Source of the DNA: Chiloscyllium plagiosum
Lineage: Eukaryota
Direction of reading: 5' to 3'
DNA length: 64,000 nt
Assembly: GCF_004010195.1 (NCBI RefSeq)
Contig: NC_057749.1
Location: 15,927,006 to 15,991,005 of the forward strand
Below, piece after piece: positions 1 to 64,000 of this stretch. Both the position numbers and the translations under genes were made by a program. Numbering within the stretch: the stretch's first letter is position 1; the number at the start of each line of letters is the position of its first letter. The notes under the pieces are model-generated. The model did not search any database, was not told the origin of the DNA, and worked only from the letters and a program-made list of their open reading frames with translations.

Positions 1-387
1 AAGCCAACGTACCCCTCATTGCATTAGAGCCAGTCTCAATACCAGAAATGTGGCTGTTTGTGCTACGTTCCCCTTAGAATCCATCACCCCCTACATTTTC
101 CAAAACAGCATACCTGTTTGAAATGGGTATATCCACAAAAGATTCCTACTGTAGCTGCCTACTTCTCTTACCCTTCCTGGACTGTATCTGAGACTTTCCC
201 CCCTTCCTCTAACTGCCATCCATCACATACTGTTGCTGTTGCAAATTCCTCATCGCTTCTATCTGTCTCTCCAACCGATCCACTCGATCTGATAAGATTC
301 GCAACCAACAGCATTTATGGCAGATATAATCTGCAGTAGCCCTTAAACTCTCTTTAAACTCCCACATCTGACAAGAAGTACATATCA
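1..387 (-). mobile_element. CR1 LINE ORF1 N-terminal fragment (degenerate)
   Basis: Minus-strand translation ICTSCQMWE...YICHKCCWLRILSDRVDRLERQIE (Cys motif plus coiled coil), then PISNRYAVLE. This is typical of the CR1 ORF1 N-terminus. Confidence 0.7.
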
Positions 388-810
388 CTGGGGCTGTTTT
401 CCCTGGAGTGTCGGAGGCTGATGGGTGACCTTATAAAGGTTTATAAAATCATGAGGGGCATGGATAGGGTAAATAGACAAAGTCTTTTCCTTGGGGCAAG
501 GGTCCAGAACTAGAGGGCATAGGTTTAGGTTGAGAGGGGAAAGATATAAAATGGTCCTAAGGGGCAACTTATTCATGCAGAGGATGGCATGTGTATGCAA
601 TGAGCTGCCAGAGGAAGTAGTGGTGGCTGGTACAATTGCAACATTTAAAAGGCATCTGGATGGGTATATGAATAGGAAGGGTTTAGAATGGGCCGGGTGC
701 TGGCAGGTGGGACTAGATTGGGTTGGTATATCTGGTCGGTATGGACGAGTTGGACCGAAGGGTCTGTTTCTGTGCTGTACATCTCTATATCTCTATGACT
801 CTATGACTCT
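388..810 (+). mobile_element. CR1 (HER1-like) LINE 3' end
   Basis: LGLFSLE-RRL-GDLI-VYKIM...RTRGHRF...NELPEEVV-AGTIATFKRHLD, followed by a (ctctatga)n tail. Confidence 0.9.
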
Positions 811-1170
811 AAATGTTGCAATTGTACCAGCCTCCATCACATCCTCTGGCAGCTCATTCCATACACGTACCACCCTCTGTGTGAAAAAGTTGTCCCTTAG
901 GTCCCTTTTATATCTTTCCCCTCTCCACCCTAAACTATACCCTCTAGTTCTGGACTCCTCAACTCAGAGAAAAGTCCTTGCCTATTTATCCTATCCATGT
1001 CCCTCATGCTTTTGTAAACCTCTATAAGGTCAATCTTCAGCCTCCGAAGCTCCAGGAAAAACAGCTCCAGCCTGTTCAGCCTCTCCCTATAGCTCAAATC
1101 CCCCAACCCTGGCAACATCCTTGTAAATCTTTTCTGAACCCTTTCAAGTTTCCCAACATCTTTCCAATAG
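811..1170 (-). mobile_element. CR1 (HER1-like) LINE ORF2 3' fragment
   Basis: KDVGKLERVQKRFTRMLPGL...LSYRERLNRLELF on the minus strand. Confidence 0.9.
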
Positions 1171-1589
1171 CATAATCTGGTTCTGGTCACCGCTCTTTAG
1201 GAGGAGGAATGGTTGTCCTCGAGAGGGGATTGGAGGACATTTCCCAGCTTCCAGGAATTGTTGAGGGGTGGGGGAGACCGTTATTGATGAGATTACATTG
1301 GAGAAGGTGGGTCTGTTCTCCTTGGGGATTGTGGGAGGTTTAGTCGAGGTATCGAGGTTTAAACCCAGTCTGCTTATGGCAATTACAAGGACTGGGCTGG
1401 GGTGTGAGGAGGGGTTGGGGGGTGTTCACTGGTTTAAAGCTGGAGGAGCCAAATCAGGAGAATAATCTTTTTCACTGGGGAGCGACATGATCTAGAAGTT
1501 GATGGTTTTGGAAGTGGTGTCAATCGGTGATTTAAAAGGGAATTGGATGGTCACTTGAGGGGAATAAACTTGCAGGCAGCAAGGGTCGA

Positions 1590-2370
1590 GTTATAGAGTT
1601 TTCTAGCCCCATGCCCATTGAGTCCATGCCAGTCATCAAGCACCTATCTCCTCTAGTCCCATTCGCCATCACCTGGTATGGAGCCTCAATGCCCTGGAGC
1701 TTCTCAGGTTTATCTGAACATGTCTGAAACATTGTGATCATTCCTGCCCTGACCACTCTTTCAGGCAGCGAGTTCCAGATTCCCACTACCCTCTGGATGA
1801 AAATATTCTTCCTTCAATCTACTCTAACCCTCTAGCCTTTTACCTTAGATCTATGTCCCCTGATTATTGACCCCTCTACAAAAGGAGAAAACTTTCTTTG
1901 TATTTGCCCTGTCTGTGTCCATCATGATTTGCTAACACCTCAATCAGATTCGCTTTCTCTGCTCTAAGGAAAACAACTCCAGCCTATCTCGTCTCCTCCT
2001 CATAGCAAAACTGCTCCAGATTCTGGTGAATCTCCTCTGCACCCCATCCAGGGCAATTACATCCTTCCTCTAGTGTGGTGACCAGACTCAATATTCCTAA
2101 TATTAGGGCCATAACTCTGGATCCCATTAGGTCTTAGCTTCTTGGCCAGTGTCCCATGTGAGGTCTTGTCAATAGACTTATTGAAATCCATGTAGACAAC
2201 ATCAACTGCAGTCCCCTCACCCACACATCTAGTCACCTCCTTAAAAACTCACCCAAACCTGTCAGATATGATTTCCCCCTGAGAAAGCCATGCTGAGTGT
2301 CCTTGATGAACCCCTGTTTCTCCAAGTGGAGGTTAATTCTGTCCCTCAGAGGTTTTTTTTCCAATAGTTT
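1590..2370 (-). mobile_element. Older CR1 LINE fragments
   Basis: WNSLPERVV motif and a CR1-type 3' region on the minus strand; degenerate. Confidence 0.6.
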
Positions 2371-2873
2371 CCCTATCACACACAAGCAGAGCAGGGGAAT
2401 GGTGCAGTCTGGCTTACTCTATAGCTGGTCATCCGAGGTGGGTGTCAGGACCCCCAAATGTGATTGGAAGCTGCAATTTTGGGTTGGTGAGCTCAATGGC
2501 TTCCCCTTGCCCCCCTAAACAATCACCCCCTAATCTCTCTGGTCTTCTCCCCCAGACCCCCACCACACGCCCTCAGAAGAAGCAACATTTCAAATCTCAA
2601 AAATGGGTCACAGTAGGAAAATGTTTAGGAAGTACTGCTCTGCAGAGGTTTGTGTAGTTATGATGGGCTGAATGGCCTCTTCCAGTACAATAAACGACTC
2701 TGTGAAGTAAACGGACAAGGAGATGATTTTTGTGAACGGTGTATAACAATAGAGGCCATTTACACTGAATGGCCTCATTCTGTACAATCGAACATAACAC
2801 ATAATCTAGATTTCACAGTAACACAGAGAGAGTGCTGCATTGACAGAGACGGCATTGGAATGGATTAAGCTCA

Positions 2874-3283
2874 GATAGAGTCATAGAGTCAGGTAGCATG
2901 GAAACAGTCCCTTTAGCCCAACAAGTCCACACCTTCCGCTGAGGAGTAACTCCCCAGACCAAATTCCCCTACCCCATATTTACGCCTGACTAATGCACCT
3001 AACCTACGCATCCCTGGACATTACGGGCAATTTAGCGTGGCCAATTCACCTGACCTACACATAGAGTCATAGAGATGTACAGCATGGAAACAGACCCTTC
3101 GGTCCAACCCGTCCATGCATCTTTTCCCTCTCACCCTAAACCTATGCCCTCTAGTTCTGGACTCCCCCACCCCAGGGAAGAGACTTTGCCTATTTATCCC
3201 ATCCATGCCCCTCTATAAGGTCACTCCTCAGCCTCTGATGCTCCAGGGAAAACAGCCCCAGCCTGTTCAACCTCTCCCTGTAG
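2874..3283 (-). mobile_element. 3' part of an HE1 SINE abutting an internally deleted CR1 3' end
   Basis: gggcaatttagcgtggccaattcacctgacct (HE1 core, reversed), then atagagtcatagagatgtacagcatggaaacagacc (CR1 tail, reversed). Confidence 0.75.
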
Positions 3284-4299
3284 CATCTCAACAAAATTGG
3301 TGGGTGAGTGTGCTTTGGGACACATGCAGTTGTGAGCGGTGCTATATAAATGCACTTACATTTGACCTGGCTTGTTCCCCAACAGTTGGTGTCAGGGAGC
3401 TATTCAGAAAGCCCCTTCTCCCAGTCCAGCCTCAGGTGAGGAAGCATGGACCATCCCAGGTTAGATGGTCAGTTCAGTAACAAGGTGTGGACAGTGTTGG
3501 CTGACATTCTGTAAATGAATTGGTGTAATTTATTAAGCTTTTCCAATCGTCAAAACAAAAATCTGAAAATCTGGCCCTAGTCCTTTCTGTGAAACGCATC
3601 TGGTGGGCGAAAATGAAATGTTAGTGAGGCAGCTTTTCGACATTTAGCTGACGCTACTCAGCTGAAATCCAGTGTTAAATGTAATATATTTTTGGCCTAA
3701 CACTTTAATGAATAGTTAGGTAAACACGTGCAGGTGCCAGGGCTGACAAATGTAAGACTTGGAGGATTCATTATCTCTTAATATTGGAACCCTTTTATAG
3801 TGGAGGCTAGTAATTTGCATATTAATTAGACAGTGCTAGAGATTCATTCAGTCTCTCACCCAGACGTCTGTCTGAGAGAATCTAAAGAACTCAACCAGGC
3901 CATTGGACTCACTAGGGATTCTCCTAGTGTTTAAATTCCACTTGATCCTCGCTCCTGCTTTTCTCCACCTCACTCTCCCACACAATCCTCCATTCCCTTT
4001 CTCCCTCAAACATGTATTGATCATTGCACATAGTTCTATATTGTGCTCATCAGTATTCTCTGCAGTAGTGAGCTCTGCTTTCTGAGTCAAGAACTCTCTG
4101 TGAATTCACTGTTGGATTTATTAATGACCGTCTTATACTCAGGGCCCGTGCTTCAAGTCAGTCAAGATTTAGAAGCAATTTGCTCTGCAAACAACAGCAG
4201 CTTATATTTTTGGAGTAAAGTACTGCAGATGCTGGAATCTGTACTGAAAAGAACAAATGCTGAAAATCACAGCAGGTCAGACACATCCACGCAGAGATG

Positions 4300-4410
4300 A
4301 TTTGGAGATGCCGGTGTTGGACTGGGGTGTACAAAGTTAAAAATCACACAACACCAGGTTATAGTCCAACAGGTTTAATTGGAAGCACTAGCTCCTTCAT
4401 CAAGTGGCTG
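4300..4410 (-). mobile_element. Penelope-related family 3 terminal fragment
   Basis: Same sequence as the arms at 11300-11465 and 43937-44062 (aaaatcacacaacaccaggttatagtccaacaggttt). Confidence 0.6.
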
Positions 4411-5512
4411 CCCGTGGTCATCATTCGATTATTAATTCCAGATTTTTATTGAATTCAATTCCTACCATCTGCCATGGTGAGATTTGAACACAGGTCCCTG
4501 GAACATTACCCAGATTAACAGTCCAGCAATAATACCACTTGGCCACCATTACCTCCCTTTGGGAATTGATGAGTTTACACAACAATTGCTGGTGATTGCA
4601 TGGCCACCTTTATGAAACTAGCAACCAATTCCAGATTTTCTTAGATAACTTGTAATTCCACTTTTTTGGGATTTGAACTCATGACCCCCAAGGAGCCTCT
4701 AGATTAGTGGGCCAGTGACACTACTACTATACCACAATACCCTCTATGCATTGAACTCTGCAGCAAGGGCACTGTGGAGCCCAAGCAGGAGAATTCATAA
4801 ACCACTTCCAAGAGAAGTGGTTCCACCTGTACCCTTCCTCAGCAGAAAGGAGGGATCTGAAGGGTACAGGTAGAGAGGACATTTCCCCCTTATGGGAGAG
4901 TCCAGAACTAGGGTCACTGTTTAAAAGTAAAGGGCCACCCATTTAGGAGAGATGAGGCAAAACACCTTTTCTTGAGGACCGGGACACTTGGTCGTAGTTA
5001 TAGTCCTTTTTCACTGAGTCTGTGTCCACTGGGCTTCAGAACACGAGGCCACGCTGTGTGCACACACTAGCCTCTGTTCCAACTTGCCTCCAGGGCACAT
5101 TCCCCTGCTCCAGCCCCACACTCGCTCTGCTTCCGCTCCAGGCTCCAGACATAAGGTTATCATCTGATTAGCCATGGTCTTATTGAATGGCAGAGCAGGG
5201 TTGAAAGGGCGAATGGCCTGCTCCTGCTGTATATTTGAGTGAGTTGCTGATGAAAGAGATTGTCACCGCCCCTCTGGTTTATTTTCCCTCCTCACTGTTG
5301 GTGGTCACTTCATTGTGAAGCTCAGTGTCAGATTTCACTCTGTAACGTGCGATCTGTTGAAAAGATTTCTGAAATCACAGATATTTTTCCCACAGAACCC
5401 ATCAACATCAAAAACAAACCCGAAATCGGGCAGTGCACCCCTGTCCTCGAAATACCGGGCGCAATCAAATGGGTAAAATAACACTCATGGTTCCAACATT
5501 CCTATTGTTTAC

Positions 5513-5630
5513 AAAAACAGAAGTTGCTGGAAAAGCTCAGCAGGTCTGGCTGCATCTGTTGGAGAGAAATCAGAGTTAGTATTTCAGGTCCAGTGACACT
5601 GCTGAGCTTTTCCAGCAATTTCTGTTTTTG
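5513..5630. repeat. Short inverted repeat derived from Penelope-related family 4
   Basis: aaaaacagaagttgctggaaaagctcagcag ... ctgctgagcttttccagcaatttctgttttt; related to the arms at 7951-8130. Confidence 0.65.
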
Positions 5631-6261
5631 TTTCTGGTTTTTGTTCTTTTGATTTTATTCCTGTTGTATATTTATCTACGTTGAGGCAGTCACAGAGCAA
5701 TAGATACACAAACAAACCTTCAGCCCGCCCAGGCAATGAGTGGCGTAAGGGGAATCCTTTATTGCCTTTATCCCCTGGAGGGAAGACCCAGTGATACCTG
5801 GAAATGGTTGCACTGGAGGTTCATTTCGATGTACACAAGACAGGTCGAACCAGTACAGCTCACCAGGTTAATTGGTTTGTCTTTCAGAACCTGTTGTTGA
5901 GTGATGCACATTATTTGTTTAACAAAGCGATTCTCACATTTCCCCCACCCTCTATGCTGCTTCTTTGGAACTCCTGATTAGATTTCTTCTCTGACAGAAT
6001 CTAATTACGCTCTTGCCGGTCAGAGGAAGCATTCTCCCTGTTACAAAACTTGTTGCGAGGAGTCTGTGGTAAGCGACGGGGCTGCTTTTCCCGAGTTTGT
6101 GTTGTGGAAAGCCCATTTATTGGACTTAACATCCCCAAACGACATGTAGAGCAGGCGGTGGAGGACTCCTGTGGCTGAGGATCGAGAGGAGCCAGGCCAA
6201 GGGCTGCTTTAGGGCCCTGGAAATCAAGGCCTGTTGAAGTGGTTTTGCATTGAGTAGAGGG

Positions 6262-6275
6262 GTTACTATGGCAAC
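6262..6275. promoter_or_regulatory. RFX X-box motif GTTACTATGGCAAC
   Basis: Matches the X-box palindrome consensus; motif match only. Confidence 0.4.
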
Positions 6276-6947
6276 GGTTTTTGAGATGCAGTTTGGGACA
6301 TGCCTTGGAAAGAAAATAAGGTGCTTTCGGCTGTTCTAATTCAAACGGTTAGTTCATGGTTAAAAAAAACCCCTTGAGCTCTGAATTTCAATCTGGTTGT
6401 CATGACGAGCAATGCACTCTTTCCCCTTAGTAACAATAACTAACGTCAAGTTAATGAGGCAGCATTCCTTTGGAGATACTATCACAGGCAAGGCAACTGG
6501 TAACTCCAGGATTCACCTTGTCATCTAAATGGGAAGGATTTGGATGGTTCAGAGATAGCATGAAGCCGGCCCGGACCAAGGCAGTCCCCCAGACGTTCTG
6601 AGCTAATGCTTCAAAAGAACATTGAAGAATATGAGGATTTGGAGAAAGAGTAGGTCATTCAGCCCATCAAGCCTAACCCCTCATTCAATAAGGTCAACCA
6701 TGATCTCATTGAAGGGCAGACCAGACACAATGGGCTGAACGATCAACTTCTGCTTTTGTGTCTTATGGCCAGTCTGTGGCTTCAACTCCACTTTCAGTCC
6801 ACTCCCCGTCTATCAATCTTGAAAAAACCAAATGTCTGTGGGTCCCAGTTTTAAATGTATCCAACAATGGAGCGTCTGTAACATTGAGGATTGGAAAGAT
6901 TCACAATCTTTTCCTAAGGATAAAGACCATCTGCTGTAAAGGGGTGG

Positions 6948-7127
6948 ATGTGTGTGTGTGTGTGTATCTCTATGTGTGTGCGCGTATATGTGTGTGCGTC
7001 TCTGTGTATGTGTGATAAGTGTGTGTGTGTCTGCACATGTATGTGTGCCACACTCATGTGTGTGTGTCTGTGTGCGCGCATGTGTGTATGTGTCTGTGCG
7101 TCTGTATGAGCCTGTGTGTATGTGTGT
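6948..7127. repeat. Degenerate (TG)n microsatellite
   Basis: Directly visible. Confidence 0.95.
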
Positions 7128-7715
7128 CAGGAAGACAGTGTAAATCACAGAGTGGGAAGGTTGTTAATTGGAGGGGTGGGGGGTGGGAGTGGATGTGGCG
7201 GTGAATGCGGTGGGGTGTGGAGGATGGGATTAGGTGTTAATTGAAGTGCCAACACACCACCACTTGTTTTACAACTCTCCGTTTGCAAATTTCAAACCTG
7301 GTCTGTTTCTGGTCAGAAGTTAATCTTTTTCAACGGACTGCAAAAATGAAATGAGGACACTCACAGCAATCTATAGAAATAGACCTCAGATAAATAATGG
7401 ATTTACTGTAATGGAGTAGAAACAGTGAATCCTAACTCCCTGGGAACTATCAGGATGGGGGTGGGGAGAAAATTGTTGCTGAGATTCTCCACAATCAGCA
7501 TCATCTGTCAAAATATTTCACTTCATTTTAATTTGCTGAACAAAGACCATCTTGATGAAAATTTATGGAAATTGGCTCCTTTTTAATTGAGTACACATCT
7601 CCGTAATTCTGCTGGGCTGTGAATTCCCACCATGTGCCGTTTTGTACATTTTTATTAAATCCAAGGCTGAATCCTTTTTTTTTAAATAACAGGTCTGGTT
7701 CCAGCAGCTAAACAG

Positions 7716-7729
7716 GTTTCCATGGCAAC
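7716..7729. promoter_or_regulatory. RFX X-box motif GTTTCCATGGCAAC
   Basis: Matches the X-box palindrome consensus; motif match only. Confidence 0.4.
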
Positions 7730-7949
7730 TTCACATCTTTCTGTATCCACAGCAAGGCTTCTCTGCACGGTAGGCCCAAAGCAGACAGGTAGATTGATTT
7801 CAGTAAAGTGTGGTTTGAGGTCTCCGTTTTTTAAATTCTTCAGCTTTCGGGAATTCCCCATTTTGTCAAGATTTAAGACGTGGAAACTCACTTGTATCAC
7901 CTTGTCTGTCATTTCTGCACACCCACAGTTGCCAAGCAACAATGGTATT

Positions 7950-8167
7950 AAGCTGAAAATGTGTTGCTGGAAAAGCGCAGCAAGTCAGGCAGCATCCAAG
8001 GAACAGGAGAATCAACATTTTGGGCATAAGCCCTTCTTCCTGAAGAAGGGCTTATGCCCGAAACGTCGGTTCTCCTGTTCCTTGGATGCTGCCTGACCTG
8101 CTGTGCTTTTCCAGCAACACATTTTCAGCTCTGATCTCCAGCATCTGCAGTTCTCACTTTCTCCTCG
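7950..8167. mobile_element. Palindromic Penelope-related insertion (family 4) with hammerhead motif and 12-bp TSD
   Basis: 89-bp inverted arms at 7951-8039 and 8042-8130. TSD aacaatggtatt at 7938-7949 and 8168-8179. Confidence 0.8.
8038..8069 (+). ncRNA. Minimal type I hammerhead ribozyme motif (family 4)
   Basis: CTGAAGA-a-gggc(ttat)gccc-GAAACGTC. Stem I is weak in this copy. Confidence 0.6.
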
Positions 8168-9350
8168 AACAATGGTATTGAGGCAAGGAGAGACAGCAGT
8201 GAGAAAGCTACAATCAGTCACCACACCCTCAACAGAAGGGCAACAATGAAAGGATCCTTCCTCCTGAATAAATGACTGAACATGAAACTGACCAAAGGAT
8301 GCTCAGCTGTAATTAAAATGGAACAGAATGTGGTGGTGGAAACTGAAGATGCAAATGCTGTGATGAAGTTGGCCCCTTGCTTTTTAAATCCATGAGGGTT
8401 TCTGCTCCTGCACTTGCCCCTCCCCATGCTCTCCTGAAGCCCCATTCTAGTCCTATGGAACTGATAGGCCTTATACCTTACCCCTCTCCAGCCTTCCCCA
8501 CAAGAACTGGCTATCTGACCGACGGTCCATGCCAGTGTTGGTACCCCACGTGAATCTCCCCCACCCAGTTACCCTGACTCCCCCTCATCTCACCCCATTA
8601 TCATATTGTTTGATCCTCCAAAACTGATCCACCGTCCCAGAAAAAGTATCTCCACCTGTACCGCTCCTCGACCACTCCCTGTGGGAGCTTGTCTCACATT
8701 CCCACCACTTCCTGGGGAAAGAGGTTTCTCCTGAATTGCCAAATGGATTATCTTACATTAGGCCCTGTCTCCTCAGCGCTGGTGTTACCTACAAGTGAAG
8801 ATGTCTTCTCTATGTCTCCTGTATTCAATTCTTTACTGACCTTAAAGAATTCTAGCAGATCACCCCTCACTCATAACCCTAACACATCTCTCTGTTCCAG
8901 AGGAAAGTGCCACAGCTAGTTCAACCTCAGCTTTGGCATCATTCCACACGTGGAATCTTCATCACAGAATGTCGGCAGGTTAATCGACTGTAGGAAGCAA
9001 CACCCCAAGCTCTTGTGCACCAGAACTGCACAGCAACAGGAGCAGCTGCTGTGCTCAAGGTCTTACCACACAAGGAGTGGTAAAGGCTAACTGCTGCCCC
9101 AGCCAGGACCTTCCGATCAGAGTGACCCACAATGCTGCAACGGGGTGGGGGGGGTGGTGGTGTTCCTCATGAGATTTGGGGGAGAGATTTATGACAGACT
9201 TGCTGCCCCTCAAGTCCCTTTGGGGAGTTGCATTGAACATTAAGCACTAAGACTGAGAGAAGGAAGGAGGAGTACAGAAGCAAGCTGGTCTTTTTCAATT
9301 CCTGGTGCAGGGAAGGTGCAAAGTTCCAACCAGAAGTACCCATACAGTTA

Positions 9351-9720
9351 GGGTGGCACAGTGGTTAGCACTACTACCTCACAGTGTCGGGAACCTAGGT
9401 TCGATTCCAACCCAGGTTCTATTCCGACCGGGTTTGGACAACTGTCTGTGTGGAGTTTGCACATTCCCCCTGTGTCTGTGTGGGTTTCCTCCAGGTGCTC
9501 CGGTTTCCTCCCACAATCCAAAGATGTGCAGATCAGGTGAATTGGCCATGCTAAATTGCCCATAGTGCTCAGGGATGTGAGGGTTAGGTGTATTAGTCAG
9601 TGTAAATGGAAAGTAATAGGGTAGGAGGAATGGGTCTGGGTGGGTTACTCTTCAGAGGGTCAATGTAGACTTGTTGGACCAAATAGCCTACTTCCACACT
9701 TAAGGCATTCTATAATTCTA
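9351..9720 (+). mobile_element. HE1 (V-SINE) tRNA-derived SINE
   Basis: ggtggcacagtggttagcact (A box), ggttcgattcc (B box), V-core tgtgtggagtttgcacattc...gggtttcctcc, and a CR1-shared tail. Confidence 0.9.
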
Positions 9721-10239
9721 AAACACAAGAGAATTTGCTTTGTCCAATTTCTGGACACTGCAGCTACCCACAAAAACCCAAACATGACTGACTGTATCTA
9801 ATTTGAAACATGTCTCTTTAAAAACTTGCTAAAGACAGTCAGTGTGCATCTCACATTAATCTGGTTCATTTCCCCAAAATGCACAGTCTCACACCCTCTC
9901 AACCATGAGATAAATACTTGGAGAGACAGCGATCATTTCCAAAAGCACTAACTGTTCGCATTCTGCAGATCAGGTTTGGCCCAGTTTTTTCTGCTTTAAC
10001 TGCAGTTGGAAGCTTGGTTGTTGGCATGCAGTTAAATCGAAGCCACAGAAATAGAAAGCTGCTAGTTCTGCCCCCATTTTCGATTCTCTGCTGAAATGCT
10101 GCCTTTCTGATAAAGCTCTATAACTGGAGTATTGCCTTTCAAAGGAGGGGACAATTACTAGAGAACACACGACCTGCTGTGTCAGCCTTACTCCTGTAAC
10201 CTCTCAACATCTCAGTGTGCTTTACACCCAATGACACAC

Positions 10240-10455
10240 ATTTCCAATCGCAAGCTCCCACACAGGGTAATGTGACAGTGACCAAGAAATGTGTCCTTTT
10301 TTCGGTGTGAGGTTGATCGAACGATTAACATTGGCCAAGACACCAGAAGCATTCCCCTGTCCTTCCTCCAATCATCGTTCCCCAGAGGATCGTTAACACC
10401 TGCTGAGAACAGAGGCACCAGCTGCTGAGGCAGTGCAGTACTGAACCTCCAACAG
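10240..10455 (-). mobile_element. Old SINE fragment (Deu/SacSINE-like family) hosting the minisatellite
   Basis: Similar to copies at about 16010-16140, 42780-43140 and 54370-54950 (attggccaagacaccagaagcattcccctgtccttc). The family name is inferred. Confidence 0.5.
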
Positions 10456-10860
10456 CGCAGTGCAGACCCACCGGCAGTGCGGCGCTCCCTCGGTACTGAC
10501 CCTCCGACAGTGCGGCGCTCCCTCGGCACTGACCCTCCGGCAGAGCGGCGCTCCCTCGGCACTGACCCTCCGGCAGAGCGGCGCTCCCTCGGCACTGACC
10601 CTCCGGCAGTGCGGCGCTCCCTCGGCACTGACACTCCGACAGTGCGGCGCTCCCTCGGCACTGACCCTCCGGCAGAGCGGCGCTCCCTCGGCATTGACCC
10701 TCTGACAGAGCGGCGCTCCCTCGGCACTGACCCTCCGACAGTGTGCGCTCCCTCGGCACTGACCCTCTGACAGTGCGGCGCTCCCTCCACACTGGCCCTC
10801 CGACAGTGCCCACTTCCTCAGCGCTGACCCTCCCACAGTGCGGCACTGCCTCAGCACTGC
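10455..10860. repeat. 33-bp GC-rich minisatellite, about 12 units (cagtgcggcgctccctcggcactgaccctccgr)
   Basis: Directly visible; gives 11-aa periodicity in the overlapping ORF translations. Confidence 0.95.
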
Positions 10861-11299
10861 AAGGTGAGCCCTGCAGATTTGAACCTTGGGCAAGGCCAGG
10901 CTCTGCTGAGCCACCAAAGACTTCTCCCAAATAACCTTCCATATAAACGGTGATACTGTTGAAGCGTCAAATGACAGCTAACCCCCTCAGAACGTTTTTT
11001 ATTGAACCTATTTTTCCTAATCAATCTGCTCAGAAATGTCATTACACACCTCTGGCTCTATTGTTCTAGGGGTAGGCCCAGCTCTGCTGCAAGTGGGCAG
11101 GGAGTAATCTCTGGGGGTAGGACAGACAGGCTCTGATACTCTGGTCCAGGATTACTGAGAGACACCAGCCACTGGTTAATTGTGTTAGGGACAGTTTGTG
11201 AAGCAGGTTAGCAATTTAATAACGTTAACCAGGATGGCAGCCTCTGACAGAAGCTGCTGTGGAGTGGGCACTGGAATTCCGAGATTTTAGAAAATCTTA

Positions 11300-11465
11300 G
11301 TTTAAAATCTCACAACACCAGTTTATAGACCAACAGGTTTATTTGGAAGCACTAGCTCCTTCCTCAGGTAGTTGTGGAACACCTGATGAAGGAGCAGCGT
11401 TCTGAAAGCTAGTGCTTCCAAATAAACCTGTTGGACCATAGTTTGGCATTGTGTGATTTTTAACT
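11300..11465. mobile_element. Palindromic Penelope-related element (family 3)
   Basis: Arms ttaaaatctcacaacaccag...ggaagcactagct and agctagtgcttccaaataaacctgttgg...gtgtgatttttaa. Confidence 0.7.
11380..11414 (+). ncRNA. Minimal type I hammerhead ribozyme motif (family 3)
   Basis: cac-CTGATGA-a-ggagc(agc)gttct-GAAAGCTA-gtg, with stem I cac/gtg. Confidence 0.6.
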
Positions 11466-11646
11466 TGGAACAGGATCATAAGACACAGAATTTGTAGCAA
11501 AAGACTATTGTGTCATGCAACTGAAACTGAAACTTTAGAAAATCTGGCAGTGGAAAGGAGATGAGGACAGTTTCTAGGAGCCAAAGTTTGTAACTCAGGT
11601 TGAGGTTTAGGGTGTAGGTTTGCTAGCTGAGCTGTAGATTTGATAT

Positions 11647-11686
11647 CCAGACGTTTCATTACCTGGCTGGGTAACATCATCAGTGG
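11647..11686 (-). ncRNA. Minimal hammerhead ribozyme motif (family 1, minus copy)
   Basis: cca-CTGATGA-t-gttaccc(agcc)aggtaat-GAAACGTC-tgg on the minus strand. Confidence 0.7.
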
Positions 11687-11933
11687 TGACCTCCAAGTGA
11701 AGCGAAGCTGTTGTCTCCTGCTTTCTATTTATAGGTTTGTCCTTGATGGGGTTCCTGGGGTTTGTGGTGATGTCATTTCCTGTTCGTTTTCTGAGGGGTT
11801 GATAGCTTGAGGTGTTTTTATGTGCGGTTTGTATTGAAGACATTTTGGCAGTACCTGTTTTCTCAAACATTCATCAAGGACAAACCTATAAATAGAAAAC
11901 AGGAGACAACAGCTTCACTTCACTTGGAGGTCG

Positions 11934-11973
11934 CCACTGATGATGTTACCTAGCCAGGTAATGAAACGTCTGG
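11934..11973 (+). ncRNA. Minimal hammerhead ribozyme motif (family 1)
   Basis: cca-CTGATGA-t-gttacct(agcc)aggtaat-GAAACGTC-tgg; predicted cleavage after GUC at 11970. Confidence 0.75.
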
Positions 11974-12326
11974 ATATCAAACCTACAGCTCAGCAAGCAA
12001 ACCTACACCCTCAACCTGAGCTACAGACCTTCACAAACCTTGCAAAAACGTATGGGCGCATCACGCTACAACTTGCCCGAAGATGGGAAAGGAATGCCAT
12101 CCGAAAGAGTTCCACCCACAAACAACTGTACTTCCTGCATGAATGTTTGAGAAAACAGGTACTGCCAAAATGTCTTCAATACAAACCACCGATAAAAACA
12201 CCTCAAGCTATCAACCCTTCAGAAAACGAACAGGAAATGACATCACCACAAATCCCAGGAACCCCATCAAGGACAAACATATAAATAGAAAGCAGGAGAC
12301 AACAGCTTTGCTTCACTTGGAGGTCA

Positions 12327-12366
12327 CCACTGATGATGGTACCTAGCCAGGTAATGAAACATCTGG
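12327..12366 (+). ncRNA. Hammerhead motif (family 1, mutated copy)
   Basis: cca-CTGATGA-t-ggtacct(agcc)aggtaat-GAAACATC-tgg; two substitutions relative to the 11934 copy. Confidence 0.55.
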
Positions 12367-12894
12367 ATATCAAACCTACAGCTCAGCGAGCAAACCTACA
12401 CCCTAAAGTTTCTGGGAGAACATAACTGCAATACTGTGGCCACAAGCGACCCTCAACCAACTCTCTGCCCAGGGTAAATAAATAAACCACTCCCAGGATT
12501 AGACCATGCCCCCCTGCATGGCGTTCTCTGCTATGCTAACAGCCAATTGGAAGCTAAACCCGGGAATGGGTCTGAGATCCGGGCGGGAACTTGCCAGACC
12601 GGGAGCACATTCCCATTTGGAGCTCTGTGCCCCCCTCCGCACTCACCGTCTAATATCCAGAGTCAGTGGGTCAGCAAAAGCAGAGGAGGCTGCTCCTGGC
12701 CTCACCCACTCCCCACAGACTTTCCACTGGGAACCAAACCCGAAGCTGGGATGGAACAATCATTCAAAAGCACCACCCTGCTGAGCTCCCTGTACCCAGC
12801 CGGGGCTGGGGCTCTGGGACCAGGGCTCTGGGACCAGGGCACCTGCCCCTTTGTTTGTGTGAGAGGGTCAGCTCTGCTTTGGGATATCACACGA

Positions 12895-13248
12895 GGTGGC
12901 GATGGCTCAGTGGTATTATCATTAGATGAGTTTCTGAATTAATAGTCTAATGTCTGGGAAACCAGGTTCAAATCCCACCATGACAGATGGTGGAAATTTA
13001 ATTCAATAAAAATCTGAGCTTAGAGTCTAATGATGGCCATGTCCATTGTTAATTGTTGGAAAAGCCCATCTGTTTCACTGATATCTTAAGGGAGGGAAAT
13101 CCACCATCCTTATCTGGTCTGGCCTACATGTGACCCCAGACCCACAGCAATGTGGTTGACTCTTAACTACCCTCTGGGCAATTAGGGATGGGCAATAAAT
13201 GCTGGCCCAGCCAGTGATATCCACATCCCGTGAGTGAATTTAAAAAAA
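12895..13248 (+). mobile_element. tRNA-headed SINE (family B) sharing its 3' tail with LINE family B
   Basis: tggctcagtggt (A box), ggttcaaatccc (B box), tail gggcaattagggatgggcaataaatgctggcc, A-rich end. Confidence 0.75.
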
Positions 13249-13865
13249 CACTTGACATATCAAGAAGAGAGTGATGTCAGTAGAAACTCCCAGTCTGGCT
13301 GCATTCAAACATACACAGACACACACACACACACAGCTGGTACAAAGTGATGGACTCACTCTGACACTGTAAATACTGAGGTGCTCGCTTAGTGATTGAG
13401 GCTTCATTGAGACTCCGCTCAGATTTTCAACTCGTTCCACCTTTTAATATTAGGTTCTGTCAGACTTAGAGGAACGTGGGCTTGCTGTAACAATTCAAAC
13501 CTACAATCAGGAATCTATCGAAACCCTATCATTACTGCACATTACTCATTACTGGGAAATGGCACAGTGATCAGTGACAGCCCGGTGTTAGAGTCAAGCA
13601 GCAGCTGTGGAGATACAAGGTGCCCAGTGCTGGCACCAGGAAACCAGACACTCACCCTCATGGCACTCTGTGGGAGCTCCCACCTCCTCCCAGACACCCC
13701 CACATCTCACCGACCCTTTACAGAATACAGGATTTGTATTTACTGGCTCCAACTCCCCCACCCTCCTACTACCCCTAAATCTCTTTATACAGACAGGGGA
13801 GGGGGCTAAAACAGGTGGGAATATTGCCTTATATGGGGACCCAATGGTCAGAGTGGGTGAAAGTG

Positions 13866-13880
13866 GGAGAGAGAGAGAGA

Positions 13881-13934
<54 letters not shown>

Positions 13935-13936
13935 GA

Positions 13937-13973
<37 letters not shown>

Positions 13974-13995
13974 GGGGAAGAGAGAGAGAGAGAGA
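13866..13995. repeat. (GA)n microsatellite
   Basis: Directly visible. Confidence 0.95.
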
Positions 13996-14309
13996 GTGGG
14001 TAGAGATATCATACTGGGCCAACGGGTCAGGAATTATAAAAACAGTTAGAAGCAGAATCTCACGGTTTTGGCATTTTATATTCCTGGTCGATCACACCCA
14101 ATTCCCAGAGGTGACCTGAGCACGCAATCACCTACAATATTCTGCATGTGCCAAGCGACAAATCATCAACAAAGATATAAGTCACTTAGAAAAAACCAGG
14201 GTTATTAACAATTAATGACATCCCTCTTGGCACTTGAACCAATGAATGGAATGGGCACTCGGAGCAGTCAATTTTACTGCAGTACTTAATTAACCAAGTC
14301 TCAACCTCT

Positions 14310-14490
14310 TATGAGTGTGTAGGCGTGTGTATGCCTGTGCATGTGTTCGTGTGCATGTGTGTGTGGAGGGAAGAGAGAGAGAGAGAGAGAGGGGAGAGAG
14401 AGCAAGGGGAGAGATAGAGGGAGGGGGCGAGAGAGAGAGACAGACAGAGAGAGAGCAAGGGGAGAGAGAGGGGGAGAGAGAGCAAGAGAA
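14310..14490. repeat. Compound (TG)n/(GA)n low-complexity tract
   Basis: Directly visible. Confidence 0.9.
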
Positions 14491-14639
14491 AGTAAACTAG
14501 TGGCATTCCGGTTTTACCATGGAATCAGGGGTTCTTGGTGTTTACTCCAGTAAAAGTATCTCATTTGTAATTCTCCAATTGAGCAAAGATAAGAATATGG
14601 TTACCAGTGTCCAGAAATTGAACTGGACTCCCCACATAA

Positions 14640-15200
14640 AACAGCAGCTACTACAGCAGATCAGAGTCTAGAACTCCTCAAAGCCTGTCCACCACCAACA
14701 AGGCACAAGTCAGGAGTGTGATGGAATACTCCCCACCTACCTGGATGTGTGCAGCTCCAACAACACTCAAGAATTTTCTCACTGTCGAGGACAAAGCAGC
14801 CCTCTTAATTAGAACCATGTCCACAAGTATCTGCTCCCTTCACCATTGACACTCAGTAGCAGCAGTGTGTACCATCTACAAGACTCACTTCAGAAATTCA
14901 CCAAGTTTGCTTAGGCAGCACCTTCCAAACACATGACCACTTCGATCTAGGAGGACAAGGGCAGCAGGTACATGGGAAAACCAACCCCTAGAGGTTCTAC
15001 TCCAATACACTCATCATCCTGACTTGGAAGTAGATCGTTGTTTCTTTAGTGTCGTTGGGTCAAGATCCTGGAACTCCCTCCCTAATGGCATTGTGGGTGT
15101 TCCTAATCCCCATGGACTGAAACATGGCAGCTCAATACCCTATTGACAAACAGGGATGGACAATACAAACTGGCCCAACCAGTGATGCCTGTATTCCTGC
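14640..15200 (+). mobile_element. CR1/L2-group LINE (family B) 3' fragment
   Basis: KAQVRSVMEYSPPTWMCAAPTTLK...DKAALLI (post-RT region), followed by a SINE-B-like tail. Confidence 0.75.
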
Positions 15201-18200
15201 ATTACAATAAGTACTAGCCTTTCAAAAATAACTACCAGTCTGTAAAATGCTTTGGGGCACTTAGAGATTATGTAAGACACTACAATAATGCAACTTATTG
15301 TTGAAAGCTCAGGCCAGACTCTGCATTTCCAACATTTTATGCTTTGAATTTTCCTTACAAAGGGGCCTAATTTAAACAAAAAGATAACCTACTTTATTCT
15401 TCAAATGGTTAACCAGGATTCAAACAACTTGAAATTTATTTTTGGCTTGACATACTCTTGGTGAACCAGCCAGAAGATCCAGAATTCAAAAATAATTTAA
15501 ATCAATTATTCAATAATTACTGCAAATTAAGTGAGATTGGGACCATTTCTGCAGCTCTACTCTTGGAACCATTATCACTTGCACACTCCTGGGGAAGAGA
15601 AATTACATTTAGTGCAGTTTAAACACCATCCTTTGAAACACACTGTCTTGGCAACATTCTGACGGCTAATCGTGGAGGCTGTTTCAACAGAATAAAGCCT
15701 GAGGATAATTAGAGTGTGCTCAACAAACACTTCCAAGCACCAAACTGGTTGGCATTAACTGGACAATTGAATAATGCAAAAACACCCTTCTTCCTTTCCA
15801 TAGTCTCTTCTATTATTTCAAGTTAACTCACAATGCATTAAAGCTGATTAACTAGATTAATTAGTGACCCCCAAGATTCACTGGAACTGAAACGTTAATT
15901 GATTTCTCTCCACAGTTGCTGCCAGACCTGCTGAGCTTCGTCCAGCAATTTCTGTTTTTGTTTCAGATTTCCAACCTTCACAGTTCTTTCAGCTTTTTAC
16001 TTTTGATTGAAGTCATTGTTGCAACCAATTTGCATACATCAAGCTCCCACAAACTGTAATGAGAAACCTGATCAATTGATCTCTTTTTAAAAGCATTGGT
16101 GAACGGGAGAAAACAATGTTGGCCAGGTTTCAGGGAGGATCTGCTCTCAGCACAGTTGTTGGGTTTACTCAGTCTTTGCCCAAACGCCAGCATGAACTTG
16201 TGCAGAAGGAGACCATCTCCTGTGCACAATCAGGTAGGGGGTCACTCTCGCCACTTGGTTTTCCTGTTCTCTTACTCAGGAATGCTGAGAACTGTGGGTC
16301 GCTAACTCTGTGCAGAACAAGCAGGAGTCAGTGAGGACTCCTTACCAGAGCTGTTCATTGGATAAACCTCATGTCTCCAGGAATGTCCAAACCTGGGTTT
16401 TAAAAGAATGAAATATTGTGTGAGGGTTGGAGCAAGACGAGATCCATTCAGTTGAGAAAGTGTGAATCAGAGATGATTGATTTTGACATATAAAGAATGA
16501 TTGTGAACCTATGCTTGAATTTGCTGGGAGGTTCTCTCTTCGGTTGGTTTCTGTTGTTGGGGGGAGCTTGGGAGAGTTCAGTTAATTCGAAGCCAAGGGT
16601 CCTGAAATGGTGAAATCTTCCTGGATTAGAAAACAAAAAAGCAACAGCTTCAATATTGTCCTGAAATGCCAGGGAGTTGATATTTACTGCATGACAGCAC
16701 TGCTGTGTTTTCAGCTAAACTGTAATACTGCAATGATTTTACTCCACTCTGGCTTATTGCAGTGCACAGGAAATTAATCTTGAATTCCTGGAGACTCCAA
16801 GGCAACTCTGTAGAGTTGGCAACTCTAATTGTCAGTAAAAGTGTTGCAATCTTTGTATAGTTAGATGTAAAAGTCATCATATTGGCAAAGGAAAGGCGTG
16901 TTGTCAATTTTTCTGGCTGGTATGGCCTTTTGTTTTGCCTCGATGAAAGTTAACCTGAAATGTTAACTCGATTTCTCTACCCACAGTTTCTGTCTGACAA
17001 AGTGGCGGGAATAGAGGGCATTCAGCCCAGAGTCTGCCCTGTTTTTCAATGAGGTAATGGCTGATCCATACCTTAATTCCAACCTCATCTAGATTCCAAA
17101 ACATTGGAATCCTCAACTAATCAAACCATCAATCTCAGTTATGAAATGTTAATTAAATTGCCCAGCCTGTACAGGTTTACATGGGGACAGAGTCCCAGAC
17201 TACTACTTCTGGACTAGCCCTAATTCTAGTTATTAGTCTTTGTTCTGGCTTTGCAGCCAGAAGAAATAGTTTCTCTCTTATCTACCTTAGAAAATCCTTA
17301 ACTCACCCTTGATCTCCTGTTCTGACCTGGAGCGTTTTTTGCTGCTTTTTATTCAGCATTTGATTCATTGGCCTCAGGACAATACTTCACAATATCAAAA
17401 AACATTCAGAGGTCAAACAATTCAGATCATGATGACAAATTTTAAAAGGAATACCCCAAGTGTTAGCCTCCTGTCCCACCTAGAAACAAGGAGCCTTCGC
17501 ACTTTGCAGGATTCAGTGACTCGACAGTAGAATTAGCAAGATGAGGAAACGGAGTTATTCTTTGGCATTATTTACAGGAGCTGAACTAAACTGATGAAAA
17601 ACACAAATCCTTTCTTGCCGAAGACTGTGCAACATAAAAATAGATTCACAATCTTAATGGATGTGTTTGCGTAGGTAACAATTTATGAGATTGCACCTAA
17701 CTCACTTAACAGCAAGGAAGTAGCATTTTTAAAGAATGAACACAGCTAATTATATATCTCTACTACCATATTATATCTGACGATCTTTGACATTATAAAT
17801 TGGCAAAGCTATTCTGATTACTTAGAATATTAAGCATAATCTGTCTGAGCAAAGGGTTCAGAATGAGTTAATGATGCAAGCTTCCTGGCAGAAAGAAGTT
17901 TCCATTTAGCATTCATTGATTAAATATTTCTCACAGTTTTAATGCATTTGATCCTTGGATCTTGTTAATGATGCACAAAAAGTATTTGTATAAATGACAA
18001 AAGAGATAAAGAGGGAGACAGCAGAAACAAAGAAAGGGAAGGAGACAGACACACATTCATACTGTAGACAAACACATGCCACAGAAATTGAATCAAGGAC
18101 AACGGGTTTACAGGGAAAGCTATTTGCAACACCTAACTTGACCTTGAATTAAATCTCATATATTCTCAGTGTGACTGTTAGGATTCAGACACTCGTGTTT

Positions 18201-18659
18201 CTCTAAGGCACCAAGATGATGAGTGCACATCAGCTTCAGCTGGTTCAATTGCTGCCTGATTTGTTTGCATCTGGAAGGAAAACGAAAACACTTGGCTCAG
18301 GAGAGCAAGTGTCAGGAGGAGAGTGGCAGCTTATTTACCTGATGTAGAGACAGACAGCAGGGAGGGCACTGTTCAGTCTGAGCTGTCTCACACTGTGACT
18401 CTGCATTTCTATTTCTGGTGATCTTCTGCCACTTTAACTGAACCTGGCAATTTTTCTGCTTAGAAGTTGCCCCAGTCATGGGCTGCTTTGACAAAAGCAA
18501 TTCTGCATGAACAGCAGAGGCAGTTTTTAAACCATTAATAAAATTACTAAATTATTTGAAAAGTCAAGAATCCTCTAAGCTGTGTATAGCCATACAACCA
18601 CAGAAGCTGTGATCAGTTAAATGAAGAATCTTATAGCCACACAGTATTTGGGGATCCCA

Positions 18660-19170
18660 GGTATTTAAATCAATAACATATAATGAATAGGCAGATAAAG
18701 TAATGAAAATGGTTAGTTCTAGAATACAAGGGGATAGAGAAGCCATGCTTCAACGAAATAAAGCCTTGTCTAGACTACTCCTGGAATACCACCAGCAATT
18801 CTGGGTACTGCAATTTATAAACAATACATGAGCCTTGAAGGAAAGAATAAATTCCTTAAATGTAGCACAGATTTATCAGAATGATCCCAAGAATTAAATT
18901 ACAAGGAGAAGATGCACACAAAAGGATTGTGTTCCCTGTGATTTAGAAGGTTAAGATCTCATTTGATCAAATTTTAAGATTGCAAGGAGAATAAATAGAG
19001 TGAGAGACAGAGGGAGAAATCATTTCTGCTGTTTGGAGAATCGTAGCTCAAAACAAAAATCCTTCAGGAGGGAAATCGGGAAAATCTTCTGTATCCAAAA
19101 GCTGACAGCAGTGGAACGTTCTTCCACATAAGGCAACTGATGCCAGATTAATTGCAACTTTCAAATCTGA
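18660..19170 (+). mobile_element. Old CR1 LINE fragment
   Basis: Degenerate KALSRLLLEY...FW and RRLR-DLI type motifs. Confidence 0.55.
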
Positions 19171-19250
19171 GATTGATATAGCTTTGTTATCCGAAGGTGC
19201 TTAAGGACATGGGGCATAGATGGGTATATGGAGGTAGATTGTAGATTACT

Positions 19251-19541
19251 GGGTGGCACAGTGGTTAGCACTGCTGCCTCACAGTGCCAGGGACCTGGGT
19301 TCAATTCCCGCCTCGGGCGACTGCCTGTGTGGAGTTTGCACATTCTCCCTGTGTCTGCGTGGGTTTCCTCTGGGTGCTCCGGTTTCCTCCCACAGTCCAA
19401 AGATGTGCAGGTCAGGTGAATTGGCTATGCTAAATTGCTCATAGTGATAGGTGCATTAGTAGGGAGTAGGAGAATCGGTCTGGGTGGGTCACCCTTTGGA
19501 GGATCGGTGTGAACTTAATGGGCTGAATGGCGTGTTTCCGC
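19251..19541 (+). mobile_element. HE1 SINE
   Basis: A/B boxes and V core as at 23725. Confidence 0.9.
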
Positions 19542-20357
19542 AGTTAACCATGATCTCATTGACTGGTAAAACAGGTTAGAGGGAGTAAGGGGTGTATACT
19601 TGCTCCAGTTTGTAACTATCATTTAACTTTCTAAATTATGTCTAAACTTTTCCTATTATAAATCTCCATAATTTATGAGAAGTTTTGCCTGTGTAAACTT
19701 TTAGCCTAACAAGTGAACCTTGTGTCTGCTGCACTTTCTGATTACACAGAAATGTCTAATGGAGTTCTCATTTATAACAGGGACAGTCTATAACTACTTG
19801 TTATGATTGTCAGTTCTATTGAGGATATGCTGTAGTGTCTTTAGTGATGAGAGGGAGAAATTTGAAGGGCTTCGGGGGGAAAATACAGGAGAATGGGATC
19901 GATTGGATGAAAGAGTTTGCAGAGTTATGGTGACTCAGACTCTGTGCTGCAAAATTCTCAATTTTATTTATTTTAAATGCTGATATCTTTCTCGCTACAA
20001 AAACATTAATTCCCAAATTGTATTTTTACATTAATTTGAGTGATGTAAATAACAGAGGCAGGAATTTGGTCCAAAAAAGTTAAATCAGATTGTTTGAATT
20101 ACAGAATTGATAATAATTAACTGAATTGTTTTAGCACTATAATTATTTATTCAATAATGGATTTAGAAATTTATTTTGTATAAACATTTGAGATAGATTT
20201 GAAACATTGACTTCAGAAACTAGCCATTGGCTGCAACTGGTGTGACAGATTTAAAGCAGAAAATGTTGACGTAGCATTTTACAATGAAATCATCGACAGA
20301 AAACTATGTCCAACAAATTGTGACAACAGGAAGTAACTATTGTAGGACAAATGGACA

Positions 20358-20710
20358 GGGCGGCAGTGGTTAGCTCTGCTGCCTCACAGCACCAGGGGCC
20401 TGGGTTTGATTTCAGCCTCAGGTGATTATCTGTGTGGAGTTTGCACATTCGCCCCACGTCTGCGTGGGTCTCCTCTGGGTAATTCGATTTCTTCTCACAA
20501 TCTATAGATGTGCAAATTAGGTGGATTAGCCATGGGAAATTGCTCATAGTCTTCAGGGATGTGCAGGCTAGGTGGGTTAGCCATGGGAAATGTGGGAGTT
20601 AGGGTGACAGGGTCAGGGTTGGGGCTGGGTGGGATGCTCTTTGGAGGGTCGATGTGGACTCGGTGGGCTGAATGGCCTGCTTCCACACTCTAGGGATTCT
20701 ACGATCTATG
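20358..20710 (+). mobile_element. HE1 SINE (older, with internal duplication)
   Basis: V core present; the gatgtgca...gccatgggaaat block occurs twice. Confidence 0.85.
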
Positions 20711-22856
20711 AAGTAATGCATGCTTAACCTCCCGTGGGAGGTAAAATGATTGACAGATTGAAGTTTTGACAGGAAGGGTCATAGTACTTGCTGCTGTTAG
20801 ATTGGTTCTGGAAGCTATAGATCTTGCATTCATTAACTCGCAGCATTCCTCAGACTGTAACAGGGAGGCTCTTATACATGTACCACACACCAAGTACTTG
20901 GTTGCATTTGTAAGCTTTATTAATGAAATAATTTAAAAACCACATGATGGGAACTACTTCACTAAGTTAATACATCATGATTCCACGAACATTACACATC
21001 CTTCCCCCTGCAGCTCAAATCATAGATAAGATAGAAAGCCTTTTATGGTCTTTTTCTCAGAAGAAACTAACTGCATTCACCAGTGTAAGCTGAAAAGGAT
21101 TGCAACAATTTCTCCTGTAGAAAATAAATTACAAGCATGAGACTAAGACAGATTATTGAGGTGGTGATTTCCCAGCAACAAGCCCACAGTTGAGAATGTC
21201 GGTAGGACGACAAAAGAAACAGAATGGTTCATCATACCCTCTACCCTCTCCAAAGCTGCAGACAGAAGCTCAAGTTCAGACGTCTATTGTGCTGTCCATA
21301 AAATCAGTTTGATAATAGTAGCAAACCCCTATAGCTCACTGCAGTCACATGCAAAGTTTTTTTGGAAAAAAAAGATTTTGGAAATTTGTTTCAGATGAAA
21401 ACAAGTTCCAAATAACTCACTTTGGAACATATCAGATTGCTTGTGTGTAGTATCAACAAGGGGAGGCGAGGTTGTGGGGGGGGGGGGGGGTTCCAGAGCT
21501 GAATGCAGAAGTTTGCTTAACCTTCTGTAGGGCTGTTGCTGTGATATGCTTTGTTCGCATTCAGCTGCCAACTGCAATTATTCACAAGCTCCCAACAATA
21601 CATCGAGATATCATTCAAGCAACACGAGCAGGCTCACTTCAAATAACAGTTAATCAAAAACAGATGAGACAGTCACTGAATATACATCTCAATGGCTGCC
21701 ATCACTTGACTTGCTTCATTGTTCATCATTTTATGAGACATTCCCTTGCTTTATCATTTGCTTTCAACAATGAACTTAAAATTGATAAATGTACGTAATT
21801 GAATCAAAGTAAAATATATTGTTCTGGAATTTTCCTTAAGAAATTGTACAGAAAGTGCAAATAAATTTCCGCTCAGTATCAGTAAAAAGTGCAACTTCTG
21901 CACAAATGATAAATGGAACTCACTGGCAGTATGTGGTCAAACTGGTTTCAGGAAAGGAATTTCACATTTTCTTACTTGATTTGCAGCAGGTCGAACTGTG
22001 AGGATAAGGATTGTAAAAAGGCCATGCTATTGCAGAGGATTAAATACCACAGCAAACAGAAACTGGAGGAAGGAATGAGAATGTGTGGTGTGGAGGTGCT
22101 AGGCTAGGATTGAGATTGGCCAAAACAGATGGGCTGCAGGGACTAATAGATGGCTCGTTCTTTTTTTTAAATCATACAGATGCCCCCTGTCACTCCCCTC
22201 TCCTCATGCATGCCCCGGTGATTGCCCAACTCCAAAAACACCCATGCACTCCTGGTCACCTTTCTGTGCTCTACCCAACAGAATCCTAAGATCATCCAAG
22301 ATTCTGGTACCCATATCCCAACTTATATCATCTCATTCATTTTGATACTTCACATTTGACAGTATACCTTGGCTCCCAGTTGAACTACACCTTGATTCCG
22401 AATCCTCTTTGTTTTCTTACTTCTCCATGACCTTGCCCAATCTTTATCTTCATAACTCCATCCAGCCCTGAAACTTTGTAAAGTATCTACCCTCATCCAA
22501 TTCTACCCTCTGGAGCATCCCAGATTTGAATCACTCCACCATTGAGAACCATACCTTCAGTTGCCTGGGCCTAAAGCTCTGGGATACTCTCTCTAATCCT
22601 TTGGGCACCAATTCACCCTTTAAGATACTCTTTAAAACCAAAGTCATTTGAATAATCTGCCCTAAATTCCTCTTATGTGGGTCAGTGACAAATGTTGCCT
22701 GATAACTATACTGTGAAGAATTTGGAGTGTTTTACTACATTATATAAATGCAGGTTCTGGAATGAGAGGATAATTAATCTTTCTACATTTGGATTTTCTT
22801 TAAACAGAATTAAAATCAAGAAGCGAGTCTTCACACATACAGCAGTGAAACCTGTA

Positions 22857-23078
22857 CAGGTAGTTCTTCTATAACATGATAGTTGCATTCTTGTGTGACC
22901 CTGCATTATATTAAAAAACAATCGCACTTTAGAAACAGCACTTAAAGTGTTGGCGATGTCATTGCGTTACAGCCAACACACGTTTTAAAAGTTTGCACTT
23001 TAAAAAGTGTCCCTAATTCAACAACTGCACTACAGCAAACTTGCATTAACAAAATGCACGTTATAGTAGAACGACCTG
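22857..23078. mobile_element. Tc1/mariner(pogo/Tigger)-type MITE, 222 bp
   Basis: TA|caggtagttcttctataacatg ... cacgttatagtagaacgacctg|TA: 22-bp TIRs with 3 mismatches and TA flanks. Confidence 0.85.
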
Positions 23079-23184
23079 TATCTCACCTCATAGAAGTGTT
23101 GTATCTAGAGGACAGGTTGACACTTCAAAGCGAAGATGGATAGATTTTGGCAGACAAAAGTTGTAAAGGTCCACATAATAAGCC

Positions 23185-23712
23185 CTGCTGTGGTAATGCT
23201 GGATCAATTGTACATACTGGAAGCATGCCAGTCCATCGTCCACAAGGTACAAATTGGGAAACCTCCATTCATGTCTGGATGAGCGCAGCTGCAACAGTAT
23301 TCAAGGAGCTCAACAACATCAGCATCCCATTCACCACCTTAAACATTCCCACTCTGCATCACCCTGGCTTCAGGGATCATCATCTGGATGATGTATTGTC
23401 ACCACTCACAAAGGTTGTTTTGACAACACCTTTCAAATCCACTGCCTCTACAACCAAGATTACAGGCAGGTGTACAGTAACATCATTGCCTGCAAGTTAC
23501 CCTCCAAGACACAAACTATCCTGACTTGGAGCTATCTCACCACTGGTCTACTGTCATTAAGTCAAAAATCTGAACACTGTCCCTGACAGTACTGTGGGTG
23601 TCCCTTCACCACAAGGACTGCAGCAGCTTAAGAAGGCAGCTCACCACCAACAGCTTTTTCAAAGCAATTAGGGACAGGCAAAAATTAGCCAGCTACTGTC
23701 ACAACCCAAGAA
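23185..23712 (+). mobile_element. LINE family B 3' fragment
   Basis: Homologous to 14640-15200. Confidence 0.7.
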
Positions 23713-23724
23713 CAAAGGAACAAA

Positions 23725-24044
23725 GGGCGGCACGGTGGCACAGTGGTTAGCACTGCTGCCTCACAGCACCAGAGACCTGGGTTCAATTCCCGCCTCAGGC
23801 GACTGATTGTGTGGAGTTTGCACATTCTCCCAGTGTCTGCTTGGGTTTCCTCCGGGTGCTCTGGTTTCCTCCCACAGTCCAAAGATGTGCAGGTCAGGTG
23901 AATTGGCCATGCTAAATTGCCCGTAGTGTTAGTTGCAGGGGTATATGTAGGGGTCTGGGTGGGTAAGCTTCGGCGGGTCGGTGCGGACTTGTTGGGCCGG
24001 AGGGCCTGTTTCCACACTAAGTAATCTAATCTAATCTAATCTAA
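23725..24044 (+). mobile_element. HE1 SINE, full length, young
   Basis: gggcggcacggtggcacagtggttagcactgctgcctcacag...; (taatc)n tail. Confidence 0.95.
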
Positions 24045-25074
24045 AAGATCTGAGAAAGAAAGTCATAGCAATTCAGGAGTGACTTTCACTAAACATACTG
24101 ACACAAGGTCACCATTTGAAATGCTAACCTGCTTTTCTCTCCCTGATGAATGGCTGCGTATTTTGGCACTTTCTGCAAGCCAACTGCAAATGTTTTGTGA
24201 CCAGGCAATCGTCACTGTGTTGCCCAGACTCCCAAGCTACAGACTCCAGGAACTACATCCACTCAAGACGGCTTGCTTACCCTTCCTTTAGCATTATGCG
24301 TGTGTAACAGTCAGTCAGACTCTTCCAAAATACAAATTGAAAATGCTGAAAAACATTCAACAGGTCAGGCAGAATCTGTGGAGACTGAAACAGAGGCCAG
24401 TGACCTTTCACCAAAGCCAAATTGTTAACTCGGGTGTTGCTGACTTACTAAACAATTTTTTGTTCTCATTTCAGATTTCCAGAATTCGCAGTATTTTGCT
24501 TTTAACAGAACTTTCCCTTTGGTTTCTTCAATAGATCTGTAATTAAAACCACAATAAAATCCAGTGGATTCTGTACGAAATGTAAAGACTCCTTGCCCCA
24601 TGGCCCCAAGCCTTTATTCGAGAAAGCCTCTTTTGGAAATTATCCCATTAATAAATAATTTTAAGATATGGAGTACATCCAGTCAAAGAATAATCTAATT
24701 TGCAACAAATCTCTCCACACCCTCAGGCTAAAAGGGTTGGAGATGAAATGAGTATGCATATTTCATTGCAATCTTTCCTCAACTGCTTCCAAAAATACAT
24801 AATGAACATATTCGAAGCCTTCACCAATCACCATACATACATACACACCAGTTTTATGTTAAATTTTGTATCAAGTGAGTAAAAAGTGAAAGCAGCCCCA
24901 ACCAAAACAAGAGAGTGTAATGCAATAACTTAATAAACAAGAGAAAGTCTGTCCTTATATCAGTCTTTCATCAGTTTATGACTTTTCATTATAATGTTGA
25001 TGTCTGCTTTATTGGACTTCTTTAATGACACCCTCATCAGCTCTGTTAATATGAGTTCTTTCAAATGACAAAAC

Positions 25075-25360
25075 TAAAAGGCATAGGTTTAAGATGAGAG
25101 GGGAAAGATTTAAACGGACCTAAGAGGCAACTTTGTCACACACAGGGAGGGTTTGTGTATGGAATGAGCTGCCAGAGGAAGTGATGGAGGCTGGTACAAT
25201 TACAACATTTAAAAGGCATCTGGATGGGTATATGAAGAGGAAGGGTTTAGAGGGATATGGGCCAAATGCTAACAAATGGGACTAGATTAATTTAGGATAT
25301 CGGGGCAGCGTGGATGAGTCGGACCAAAGGGTCTATTTCCATGCTGTACATTTCTATGAC
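25075..25360 (+). mobile_element. CR1 (HER1-like) 3' end
   Basis: Near-identical to 510-800. Confidence 0.9.
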
Positions 25361-25642
25361 AAGCTTCCTATGAAATTTTTTGTTTAAATTGAAAGAAAGT
25401 GATGAAAAGGTAGAAGAAATATAAGGTTTTTGGGCTTTGGTACATCTTGTCACAGGGAATGGCTGAGACAGAGGACATTACATCTTTGAGGGAAAGCTGG
25501 GTAAGTATTGGAACCAATGACAACCTGTATTTATCTAGCTTCTTTAATGTAGTCAAATATTCCAACACACTTCATAGCATCAGCAAGTAAAACCTAACAT
25601 ATCAGGAGACATTATGACAAGTGATCAAAAGCTTCAGAGAAT

Positions 25643-25840
25643 TATAGAATTCCTACAGTGCAGAAGGAGGCCATCAAGTCCACAATGACCCTCCAAAAAG
25701 CACCCCACCTAGACCCATTCCCCCCTACCTTATCCCTGTAACCCAGGACTTCCCATAGCTAACCCATGTGGCCTGCATATCCCTGGACACTATGGGCAAT
25801 TAAGCATGACTAATCCACCTAATCTGCACATTTCTGGACT
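25643..25840 (-). mobile_element. HE1 SINE 3' part
   Basis: Reverse of the HE1 3' half. Confidence 0.7.
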
Positions 25841-28270
25841 GATCAAATAGGTAGGTTAAAAGGAGAGGGTAGATGATTATGTAGGATTACTTCAGCTGAT
25901 GGTTCAGACAGACAAAGCAGAGGAAGATGAGGGGTATGAGAGAATAGGTGAGTGAAATTCATTCCAGATTGCTCTAGAATACAGCAAGAATGGGTTGAAT
26001 TGGCCAATTGGTTTCCTTCTGTATGGTCTATTGCTACTGTTTCCAAAAGAAAAATGCCATGTTGAGTTCTCTCAAGGGTTGAATACTGCAATTTTTCATT
26101 TGTAAAATGCTTTATTTCTAAATGGGTTTTATTTTGCTGGAACAACAAAATTGCACAACAGCCACAAATACAAAAACAGTTTTTAACCTCGCAAAAGTGA
26201 AATTATAGCCAGTGTTACAACTCTACTTTACAGTGCAAAATTCTTTGATTTATGGTTAAAATCAATTAATAGTGCCAACATGTATTGATCTCCGTAACAG
26301 TGATAAAACTTTTGAAAATGAAGATGTGGGGAGAAACAAAACAATAGACAGATTAGGACTCAGATTAAGAAATTTTGCACTAGTTACATAGAACTTTACT
26401 GTACAGAAACAAGCCATCTGGCAAAGCTGGTCTATGCCAGCAGTTATGTTTCACACACGTCTCCTCCCACTATACTGACCTAACTTTGATCCAGAGCCTA
26501 TTTTGAAAAAGAATATGTGAATTACAATTACAGCTGTGACACTGTAGCTTCAACTCTGTTCAGTCCCTGTATGTTGATGGATTTTCCAGCAGCAGAACAT
26601 TATATTGTCACTCCCTAGTCCCTCTCTCCGACTGTATTGCCATGCTGTGTTGGCCCTATCCTGGCTCAAGTCAGGTATCAAATTTTAACTAATGCTTCCC
26701 GATTTGCTCACTGCAACAGAACCAGAGAAGAAGGGTTTTAACTTTCACCGTCTTCTCTGGTCTTCCTGTTGTTACTTGAATGTTAAAATGTTTAATAAAT
26801 TAAAAATGAAAGACAAACAGAAGTATTGGCAAAATTCCAGATTTAATAAAAGCAGAAGGTGCAGGAAGCCTGTGTCTATGTTCTATGCACCTTGGAACCA
26901 TTTGTTTTTATCCCAAAATCTGGAGCTCCCTTCTTAACCACACCACTGGTGTATCTGCGTCCCAAGGGCTGCAGTGTTCAAGATGGCAGCTTATCACCCT
27001 CTTCCCCAGGGTAATTAAAGGGGTGGCCTAGTCAATGACACCCACATCATGAACAAATAAAATAAAAGTATCATTGCATGTACTTTTTAACTTCAGCTTC
27101 CTTTTTCTATCACGTCTACCTGTTCAATTATTTAGCAAACTTATCTAGGGTCTACATTAACTCAGTACACTATTTGAAAACTGCAAAATGTGTTGGTGAA
27201 AGAACAAAAGTAGTTTTAACTCGAGACCAAAACATTATGATTATATATTTACACACTCAATTTCAGAGTACAACAGAATGGCCTGAGCACAGTACAATCT
27301 TTGACCAAATTTTGTCCAGCCTCAAAAACTACAATTCAGTCTTTAATTGGCGTAAGACTAAAAATAAATCCCAAATCTGTTTTGGCTAAAGTACAGATTC
27401 ATCTTTAGAGATACCTCCTGCACACTCTCAGGCAGTGTGTATCAGAGAGCTTTATCATCAGGGGAGGGCCAGCATCACAAGCTTCTTTCCTTGCAATGTG
27501 TTTTCATGATCAAGGATCACTGCAACAATAATAAGGAATAGGAATTTTCCTTTGGCCAGGAACTTGTTATTTCCCAAAATTCCACTCTGGCTGAGATCAA
27601 ATAGCTCATCACAAACTAATCCCAATCCATAATAAAAATTCAAAGTGATAAGACATCGAGATTTCTTTTAAAAACACACATAAACATCAGGCATTTAATC
27701 AATCAGCAGTTTGAGATGAGTGCTATGGTACCAACTCAGACTCTATACCATCCACCCTTCCTTTAGTGAAGGGCTGATACAGGGTTATTCGCGGCCTGGA
27801 TTGAAAATCGCGAGCGTGAATAGTTGTTTTAAAAAATTCCCAATGAACTGATCTGTGGTAATACATGAGAAACAGGGCTTCGATGATATGTAATGTTTGG
27901 TGTTAGAAGATTTTATGCCCTGTCCACTTGTACTGCTGGGTTCATAGTTCAACTCCACAAGCTGCCCTTTCAGATTGTGGCTAGATCTGGAAATGGTACC
28001 TTAAGACTCATACATTGGTTCATTGGTTTAGCACTAGAAAACAGCAATAAGAATGGTCAACAAGAGTTACGCCACACAACATTAAACCTTGTATGTGAAG
28101 TTAGTCTCAGGACATGGAAGGCATTTATTGCCCATTTCTAGCTAACCCCAGCTTTGTAACAATTGAAATGTCAATCCACTTCATGGAATCTTATGGGCAG
28201 GAGGCCATTTGGTCCATCATGCCTATGCAGGCTGTTTGAAAGAGATTACAATTTACTTAGAAACATATTG

Positions 28271-28592
28271 GAGGTGATGGCCTAGTGGTATTGTCACTGG
28301 ACTCGTACGTCAGAGACCCAGGTAATGCTTTGAGGACCCAGATTTGAATCCTGCCATGGGAGATATCGGAATTTCAACTCAATTACATAATCTGGCATTT
28401 TAAGTCTAATGATGATTGTTGGAAAAAACCTCTGGTTCACTAATATCCTTTAGGACAGATAACTGCCATTCTCACCTGATCTGGCCTACATATGATTCCA
28501 GACTCACAGCACTGTGGGGCTCTTAACACAATGAGGGATGAGCAGTAAATGCTGGCTGCAGTCTACTCATCTTGGCTAGCCATGAAAAAAAA
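28271..28592 (+). mobile_element. SINE family B
   Basis: Homologous to 12895-13248. Confidence 0.7.
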
Positions 28593-28594
28593 AG

Positions 28595-28930
28595 CACGAA
28601 TAAGCCATTTGGCCCAATGAACCTGTTCTGCCTTTCAACTAGAACATGGCTGATCATCTAATAATTAGGATGGCATCACCTCAATGCACTCTTTCCATTT
28701 CTGTTGATATCCTTAAAATCTAGAAATCAACCAATCTCTATCTTGGATATCCTCATTGGTGGATCCTCCACAGTACTCCTGGGTAGAGAATTCCAAAGAG
28801 TCACAACCCTCAGAGTGAAAAGATTCCTCGTCTCAGTCCTAAATTACCTGCCTCTTATTCTGAGACTGTGTCCACTGCTTCTCAACACCCCTCCAGCTGG
28901 GGAAAACATCATTCCTGCATCTATTCTCTT
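28595..28930 (-). mobile_element. CR1 LINE 3' fragment
   Basis: Homologous to 41164-41640. Confidence 0.65.
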
Positions 28931-29660
28931 GAGACTTCCCACTCCCCTTGCTTTGACCTAAAGCCCTGCAAATATTTTTTCAACTATTTAACTTTTGAAA
29001 GTTATTGAATCTGCTTCCAAAATCCTTGCAGGCAGTACATTTCAGATTATATAAATTTGCTGCATAAATAATATCTAATCTCTTTGCTTCTTTTGCTAAT
29101 TATTTTAAATTCTCTGATATCAGACCCATCTTATCCATGGAAATGATTTTTTCTTACTCAATCTATAAAATCCGTAATAACTCTGAGCAGCTCTAAATCT
29201 ACACATAGCCTTAAATCACACACACTTCTCCATAGAACTGAAATCCCTCAAGCCCAATACCATTCTTGTCAATTTCATTTGTATCTTTCCTAAAGTGTGG
29301 TGTCCAGAATTGTCCCCAGTTATCTAAGCGAGGACGAGTCAGCATTTTATAAAAGTTGAACATCACGTCCTTGCTTTTGTACACCACTAACAAAGGCTGG
29401 AATCCTGAATGTTGTATGGGCAGGTACTGGCCAGCCCATAAGCTTCAAACACTTACTCCAACACCACACACAATGCACTGTCACAATCGTTATAGAATGA
29501 ACCCAATGGGGTTGACAACTGGAGAAAACTAAAACCAGCCTTAAAATTTTCTCAAGAGTGTTAACTTTCTTGTCTCATTTTGAGATGTATGGGTTGATTC
29601 CACACTCTCAGCTGACCTGCAATAGCCCAAGATCTTGTGGAAGCATCTCATCTTGACTAA

Positions 29661-30335
29661 TGTTATGAAGACATGGGTGTACTATACCTTTAAGAGAGTA
29701 AAAGCTAGCAGTGACAGCACCAAATGTTCTCAATAAGATACAATGCAACATGTACTCCAGCTACTGGGGTAGCTAGTTGCCTGGAAACAACAAATCAGAT
29801 TTGAATTAGGCCAGTTTAAATTATACCTCGAAAAATTCCAATCAAGTTTGAATTCAGTATATTAACAATCTTAAAAGCCAGTGACGCAATCCGATGGTTT
29901 GGGGTATAGGATTGGGGAAAATTGAACAGTTGGGAGGGGAACTGCCACAAGACCAACAGCTATAGACTGCTAGTCAGAACTCCCTGAAAGATACAAGGAC
30001 AAGGAGTTTGCACAGAGAAAAACCTCAACACTGACCTGGACAGCCAATCTACCGACGAAGACAGATAGAAGATTTAAAGTTTGGAATTTTCTGTAAATCT
30101 TAATTGGGAGTTTTATCTGGCTAGTATTATAGAAGGGGAGGTAAAAAATAGGTTAGAGGAACAAACTGTAAATAGTTGCTAGTTAATTATTCTCTGTTAT
30201 ACTTTAAGAAATAAAGTTGTTAATTTTTACTTTAAATAGTTCTTGGCCTCTAATTCTTAGATTACTGCACTGGATAAATCTTTTCTGTGTTGCTGGTTTT
30301 AAATTAAGCAGGAGCGTTTACCATGTGTCGTAACA
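29661..30335 (+). mobile_element. Solo LTR (675 bp), probably Gypsy-type
   Basis: Inverted termini TGTTATGA...TCGTAACA, 4-bp TSD ctaa (29657-29660 and 30336-30339), AATAAA at 30210-30215. Confidence 0.85.
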
Positions 30336-32264
30336 CTAACACCAGTTTTTTAAAATTTCCTATCACAACAACCTCAAACAGATGTCCAGACTAGCCTACT
30401 GATAGAACACAGAAATAAAACATTTTTAAACTGATGGTTTTTTTAAGAAAAAACTACTGTAGTCATTACGCTGTCATCCATATCATGAGGTGATTGCTTT
30501 CCATATGCTGCTGACTGAACTCTAAGCACACTGTTCATACAGCCCTGTCAAGGTTATAACTATAGCACAGGACAATTCACGGACAAATTATCAGGTTCTT
30601 CTCCTCCAGAAGGTATTGACTCATGCTGAGGGTCATGGTCTGTGGGAACCAGCTGTCGGTTACTGTCTCATTGTCAACAATCTTCATGCACAAGTCTAGG
30701 TAGCTGTGACAGGCTGTTTAACTGTGGTAAATGTTCCAGCCATACACAATCCTGTACGTGTTGAAGATGCATACACAGAAACACACATACACATGCACAC
30801 AAACACACACACACAAGTTGTTTGGCTATAATCAAGTGTTGCAATCCTGGTTGCTTTTTCTCTCCCTGAGCTCAGGACACTGAGACAAACTATCAGATGA
30901 GACTAATATAGAGGTGGATATCTCCCATAAAGATCACATGTAGCACATTCAAGACACCGATGGATAAATCTGACAAACTTGGATGTATTAAATAAGAAAA
31001 TTCATTAATCCTACATGCTTCATAGCTGCAGCCCCCTTTGAACAGTTAAATCATAGCATTTACTTACAACGACAAACTATTCAAAACATTTTTTGTAAGA
31101 TCTTGTTTCACTGGCAAGACTAGCACTTCTGTTCACTCCTAATTACGTCAGAGGTGATGGCTGGCAGAGATAAGTAAATTGCATGATGCCATTGCTTAAC
31201 TGTTCAAACTTACTGATCGATTCTTGACTGTTTCAACTTTGAATTTTCTGAAGCTTTGTTATTTAGCACACAGTGGGCTTTGCATGTTCCTCAACTGCAT
31301 TTCTCTCCTCTTCTTCCAAGTGTATTGACTCATGCTGAGGTTCCATATGCACCAACAGCCAACAGGATCACACCCAAGTGGTCATTCTGTCTAATGAGCC
31401 CTGGCAGTGTTTCAACTCATTATTCAATTTCTAGGGTAATGACCCAACAACTGCAAAAAACTACAAGTGAAACTTTATGCCTTGAATTAAACAGCCAAGC
31501 AGAACAAAATAAAACCGAGGTGGTTTATTGGCCACAGGTGTCCATTGAACCTTTTAACAAATTTTCCTCATCACCAAAGAGGGACGTCAAGATCAATTAG
31601 TGATACCCAACTGCTGTCTGAGATTGGCTAACTTGGCAGAAATATCTCTCTGGTTCATAACTCACAGGACATCCCAGCTGCCCTGTAAGCAAGGCTCGAT
31701 CTTTGTGTTGTTATCAAAGTAGTAACTGGGCTAAGGACTTAAGATTTACATGTCATGTCTGTCTTGCTTCACTAAGCTCCACAACACACAGTTATGCTAA
31801 TGGAAAGAATCTTGGTGGAAGGAAAACTGATTGGAGACTGAAGTCCTATCAGTCCTATGAGGATTAACTTGTTCCTTATTTACAAAATACCATCATTAAA
31901 TAATCTTTTACAATTTACAAACTACATGGATGAAGAAATGGCTCGCTTTCTGTACATGGTTATAGGAAGAAGATTGACATACCATACAAATACATCACCC
32001 ACCACAAGGGATAGAAAGACACCTCACCTACACCAACACTACGTGGGGGACCAGAGGCACAAGGTGATAACAACCACCAAAGCCCAAACCTGGAACATCC
32101 AACCTCTCTGTATTACAGTGCAGCATTAATTCATTGTACTGACCCCCAGAGTCAGCAAGTGACATTTATAAAATATGCAGAATCAATCCCTGTTTAACAG
32201 AAGCAGATTAGCAGTTATCATGTCTGGTGGCACAATGCTGCAGAACAATCCGCTGCCTTCACTG

Positions 32265-32593
32265 CTAGGTTTCCACCAGACTTTGCACTGTCTGCTGTCC
32301 CTGCCCAGTCACACTCCCCATTAGCTGTGGGTCACTATGATTCTGGTGCAGCTGTTGACCTTGAATGACTTGCTGCCCCTGACTGGTTTGAAGAGCTGGT
32401 GTCAGTTGTAGGTCCTTGTGATTGCAGCCAAGATGTTGGTTTGGAGTTGCTGGATGGACAGATTGCTGCTGCTCTTCACTGCTCTGAGGTGTGAGTGATG
32501 ATTTATCGCTGAAACTAAACCGGGGGGAGTTGTCAGAAGTGTTGGGAGATGACGGACCAGCACTCGATACAGTGCTTGATGGACCACTGCTAT
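32265..32593 (-). CDS. PPIP5K1: PPIP5K1 terminal coding exon: (Y)SSGPSSTVSSAGPSSPNTSDNSPRFSFSDK...QSLVET*
   Basis: Acceptor tttttaaatacag|. Joined to the previous exon it gives PPWYSSGPSSTVSSAGPSSP, a motif I recall from PPIP5K1 rather than PPIP5K2. TAG stop at 32265-32267. Confidence 0.92.
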
Positions 32594-33074
32594 CTGTATT
32601 TAAAAATGCAGAGAAATCAAAGAAATCATTAAACAATGGAAACTCTCAAGTATGCATCACTGACAATCTAAAGAAAAGTCACTTCGGACTCAAAACATCA
32701 ATTGTCTTTCTCTGTCCACAGATGCTGCCAGACCTGCTGAGTTTTTACAGCATTTTCTGTCTTTGTTTCAGATGTCCAACATCTGCAGTACTTTGCTTTT
32801 ATATGCAGCAGTGCAACCTGCTCCACAATTCCCATTGATTTAGCTGTGAATTACTGCTACATTTCATGATAAACATGGCACCATTAGTGTCAGCCTGAAC
32901 TGTGAGACATATCCAGGCATACAACCATGGATCTCATCCATCTGCACTGGATATGCATCTGCAAAGAGCACTTTTAGCTGTATAACATTTTGGTGAAACA
33001 CTGTTGGCTATAGGTCTGTCATCAGTTGTCAGATCAGTGTGAGGTGAAGGATTCTGTTTTCAGTATTTCACAGG

Positions 33075-33325
33075 ATATGGGTGCCATTGACTAGTCCAAT
33101 ATTAACGGCACTTCTCTAACTGTCTTGGAAAAGGTGGTGAGCTGCCTTCTTGAACCACTGCAGTCTATTTGATGTAGGCACACCCAATTGCTAACACACA
33201 AAGAGTTCTGGTGACAGTGAAGGAACAGTGAAATAATTCCAAGTCAGGACAATGGTGGCTTGCAGGAGATCTTGCAGATAGTGGTGTGCCCATGCATCTG
33301 CTGCTTTTGTCCTTTTAGGTGGTTG
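33075..33325 (-). mobile_element. LINE family B 3' fragment
   Basis: Reverse complement resembles 14950-15190. Confidence 0.65.
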
Positions 33326-36300
33326 ATATATTAGCTTAAGTGTGTTACTTTCTTGTAACAAGCCGAGAACCATCATCAGTCTGGGTATTTCATTTTCTCC
33401 AATTCAAAGTCACTAATTCCTCAGTTTTAGTTTGATCATTACACTGTACTTTTCCAGATTGCAAATTGCAGATATGAAATTAAACTGAAGCACCTAGCTT
33501 TCAATTGCAAGTGGTCCTCATCGACACTGTTGTTACATATCCCATGGAACTATCTGCAAGGCAAAAGGGTCATTCCCCATTGTGCCGTTGCCAATGTGAA
33601 TGTCTCCAACAGCACTATGGAGGAGAGATTAAGTGAACATTCAACTCATTTATGTGTGGACTTGCTGTGTGTAAACCACAAGATGGGAACATGCTTCATA
33701 AATAATTCATCTGCAGCTAAGCACATTGAGACACAAATTAATTTCTGTACGCAAATTTTGGAGTTAAAAGCAGGAATTATGAAGTAATTTTGCAATTAAA
33801 AGGTTAAGGAAAATAGTCTGCCTCAAAAGTTGCAGTGTTCCATCACTGATCTGTATCTCTGGCCTGGAACTGAATAGATGTATCTTAAATCACACACAGA
33901 CATGGTATAAACTGACTGGACACATTCAGACACAGAATTATCTCTGCTTCTGTTTATTTAATTAAATGTAGCAGTTAAATGTAGCAATTTGGATAAAGCA
34001 CATATGGAAAATACACAAACTTTGATTGCCAATTTGGTAAATATTTATTTTAAACTCAATTTTTATTAACAAGAAATGCTTTAATATTGGAAAACATACA
34101 TTTTAAACAAAAGCTTACAAGAGGCTAACTGAAGATGACAAAGAAAAACAAGAAGCAGCAATATCCAAACTAAAGGATTTTGTTAATATACCCATTCTTA
34201 TAAAAACCAAAATAGTGGATGCTGTAAATAACCCATGCTTATTTAATGTATCGATGATGAAATATATTAAAATATATTAAAATATATCATGTGATTCCAT
34301 CTTGTCCTCATCGAGTTTTGGCTACGATGTTGCATCTGTTTCAAGAAATTTTTTAAAATGACAACAATATTTGTGGTCATAGTTCAAAATGTTTCTTTAA
34401 CAGAATTGGTGTTCACATTACTTCTGTCTGGCACAGTGTCCGTGTCAGTCTATATTCAGTTCCAGGCCTGCCTCAAATGCTGGACCAGACAAGTAAGTAT
34501 CAAGAATCACAAGATTATTGTGAAAAGAACCAAATCTCTTTATTCTCTCTCTGGGTTCAATACTGCACACAGGTACAGCAATGTAAAACAGCACCTTCAG
34601 AGTCAGTCTTCCATAACCTTTTAATTACCAACTACTAGCAGTAACCAGGTCAAAGAAAATCCAAAGCAAAAGTAATTCATTATCAGCTTAGTCACAGGGA
34701 ATTAAGCCTTGGCAGATTTGCAAATGTACAATAACACAGCTGTCTGATGGCACAGATAACCACCCGCAACCACTCCATAATTTTTCTCTTCAGACTGAAG
34801 AATTTGAGAGGTGTAAAATGCTTGATTGTGTGTGTCCCTTACAACCAATGTGCGCATGGCTATTTAAACAAAGGGAGGGTAGTGCAAACATTTGATGACA
34901 ACTTGCATTTATATATCACCTTTAACAATAAAATAGCACAATGTGCTTCAAGAATGTTATCTGACACCAGTCACATAAGGTGACTCTATGACAGTTGATT
35001 AAAAAGTATGGTCAAACAAGATTTTAAGGAACATCTTCAGGAGCAGAGAGAGTTAGAGAGACAGTGAAGTTAGAAAGAGAATTCTAGAAGTTTCAGCCTA
35101 GGAAGCTGAAGGCACAGCTGACAATGGTACTAAGAGAAAATCAAGGTTGCACAAGAGGTGAGGATTTGCGAAGCACAGAAATCTGGCTGAGATGTGGGGC
35201 TGGAGGAGTTTATAAAAATAGAGATGGGCGATGGTAAATGAAAATAATGATAAGAATTTTAAAATGGATGCATTGTCAAACCAGGAAAAATGCAAATCTG
35301 GACTGATATAGTGAAATCCTTTTCCATCATTTAGTTGATAGCCCACAGATTAGGTTTGGGCAGATTTGTCTTTATCCAGTATTGAATTCATAATCACAGT
35401 TAGATAGGTGACAGAATGGCTGGTTTGAGTAAGAGAAACAATATTACACTGCTGTAGAAGAAAGACACTCTTCCGAGATTGAGCAGATGCATCTGATAAG
35501 AGGGTTTTGAATTTTTTGAGTTTGTAAAAATATGAACAGATAAAGAGAAGTCTGAGGAATGACTTGATAGAGGTCTTTTATTTGATAGGATAGACGTGAT
35601 TTGATAAGACGTTCATTTTTGAGTATCCACACATACTTTCTATCACAATGTCTAGTGGAGATGAGACTCAACATAAGATCTCATACCAATGCACAGTTTG
35701 TCATTTCAGCACTAACTCACACTTGCAAAGGGGAATGTTCGGCTGGCATTCACATGGAATTAAGCCAATGCATTGTACACCATTTGCAGTCAGTTATTAA
35801 CTCATTTATTTCATTTAAATGGTCTAACACCTGTGTAATCAAGCACATATCATCATGAAGTGTTTTGTATATGGACTGTGCCAAGATAATCTTTATTGTC
35901 TTTAACTCCTGAGTGAACGTGACAATCCCCCAGTGCTTGCTCACAGTGAGAAAAAGGATAATGCTACAACAGAATCGGCCATGATCTTGTTTAATGGTGG
36001 TACAGACTTGATGGGCCAAATGGTCTGCTTCTGCTTAAGTTTCCTGTTTCTAAACAATCCTCAGCCTTTTCAAACTGCAAACTCAAACCAACCTTTACTT
36101 TCACCAATTTTCAATGACCAGTTCTAGTATATTTTTATGTGGCTCAGTTTCTGATTACATTTCTGTGAATCTCCTCAGATTGTTCACTGCATTAAAGGTG
36201 GTATACAATTGTAAGCTTCTGTTAATTCACTTCATCTCTATACTTTCCAATTTTATGGGTCTTGATTCTTTATGTTTCTTACCTAAATACCAATATTCTG

Positions 36301-36380
36301 TAGATGTGGTTGATGTGAGAAGTATACAGTAATGCTTTTATATATATTTACATATATATTCTAGAACAAAGGTTACTTAC

Positions 36381-36509
36381 ACCATGGAGGGTTTTCTGAG
36401 TGAGGACGGGATGAAAGGGAAGCAACTGTGGAGGGCAAGACTTGTTGAGGAATATACTCATCTACTGTGGGCTGGCTATTCCCCATGGTCTCAAACATTG
36501 CTGAAAGTT
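36381..36509 (-). CDS. PPIP5K1: PPIP5K1 coding exon (129 nt, phase 1-1): (E)LSAMFETMGNSQPTVDEYIPQQVLPSTVASLSSRPHSENPPW
   Basis: Acceptor ttatattgcag| and donor TGGT|gtaagt. It ends in SE-x-PPW as PPIP5K1 does and is in frame with both neighbours. Confidence 0.92.
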
Positions 36510-36950
36510 CTGCAATATAACAATGAATATTATACACATTACAAATGAATTCAAAACAGAGGCCATTGCAAGCCATACAATATTAACTATACTTCAAAGA
36601 TACTTTTAACTAGCTCTGTAAAATGCGAAAGGAGGCCCTGATGCAGTGAACAGCATTATACAGATGTAAGTTCATTCTTTCTTAAAATGGCCCAGCAATC
36701 ACATGGGTCTCAATTGCCAGGTAAGTGTGGCTTGTAATAGGTCTGCTGTTCAGTGCATCTCTGGGTCTCTGGCTTTGCTATTGTGGGCATGCTGGATTCA
36801 GTGCTGACCTGTCTCTTTCACTTGTCATTCAATGCAGCAAGCAAAGCAATATTCATGGGAGGCAGAGGTATTCCAGCATCTATTAAACCAGTGAAACTGG
36901 CTTTCTGTAGTGTGATCACCAGAAATGTACCAGCCAAATTGGGGCAGCAG

Positions 36951-37227
36951 GCTGGCACAGTGGTTAGCACTGCTGCTTCACAGCACAAGGAACTGGGTTT
37001 GATTCCAGCTTAGGTGACTGTCCATGAAGCTTGCACATTCTCCCCGTGTCTGAGAGTCTCCGCCAGTTACTCTGGTTTTCTGCCACAAAGATGTGCAGGT
37101 TAGGTGGGGGATTGGCCACGGTAAATGATGGGTTATGGGAAAAGGTGGGATGTTTTTGGAAGGTCAGTGCAGACTCAATGGGCCAAATGGTCTTTTTCTG
37201 CACCATCGGGATTCTATCTTGTTCTAC
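36951..37227 (+). mobile_element. HE1 SINE (degenerate)
   Basis: tRNA head and V core. Confidence 0.8.
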
Positions 37228-37462
37228 AATTCAATTTATGCACAGCAAGCTCCAAAATTGCTTATCCGCTTTAGTGATATTGACGAAGGCAAAAAAAAAA
37301 CACTCAGGCACTTTTACCTGAGGGAAACCACACTTATCCTTTTAAATAGTACCAAGCCACTTTTTATATCCAAATGAAGGGGTGGATGGGGCCTTGTTTA
37401 ACATTTCATCTGACATACAGCATACTCAACAGTGTATTACTGACAGTATTGCACTGAAGTGT

Positions 37463-37667
37463 CGAGTTGGCTGGATGGTTGGTTTGCGAAGCAGTGTGAT
37501 GTCAACAGCGTGAGTTCAATTCCCATCACTGGCAGAGGTTAGCATGAAGGACTCTCCTTCTCAACTTTTCCCCTCGCCTGAGGTAGAGTGGCCCTCAGGT
37601 TAAATCTCTACCAGTTGTCTCTCTCTAATGAGAGAAAAGCCCTATGGTCTGGTAAGACCATGGCGAC
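37463..37667 (+). mobile_element. Short tRNA-headed SINE (family C)
   Basis: B-box-like gagttcaattccc; a second copy lies reversed at 49410-49622. Confidence 0.65.
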
Positions 37668-37990
37668 ACAATGTACTCAAATCTCTGCAGTAGGTTTGGA
37701 TCCCATAACTCTTTGCCTGAGGTATATGCATACTATCAGACATGCCTTAGGCCACCTTCAGAATCATTATGATATTTTTCCTTTCCCATTCACCAGCCAA
37801 TCTGTAAGATATCTCAGAAACTGGATTTCTTTTCTTTGTTAAAACGTTAGGGTTGAGTCGTGTAATGTGATATATTGAGTTGTGAAACAGTGCTGAGATT
37901 TCATAATTTCAGTTCATGCTGAGATACATGACAGATAACACAGCCAAAGGTTCTCATTGTATCAGTCTCGGCTACAAGTGCACCTTTTAC

Positions 37991-38128
37991 CTTTCGATGT
38001 TCCATCTTGAGATTTCCCACAAATTTCAGAGATGGATGTAAGGAATTCATTGACTTGTTTCAGGGAGAGAGAATTATGGAGTGTTTCCAAAGGGTAGATT
38101 GAAGGAACCATTGAACATCCTTCAAAAC
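37991..38128 (-). CDS. PPIP5K1: PPIP5K1 coding exon (138 nt, phase 1-1): (G)[45 protein letters not shown]
   Basis: Acceptor tttttgcttag| and donor AAAG|gtaaaa. The motif [26 protein letters not shown] is characteristic of the PPIP5K1/2 C-terminal region. Confidence 0.95.
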
Positions 38129-41100
38129 CTAAGCAAAAATGAGAACAGAATACAAGGTATCTGCAATTAATTACATTCCGCAGGATCTTAATATATGCTG
38201 AAGGCAATGAAAATGGCTCACATCAAAACTACTATTTTCCCCAGGGAAAACTAGTCGTATTGTGGAAAGCAGTCATTGAGCCAAACCAAAATATGACAGG
38301 CAAATGCAACAACACTGGACACTTAAAGCAAGATCTGAATGCTGCTGGGCTAAGAACACTTCTGGTATGTAGTTACACATCAATACCTGGGAAGCAGCAA
38401 AGCTTTTAAACTGGATACTTTGATGGGAAAAAAAGGGCCATTAGCCCAAATCTCCACTGTTCTCTATCAATTAAAACCATAACTTAGACACAACAGAGTG
38501 GGACTTTGTGGTCTACAAACACTAACATATTGAATTGGACTTCCCTTCTGCATCTCAGATGCAAAGTAGGTTAATACACTCAATAAAATGGTGATTGGGG
38601 CAGCCATCAGGCTCAAGCAGTGTGTGCAGAGTCCTTATTTGTACTTTTTCAACACAGACAATCTCTGTGCACGTGGTAACATGGGTAAGAGATCAAATGT
38701 TTGAGTAATTGAGAAGAACAAGGTTAGACTTTGCTGTAATAAATAAAACGTGCTACCATCACTCTGCAGCTCAGTCAGGTTTTGAAAAAGGGGAATACAG
38801 ACAATGATAGGACCCTATAAAGAAAGAGGCTCCACTCACAAATGTTAACTTATTTTGTTTCTTCGATTAGCTAATGCCTTCTTCAGAGTTCACATCGCCG
38901 GTATTCATTCTCATACTCCAAAAGTGCAACTTTCCCCTCTCCACAGGTGGCAGGAAGAATGAATAATTAGACAGTTTGGTTCAAAGAGATACTCATTCTC
39001 TACCTGCTACCCCTGTAAATGGAGATCTGGGTGAGAAAATCCATAGGCAACCTTCCCAACCTAATACCAATTAAGGCCTAAATGGTCAATTTTGACCAGC
39101 CCAATTACCTACCTTCTTGGCAGGTGAGAAAAATGGTTGCCTTTCCAAGATACAACTAAGGGTATCCCTGCCTGCCAAATGGGTGGGGGGCTCAGTTTGC
39201 CCCTATCTGAGGGCATTAGGACAGGGATGAGGGTAGGATTGACCACTGAAAGCTGCCTCTGACCTTGCTGTTGAAACCCCTCTCCCTTTGACATCCTCCC
39301 TAAGAATGAAAGTTAATTGCTCCCAAAGCCCCTGCCTCAACACTTAGTGCACAGACCACTAAAGCCTGGCCTCGTTCTCTAGTCACAGTGATCTCAATTC
39401 AGACCAACACAAGAGGATTTCAAAACATAGGTTGAAATGAGAGTTTATTTACAATTAAAAGTGATGGAATTCATTACACTACATGTGAGGTTTGCTGCCA
39501 ATAGAGAAGTAATGCAAGGCATTCAATGAATGAAAAGTCATCCCTTCATTAGATTTTAATCTACTAATTTGTATTGCTGAAAGGAAGAGATATTCTGTTG
39601 CGGTACTTAATTTTACACTCAGCATCATGGACACAAGAATATCACATTTCAAAGAAAACAATAATTTATACTGCATGATAAAGGGTACTGATTGGTTGGC
39701 AAGTGGACTCTGGTCAAGATGTTGCTATAGAAAATACACAAGGGAACACTTGTCCTTTTTTCAGTAATACTCAAGTTTTGCACTACCAAACAACTATTAA
39801 ATAGTCGAGGATATAAACAACTTGGGGAAGGGTTTAACAGTTGGAAATTACACGCCTGCCAAGGGACACTAACTATAATTTGCATTGACTGCGCACTATT
39901 AACACTTAAACTATCAATACACTGAGTTCACTTAAGTTTAAAAACTTACGACTGTTACAGGAAACTAAATCACTAAGCCATCATACCTGTTAAAAGGCAC
40001 CAATAATTTTGAAATCCATTACTATACTCATGACATCTGTTACCTGAAAGCAGGCAGCACACATTAAGTGCTGTTTTCATTCTATCCCCGACTCTCTGTA
40101 ATTTAACATTAAATGGTGGGCACAAAGACAGATTCCTCAGCATTTCTGAAGGGTTTTGATGCTGTGAGAATGTCACCAACAGGAACAAGAGGTGGAAAAT
40201 ATTAAAAATATAACAGCCCCTGCACAACAGCAATGACTTCTTTTAAAAAGTGCTTTGTGTTAATAGAACAAACAATTGTACTGTTTGTGGTCCACGAGTC
40301 AACAAACATTAATCTGACAAAGCACTGAACACAATGCCAGAAGTTTACTTATATATGTTTACTGAAAACATAACACAGTTTTGTGCTGCTAATCTCTTAA
40401 CTCCTATTTCTCTCTGTTTATCCTTAAAGCACTCATGTATGAAGAACTCTGAACACGACCACATGCAAGTGACCATTCTTCACACAAGTATCAATATGAA
40501 ATATTGGCATGATATTCAACTATGCTGTGCATCAGCGTCCAGCTTGATTTTGCCCTCATCCAACAATCATGTGCATTTTCCAGCAGGGTTTAATGATTAG
40601 GCACCAAGACCACATACCCAGGACTTGATTTTTCTCCTCCCTCATTCACTTGGGTTGTGCTGTGGACAGATGGAGAGCCCTACTGCTGATCTCTCTCTGA
40701 ACCTGCTAACCACATTTACTAACCTGGAACTTCATAGCTCACTTCCACGTGGGCATTAAATCAATTAAACCATCAGGGAACACCATAACATGTTTTAAAA
40801 ATTAAAAATAACATTTCTTTGTTAAATTACAAAGAGTCAGAGATAGAATGAAAACAGCACTTAATGTGTGTTGCTTGCTTTCAGATAACAGAGATCATGA
40901 GTGCAGTGATATATTTCAAAATGGCCAGTGCTTTTTAACAGAAATGATAGCCTAGTGATTTAGTTACTGGACTAACAAACTAGAGGCATAGAACACTGAT
41001 CTGGACATTGGTTTAAATCCCACAGTAGGGGGATTTAAGTATATATAATTAAATAAATCTGGAGTAAAAAGCTCCTATCACTATTGGTGACCACAATGCA

Positions 41101-41163
41101 GAGAGGAGTAGCAAGCTGTCCGCAGTGCTGTAGCCAATATTTATTCCCTTAAATTTATTTACT

Positions 41164-41640
41164 ATAGACAATAGGTGCAGGAGTAGGCCATTCAGCCCTT
41201 CGAGCCTGCACCACCATTCAATATGATCATGGCTGATCATTCCTAATCAGTATCCTCTTCCTGCCTTATCTCCATAACCCTTGATTCCACTATCTTTGAG
41301 AGCTCTATCCAACTCTTTCTTAAATGAATCCAGAGACTGGGCCTCCACTGCCCTCTGGGGCAGAGCATTCCACACAGCCACCACTCTCTGGGTGAAGAAG
41401 TTTCTCCTCATCTCTGTCCTAATGGTCTACCCTGTATTTTTAAGCTGTGTCCTCTGGTTCGGCACTCACCCATCAGCGGAAACATGTTTCCTGCTGCCAG
41501 AGTGTCCAATCCTTTCATAATCTTATATGTCTCAATCAGATCCCCTCTCAGTCTTCTAAACTCAAGGGTATACAAGCCCAGTTGCTTCAGTCTTTCAGTG
41601 TAAGGTAATCCCGCCACTCCAGGAATTTACCTCGTGAACA
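41164..41640 (-). mobile_element. CR1 LINE 3' end (second, well-preserved subfamily)
   Basis: AGLPYTERLKQLGLYTLEFRRLRGDLIETYKIMKGLD...RTRGHSLKI. Confidence 0.9.
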
Positions 41641-41887
41641 GATTATCTGGTCACTATCACTTTTCTGCTGTGGAATGTTGCTCTGTACCAAGTGTGAAAC
41701 TAACCAATTATCAACAAAATCCATCTGTTTCACAGGACACACTTTTGGGAAAGAAATCTACCGTCCTTACCCAATCTGACTAACATCTTACACTTGACCC
41801 ACAGCAATGTGTTGGACTTTTAATTGTTCTCTGAAATGGTCCAGCAAGCTACTCAATTGCATTCAAGACATCAGCTGAGCACCACTT

Positions 41888-42194
41888 TTAGATTACTTAC
41901 AGTGTGGAAACAGGCCCTTCGGCTCAACAAGTCCACACTGACCTGCCGAAGCGCAACCCACCCATACCCCTACATTTACCCCTTACCTAACACTACGGAC
42001 AATTTAGCGTGGCCAATTCACCTGACCTGCACATCTTTGGACTGTGGGAGGAAACCGGAGCACCCGGTGGAAACCCACGCAGACACGGGGAGAACGTGCA
42101 AACTCCACACAGACAGTCACCCGAGGCGGGAATTGAACCCGGATCTCTGGCGCTGTGAGGCAGCAGTGCTAACCACTGTGCCACCGTGCCACCC
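41888..42194 (-). mobile_element. HE1 SINE, full length, nested in a family-B SINE tail
   Basis: Reverse complement of the 23725 copy. The flanks rejoin into the family-B tail (...caccac|tttcaaggacaattagtgatgggtaataaatg). Confidence 0.92.
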
Positions 42195-43538
42195 ACTCTT
42201 TCAAGGACAATTAGTGATGGGTAATAAATGTTGGCCTTGCAACATTCTATGAGTGAATAAGAAAAAAAATCACTAAACTTTGAATTTAATGAGCTCATTG
42301 CTAATGGAAAGCATTTACTTACAATTGTCATGAATATAATGTTTCTTGCAAATGAGACCGATTTCAAAGCTCCTAAAAACTTTGGTCAAATTAGTAAATT
42401 CTTTGAGAAGGGCAAAGACAATTAAAAGGTTTAAAGAGAATAATTTTTCCCAGGATCAAGGGGAAATCTGGTCTGGTAAACCAGTGGGGGAACAAAAGGT
42501 ACATTTAGATCTTTTGTGTCAGCAAATCAAGAGAGAATGAAATGTTCTTCAACAGAACAGCTGGTAGCAGGAATGCCTCATTACAGGATTAGTGAGCAAG
42601 GCAATCTTGCAGGACCATGTATAATTAAGATGTTGAGAATATGCTTGGCATTTTATGCAAAGGATTTACAAGTCAAGCCAAAGCAAATTATTACAAACTG
42701 CTGGGTGCCATGAGTGCAAACTCTAGAAGCTTATTTAATTCAAATTTTAAACTATTCCCTTAAAGAAAGACTTAAAAGACTTCCATTTATATTGTATCAT
42801 TCACAATCCAGTGAAGAACATCTCCTTTAGCAGTTAGTGTAGAATGACATCCCAAAACAGCAAAGTGCCAGTGACCAGGTAAATCTATTCTAATTAAGTT
42901 TGAGGGAACAAACATTGACCAGAATACAGAGGAGAACCTGCTATTCTTCTTGGAATCGTGCTTTTGGACTTATCACATCCATTTAATGCAGATGGGGCTT
43001 GGTTTACTTATCTGAAAGAGAGCTTCTATGACAGTATAGCACTCCTTCAAATGCTGCACTGGGAATGTCAGCCTGAGTCCTGGGCTCCAGTCTCTGGAAT
43101 AGGAATCAAATCTGTTACTTCACACTCAGAGCTACTGACAAAAACATCTAGTTCATTATTCAAGGCTGAGATGGACAGATTTCTGTTCTATTGGGGAATG
43201 AAGGGATGTGGGGAGTGGAAAAGTGCTTTTGAAACAGGAGGTTAACAATGATCACAGTGAATGGTGAATCATGCTCATGAGGGCATTCAGTCTATTTCTT
43301 ACATTACATTTTTGCTTTTAAGAATTGTGAATGAATCTGGAACACATCAGAACTTGTTTGGGGAGCAGGTTTATTTTAAAGGGCAAGCCAATGCAAATTT
43401 CCAAACACTTATAATGCAGGTCAGCTCCGAATTAAAAAGACAGAAGTCACACGACACCAGATTACAAAGTTTGTGAGAAGATTTGTAGCTCGGGTGCTCG
43501 TTGTTGTGGTTCTGTTCGCCGAGCTGGGAATTTGTGTT

Positions 43539-43578
43539 GCAGACGTTTCGTCCCCTGTCTAGGTGACATCCTCAGTGC
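43539..43578 (-). ncRNA. Minimal hammerhead ribozyme motif (family 2, minus copy)
   Basis: gca-CTGAGGA-t-gtcacct(agac)aggggac-GAAACGTC-tgc. Confidence 0.72.
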
Positions 43579-43804
43579 TTGGTAGCCTCCTGTGAAGCTA
43601 CCAAGCACTGAGGATGAGTGCCATGCCTCTAGGAATTCCCTGCCAGAGAACAGATCCACAGATTCAATCATAAGCACATCGACCTGGACACAATATACCG
43701 GCCACTGCAATGGACAGCTGGAACTGACAACCAGAAGCGGCAGATTCAAACCACTACAAATGCCGGAGGAAAGATCACAGAAGCGCTTCATAGGAGGCTC
43801 CCAA

Positions 43805-43844
43805 GCACTGAGGATGTCACCTAGACAGGGGACGAAACGTCTGC
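43805..43844 (+). ncRNA. Minimal hammerhead ribozyme motif (family 2)
   Basis: gca-CTGAGGA-t-gtcacct(agac)aggggac-GAAACGTC-tgc. Confidence 0.72.
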
Positions 43845-44837
43845 AACACAAATTCCCAGCTCGGCGAACAAAACCACAACACCAGATTACAGTCTAGTGG
43901 ATATATTTGAAATCATAAGCTATTGGAGAACAGTCTTCACCTGACAAAGGAGCAGCGCTCTGAAAACTTGTGATTTTAAATAAACCCATTGGGCTATAAC
44001 CTGGTGTCGTGTGACTTCTGACTTTGTCCAACCCAGCCCAACACTGGCACCTCCGCATCATGGCTACCATCAACACCACAAATTAAAAAGGATAAAAGGG
44101 AAGTCAGGCAACTAAATCAGGTGTGTTTGGCCAATGCCAAATTTGGACTTTAAAAGTTGTGGAAGGAAGGAGAAAGCTACAGGTCAATGGAGGTGTGGAG
44201 TTTCGTAATTCTAGGCCCTTGATAAAGAATGAGTCTGCATAATGGCACGATCTAGTAGGAGTTCAATTGTTCCAGGAGAAAGAATTGAGTATTATATGCT
44301 CCTGATATCTTGCAGTTTGGTTTCTCAATTAAAAAGAAATAGACAACAGTGAACAAAATAAAAAAAAGTGTTCCAATATACTGCCAACTCATTCAGTCAC
44401 TATAAAACAGGATGAGACAGTTTTTTATACTGTAGTTGTTTTGTATATAGAGGTCATAAGTTACACTTGAGGTGAATTTTATTAGCTCTGAGTCCTGAGC
44501 AAACTTCAGTTAACTTACACCAGGGAAAATGTTACAGGAGCTTTATAATAACTGAGATTGTTTATATGGAGGACAACAGATGGTGAAAACTGCGTTGTGG
44601 TAATATATTGCAGGCTTGAACATACTGAACAATCCATCCATATATAATTTTGAACAGCACATTTCATGATGAATACAAACGGGTCACAGAGGACAGGCAA
44701 GGCTTCCATGAACAATTTCTAACAAAGATCTGCTAATCACTGTTTTGGTAATTGTTGAGAGACAAAACATTTAGCCACAGGCAGGGAGGGGAAAATCATC
44801 CTTCTTAGTATTTGATTCAAGATTGACTTTAGGAAAT

Positions 44838-45063
44838 AGAGTCATAGAGATGTACAGCACGGAAACAGACCCTTTGGTCCAACCCATCTATGCCGCCCAG
44901 GTATCCCAACCCAATCTAGTCCCACCTCCAGTACCTGGCCCAGGTCCGTCTAAAGCCTTCCTATCCATATACCCATCCAGATGCCTTTTAAATGTTGCAA
45001 TTGTACCAGCCTCCACCACTCCCTCTGGCAGTTCATTCCATACACGTACCACCCTCTGCGTGA
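44838..45063 (-). mobile_element. CR1 (HER1-like) 3' end
   Basis: FTQRVVRVWNELPEGVVEAGTIATFKRHLDGYM. Confidence 0.9.
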
Positions 45064-45321
45064 AATCAGACAGCATTAAACCAAATGTCTGGTCACAAAT
45101 AATCTTGGGAGAGTGGGGAAAGAATAAATATGTTATTAAAGTAGCTTTTCTCAGCCTCTGAGCTGTACAAATTAGGAATCTCCTGGAATTGTTGCCTGGA
45201 TGCTATTGGTTTATAGGGTGGAGACATTACATTTGACCTCAGCCTCATTTTATTGTAAACCAAAACAAAAAGGAAGTTTCAGCTCTTGATCACCTTCGCT
45301 AGAAATGAGAATGAGTGATTC

Positions 45322-45323
<2 letters not shown>

Positions 45324-45357
<34 letters not shown>
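45324..45357. repeat. (TG)n microsatellite
   Basis: Directly visible. Confidence 0.95.
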
Positions 45358-45359
<2 letters not shown>

Positions 45360-48300
45360 CGCGCGCATGCACAAGTGGGTAAGGACACTGAAGTGGGCAG
45401 GATTTACATTTGGCTGGTTCGCCCTCACAATCACTCTGTGGCCTGGGTCATTAGAGAAGATACTCTCTGCCTCCATAGCCCAGACACTAAGGCTAAAGAC
45501 AACTAGTTTGACAGGGATTCTTGGTTTCAATATGGTTGATTACTCAGACAGTATTACCACTTATTATCTTGTCTAATTATTCTGCCCCCCCCACCGGTTT
45601 CAGAACATTGTGTCAAACAATAAAAATTGAAAGACCAAAGCTAGTCCAAAATCAAGGGAACAATCACTCATGTATACCAAGGTCTCCAGGGCATAATTAG
45701 AAAAGCAGACTACTCCCTATAAATGGAATATACCATGCTTCCTGAATTCATGTTATCTTTCATCTATCATGAATAAAGGTCAGATTTCGACAAGAAACAA
45801 AAAGGGAAACTGACAGATATTTATTCTACACCACGTGGCTGCATTTTCCATGACTTCGTTAATCCCACACTCACTGGCATATTCTTGACCAAAGGACACT
45901 CGGCAATGCAAGGGAGCATTTCACCTCTTGTCTTTGTTAAACAAAATTTGTTGCTTTGGACTATTTGTTCACATACCTGATTCTAACTCAAGAGAAATTG
46001 GAAGTGCATTGGAGAATATGTTATTGTTGTTAGTACTTCAGTACTGCTGAGAATTAGCCATCCATTTTACGCAATGCCCTTAACAAAGTAAACTGTCACA
46101 AGGCACTTTACAGGATTGTAATCAAAGTTTGACGCAATCATGTAAGGACTCAAAGGGGCAGATGACCAAAAGAATGGTCAAATAAATACAGTTTAAAGGA
46201 CGTTGTAAAGGAGAAAGAAAAGTGAGGTAGAGAGACAGAGGGGTATACAGAAGGAATTTCACAACCTCATATGGATAGCTGAAGGCCATGGTCAATAATC
46301 ATGAAGCAAAAAAATTACAAAGTGTTCAAGAGTCCAGAATGGAAACAAGGGTAATCTCTGGACATTTTAGGTATATGTCACTAGGGATCATAATATAACA
46401 TTCAAGGATACAAGATAGTGGTAACAGAAGATATGCTGGTGATATGCTTTGGAGAGACTTACATTCTATAAGGTAGGAGCAATTTATTCAGACTTCCTTA
46501 AAGTTTGAGCAGGATTGCACGTCATAGTGAAATTAACTAAAGTATCTTTACACGCAAACAATTAAACACTTCTGAAGGAAATATTATGCAGAATAATACA
46601 CTTAACATCCTTACCGAGAGCCACAAACAACAATGTGATAAATTACCAAATAATTTGTTTTTATTTGGCACTGTTGATTGTGGGAGGAATGCTGGCGAAG
46701 GCTCTTCTGCAAGTTATACCTTGGGATCTTTATCATCCATTCAATGAAGCAGACAGCCATCTGATTAAAAATGTTATGTTTGATTTTGAGGTCAGAACTA
46801 AAAATGCACTAAAACAAATTACATTACTGAATAAATAACTCAAATATCTTTGCTAAGGGAAGACGCATTTCCTACTTGTTGGTAAGCAATAATGTGACAA
46901 TGCGAAAGAAGGCGGTGGAAGGGAAGCGAGTCTCTAGCAGTAGATGCTATGGACAGGAAAAGGAAAAGATTATAAGAGGGGTCACAAACCTCTCAAATGG
47001 TGCAGACACTCACGAAAATGACTTACCTGTGACAAAAGATCAATGTCTATTGTATAACAGGTTCTTAAATCCCGGCCAAGACGTAATCACGAACAGCTAC
47101 AGAAAGCGAATCTATGTGGCAGAGGCTCACAAATTGGGACTCTATACTCTTCAACATATTAACAGAAGTCTACTAAATCTGTTGCAAACCTATAGTAAAT
47201 ACATTTTACACCTACTTTCTCATAAAAACCTTCATTAGCCAATGTTTGCTTCTAAATGTTATGCCAAAATTTAAATCACTCAAAACCCTTTCAATAATAG
47301 TTTCAATACCACCAAATGCCATTAAAGTGTCATTTATGGTTGAATGAATAAACAGTAAAAGACTCCCATAATAAAAGTTATGGGCACAGAAAGACCTACA
47401 GATTTATACTTTCCCATAAAATTGCAATGTCTTGTGCACCATGACTCTGAAATGCCCCACCAACTAAGAAACCACATCATTCCCTGGATGAAACAAAGTA
47501 AAAAGGTAAAACCTCCAGCCAATTACCGTCAAAAAAAAAAAGGTAGAAATTGATCTTCAATCCCATTAGGCCAATGAAATTAATCTAGTACACCACTTCA
47601 ATCCTTCTGTAATATGGCACCTACCTCTTGTTCAGGACAATCTGTCCGAATCAGAAACATGTTCAGCTCTCACTTAAAGGAAGTCAAGAAATCTGTGAGC
47701 ATTGTTCAAGCTAGCATCCCTCCCTCAGAACTTTGCCATTACATAACTGGAGGTGATAACATCTGGTGATTTGGTTTAAACAAATTCTCTATACAAACAG
47801 AAGTATCTAAACCCTTCATCTTGTAAATCTTTATAAAATCATCTCCAAACCAAAACTTCTGTAGAGTACAAAGTGCCAGTTTTTTCAGCCTAATTTGGTA
47901 AGTAAGATGCTTTAAGTTGGGTTTCTTCACAATTGACTCTGGGGACACTTGCTCCTCAGTTAGGGTTTCATTAGTAGCAGCCTTCAGTATCTCATCTAAA
48001 TGGTGAATTCATTACACCTCAGCCTAAAAGGGAGCAACTGCAGGATATTTAGCTCTGAAGGGATATAAAGCAACTCCTGTTGCCCAATGCTCAAATGGCC
48101 AATTTCCAGTGGTAGAGATGGACAGTGATAATCGATCTTTCAGTTCCCTGTATCGGGGTGTTGAATATAGTGTCCTACAATTGTTCTGGCTGAGATAAAT
48201 TACATGCCACAGAAGAACAAAAACAAAATTGCTTGTAGTGTCTAAACAATGCTTGCTATCAACTTTAATTCAAAGAATCAGACAAAATCTATTGTGCTTG

Positions 48301-49409
48301 AGCACATACGAATAAAATGTTACATTTTATAAGATGTCATTTAATATACACGCACGCACAATTATTGCGCTGTACAAGACTCATACTCATAATACACTTT
48401 GCAAGCTCAGTAACAAATAACTACCAACTCTGAACATGGGATGGAAAGGGGGTGAATGCTCATTCTGGGATTCTGTTGCACCTTAAATACAAAAATGAGG
48501 TCTGATCAAGGTTCCATGTACAGATGTCAAGTATAATATACCAACATAAAAGTCAACCAAATAATGACTGCGTCAATGATGGTGCAAATCAGTTCAAGCA
48601 TTTACAGTCCACAATCCAATAAGCCGGGCTTAGCTCACTTCAGATGCAAATGCTTCTGCCGTAGCAGCATTGCAATATCATGCAAGCACTCCGAAGTTGC
48701 TGTAAAGGAGATGTCTTGAGTGTGCAACAGCAACAAACCCGACAGAAAACAATTATTTATGTTTATCATAAACCACAAATACATAGTACACAATTACTAG
48801 CACTCATTCCACATGCAACATAGCTTATTTGGCCAGGAGTGAGCTCTTATTAGTTATATTATGGAATTATTCTGTGAGAAAAAAATTGCTAAAGGTTACT
48901 AGAACTATTCTAAATTGACGTTCACAGTGTCTTTGATAGTGCAACAAAACAAATCAGTAAGCAAGCAGATTAATAAAATAATTTGAACTGCAAATGGCCC
49001 AGTTCACAGGTGATACTAGTTCAGACTGACTTAGAATTTATAATCAGTAAGGACTGCACTTACACTTATTTTTCTGATATTTCAATTTGTTTCAAGTAAT
49101 GATATGAAAAGACTGTCAACAGCACCAATTGACTTCTTAGTTAGATTAGTGAACATTTAACTGTTTGCATTTACAAAGTACTCCTTTACAGTATGCATTA
49201 CATCACCTCACTGTAAGTGTGTATTAAGGGGGTCATTTCACATTTATCTTCCACCTGTGGATGAGGCAACAGGAAGGAGAAATGAGAAAATATATTCCCA
49301 TCGATAGAACCTGGGAATGGATTTGGTGTAAAGTTAAACTAGAATTATGCAGCTATTCAGAGTTAAGATATGAATAGAATTTTTCTGCCATTGGGCACCC
49401 TTGTTAGTA

Positions 49410-49622
49410 AACTAAGTCACCATACTCCCCAAGGACCGTAGGGTTGCTCGCTCATTAGACAGAAATGACTGGTGATAGTGGTTTAACTTAGGGGTCACCA
49501 CACCTCAGGCAAGGGGAGGGGTGGAGAAGGAGAGTCTTGCACAGTGCAGAAATTGAATGTGCACTGCTGGCATCACTCTGCATCACAAACCAGCCATGCA
49601 GCCAACTGAGCTAGCTGACCCC
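49410..49622 (-). mobile_element. SINE family C
   Basis: Reverse complement of 37463-37667. Confidence 0.65.
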
Positions 49623-51360
49623 AATCCTTGCTAGTAAAGTTATCTTCGACCATACATTTAGCTATGTACAGCATTTATCTGCCTGCTCCATTCTAGTGGC
49701 AACATTTGAAAACCATTTGCCCATTCTATCAAGTGAGAAATAAACTATGAATGACAAAATATTTCCTCACCTTCTCCATCTGGAGGAGATTCAGTGAATG
49801 TAAAAGAGGAGGAGGGCAGGAACGAAATTCACTTTAGAAGTGAACTACCTAATTATACTTGGTGAGATTCACGAGCAGTTATTCAAACAGGTTTGCACTC
49901 CCTTTCTTGTTTGTATCCAGCTGACTCAAACAGCGCACCTCAGCCGTCTCACAACAGCCATCCTATTGGATCTTTGAACGAGACTGTTAACGTCGTGACA
50001 AATAAACTGCTTGGTGCTTTGGTGCAGAGCTAGCTTTAATGAATAAACAATGGTTCATACTGTCTTACAGCCAAAATAGCAGCATCCATGGCTCATGTCC
50101 ATCAGAGGCACTGGGGGAGCTGGAGGCAGCATTTACTTCTGTAAGAAAAATATACCAGATATATCTAATGATACACTTCCAAAATAATCAATGAAAAAAT
50201 GCTTGAATTCAAATAGAAATAAAATTGGGATGAACAGGTAGACAGGGAGAGACACCTTCAAGGTTTTGGTTCTTCACTGTGTCATAGTCACTTCTCATTT
50301 ATCCCAGTTTCTAAAGAAAGCATTCAGGACAGGCCATATTTTGTGGTAGCATACAAAATATAATAATTGAGGCAAGAGGGGCTTCACTAGTTTTACTAAC
50401 CAATATAATTGAATAATTCAAGCTTCTAAATGAAATTATGTCAAATGTAGGATTCATTTACAGGCAAGATGCTGTAGGGCTGGAGAGACAGTAGATCTTG
50501 TCATCAGAAAGCTTTCTAGAACAACAGATAATTTTACCAGAGAAAAAGTAAATGCCACTAAAATATAATTGTTGTTTATACTATGCTCCACTCCATTTTG
50601 AATCTTATGATATAAGAAGCAGCCATGCTTATTTACTCGCAGACTTTTCCTGAACCTTGGCTACACTATCAGTGCCTGACAACAATTTCAAACAAATGCA
50701 GGGGACAGAAACTTCTCAATTAGATTATTTTGCTCTATTTGGACCTTGTTGTGCTAACATTTCTGGCCATTATATATTGGTTCTCCTTGAACTTGTGATT
50801 TTCTAGGTTTATTTTCCTTCTCCGGATGATGGCTCTGTCCATTTTCAGTGAAACAACAAAGCTGCATCTTGTATTGGGCATTATGAGGAAAATGAAGTTT
50901 AGTTGCACATTGCTATTCATATGAACTAAGAAATAAATTGCTTGCAAGTCTGGCAAGCTAGTCTTTAAACGTTTTGGGGGAAAACACTGAAGAAGATTTT
51001 CAGTTCAGCTTTAAGAGGTGTATTTTGTCCTCTTTTTTTAAAATAAAGAGTTTGAGAGAGGTATTGAGTGGCTTGCTGCAAGCCAATAAAGTAAACAGCT
51101 TGTGAAGCCTTGGGTTTTTAAAAAAAAAAATAAGTTGGAACAATAGAAGCAGCCCGAATGGTTGGGAGTCAATCTCCCACAGAACCAGGATTTTCTGTTT
51201 AGTGTTCAGCAGCTGTTGGGGTTCATAAAAGCTGCTACATCTTTCACTCTCTTTGCAACACCTGATTCTCTTCCTGCTGTTATAATTGCATGTGAGACAA
51301 TTCATTTTACTGACTATCTTTGTCAAGGATGTGCTTTTGGGTTGTTACTATATTGGAACA

Positions 51361-51608
51361 GTTCAATTCCTGCCTCAGGAGACTGACTGTGTGGAGTTTG
51401 CACGTTCTCCCCGTGTCTGCGTGGGTTTCCTCCGGGTGCTCCGGTTTCCTCCCACAGTCCAAAAATGTGCAGGTCAGGTGAATTGGCCATGCTAGATTGC
51501 CTGTCGTGTTCGGTCCGGGGTAAATGTATGGGTGGGTTGCGCTTCGGTGGGTCGGTGTGGACTTGTTGGGCCGAAGGGCCTGTTCCACACTGTAATGTAA
51601 TGTAATCT
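51361..51608 (+). mobile_element. HE1 SINE, 5'-truncated
   Basis: Starts at the B box gttcaattcc; (taatg)n tail. Confidence 0.9.
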
Positions 51609-51629
51609 AAAAAGTTGTGAGGGAAATGC

Positions 51630-51830
51630 AGAGAGCGGTTCATGTGTGGAATGAACTTCCAGAGGAAGTGATGGTTGCTGGTACAGGTACAACATTTAAA
51701 AGACATTTAGGCAAGTACATGAATAAGAAACATTTAGAGGAATACGGGCCAAGTGTAGGCCAGTGGGACTAGTTTAATCTGGGATTATGGTTGGACTGAA
51801 GGGTCTGTTTCCGCACTTTATGACTCTACC
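51630..51830 (+). mobile_element. CR1 3' end
   Basis: WNELPEEV motif and tail. Confidence 0.8.
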
Positions 51831-52044
51831 GGTTTCTATTAAAACATCCTTCTAATCTTCAAATGCTTATCTAATCATTCCTTAAATACATCTAACCCAT
51901 TTATCTCAATTTCGCTATGTGGTAACAAGTTCCACACTCAGCCAGCATGGAACAAAAATTTCTCCTGAATTCCCTTGGATGCATTAGTGACTATTTTATG
52001 TTTATGGCCCTTACTTTTGGTCTTCTCCACAGTGGAGGTATCTT

Positions 52045-52360
52045 AGAGTCAGAGATGTACAGCATGGAAACTGACCCTTCAGTCCAACCCGTCCATGCCG
52101 ACCAGGTATCCCAACCCAATTTAATTCCACCTGCCAGCACCTGGCCCATATCCCTCTAAACCCTTCCTATTCATTTACCCATCCAAATGCCTCTTAAATG
52201 TTATGCCTCTTAAATGTTGCAATTGTACCAGCCTCCACTACATCGTCTGGCAGCTCATTCCATACACATTCCACCCTCTGTGTGAAAACGTTGCCCCATA
52301 GGTCTCTTTTATATCTTTCTCCTCTAACCCTAAACCTATGTCCTCTAGTTCTGGATTCCC
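52045..52360 (-). mobile_element. CR1 (HER1-like) 3' end
   Basis: SRTRGHRFRVRGERYKRDL-GN-FTQRV; contains a 16-bp tandem duplication of atgcctcttaaatgtt. Confidence 0.9.
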
Positions 52361-53933
52361 ACCTCGCATCCTTTTCTATTTTAACTACCTCTAGAAGGAC
52401 ACTCGCAATGACTTTGTTTAAACAAAAAGACAAGAATTCCAGCTAGTTCTGCCTTTCCAGATAATTATAACCATCACTATGACTGAAATTCCTGACCTTC
52501 ACCACCCACTTTCCATCACAGACCAATGGAGAGCAGCAGATCTGACTAAAATTGGCGAACTTGTAAAAAAGATAAAACACTGGAGACTGATCAGGCAGCT
52601 TTCTTAGTCTGCCAGGGTAATTCATATTGCAACTATATTTTGAGCCATCGGGAAGCCTATTTAAAAAAACCCTCAGATCCTCATATAGAACTTGCATTCA
52701 GAAATTTATTTTTACATGGATCTTATGCTCCCATCTATATGGTTATAATTTCATGCTTATGACTCTATGACTTACCAGGCTATTTCACAGTCAATCCAGA
52801 AAGAAAAAGTGATTTGCTTTGAATTAAACTCTGCAAACTTTCTACTTAATAACTCATCCCTGAAATGGATTTAGCGTAGAATGTTTCTCTGGTTACTTTG
52901 CATTCTACTATTGATTTCGACTTAAAACGTGCAGGACTGTGCAACTATCAAAACGATCCATTTTGATCGTTTATCATCAGTTTTTATTCCATTCATTTCT
53001 GGATAAAAGAGAAATATATTTTAGTTCGATAGCTGACGGGGACAGGAGGGAAAAATTGTCCACATTGCTTGCTAACAAATCCTTGCCAACAGTTAGTGTA
53101 ATTTCCAACAGCTCAAAGCCTTCTGGGGAGAAAAGGCCAGGCAGACAATCGAAGTAAAACAAAAAGTTCCTTCCTTGAGTGCCAAACTCAACTGCAAGAG
53201 CCTGCCACTAAACGCTCCAAAGTTGCCGACATAAAGTGTCGGAGGTGGCCAAACATCTCCAAAAGACTACAGCATGTTGTTTCCGCCAGTTATAAATCAG
53301 ACTTTCAATTACACAGAATAAAAATGCTTTTTAAAAATGTTAATAATTAGAGAAAGTTGCAAGTGCCAGAAGACTGAAATAAAAATGAAGATGCTGGAAA
53401 TACATAACAGCTCTGTGGGTAGCTGAAACAGGGACAAGTTTCTATCTGTGGTGCAGACCCTCTATTGGGATTGTTTCTTGTTTGAAGGTCTGAGCCAAGG
53501 ATATTAACTTGACTTCCATAGAGGTTCGATTACTGAAATCATAGCTTGTCATTATTTTTGCATTTCCATCATTTCCTGTTGACAATTAGCATTCTTAAGC
53601 TTTGGCAATCATTGATTTGTGATTGTACGGTAATGAAATACAAAAGAATTTCTGTTAGTGGTGCAGTCTGACTTTTAACCTGTGTTAGTAGTGAGGGTTT
53701 CTTCTATCCATAATCCAAAAACACAAATCTCAAGAGCACCACCCGTCTGCAGGCAGTTAAAGACACGGGGGAAAATAAATGCCCCCTTAGCTCTTTGTAA
53801 CCCCTTCCCCAATCGCCCATCTTTTATTGCAAAGCTCACTTGGTCCAAATCTGCAAGCTGCATCATAGCTGCAATGGCCTGAAACAAGATTCATCCAAAG
53901 CTAACCATGCAGCAGTTAAGGTGCAGGTGATAC

Positions 53934-54113
53934 CGTAGAGGCAGTCGATATCATCCTGCCCAGAGATCAACCACTTCTTGAAGAGGCGAATGTGATACGA
54001 GCACTGATGTAGATGCCGGGCCAAGGCACCATCAAGGGCCAGGTTCTGTGCGAAACTGTTATCAGCTGAAAATCGCCTCAGCAACTGCGCCACACGATGA
54101 TTGTCCAGTAAGT
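53934..54113 (-). CDS. PPIP5K1: PPIP5K1 coding exon (180 nt, phase 1-1, probable cassette): (D)LLDNHRVAQLLRRFSADNSFAQNLALDGALARHLHQCSYHIRLFKKWLISGQDDIDCLY(G)
   Basis: Acceptor gctgttccctag| and donor TACG|gtatca. It is an open, CpG-rich, frame-preserving exon between two recognisable PPIP5K1 exons. Confidence 0.82.
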
Positions 54114-54223
54114 CTAGGGAACAGCACCAATGGTAAAAAAAACAAAATACAAACAGCAACAAAAAAAAAAGGACACAATTACTATCATTACCACAATTAT
54201 TATTTCAAAGGAAGAAGCATTCG

Positions 54224-54322
54224 TAAGAATCTCAAACAGCAAAGAATGAAACATTTGTAGGAATCTCAAACAGCAAAGAATGAAACATTTCTAAGAATTT
54301 CAAACAGCAAAGAATGAACTAT
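54224..54322. repeat. 34-bp tandem repeat, about 3 copies
   Basis: ta(a/g)gaat(c/t)tcaaacagcaaagaatgaaacattt(g/c). Confidence 0.9.
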
Positions 54323-56619
54323 ATGAGGAGAAAAAGGAACATATATATGTCTTAAAATAAAATTCAGATAGCAAAAAGATATTTGCATTTACTTACTGTC
54401 TGATTATGTCACTGAAAATGTCTCAAAGTGCATCACAGTGAAGTGCTTTTGATTCATGTCCTATATTAGCAAGCATGGTAGTCATACTTTGCAATCAAAA
54501 TCTATACAATTACATTCTGGTTAGTTGAGGAATACTGACTAGGTACCAGCAGAACTTTCTTTTTTCTTTTACCAGTGCTTTAGAGTCCTCCAACATTCAT
54601 TTGACCAGACAGCTCATCAGAAAGATGGCGCCCACAGCAGTGCAGATCTCCCATTGCGCTCCACTAGAGTGTCAGACTGGCTTTCATGAGGCTGATTGTG
54701 GGATAAATATTGACTAACACGAAGAAACAATACGTACTTTCTTCAGATTAATGTCCAGGGGGCTTTTGAATCTGACAACAGAGCCTTGGTGCAATGCTTC
54801 ATCAGAAACACTGGACTGAAGAAGGTGCAGTAATCCTTCAATACTACGCTGGAGTGTCAGCCCAGATTGTTTTGCTCAAGTGCCTGGAGTGAAATTCAAA
54901 CCCACAGTCTTCTGACTCAGGTGAATGTTCTAACAATTGAGCCAGGGCTCAAACTAATACACTTCGTTGGATGCCACAATTACACTTCTGAAAATACAGA
55001 CCACCTTTCCATCAAGAACATAAAGAGATCTTATTTGTCATGCCATTCTTAACCCTGCAAACATCAAGTCAGACCTGAACTGGACGACAGTGAGATCTGG
55101 AGCACTGTGCAATGACTTCGGGACAAAGATTAGGTGCGCTGACATGGCACATCTGGCCGATTCAGAATGCATCTCAACCCTGTAACTTGAGAATATTTTA
55201 CTTACTTACTAAATGGAATACACTTCCAATAAATACATTAATCACTCTACCAGTGTCATTAGATTTAATCCTTAGGGCTAGTTTCCTCTTTAGGGGTTAA
55301 TTATATACACAAACCCTTTATTAGTGAGACATCAAGCAATCTACAGCAGGTAATCTCAACACAGGCGACTCTTCCAGAGAAAGCGAGCTGATTGAAACTA
55401 AACAAGGAAATAGCTATAGATGATGGCCTCAACATGATATTGAAATAAAAACTCGCTTAGGGTATGGAAGAAAGACTCATGAACTATCTATCAACTTCTT
55501 TCAACTCTTTAAAAATCCAAAGATAGAGGACTACGATGAATTGGTTGAAGGAATATGCTCCTGATTGTAGACAAATGGGATGGGGATAACGTGCCTAATA
55601 TATGATGAAATCATTTTCATGTCAAAATTTATGATGTCTTAATTCTTATAATCCCCAACAAACGTTCATATGTTGCATGTATATTGCTCTCTCATCCAGA
55701 AAAGCAAGTATATGACTGGATTTTGAGATTGCTGCACACTGGGAATGCAAATATTTTCTTTTTGGAAGGCAATCTTAGCTCTCACATAAACAGGATGCTC
55801 ACTTTTGTCTGTCAAATTTCTTCTGTGACTCAAATGAACAAAGACAAATGCTGTGGGGTGAGAACATGAAAAGTTACAATCTATGCAAGCACACCCTAGT
55901 ACGGTCTGACATGAAGACAACGAGAGATTTAGGTGGGAGGGAAAGTGATAACTTGTGGTGAAAAAATCTATGTTCAAATTATGCAGTTATCTAGAATACT
56001 GGGGCCCCTGAGTTGAAGAGAGTTTTAAACAAATTTCCAGATAGTAATACCAACAAGAAGTGTGAGTGAGACAATTTGTTTAAACAAAAGGTAAGTAGAC
56101 AATTCACTCTTCCAAGTTTTACTTTTCCTTGGTCCATCATTCACATGAGAATTAGCAAAGACATGTACTCCACAGACTGGAGAGACATTATACGATTGAA
56201 TGAGAGCAGTTAATATGCATTCTTGTTGACTTGCTGGTGTTATGTATTAAGCTAAACACCACTTCTGGGAAGTGATATACAATTATATAATAATTATTCT
56301 GACTATTTTTTCCTCAATTAATTTGATGGCAAAATGACTGCTGACAGCATTCAAATGGATTGCCATATTTTCACTTCTACTGTTGGTAGATTGTTAATTT
56401 GATTTCATCTCCTGTCTGATGAAGAAAAACGTGTTTGAAGATCTATTGCATTTCTTTTGTTGTCTACCCTTTCATAAAGACACCATTATACTGGGGCACG
56501 GTCAGCTAGGCTCCAACACCCCTCACTCCTCCAAGTGACGTATAGTGAGAGCCTGCCTGTCCACGTGAGGTCTGAGATTTGACTGATTACTGCCCTCCCC
56601 CAACTTCCTAACAGCATGT

Positions 56620-57210
56620 CACCAATGGTGCCAGTCATTTGGACCCTTGAGCTTGTTCTGCCATTCAATAAGATCATGACTAATTTGATTACTCCACATC
56701 CACAACCATCTGCGATAACCTTTTACCTTCTTACTTACCAAGAATCTAACTAGGACATAAAAGTATTCAAATACCCTGTTTCCACCACCTTTTGAGGAGG
56801 TGTTTCAAAGATTCATGAACCTCTGAGAAAATCTTTCCTAATCGCTGTGTAAGTCGATAACCCTTTATTTTAAAACTGTGATTCCTGGTTCAAGGTTCTC
56901 CCACAAGACAAAGCATTCTTTCCCCAGCTAGTCAGGATCTTATGTTTCAATCAAATCGCCCCTCATTATGCTAAACTTCAACTGATACAAGCTTAGTCTG
57001 ACCAAATTGTACTCATGAGAAAACCCACCCATTATAGATATCTGTCTGTAAGACCTTCTTAGATGCTTTTAACACATTTTCATCCTTCCTTAAATGAAGC
57101 AACTAATACTTGACAGACACAGTACTTCAGATGTGGTTTCACCAATGCCTTGTATAAATGAAGCATAACCTCCCTATTTTTGTATTCAGTTTCTCTTGCA
57201 ATACATTCTA
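56620..57210 (-). mobile_element. Old CR1 LINE fragment (continues after the nested insertions to about 59640)
   Basis: EYKNREVMLHLYKALVKPHLKYCV and CPMGMVAKLTDDTK (degenerate FADD region). Confidence 0.7.
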
Positions 57211-57216
57211 TTAGAA

Positions 57217-57513
57217 TAATAGAATCTCTATGGAGGCAGGCCATTTGACCCATTGAGTCCACACCAACCCTTTGAAGAGCATCCCACCACGGTCCCCGCC
57301 ACCCCCCACCCGTAACCACTCAATTCCCCAGACTAATTCACTAAGCTTATACATACTGCTTGACTATGGACAATTTACTATGGCCAATCTGCCTAACCTG
57401 CACAACTCTGGACTGTGGGAGGACGCAGGTCACTGGTTGCCCAAGGCGGGAATTGAACCCAGGTCCCTGCCGCTGTGATGCAGCAGTGCTAACCACTGAG
57501 CCACAGTGCCACA
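57217..57513 (-). mobile_element. HE1 SINE (degenerate, internally deleted)
   Basis: Reversed tRNA head at 57450-57513. Confidence 0.75.
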
Positions 57514-57647
57514 CAGGTTTTCTAACTACTTGCTATTGCAGAATATCAATCCTTGGGATTAATATGCAAGAACTTGCTGCATAAGATAATGTGCTTTTAA
57601 AAAAATTTCTTGTCAAAGTGGACAATTTCACCATTTCCCACGTTATA

Positions 57648-59258
57648 TCATGGTTGTGGGAATGTTTGCCGAGCTGGGAAGTTGATTTGCAGATGTTTTG
57701 CCCCCTGTATAGGTGACACCTTCGGTGCTTTGGAGCCTCCTGTGAAGCGCTTTGGTACTCTCTCTTCTGGAACTTATTTGCTTCAGTTCCTGCTGCTTCC
57801 AGTTCCAGTTCAGTTCTGGTCGTTCGTTATAGTAGCTGGTATATTGGGTCTAGGTCTAAGTCCTTGTCGATGGAGCTTACGGATGAATGCCATGCTTCTA
57901 GAAATTCTCTGGCTGTCCTACATTTAGCTTGTCCTATGATCATTGTGTTTTTCCAGTCAAATTTGTGCTCCTTGTCATCTGTGTATAGCTACTAGGGACA
58001 GGTGGTCGTGATGTTTAGTGGCTAGTTGGTGTTCGTGGATGCGGATTGCTAGTTGTCTGCCGGTTTGGCTAAAATAGTGTTTTGTGCATGGAATCTTCTT
58101 GCATGGAATCTTCTAAATTACGTTTGTCTTGCACATGATGGGTATAGGGTCTTTTGTCCTGGTGAGTTGTTGTCTGAGCGCGGCTGTCGGTTTATTGGCT
58201 GTCATGGATCTGAATAGTTGGAGAAGTCTGGCTGTCAGTTCCGAGACGTTTTTATATTAGGTAGAGTGATTAGTGTGTTGTGTCATGGCATGTCCATGTC
58301 ACGTTGTTTGTCTATTAGGCATCTGTGAATGAAGTTGAAGGGATATCCATTCTTGAAGACTCTGCAGGAGGTGTTCTTCTTCTTCTCTTCGCAGGTTGGG
58401 AGTGCTGCAGTGTGTTGTAGCTCTTTTGAACAGGGTTCTAATGCAGCTTCTCTTGTATACGTTTGGGTTGTTGCTGTTATAATTCAGGATCTAGTCAGCG
58501 TGCGTGGCTTTTCTGTACACTCTGGTGGAGCATTCACATCCAGGAAAGGGAATTGATTGTTGGTTTCCTCCTCTCTCATAAATCTGATACCTTGAGCATG
58601 GTGTTCTCAATTTCTGTTCTCTCAGTAATTACAAAAGTGTCATTCACACATCTGATCCAGAATTTGGATCAGATTTGTGGGAGGGTTGTTTGTTCAGTCT
58701 TTGCGTCACTGTTTCTGCTATGAGCCCAGAGAAGGTTGATCCCATAAGTGTCCCATTGATCTATTCATATATTTGGTTGTTGAATGTGAAGTGTGTTGTC
58801 AAGTACAGGTCTAATAGCTTGAGCGCGTGCCCTTGTTGATAGGTTCCCCATTGTGTTGGCTGTTCTGCTTGCCCAGGAGGTTGGCTATTGTCTCTCTGGC
58901 TAGATTTTTGTCAATTGAAGTAAATAGTTCCGTTACAATGAATGAGACCATTGCTTCGTCCTTGTCTTGATGTTGCCTAGGAATTGCTATGACGTCTATA
59001 TGGCGTGTTTGGATTGACTAATAGGATGTTTCAGTTTTTGTTGAAGTTCTTCTGCCAGTTTATGTGATGAAGCAGGAATGGAACCAAATAAATTCCAGAA
59101 GAGACAGTACCACAGCGCTTCACAGGCGGCTCCAAAACACTGAAGATGTCACCTAGACAGGGGACAAAATATCTGCAACTCAACTTCCCAGCTCAGCAAA
59201 CATACCCACAACCATGGCAACTGGCACCAGAGCTACAAATCTTTACGCAAACCTTGAA
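57648..59258 (-). mobile_element. Degenerate Penelope-like retroelement (family 2): RT and GIY-YIG endonuclease remnants with an inverted pseudo-LTR at the right end
   Basis: Minus-strand remnants DEAMVSF-VTELFTSID, INGTLMGS, WIRCVNDTFVI (RT) and HYFSQTGRQLAIRIHEHQ...REFLEAWHSS (GIY-YIG). pLTR copies at about 57648-57750 (-) and 59115-59258 (+). Confidence 0.88.
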
Positions 59259-60370
59259 CATTATACCCTATTTACCAGATCTTTCCCCATTCGCTTAGTT
59301 TACCTATGTCTGCTTGTAGCCTCCTTATTTCATTTTGACATCTTACTTTACTACCTATTTTTTGTGTCATCAGTAAGTTTAGCAACCATACCCATTGGGC
59401 AAAAGTGAGGACTGCAGATGTTGGAAACCAGAGCACCACTCTGATCTAAACCATACCCATTGGTCTCTTCATTTAAATTGTCCAAGAAGGAGAACCCAGC
59501 ACTGATCCCTTTGGCGCACCATTCATTTACATTTTGCCAAGAAAATGACCTACTTATTCTTATTCTCTGTTGTTTGTTGGCTAGGCAACTTGCTACGTTA
59601 TCCTTTACACCTTGAGCTTTTTCCTGCAATAGCCTCTAATGTGGCACCTATTTCTAGTTAGCTTCCACTTGTCCTTGGTTCCTTCTTTCTTCTTCTTTCA
59701 GTAATGCTTTGATTTTTAAAAAAATATTCTGTACAATCTCTGATCTGCCAGCCACCTTTGTTGAATTATATGCTTTCCTTTAAATGTGATCCTATTTTCG
59801 ACTTGTTCAGTTAACCACAGATGGTTGGTACTTATTTTGTGCTTGAATATATCTACCCTGTGTACCAAATGGTTGTGATCAGAAATGCCTCTCCAAGCAG
59901 GAGCTGACCCTTATGGGTGAGCTCTACCACTCATTTGACAGAAAACCTGGCCATGCATCTTGAAACCTGCAAAAGACAGTCAAGTTCGTTGATGATTAAC
60001 TGGACAGTGAAGTGAAATCAGAAGCTATAAATGGCTGCCAGTCAGAGCTTCAGAGCTGATGAAATGGAATGATTGACAAGTGCGATTGTTGTTCTAAACT
60101 GATGGAGGTTACATCAAAGGAAAAGTCATCAACTTAAAAAAAGGTTATAATGTGTGATTTCTTTGCATATTAAAGTGGAATCATGGCAAAGATTTTGGTG
60201 TGGCAAGGCTGAAGTAATGAAAAATAAAAAGGAGTAAAGCAAATATTGAGAAAAGAAAAATTGAAGTGGACATTCAAAAGATTTAAAAAGCACAAGTGCA
60301 TTTAAGAAACATGCAAAAAAAAGTCAAAAAGTTAAGATTGTAAAGGATAATTGAAAAGAAGCAAACATAC

Positions 60371-60433
60371 CATTAGTCGGATGCTTTGCAAACGAGACAG
60401 AAAATCTTTTAACGGCTGGCATAGATAACATTT
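60371..60433 (-). CDS. PPIP5K1: PPIP5K1 coding exon (63 nt, phase 1-1): (E)MLSMPAVKRFSVSFAKHPTN(G)
   Basis: Acceptor tttttgtttcctcag| and donor AATG|gtatgt. The peptide matches my recollection of vertebrate PPIP5K1 'PAVKRFSVSFAKHPTNG'. Confidence 0.92.
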
Positions 60434-61149
60434 CTGAGGAAACAAAAAGGACTGAAGTTAAAACTAACACTGCAGTTTTAACACAGAACTCCCCACATTA
60501 CATGAGCGGGTGATGACTCCTTAGAAGAAAAATGCAACCCAATCCTCTCTCATTGGGGCCTCTTCCTTCAACACTTTCTCCTTTAGGTTGGGAGAAGAGT
60601 GGAACGCTTTTTATGGATTGCACTGCCCTGAGCTGGACTATCAGGAGCAATGTTTGGCATGTATTAGGTTGGCAATGTATCTTTCTCCAGATGTATCCAA
60701 CCAACCATTCCAATGTAATTTTATTTTAGGCAATGCTGGCCTGACAACTGAAAGTCTTTAAGTCCAAGAGTTCAATTGCAAACAAGACCAGAGACTCAAA
60801 AGAGTGAAATGGAGATCCTAAACTGGCTAACTCCCACTTGCCATATTTGAAGAGTCAGGTGTCCTTTACGGGTCTTTGGTATTGGTAAATAAACAATATT
60901 TAGATCTACTACATCTTTTCCACTCATGCCACATCTCAATTTTTGGTGGTCACCACATGCCATAGCGTAGCTGGGTGTCAGCAGAACTGAATTATCTCTA
61001 GGAATGCTCCAGCACCAATATTAATGGTGCCAGCACAAAGTTTGTCTTTCCTTTTTTGAGAAGCAAAATGAAATTAAAATAGCCCTCCTAACACACCAAT
61101 TTATTGTTATGGACTGTCATATTTGTTTGCCATTAAATATGAAGAACAC

Positions 61150-61545
61150 TATTAAGCTGCAGCGGGTTCAGAAGAGATTTACCAGGATGTTGTCGCGTAT
61201 GGAAGGTGAGTTATAAAGCAAGGCTGGATAGGTTGGGACATTTTCCACTGGAGCGCAAGAGGTTGAGAGGCGACTTTATAGAAGTTCATAAAATCACGAG
61301 GGGTATGGATTGTCAATGGTAGTTGTCTTTCCCTAAGATGGGAGATTTCAAATCTAGGGGACACGTTTTTAAGGCGAGAGGAGAGAAATTTAAAAAAGAC
61401 TTGGGGGCAAGTTTTTTTTACACAGAGGGTAGTTCGAGTGTGGAATGAACTTCCTGAGAAAGTCGTGGATGTGGATATAATTGCAACATTTAAAAGACAT
61501 TTGGATAAGTACATGAACTGGTTGGACCATGCTGTATGACTCTGT
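61150..61545 (+). mobile_element. CR1 LINE 3' fragment
   Basis: LQRVQKRFTRML...SRGHVFKARGEKFKKDLG...WNELPEKVV. Confidence 0.85.
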
Positions 61546-64000
61546 GGTTCTCTCTTGCTGGTGAGTCATGATTTTACTTTCATTGCATGCATTTGAGCCG
61601 TATGTGCAGAAATCTGTCACTTCATTGGGTGGCAAGTAGTGGAACTTGCCGGTCTCCCCATTCCTGCTTGTCATTACAATGCTGGCGAGGTCTCTGTATA
61701 ACAACATTATACTCAGTTATTGTCTCTAAAGATCAGGTGAGTTACAGGAACACAGTTTGGGTTAACCATACCTGGCACTGAGTCAGCACATCAGCATTCC
61801 CCCTCACGTTCTCACAGGAAATCTCCCAACGTAAGTAATTCATAACATACATAATTTATGATTCCTTGAGGCATTTTCTAAAACAACTAATATTTAATCC
61901 TAACATCTCTCATTTCCTGGAGAAAGAGAGCATAACCAATCACTGCATACCTTTGCCCCATCCCTGTGACTCGAATGATCATTGGTGAATATTAAGTTGC
62001 CAAGAGTAGAATTGTGGATAAAATGAGCAGAATGATGTAATTAAGCAAAACATACAAGACTCTTGGAATATGGCAAGCACTAATTGCTTTTCTCTGGTGA
62101 TTGGACGTTGGCTATCATAAAAATCTTAGAGAGAAAATGCCCCATGATTTTTATTGTTTGACTGAAACCAGTTGCCCTCTTCTGTGGACTTTCACTAAGA
62201 TACAGTCTCATGGTTCCCCTTTATCCAAGTGACATTTGCCTCTCGTCTCTCCAACCAAAGGGGAGATCACAGTTCAGTCGACCCTGTCTTTGCCCAACAA
62301 ATCTCGACATGGGTGCCCAGCTTGACAAACACACCACATAGGTAGATAGTCACAACACTCAAGATTCCAGCATGAATTGCTGGATGGTGGTCAGTAGTGG
62401 CAGACTGTGCCCTCTCCAAACAATGCTCATGAAGGCCAACCTTAAGCCCCTATTGTTGCTTCAGATCCAATCAGCAAACTCACCAGGGATTTAGTGAGGT
62501 TCTGCTGCTTACTGCGTAAATCAGCTGACCTACAGGAAGAGTACAGCTTGTGTGGCAAGCAATCGTAAATTCTCTATTTCAGCCCAGAATCTGCTAGAGA
62601 CTGGATTATAGCCATTATTGGTATATGGTATTTTCATCATACACTAGGAATGGAAAGTTCTGTCAGAGATTAAGTGTAGGCTGGCTAGTCAATCAATCCA
62701 CATTAATATTATTATTGCCTTTGATGATGAATTGCTTTGAAAAATGTTTGTAGATTGCTAGAGCTCAAGCCAACTTGGATTAGTTCTTTGGCTTCTGGGT
62801 ACAATAGGTCTATAAATTCACTGAAGACCTGCTGGTTCAGAGCTCTGCGAATGCTTAAAAATACCTATAAAAACTTTGATCAGAAGAGAAAAGATTCTCA
62901 AGAAAAAACATAGTATTCTTTTAAACATCACAACTTCAGAGCTTTATGAAGGTGTAGCAAAAAGATGCAGGGCCAGATAAAAGGGAACATAGAAAAGAGG
63001 AAGCAAGGATAAAGAGAAAGTTAGACCAGTTGTATTGCTCAAGTCCTACACCCCTTTCCAAAGTCATACAAGTGTAAAACAAAACACTTCGCACAATTTT
63101 CTGTCGCCTGTCTTAAATGGTATTCCTTTAAGAAATCGGGATGAATTCTGCAGCTTTCCTTAATGATAGCCTATTTCCTATGATTTATCAAAGCCATTTT
63201 AATGAATGCAAGGCTGCAACATTACAATTATCTTTCTGGAGCTCAAACTACCACTTTTTAAAGAATGGCTTTGTATCATAATTATCCTTCATGTACTTAT
63301 TGAAGGATCCAGTTCCATCATATGACTTGGCATACCACCCCATGTTGCACAGTTGCTTGCTTCAGTCACATCGTCACCAAGGATGGGCAAAAGAAGATTC
63401 AGACAATCAAGCCTAAAACATCAGCACACTGAAGGTTATTCTTCAGGGGACAGTGACAAGAAGAGTTGGTGTCAGCAATTCCTGAAGGTGCGATGCCTCA
63501 TCCAGAAACATATTTCCAAAACTGACCTGGTACAATTCTTCACACAGATGCTCTAGCTAACATTAAGATTGCTTCAATTTTCAATTGTTATATTGCCACA
63601 ATTAAGACTGTTATTTTGCTGTCAAAATTGGAAACAGTCTACGTAACAGGAATATTTTCCTTTATACCCCTGAACAATGCAGGTATTATTGCAAGTGTGT
63701 GAAGATTTAGTACAAAGGAGAAAGTGAAGTATAACTCAAGACAAACTAAAAGAGTTACATCTTGAATGCATACACTACTTGTAGCATCTGCCCAACGTAA
63801 ATGTTATGGGTAAATTTTATCTTGCAATGACAGCCAGTAGAATCCACTTCCACTGGCAACAGAAACATCCTTAACTTTATTTAGTCTACCCTACAACTGT
63901 CTGTATTCATTTATTCAACTCAAAAACCCTTGGCCAAAGAACACTGTCAAAACAAAAGAGTAGTGTTTTGTGAACTAAAAATATTGATAGCTATATAGAA

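Follow-up and report, generated by a model that had tools for sequence, protein, structure and literature searches.

The window analysed here, a 64,000-nt stretch of the Chiloscyllium plagiosum genome, contains minimal hammerhead motifs of four families together with the insertions carrying them (Table 1). All four motifs of the first-pass annotation were located, the coordinates given there lying 3 nt ahead of the core. The CUGANGA/GAAA core is common to the four, helix III is absent and helix I is very short. The order of parts was identical in 4/4 motifs: an extra base after CUGANGA, GAA, A-CG-U or A-GC-U, and then a non-G base. The one extra nucleotide and the reduction of stem III to a self-complementary tetramer (the ACGU/AGCU palindrome), both claimed previously, could be read in every motif. 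An unpaired base stands between positions 9 and 10.1, positions 15.2-16.2 are palindromic, and the pair G10.1-C11.1 is present, as G.U in family 1. Families 1-3 have a helix I of 3 bp. In family 4 it is mostly 2 bp long, and in the window copy it consists of C-G and U.G only, because the dyad centre has been deleted. The window copy of family 3 carries G.U pairs at places where other copies have G-C.

Table 1. Hammerhead motifs and insertions in the window. Forward-strand hammerheads of families 1 to 4 start at the CTGANGA core; CM R1, covariance model based on family 1 and family 2; new, missing from the first-pass annotation.
Feature	Position	Strand	Description
Family 4 left TSD	7938..7949	.	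AACAATGGTATT; exact 12-nt direct repeat with 8168-8179
Family 4 insertion	7950..8167	+	Inverted arm, direct arm, tail; head-to-head 3' end of Neptune-like PLE; self-inverted match 7951-8130, 92%
Family 4 hammerhead	8040..8067	+	Helix II GGGC/GCCC, 4-nt loop, ACGU, C17, helix I 2 bp
Family 4 tail, ~38 nt, one arm only	8129..8167	+	Right side only in nearly all copies
Family 4 right TSD	8168..8179	.	Repeat of 7938-7949
Family 3 insertion	11298..11533	+	Short palindromic dyad plus part of the element's 5' region, inverted; exact 12-nt direct repeats 11286-11297 and 11534-11545
Family 3 hammerhead	11383..11411	+	Helix II 5 bp, 3-nt loop, AGCU, A17, helix I CAC/GUG
Family 1 flanking repeat	11569-11580 and 12407-12418	.	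12 nt, 1 mismatch
Family 1 inverted arm, 5'-truncated	11603..11874	-	95.5% inverted match to 12139-12407
Family 1 hammerhead, inverted arm	11650..11683	-	Intact; CM R1 69.2 bits; new
Family 1 direct copy	11872..12406	+	393-nt internally deleted unit x1.36, pseudo-LTR arrangement; 11872-12011 = 12265-12404 at 94%
Family 1 hammerhead	11937..11970	+	Intact; helix II 7 bp, ACGU, C17, helix I CCA/UGG; CM R1 74.9 bits
Family 1 hammerhead copy, decayed	12330..12363 (decayed copy 12322-12371)	+	ACGU changed to ACAU, one helix II pair lost; new
Family 2 composite insertion	43467..43874	+	Inverted arm with tail, then direct arm with last PLE ORF codons; inverted arms 43502-43598 vs 43785-43881, 97%; flanking 17-nt repeat, 1 mismatch
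Family 2 hammerhead, inverted arm	43542..43575	-	CM R1 66.6 bits; new
Family 2 hammerhead	43808..43841	+	Helix II 7 positions with one A.G mismatch, helix I GCA/UGC
Decayed family 3 arm	43938..43986	+	Core changed to CTGACAA, AGCT to AACT; new (~43938)
Decayed family-2-like arm without tail	57649..57799	-	Hammerhead core lost; CM R1 41.5 bits at 57684-57733; new
Decayed family-2-like arm running into tail	59066..59216	+	GAAACGUC changed to AAAAUAUC; CM R1 46.3 bits at 59132-59181; new

The loose pattern CTGANGA-N5-30-GAAA matched 17 times against 7.25 +/- 2.71 expected, a count reached in none of 100 shuffles. With the full descriptor (helix I of at least 2 bp, helix II of at least 4 bp, palindromic 15.2/16.2, H17), four sites were found in the window and none in any of 200 dinucleotide shuffles; family 2 fails this strict descriptor because its helix II has an A.G mismatch. 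The minimal hammerhead motifs in the window are confirmed as real. The Rfam hammerhead models gave no match to the window at gathering score and none at E<=10, and RF00163 found nothing among the 73 of 409,411 genomic candidates that were scored, control genomes being equally silent, which leaves this search without weight. CM R1 did not recognise family 4 (8.5 bits, E=4.3), and family 3 was unlisted at E<=10. In the group of families 1 and 2 (PLE-A), 95.7% of 70 pair cells held standard pairs, versus 30-41% with the partners slid, and the observed pair score was reached in 2 of 500 shuffles. Compensatory stem change, claimed for all four families, was seen only when the homologous families 1 and 2 were compared (both partners differ in 2 of 10 pairs); families 3 and 4 could not be aligned to them. 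The stems of these two, different yet paired, are parallel instances and do not amount to covariation strictly speaking.

The supposed four families are three lineages. The end of the ORF, the 3' region and a ribozyme that can be aligned are common to families 1 and 2, which form a single lineage of Penelope-like elements (PLE), PLE-A. Its ORF (in family 2, compared with PLE-A copies, ending in ...KHIDLDTIYRPL) would terminate in a GIY-YIG-like endonuclease, with the hammerhead ~100 nt after the stop and ~45-100 nt before the 3' end. The GIY-YIG score of 15.4 bits is below the Pfam cut-off of 22.6, and an RVT_1 fragment with YIDD (21.1 bits) is below its own cut-off of 29.6; RVT_1 is present in longer homologues in sharks and flukes, the RT stretches of both PLE lineages themselves being given as N. 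The closest proteins come from orectolobiform sharks, in agreement with the shark host proposed earlier. At the family 1 locus, motifs at 11937 and 12330 in a 393-nt unit repeated 1.36 times could also indicate a non-LTR retrozyme, whose hammerheads, 393 nt apart, would free a unit RNA to be circularised and copied by a PLE enzyme. Elements of this kind, with consensus sequences averaging 363 bp, are reported from one chondrichthyan, according to the accessible part of a 2026 preprint (10.64898/2026.07.22.740005), but we consider this origin improbable. The second motif is decayed (ACAU and a lost helix II pair), and other genomic copies share no more of the unit than its terminal stretch (positions 337-393 and 1-176), which points to a one-off internal deletion in an ordinary pseudo-LTR arrangement.

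Family 4, previously taken for a tiny free-standing family, is instead the last 95-135 nt, at the 3' end, of a Neptune-like PLE, PLE-B. In copy L098 the motif is found ~160 nt downstream of a GIY-YIG ORF (22.9 bits, cut-off 22.6), and longer homologues carry RVT_1 and GIY-YIG. The PLE-B product would have a Neptune-type C-x4-C-x2-C linker ahead of the endonuclease, and the hammerhead would follow its stop codon at that same ~160 nt. In the genome, family 4 occurs as 5'-truncated monomers, inverted dyads and longer copies. The window insertion was aligned with 23 other distinct copies, and direct repeats of 8-16 nt flanked 24 of 24.

Family 3 proved to be a real non-coding element, as had been claimed, but its full form is ~290 nt long with a sharp 5' end; the lineage comprises this element and short derivatives of it. 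The window insertion was aligned with 29 other loci, and its 5'-region piece was identified against L103/L104; the 110-nt palindrome in the window is a rearranged short dyad of this element. Of 29 places, 22 have the tail on precisely one side, and none has it on both. The 3' layout would be PLE-like (hammerhead, then ~50 nt, then a ~40-nt tail), and a PLE enzyme presumably copies family 3 in trans; no autonomous partner for it was found. No tRNA-like sequence is present in the elements.

Each of the window insertions combines target-site duplications (TSDs) with a head-to-head inverted partner and a 35-40 nt tail on a single arm. In the four younger ones 12/12, 12/12, 11/12 and 16/17 bases of the flanking repeats match, while the oldest pair has a weak repeat (9/10); dyad centres vary among copies. 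In the available text of Craig et al. 2021 (PMC8557442) and Frangieh et al. 2024 (PMC11167929), PLE insertions are characterised by an inverted 5'-truncated copy, a pseudo-LTR and a one-sided 30-40 bp tail. The window pattern is this published signature and not that of a SINE or MITE. Foldback or MITE-type DNA transposons resembling hammerheads by chance would fit families 3 and 4 as near-perfect palindromes matching on both strands, with MFEs of -161.9 and -69.4 kcal/mol. This reading, already largely refuted, is extremely improbable: the flanking repeats range between 8 and 16 nt in length, the 38-40 nt tail occurs on one arm and never on the other, dyad centres are unlike from copy to copy, monomeric and long non-palindromic copies occur, the motif and 3' region lie downstream of the GIY-YIG ORF in L098, and the descriptor matched in none of the 200 shuffles.

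Our preferred reading, to which we give a probability of roughly 80%, is that the motifs are minimal hammerhead ribozymes (min-HHR) of the PLE terminal non-coding region and that the window holds five PLE-type insertions of three lineages. By analogy with published PLE biochemistry, the endonuclease would nick both target strands, both nicked strands would be extended on element RNA, and reverse transcription would begin at either of two nearby internal sites; the outcome would be two inverted arms placed head to head, of which only one has a 35-40 nt tail, and TSDs of 8-17 nt. The copies would owe their hammerhead to the source elements. In the genome as a whole, and in the window too, the majority of copies are dead relics. 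Of the earlier description as Penelope-type minimal type I hammerheads, the motif anatomy and the PLE link stand, and cleavage stays putative; in vivo it might proceed through a dimer formed by the palindromic ACGU/AGCU. The dyad is predicted to form a single hairpin (-161.9 kcal/mol) in a transcript that includes both arms.

Insertion 5' ends were not enriched at the ribozyme cut site: family 4 dyad centres fell there in 88 loci, against 5,674 at the motif 5' edge and 392 at a downstream control. This clustering 4-5 nt upstream of C3 could also indicate that the hammerhead-like block of families 3 and 4 is kept for a non-cleavage role, as the 5' end of a short transcript (a core-promoter or 5'-terminal RNA module). 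The RNA would begin shortly before the motif and extend as far as the RT start sites, and the 95-135 nt copies would be run-off cDNAs. Among the first 50 of the loci listed, the centres were mostly GAAT/ATTC with 0-1 extra base, the pattern expected for run-off at a fixed RNA 5' end. In longer family 4 copies TCATTC, which we take to resemble an initiator motif, is found at the dyad-centre point, the predicted start being the A of AUUCCUGAAGA. The available sources also describe, for D. virilis Penelope, an internal promoter that lacks a TATA box and has an ACGTG-type element downstream (PMC2377424), and PLE insertion in vitro without need of HHR cleavage (PMC11167929). We nevertheless regard the short transcript as doubtful, since family 3 short dyads stop 0-25 nt upstream of the motif without an initiator-like word, and bases upstream of the putative start are lost in daughter copies. 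The ACGT block is presumably also ~2 nt off the place required by a fly-type downstream element.

Genome-wide, the ACGUC form gave 138,121 exact matches (69,199+68,922) versus 491 (235+256) for the reversed control, and the AGCUA form 42,798 (21,459+21,339) versus 111 (52+59). The claim of a high-copy set is thus upheld, with ~181,000 intact motifs. The motif is of a known kind (PLE min-HHR, published 2014); the host is new and the scale very large.

The following comparisons refer to the accessible parts of the cited sources. The motifs resemble the min-HHR of metazoan PLE pseudo-LTRs (Cervera and De la Pena 2014, PMC4209133) in the core, the extra base at 9/10.1 and G10.1-C11.1, in the lack of helix III with a palindromic 15.2-16.2, in that a genome holds several consensus families whose stems differ but are paired, and in being mostly solitary or in close pairs on opposite strands. 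Those min-HHR are found in fishes and other lower vertebrates, and no shark appears in the accessible part of that paper. Differences are carried by helix I (4-5 bp there; 2-3 bp here, 4 in one subfamily) and helix II (7-8 bp there; 4-5 bp in families 3 and 4). The count found here is 20-45 times that of coelacanth (~4,000) and Xenopus (~9,000) in the same study. Like the PLE insertions of PMC8557442 and PMC11167929, ours show inverted head-to-head arms, a one-arm tail, variable TSDs and heavy 5' truncation. However, two lineages truncate mainly at the hammerhead 5' edge, which has produced thousands of palindromes of 100-200 nt; such a concentration is not described in the accessible text of either paper.

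Animal non-LTR retrozymes (Cervera and De la Pena 2020, PMC7229834; Li, Clavereau and Pollet 2026, preprint) are likewise non-autonomous, hammerhead-bearing and related to PLE terminal regions, with one chondrichthyan host. They are arranged in tandem, their hammerheads are of the canonical type I and their circular RNAs are abundant, while families 3 and 4, known here from DNA alone, are dispersed monomers or inverted dyads with motifs lacking helix III. The schistosome SINE-like elements Sm-alpha and Sj-alpha (PMC6765202) are also short, very abundant and non-coding with a type I hammerhead; they possess a promoter head, and their ribozymes are canonical and active, whereas the elements described here have no tRNA-like head and a motif without helix III.

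The four hammerhead-like motifs reported in the first-pass annotation were found at the positions noted, each with a CTGANGA core (see the table). The observation is correct, and the interpretation attached to it is partly correct. After the core, all four sites carry in the same order one extra base, the helix II hairpin, GAA, a self-complementary A-CG-U or A-GC-U and a base other than G, while the last few bases of the motif pair with those just 5' of the core. The CUGANGA ... GAAA core, with H17 not G, is present in these four sites and in two inverted partners, and is lost in four decayed copies; these further copies were recovered by BLAST within the window and a covariance model. The pattern CTGANGA-N5-30-GAAA gave 17 matches in the window versus 7.25 +/- 2.71 expected, with none of 100 shuffles as high. 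The full descriptor, which was written for this analysis, selected four sites in the window and none in 200 dinucleotide-preserving shuffles. Family 2 fails the strict descriptor (helix I of at least 2 bp, helix II of at least 4 bp, palindromic 15.2/16.2, H17) because of one A.G mismatch in helix II. No Rfam hammerhead model, including Hammerhead_1 (RF00163), matched the window at the gathering score or at E<=10, and all 13 weak Rfam matches there were unrelated to the hammerhead; this silence is expected, because the motifs are without helix III. Genome-wide, RF00163 gave 0 matches, with just 73 of 409,411 candidates scored, and 14 control genomes were equally silent, which makes this result uninformative. 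Of the 22 frames in the window that run from stop to stop over 120 aa or more, none yielded a Pfam family.

Hammerhead-like motifs and their further copies in the window
Feature	Position	Strand	Recovered by	Full descriptor
Family 4 core	8040	+		yes
Family 3 core	11383	+		yes
Family 1 core	11937	+		yes
Family 2 core	43808
Inverted partner motif	11650-11683	-	BLAST/covariance model	yes
Inverted partner motif	43542-43575	-	BLAST/covariance model
Decayed copy	12322-12371		BLAST/covariance model
Decayed copy	57684-57733	-	BLAST/covariance model
Decayed copy	59132-59181		BLAST/covariance model
Decayed copy	~43938		BLAST/covariance model

The compensatory change of stems claimed for all four families could be confirmed within families 1 and 2 (together PLE-A, a lineage of Penelope-like elements, PLEs) and did not extend beyond them. 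For the 7 distinct sequences and 10 pairs of PLE-A, 95.7% of cells were standard pairs versus 30-41% with the partners slid. Changes on both sides occurred in two pairs, C-G/G-C in helix I and U-A/C-G in helix II, and the covariation score was reached by 2 of 500 shuffles. Helix II is GGAGC/GCUCC with a 3-nt loop in family 3 and GGGC/GCCC with a 4-nt loop in family 4; these stems are unrelated to those of PLE-A and are parallel examples, not covariation. A covariance model built from 7 family 1/2 sequences recovered the 7 family 1/2 sites of the window, with family 3 unlisted, and reached just 8.5 bits (E=4.3) on family 4, which gives no cross-family support.

Families 1 and 2, counted separately in the first-pass annotation, are one lineage, with a putative Poseidon/Penelope assignment. 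Their hammerhead regions align without gaps and both follow the end of the same ORF, which reads ...KHIDLDTIYRPL about 100 nt upstream of the motif in the family 2 copy of the window and ...KHIDLDAIYQPLRK in genomic family 1 copies. This ORF end contains a GIY-YIG-like stretch scoring 15.4 bits, below the Pfam cut-off of 22.6. Reverse transcriptase (RT) is seen in PLE-A only as a sub-threshold fragment with YIDD nearby in one genomic copy (L004; RVT_1, 21.1 bits, cut-off 29.6) and as RVT_1 among the precomputed domains of longer homologues from sharks and flukes. In both PLE lineages the RT stretches of the genomic copies are runs of N, and the ORFs were read from their unmasked C-terminal parts. 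The element proteins have their nearest relatives among orectolobiform sharks, in proteins that are uncharacterised. The family 1 locus comprises an internally deleted 393-nt unit in 1.36 copies plus an inverted copy, which is the usual pseudo-LTR arrangement. A non-LTR retrozyme, which would have tandem units that each bear an intact hammerhead and give circular RNA, is unlikely at this locus: there is a single 1.36-copy unit, and its second motif is decayed.

Family 4 had been taken for a tiny stand-alone family, and proved to be the 3' end of a second PLE lineage (PLE-B). In one genomic copy (L098), a motif of the family 4 type lies ~160 nt downstream of the stop codon of an ORF whose end comprises a C-x4-C-x2-C linker followed by a GIY-YIG domain (22.9 bits versus a cut-off of 22.6), and the longer homologues of PLE-B carry RVT_1 and GIY-YIG. 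Such a linker marks the Neptune and Nematis clades (Craig et al. 2021, PMC8557442), and it is from this linker that we infer a Neptune-like assignment. Twenty copies, picked among the 100 pattern matches listed to span the variants seen, showed the family 4 motif in long copies with unrelated upstream sequence, in 5'-truncated monomers and in inverted dyads (head-to-head pairs of arms). Family 4 is thus no separate tiny family.

The non-coding nature proposed for family 3 was upheld: no ORF, no tRNA-like head and no autonomous partner were found for this element of about 290 nt (monomer L109). The 5' end of the long form is sharp: 40 of 1,031 candidates were scored, and nearly all of these, at 95-97% identity, share the query start. 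A SINE would have an internal pol III promoter within a head of tRNA, 5S or 7SL origin; this annotation was rejected, as no tRNA-like structure was present in window positions 7800-12600 or in three genomic copies (L104, L107, L109), and Rfam gave no 5S or 7SL match. The family 3 copy of the window carries a 14-nt deletion on one arm, with 7 exact genomic matches. It was discarded as a subfamily marker: 3,454 dyads have both arms full, none has both arms deleted, and the deletion occurs on either arm relative to the tail. It is a rare recurrent event. The deletion (window 11354-11362; 7 loci in the shark genome) takes out precisely one arm's helix II hairpin, which lies between short GCT repeats; it recurs across different family 3 sublineages and looks like slippage over the hairpin. 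A few family 3 motif pairs stand tail to tail, plus then minus and ~30 nt apart (for example on contig C1, ~0.92 Mb), the reverse of the usual head-to-head arrangement. A further partial family 3 copy lies at 4336-4402, where 67 nt match the family 3 insertion at 91% over its left flank and left arm; a 34-nt inverted match lies inside this stretch.

The insertions consist of head-to-head arms, one with a tail of 35-40 nt and the other without. The four younger insertions of the window are flanked by direct repeats with 12/12, 12/12, 11/12 and 16/17 matching bases, and the oldest pair by a weak 9/10 repeat. For family 4, the 30 loci represent 24 distinct places, all with flanking repeats of 8-16 nt; at 29 distinct places of family 3, the tail was on one side in 22, on both sides in none and undetected in 7. 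The features of PLE insertion are thus present, namely an inverted 5'-truncated partner, a one-sided 30-40 bp tail and a variable target-site duplication. Family 3 is linked to PLEs by this signature only, while in families 1, 2 and 4 the motif is carried by the terminal repeat of a probable RT/GIY-YIG element. The centre sequences of dyads vary between copies, and the dyads are made anew at every insertion. A MITE or foldback DNA transposon was rejected, as the duplications vary, the tail is one-sided and the dyad centres differ.

Several further observations concern individual insertions. Among family 4 copies L040-L066, the target-site duplication ends in TTAA/TTAAG beside the tail-less arm in 12 of 24, which may reflect a target preference of the endonuclease. 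One family 3 element is interrupted in its 3' region by a tailed family 4 monomer starting 1 nt before C3 (L108:380-520), a nesting by which the two families can be dated relative to each other. The family 2 composite, flanked by family-3-type inverted repeats, is situated within family-3-like sequence (window 43368-43464 and 43967-44025), and its 17-nt target-site duplication (CAC[G/A]ACACCAGATTACA) resembles a family 3 arm. Five stretches (4258-4289, 5523-5556, 5594-5618, 15917-15948, 32721-32752) match the family 4 arm in its 3' part over 25-34 nt at 87-92%, and may be copies with extreme truncation or belong to related families with a common 3' region. Two decayed family-2-like arms are separated by 1,266 nt (57800-59065).

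High copy number was confirmed genome-wide by exact pattern matches far above the reversed controls. In the 3.56 Gb genome, CTGANGA-N10-24-GAAACGTC gave 69,199 + 68,922 matches versus 235 + 256 for the reversed pattern; among the 100 matches listed, 93 were of the family 4 type, 6 of the family 1 type and 1 of the family 2 type. The AGCTA form of family 3 gave 21,459 + 21,339 matches versus 52 + 59 in the control. The shark genome holds about 181,000 intact minimal hammerhead motifs (min-HHRs) in three lineages, far above the few thousand of coelacanth (about 4,000) and Xenopus (about 9,000; PMC4209133).

The positions of 5' ends speak, as an indirect test, against cleaved RNA as the insertion template. 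Family 4 dyads are centred round the predicted cut site at 88 loci (exact 1.1-to-1.1 junctions, 2 among 50 listed), compared to 5,674 loci at the 5' edge of the motif and 392 at a downstream control position. That the cut site shows no enrichment fits published in vitro experiments in which hammerhead cleavage was dispensable for PLE insertion (PMC11167929). Hammerhead structure as a general cause of this 5'-end hot spot was rejected, because PLE-A shows 3, 3 and 1 loci at the three matching test positions. In 50 loci read among those listed, the strings at the hot-spot centres were for the most part GAAT/ATTC, with 0-1 extra base, as expected if the template RNA had a fixed 5' end 4-5 nt before C3 at which run-off occurred. 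In two lineages, the clustering of 5' ends a few bases 5' of the motif suggests a defined short template RNA. Penelope of D. virilis has an internal TATA-less promoter (PMC2377424), and a short transcript from the hot spot is therefore a testable idea, directly checkable from RNA 5' ends.

For the Neptune-like lineage and family 3, we give roughly one chance in five to the reading that the block of 4-5 nt, min-HHR, about 65 nt and tail is a self-contained mini-retroelement, whose RNA would keep the hammerhead-like block as its 5'-terminal or core-promoter module and not for self-cleavage. A short RNA would start just 5' of the hammerhead, with the A of AUUCCUGAAGA as putative start, and would be copied on both target strands up to its extreme 5' end; pairing of the two run-off cDNAs at their 3' ends would then give the dyads. 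If true, this would explain the survival of the block in more than 10^5 copies despite unenriched 5' ends at the cut site. The transcript of a whole dyad is predicted to form a single hairpin of -161.9 kcal/mol, which makes it unlikely, under this prediction, that dyad copies act as ribozymes; a hammerhead dimer lies outside the model used by ViennaRNA for cofolding two copies.

Min-HHRs have been in print since 2014 (PMC4209133), their cleavage as dimers is reported in work cited by PMC6765202, and hammerhead-bearing PLE derivatives appear in a 2026 preprint for one chondrichthyan (10.64898/2026.07.22.740005). The kind of element is thus already known, and the main value of these results is descriptive, with two modest additions, the scale and a 5'-end hot spot specific to certain lineages. 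The unenriched cut site and the upstream pile-up bear on what these ribozymes do for PLEs. Literature searches on hammerhead and shark and on Penelope and shark yielded no description of the present families, which may be listed in the supplementary tables of the 2014 paper or the 2026 preprint.

In their anatomy, the motifs agree with the description of PLE min-HHRs available from Cervera and De la Pena 2014 (PMC4209133), except for the short helix I, whose contiguous run is 3 bp in families 1-3 versus about 4-5 bp in published min-HHRs. Most family 4 instances have 2 bp, one subfamily has 4 bp, and runs of 6 bp occur only at some dyad junctions. Between A9 and 10.1 one nucleotide is left unpaired, a U in families 1 and 2 and an A in families 3 and 4; it occurs in nearly all variant groups (133 parsed instances), two groups including parses without it. 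The pair 10.1-11.1 closing helix II is G-C in families 2, 4 and most family 3 copies, and G.U in family 1 and the family 3 copy of the window. Helix III is absent, and the 15.2-16.2 palindrome, ACGU in families 1, 2 and 4 and AGCU in family 3, would permit dimers. As for integration, Craig et al. 2021 (PMC8557442) report that PLEs have at their 5' end a 5'-truncated copy in inverted orientation, as well as a tail of 30-40 bp that is often confined to one end, and in Frangieh et al. 2024 (PMC11167929) the enzyme cleaves and extends both target strands, reverse transcription beginning at two adjacent internal sites. The insertions analysed here match both of these descriptions.

Follow-up and report, generated by a model that had tools for sequence, protein, structure and literature searches.

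The 826-bp element at 11581-12406 of the window, the 64,000-nt stretch of the Chiloscyllium plagiosum genome analysed here, is read, at about an even level of confidence, as a single, old, dead-end product of the protein of an autonomous Poseidon-type Penelope-like element (PLE), in which the start of an ORF became joined to an element 3' end through a template jump on a short linear RNA. A previous sequence-only reading had seen in it a mini-Penelope propagating through a 393-nt unit. That claim fails, since the junction is unique to the locus, there is no array of the unit, the downstream hammerhead is damaged and the arms are ~5% diverged; in addition, the outer ends lie at reverse-transcription start sites. 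It is thus very probable that the insertion is a one-off, rather than one copy of a family. Alone, one decayed insertion carries little weight; its value is as a witness to the mechanism of PLE copying, which bears on the formation of pLTR tandems and on the origin of retrozyme monomers from PLEs.

The insertion has two arms, the 3' ends of which both point outward (Table 1). A direct repeat of 143 nt (11872-12014 and 12265-12407, 94% identity) recurs at a spacing of 393, and an inverted repeat of 275 nt joins 11606-11880 to 12133-12407 (95% identity). The whole comprises one full unit plus 143 nt, or 1.36 units, with no tandem array. The 12-bp target site duplication (TSD) recognised in the sequence-only reading is present with one mismatch, its match length being equalled by one in 1500 random position pairs. 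Similarly, the Penelope ORF start had correctly been described as fused to the element 3' end, with reverse transcriptase (RT) and endonuclease missing: the ORF fragment, ending in FLHECLRKQVLPKCLQYKPPIKTPQA, runs into the 3' end at 12207/12208, with one base common to both sides and about 2.1 kb of the parent ORF (RT and GIY-YIG) absent. Beyond this point the reading frame differs from that of the parent C-terminus, with a stop after about 114 codons. The same junction recurs in the inverted copy, as had been stated, a 24-mer matching exactly in both arms, and the TATA-like element TATAAATA is found in all three repeats, where it looks like a real promoter of the parent. A partial tandem, an inverted truncated copy and a tail of 30-40 bp at one end constitute a typical PLE insertion (excerpt of PMC8557442).

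Table 1. Features of the insertion (window positions) and junctions of the other short pLTR-ORF units of the family (parent coordinates, donor to acceptor). Signed positions are parent coordinates counted from the hammerhead cut, +1 being the first base after GUC, with the single genomic copy L038 as the ruler.
Feature	Position	Strand	Remarks
Left TSD, 12 bp	11569..11580	+	AGTTTCTAGGAG
Inverted arm	11581..11874	-	ORF-start fragment +175 to +243, junction, 3' end (pLTR, hammerhead), then a long tail reaching about +64
Inverted-arm hammerhead, minimal type I	11642..11691	-	Core and GUC intact; stem II loop-closing pair mismatched; predicted cut after 11650
TATA box, inverted arm	11726..11733	-	
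Second junction copy (ORF start / 3' end)	11805..11806	-	Junction 24-mer match
Arm join	11872..11874	.	3-bp overlap (CAT); from sequence
Direct arm	11872..12406	+	Two 143-nt repeats, 393 nt apart
Upstream pLTR copy	11872..12014	+	-98 to +44; 6-bp loss near 12012
TATA box, upstream pLTR	11887..11894	+	30 nt ahead of the family's putative transcription start (-53, here 11917)
Hammerhead 1, minimal type I	11929..11978	+	Intact by pairing; predicted cut after 11970
Parent ORF, first 89 codons	11940..12207	+	ATG 11940/11943, inside hammerhead
Junction	12207..12208	+	Parent +243 joined to -155; one shared base, none added
Element 3' end	12208..12406	+	Last endonuclease-region codons, downstream pLTR, short tail to +44
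TATA box, downstream pLTR	12280..12287	+	
Hammerhead 2	12322..12371	+	Damaged: AUC in place of GUC, no palindrome, one mismatch in stem II; cut expected after 12363
Right TSD	12407..12418	+	AGTTTCTGGGAG; one mismatch to left TSD
Short unit L111	+319 to -157		
Short unit L108	+189 to -79		
Short unit L105-L107	+205 to -53		One insertion present three times, shared flank
Short unit L109	+138 to -53		
Short unit L113	+249 to -53		
Short unit L110	+157 to -39		
Short unit L061	+222 to -39		
Short unit L040	+261 to +1		
Short unit L055	+292 to +11		

Judged by its sequence, the parent is an abundant autonomous Poseidon-type PLE. The C. plagiosum assembly searched (3.56 Gb in 101,977 contigs, with gaps) contains 5,865 matches to a 24-nt hammerhead motif at no more than one mismatch, 4,289 occurrences of an exact 16-nt hammerhead word and 483 candidates for the parent ORF start. 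In two single copies, L038 and L058, the sequence on either side of the junction continues into an ORF that contains the motif WVRYVDDTF (Pfam RVT_1, E 2.6e-8); the same ORF holds VIYKIPC..HYVGQTGR, a stretch without a Pfam match that is taken here to be GIY-YIG, and the window copy lacks both motifs. Among 29 listed rows of other loci that reach 12207, the left side of the junction runs on into more ORF-start sequence, whereas in nearly all listed rows of other loci the end of the endonuclease lies before the right side. Adding the coordinates of L058 and L038 gives a parent monomer of near 2.5 kb. The parent ORF begins inside the hammerhead, which would cut 28 nt after the ATG at 11943; in PAc, the Poseidon element of the anole, the cut is 26 nt into the ORF (PMC11167929). 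The Penelope/Poseidon placement would be one of domain order and of an ORF and hammerhead layout held in common with PAc.

The three hammerheads of the insertion were identified by their cores (CTGATGA..GAAAC at 11937 and 12330 on the plus strand and 11683 on the minus strand) and by a direct check of helix pairing, which bears out the earlier description of two same-strand hammerheads 393 apart. The accompanying remark that a third hammerhead is mutated stands in that one of them is damaged, but this is the one at 12330, the downstream member of the 393-nt pair, which would make the downstream cut of the monomer. Hammerhead 1 has a stem I of 3 bp, a 2x2 loop and 3 bp, and the motifs fit the minimal PLE hammerhead, characterized by a long stem II, an extra base before it and a palindromic 15.2-16.2 (excerpt of PMC4209133), through their 7-bp stem II, extra U and palindromic ACGU needing a dimer. 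The 10.1-11.1 pair is G-U, in the insertion and in most family copies, versus the usual G-C, and the motif, having no helix III of its own, is not a canonical type I hammerhead. A scan of the window with Rfam gave no match at gathering score, and minimum free energy folding of 71-nt hammerhead stretches gave no ribozyme fold (z of 0.01, -0.39 and 0.75), as expected of motifs that need a dimer. Minimal PLE hammerheads are poor cleavers (excerpt of PMC4209133), and insertion in vitro can proceed without their cleavage (PMC11167929). Segments L040, L054, L053 and L034 start at +1, +1, +2 and +4 after the predicted cut (4 of 48 5' ends), a hint that cleavage happened in vivo.

That the insertion is a one-off follows from searches for its junction. 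A genome-wide count, proposed in the sequence-only reading as a means of finding independent loci and arrays, returned two matches to the junction 24-mer at up to two mismatches in the 3.56-Gb assembly, both exact and both in this element; uniqueness to the locus is one half of the outcome which that reading had named as speaking against it. Likewise, among the 40 candidates scored, of 79, with a 66-nt junction query, only this locus spans the junction. A sibling junction would be visible in any copy that extended to -155; 20 of 32 unbiased family segments continue beyond -165, and the junction pattern would catch a sibling 3% diverged in 97% of cases. Neither an array nor a further copy of the 393-nt unit was present among 24 loci (25 matches) with same-strand hammerheads 76-545 nt apart; these scans require two exact words and so undercount, and 14 of the 23 other loci were read, with ten spacing loci covered as 80-nt stretches. 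Three of these loci with a spacing of 363-423 nt were set aside as unrelated arrangements without the junction, two being paired truncated copies with a gap and one containing about 100 nt of foreign DNA. At L097:804-904, about 100 nt of non-element DNA has been captured between two segments of one insertion. L086 was rejected as a carrier of the junction owing to its normal upstream sequence, and splicing or back-splicing was rejected as its source, both strands lacking GT-AG. Three DNA-type runs of related organisms gave about 13,400 pieces; of the 24 that were listed, none spans the junction, and the loose ends before 12208 are parent endonuclease sequence. A search of sequencing runs listed no RNA carrier. 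A poly(A) single-cell RNA library of another organism, B, yielded 103 family reads, from both strands and with no pile-up of ends; 16 loose ends carry parent sequence before 12208, these being family-level data that are uninformative on the 11581..12406 locus.

The manner of insertion can be read from the element's ends. The PLE protein nicks and extends both target strands, reverse transcription starts inside the RNA, at two sites just into the ORF, and the RNA of the anole element needs the first 172 nt of the ORF (PMC11167929). In the present family, 3' ends are bimodal, with 38 of 103 at +40 to +46 and another 38 at +73 to +86, and pairs with their tails outward have one short and one long tail in 21 of 24 cases, as does the window insertion, whose outer ends lie at +44 and about +64 after the cut. 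The outer ends are thus the family's two usual reverse-transcription start sites and not the hammerhead cut; as neither corresponds to the ribozyme cut, the template was something other than a cleaved linear monomer. Of eight directly joined arm pairs, five are non-nested, which argues that the arms were primed separately.

All three pLTR copies of the insertion have an A at -94, found in none of 87 family segments and at 11 other places genome-wide, which indicates that all were copied from one template position; together with the shared junction, it indicates that both arms derive from one template sequence, copied more than once. Five of the 11 loci with this A were read, four having normal endonuclease upstream of -155 and one being truncated before it. 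The earlier view that the deleted unit was itself copied is therefore right insofar as the junction is in both arms, but the junction could have been either present beforehand or re-made during the insertion event. A rare C at -84 (window 11886) occurs in the upstream pLTR and, at the matching site, in the inverted arm and is absent from the downstream pLTR, a distribution that could be explained by conversion between adjacent arms or by copying at the DNA level. Differences among the three pLTR copies number 9, 7 and 7 over 143 sites, and the median identity of family segments to the downstream pLTR is 93.6%, which together date the insertion to the family's burst. A related species can be inferred to carry the same insertion from organism-A contigs that cover the right flank, with 17 and 13 differing letters in about 300, and end just inside the element tail, no listed piece spanning the insertion.

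Nine other independent short units of the same family cross from pLTR to ORF, each with a different junction (Table 1); they come from the 14 other spacing loci that were read plus two found earlier. Left out of the resulting ten-junction list were L096, where flanking DNA was duplicated locally together with the element, and L112, a duplication at microhomology within a longer copy. Donors are scattered (+138 to +319) and acceptors clustered, with five pairs within 2 nt among the ten (chance 0.005-0.01) and three junctions at one base, -53 (chance about 0.003), both values being post hoc, as the acceptors were first collected and then tested for clustering. At six loci, the other arm or the upstream copy stops at or within about 10 nt of the acceptor, as would be expected at the 5' end of a linear RNA.

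The commonest acceptor, -53, lies 30 nt after the TATA box, and transcription usually starts ~30 nt after such a box. All 92 parent-continuous segments (one divergent parent-like row having been set aside) have C or T immediately before -53, but all three junctions there have G. G also precedes -53 in ten of 13 segments that start at this position; seven of the ten represent the triplicated insertion, giving an independent count of six of eight ends. An extra G is a known mark of cap copying, although against this reading the donor could have supplied the G at two of the three junctions, and A rather than G is found in one inverted arm that ends at -53. The -53 junctions with G are likely to preserve, as fossils, both the capped start site of the family and template jumping, which suggests that the reverse transcriptase copied a short linear RNA as far as its capped 5' end and then jumped back into the ORF start. 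Since a capped end cannot belong to a circle, these units most likely arose by jumps on short linear RNAs. The set therefore suggests a route, from the 5' end of short, probably capped, pLTR transcripts back into the beginning of the ORF, and maps the family's likely start site. No description of this mini-tandem jump pattern was found in the limited body of literature searched.

Two of these units show further peculiarities. In the upstream copy of L111, a weak hairpin beside the -155 acceptor has undergone a small inversion (L111:20-55). The L109 junction is single genome-wide in C. plagiosum; in organism B, a contig with the junction of this 194-nt unit (window 12102 to 12310) has a depth of 176, versus about 10 for a flank contig, and one RNA read was found. 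The unit may have been amplified in organism B.

The window junction fits the same class, its acceptor (-155) being within 2 nt of that of L111 (-157) and its donor different. On the favoured explanation, the template would have been a short linear RNA of 399 nt over the pLTR-ORF boundary, with the hammerhead inside it and its ends at -155 and +243. Each cDNA would have begun at the tail, run off or stalled at -155 and jumped to +243 of the same RNA, where copying would have continued until one arm ended at +175 and the other at -98, the arms then being joined through the 3-bp overlap. What appears to be a deletion would in fact be a duplication by template jump, needing neither a deleted master nor hammerhead cleavage. 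Such an origin for the 12207/12208 junction has roughly an equal chance of being right or wrong, given the points that count against it. The junction was crossed by a single arm in the six comparable two-armed loci; here both arms crossed it, with no added bases, for which a covalently joined template is the simpler explanation. As -155 lies upstream of the putative start site, such an RNA could only be a piece of a read-through transcript, and the hairpin at -155 is weak (-1.8 kcal/mol). The distribution of the C at -84 is left unexplained, and no demonstration of template jumping by a PLE enzyme was found in the PLE literature examined; self-priming and template jumps have been discussed for PLEs, the jumps for a different feature (excerpt of PMC3846280).

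A joined template could be supplied by a genomic copy with a true internal deletion of 2.1 kb, transcribed as a linear partial tandem and leaving one offspring, the master having been lost or remaining unassembled. Such a source would give an identical junction in both arms, and the ORF portion it retains exceeds the initial 172 nt required for priming by the anole element (PMC11167929); old family copies often have internal deletions (L044 and L054), and an assembly of 101,977 contigs with gaps might miss the master. It is nonetheless unlikely: neither master nor sibling was found in the assembly, the loci sharing the A at -94 have normal endonuclease upstream of -155 in four of five cases read (the fifth being truncated), and under random deletion a second independent junction at -157 would be a coincidence.

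The template might instead have been a covalent circular RNA of 399 nt, copied for 1.36 turns by one arm and 0.74 by the other, and closed either at the junction or, once freed from a deleted tandem, at the hammerhead site. This would be the mechanism of the sequence-only reading, minus the propagation. A circle would account for the clean crossing of the junction by both arms and for the private A at -94 in all three pLTR copies; such templates have been proposed for PLE copying of more than a unit (excerpt of PMC4209133), and the four family 5' ends at +1 to +4 hint at cleavage in vivo. The likelihood of this is nevertheless low, as the analogous units point to linear templates with fixed 5' ends, a 393-nt circle folds no better than shuffled sequences (z -0.2, 20 of 60 shuffles being as good), the junction has no GT-AG splice signals, and the hammerheads involved are of the kind that cleaves poorly (excerpt of PMC4209133) and whose cleavage is dispensable in vitro (PMC11167929). 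A broader version of the idea, to which perhaps a one-in-five weight can be attached, would make the insertion the fossil of a 399-nt circular Penelope RNA, copied for more than one turn by one enzyme subunit and most of a turn by the other. With the nine one-off units, it would then record the birth of retrozyme monomers from PLE RNA, the enzyme jumping or rolling on short pLTR-ORF transcripts that keep its binding site, with a rare product, perhaps the 194-nt unit of organism B, then being amplified.

Less probable again is that the junction arose once, in the cDNA of the direct arm, and that the inverted arm was copied from this DNA by fold-back, switching between pLTR repeats. Self-priming has been proposed for inverted PLE structures (excerpt of PMC3846280), and this order of events explains both the identical junction and the C at -84 common to the upstream pLTR and the inverted arm. 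However, the inverted arm has about 20 nt of tail beyond the 3' end of the direct arm, at a usual family end point, such that an extra switch would be needed, and non-nested arm pairs are common in the family, as noted above. Finally, a multi-copy retrozyme-like family with a 393-nt unit, collapsed or missing in a fragmented assembly, is very improbable, even though the monomer size and 44.5% GC fit animal retrozymes, and units averaging 363 bp occur in one sampled chondrichthyan (excerpt of bioRxiv 10.64898/2026.07.22.740005), because a collapsed array normally leaves at least one copy, and none was found, and because the DNA of related organisms has parent endonuclease before 12208, with none of the 24 listed pieces spanning the junction.

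Compared with known systems, the insertion is closest to PLEs of the Penelope/Poseidon type, such as PAc of Anolis (PMC11167929; excerpt of PMC8557442), sharing the pLTR partial tandem, the inverted 5'-truncated arm, the tail at one end and the TSD, as well as the minimal hammerhead in the pLTR, the ORF starting at hammerhead stem II and two 3' end points 35-40 nt apart. It is accordingly classed as a PLE derivative by the domains of L038 and L058, the minimal pLTR hammerhead and the combination of partial tandem, inverted arm and TSD. Unlike PAc-type elements, the window copy has neither RT nor endonuclease, its hammerheads are 393 nt apart rather than about 2.5 kb, and its two arms share one non-parental junction.

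Animal non-LTR retrozymes have monomers of 150-450 nt between type I hammerheads and pLTR-related sequence (excerpts of PMC7229834 and bioRxiv 10.64898/2026.07.22.740005). The window unit is similar in its 393-nt monomer, its GC content below 50% (44.5%) and its long, 12-bp TSD, and minimal hammerhead motifs are also accepted for retrozymes in an excerpt of bioRxiv 10.64898/2026.07.22.740005, where at least two consecutive tandem units with complete hammerheads are expected. In contrast to these elements, it consists of 1.36 units with a PLE-type minimal hammerhead and a damaged downstream ribozyme, occupies a single locus where a retrozyme would form a multi-copy family of one monomer (none in the 3.56-Gb assembly), and keeps 89 ORF codons. 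In genomes of this kind, two hammerheads a few hundred bases apart arise routinely as a by-product, and such a pair alone does not make a retrozyme. The window unit also resembles MRC1 of Chlamydomonas, a non-autonomous PLE, in being short and pLTR-forming and in that it would depend on an autonomous partner; families of the MRC1 type differ in being multi-copy and active (excerpt of PMC8557442), whereas the window unit is a singleton with about 5% divergence between its own arms. The idea that retrozymes come from PLEs is already in print, animal retrozymes having been suggested to be mobilised by PLEs (excerpt of PMC7229834) and described as non-autonomous PLE derivatives, including those of one chondrichthyan (excerpt of bioRxiv 10.64898/2026.07.22.740005).

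Several other features lie in the window. About 100 bp to the left of the element, an unrelated inverted repeat with 59-nt arms (11299-11465) bears a hammerhead core at 11383 on the plus strand, and is probably the stump of another Penelope-like family. A two-arm insertion of another family, with its tails outward, occupies 43450-43891 between near-identical repeats of 17 bp, with minimal hammerheads at 43575 on the minus strand and 43808 on the plus strand, and a hammerhead-like core with a short stem II is found at 8040. An older relative of the parent is represented by decayed pieces on the minus strand at 57888-58811, with 74% identity to the parent RT-endonuclease region, and a GC-rich minisatellite with a 33-bp unit extends from 10432 to 10860.
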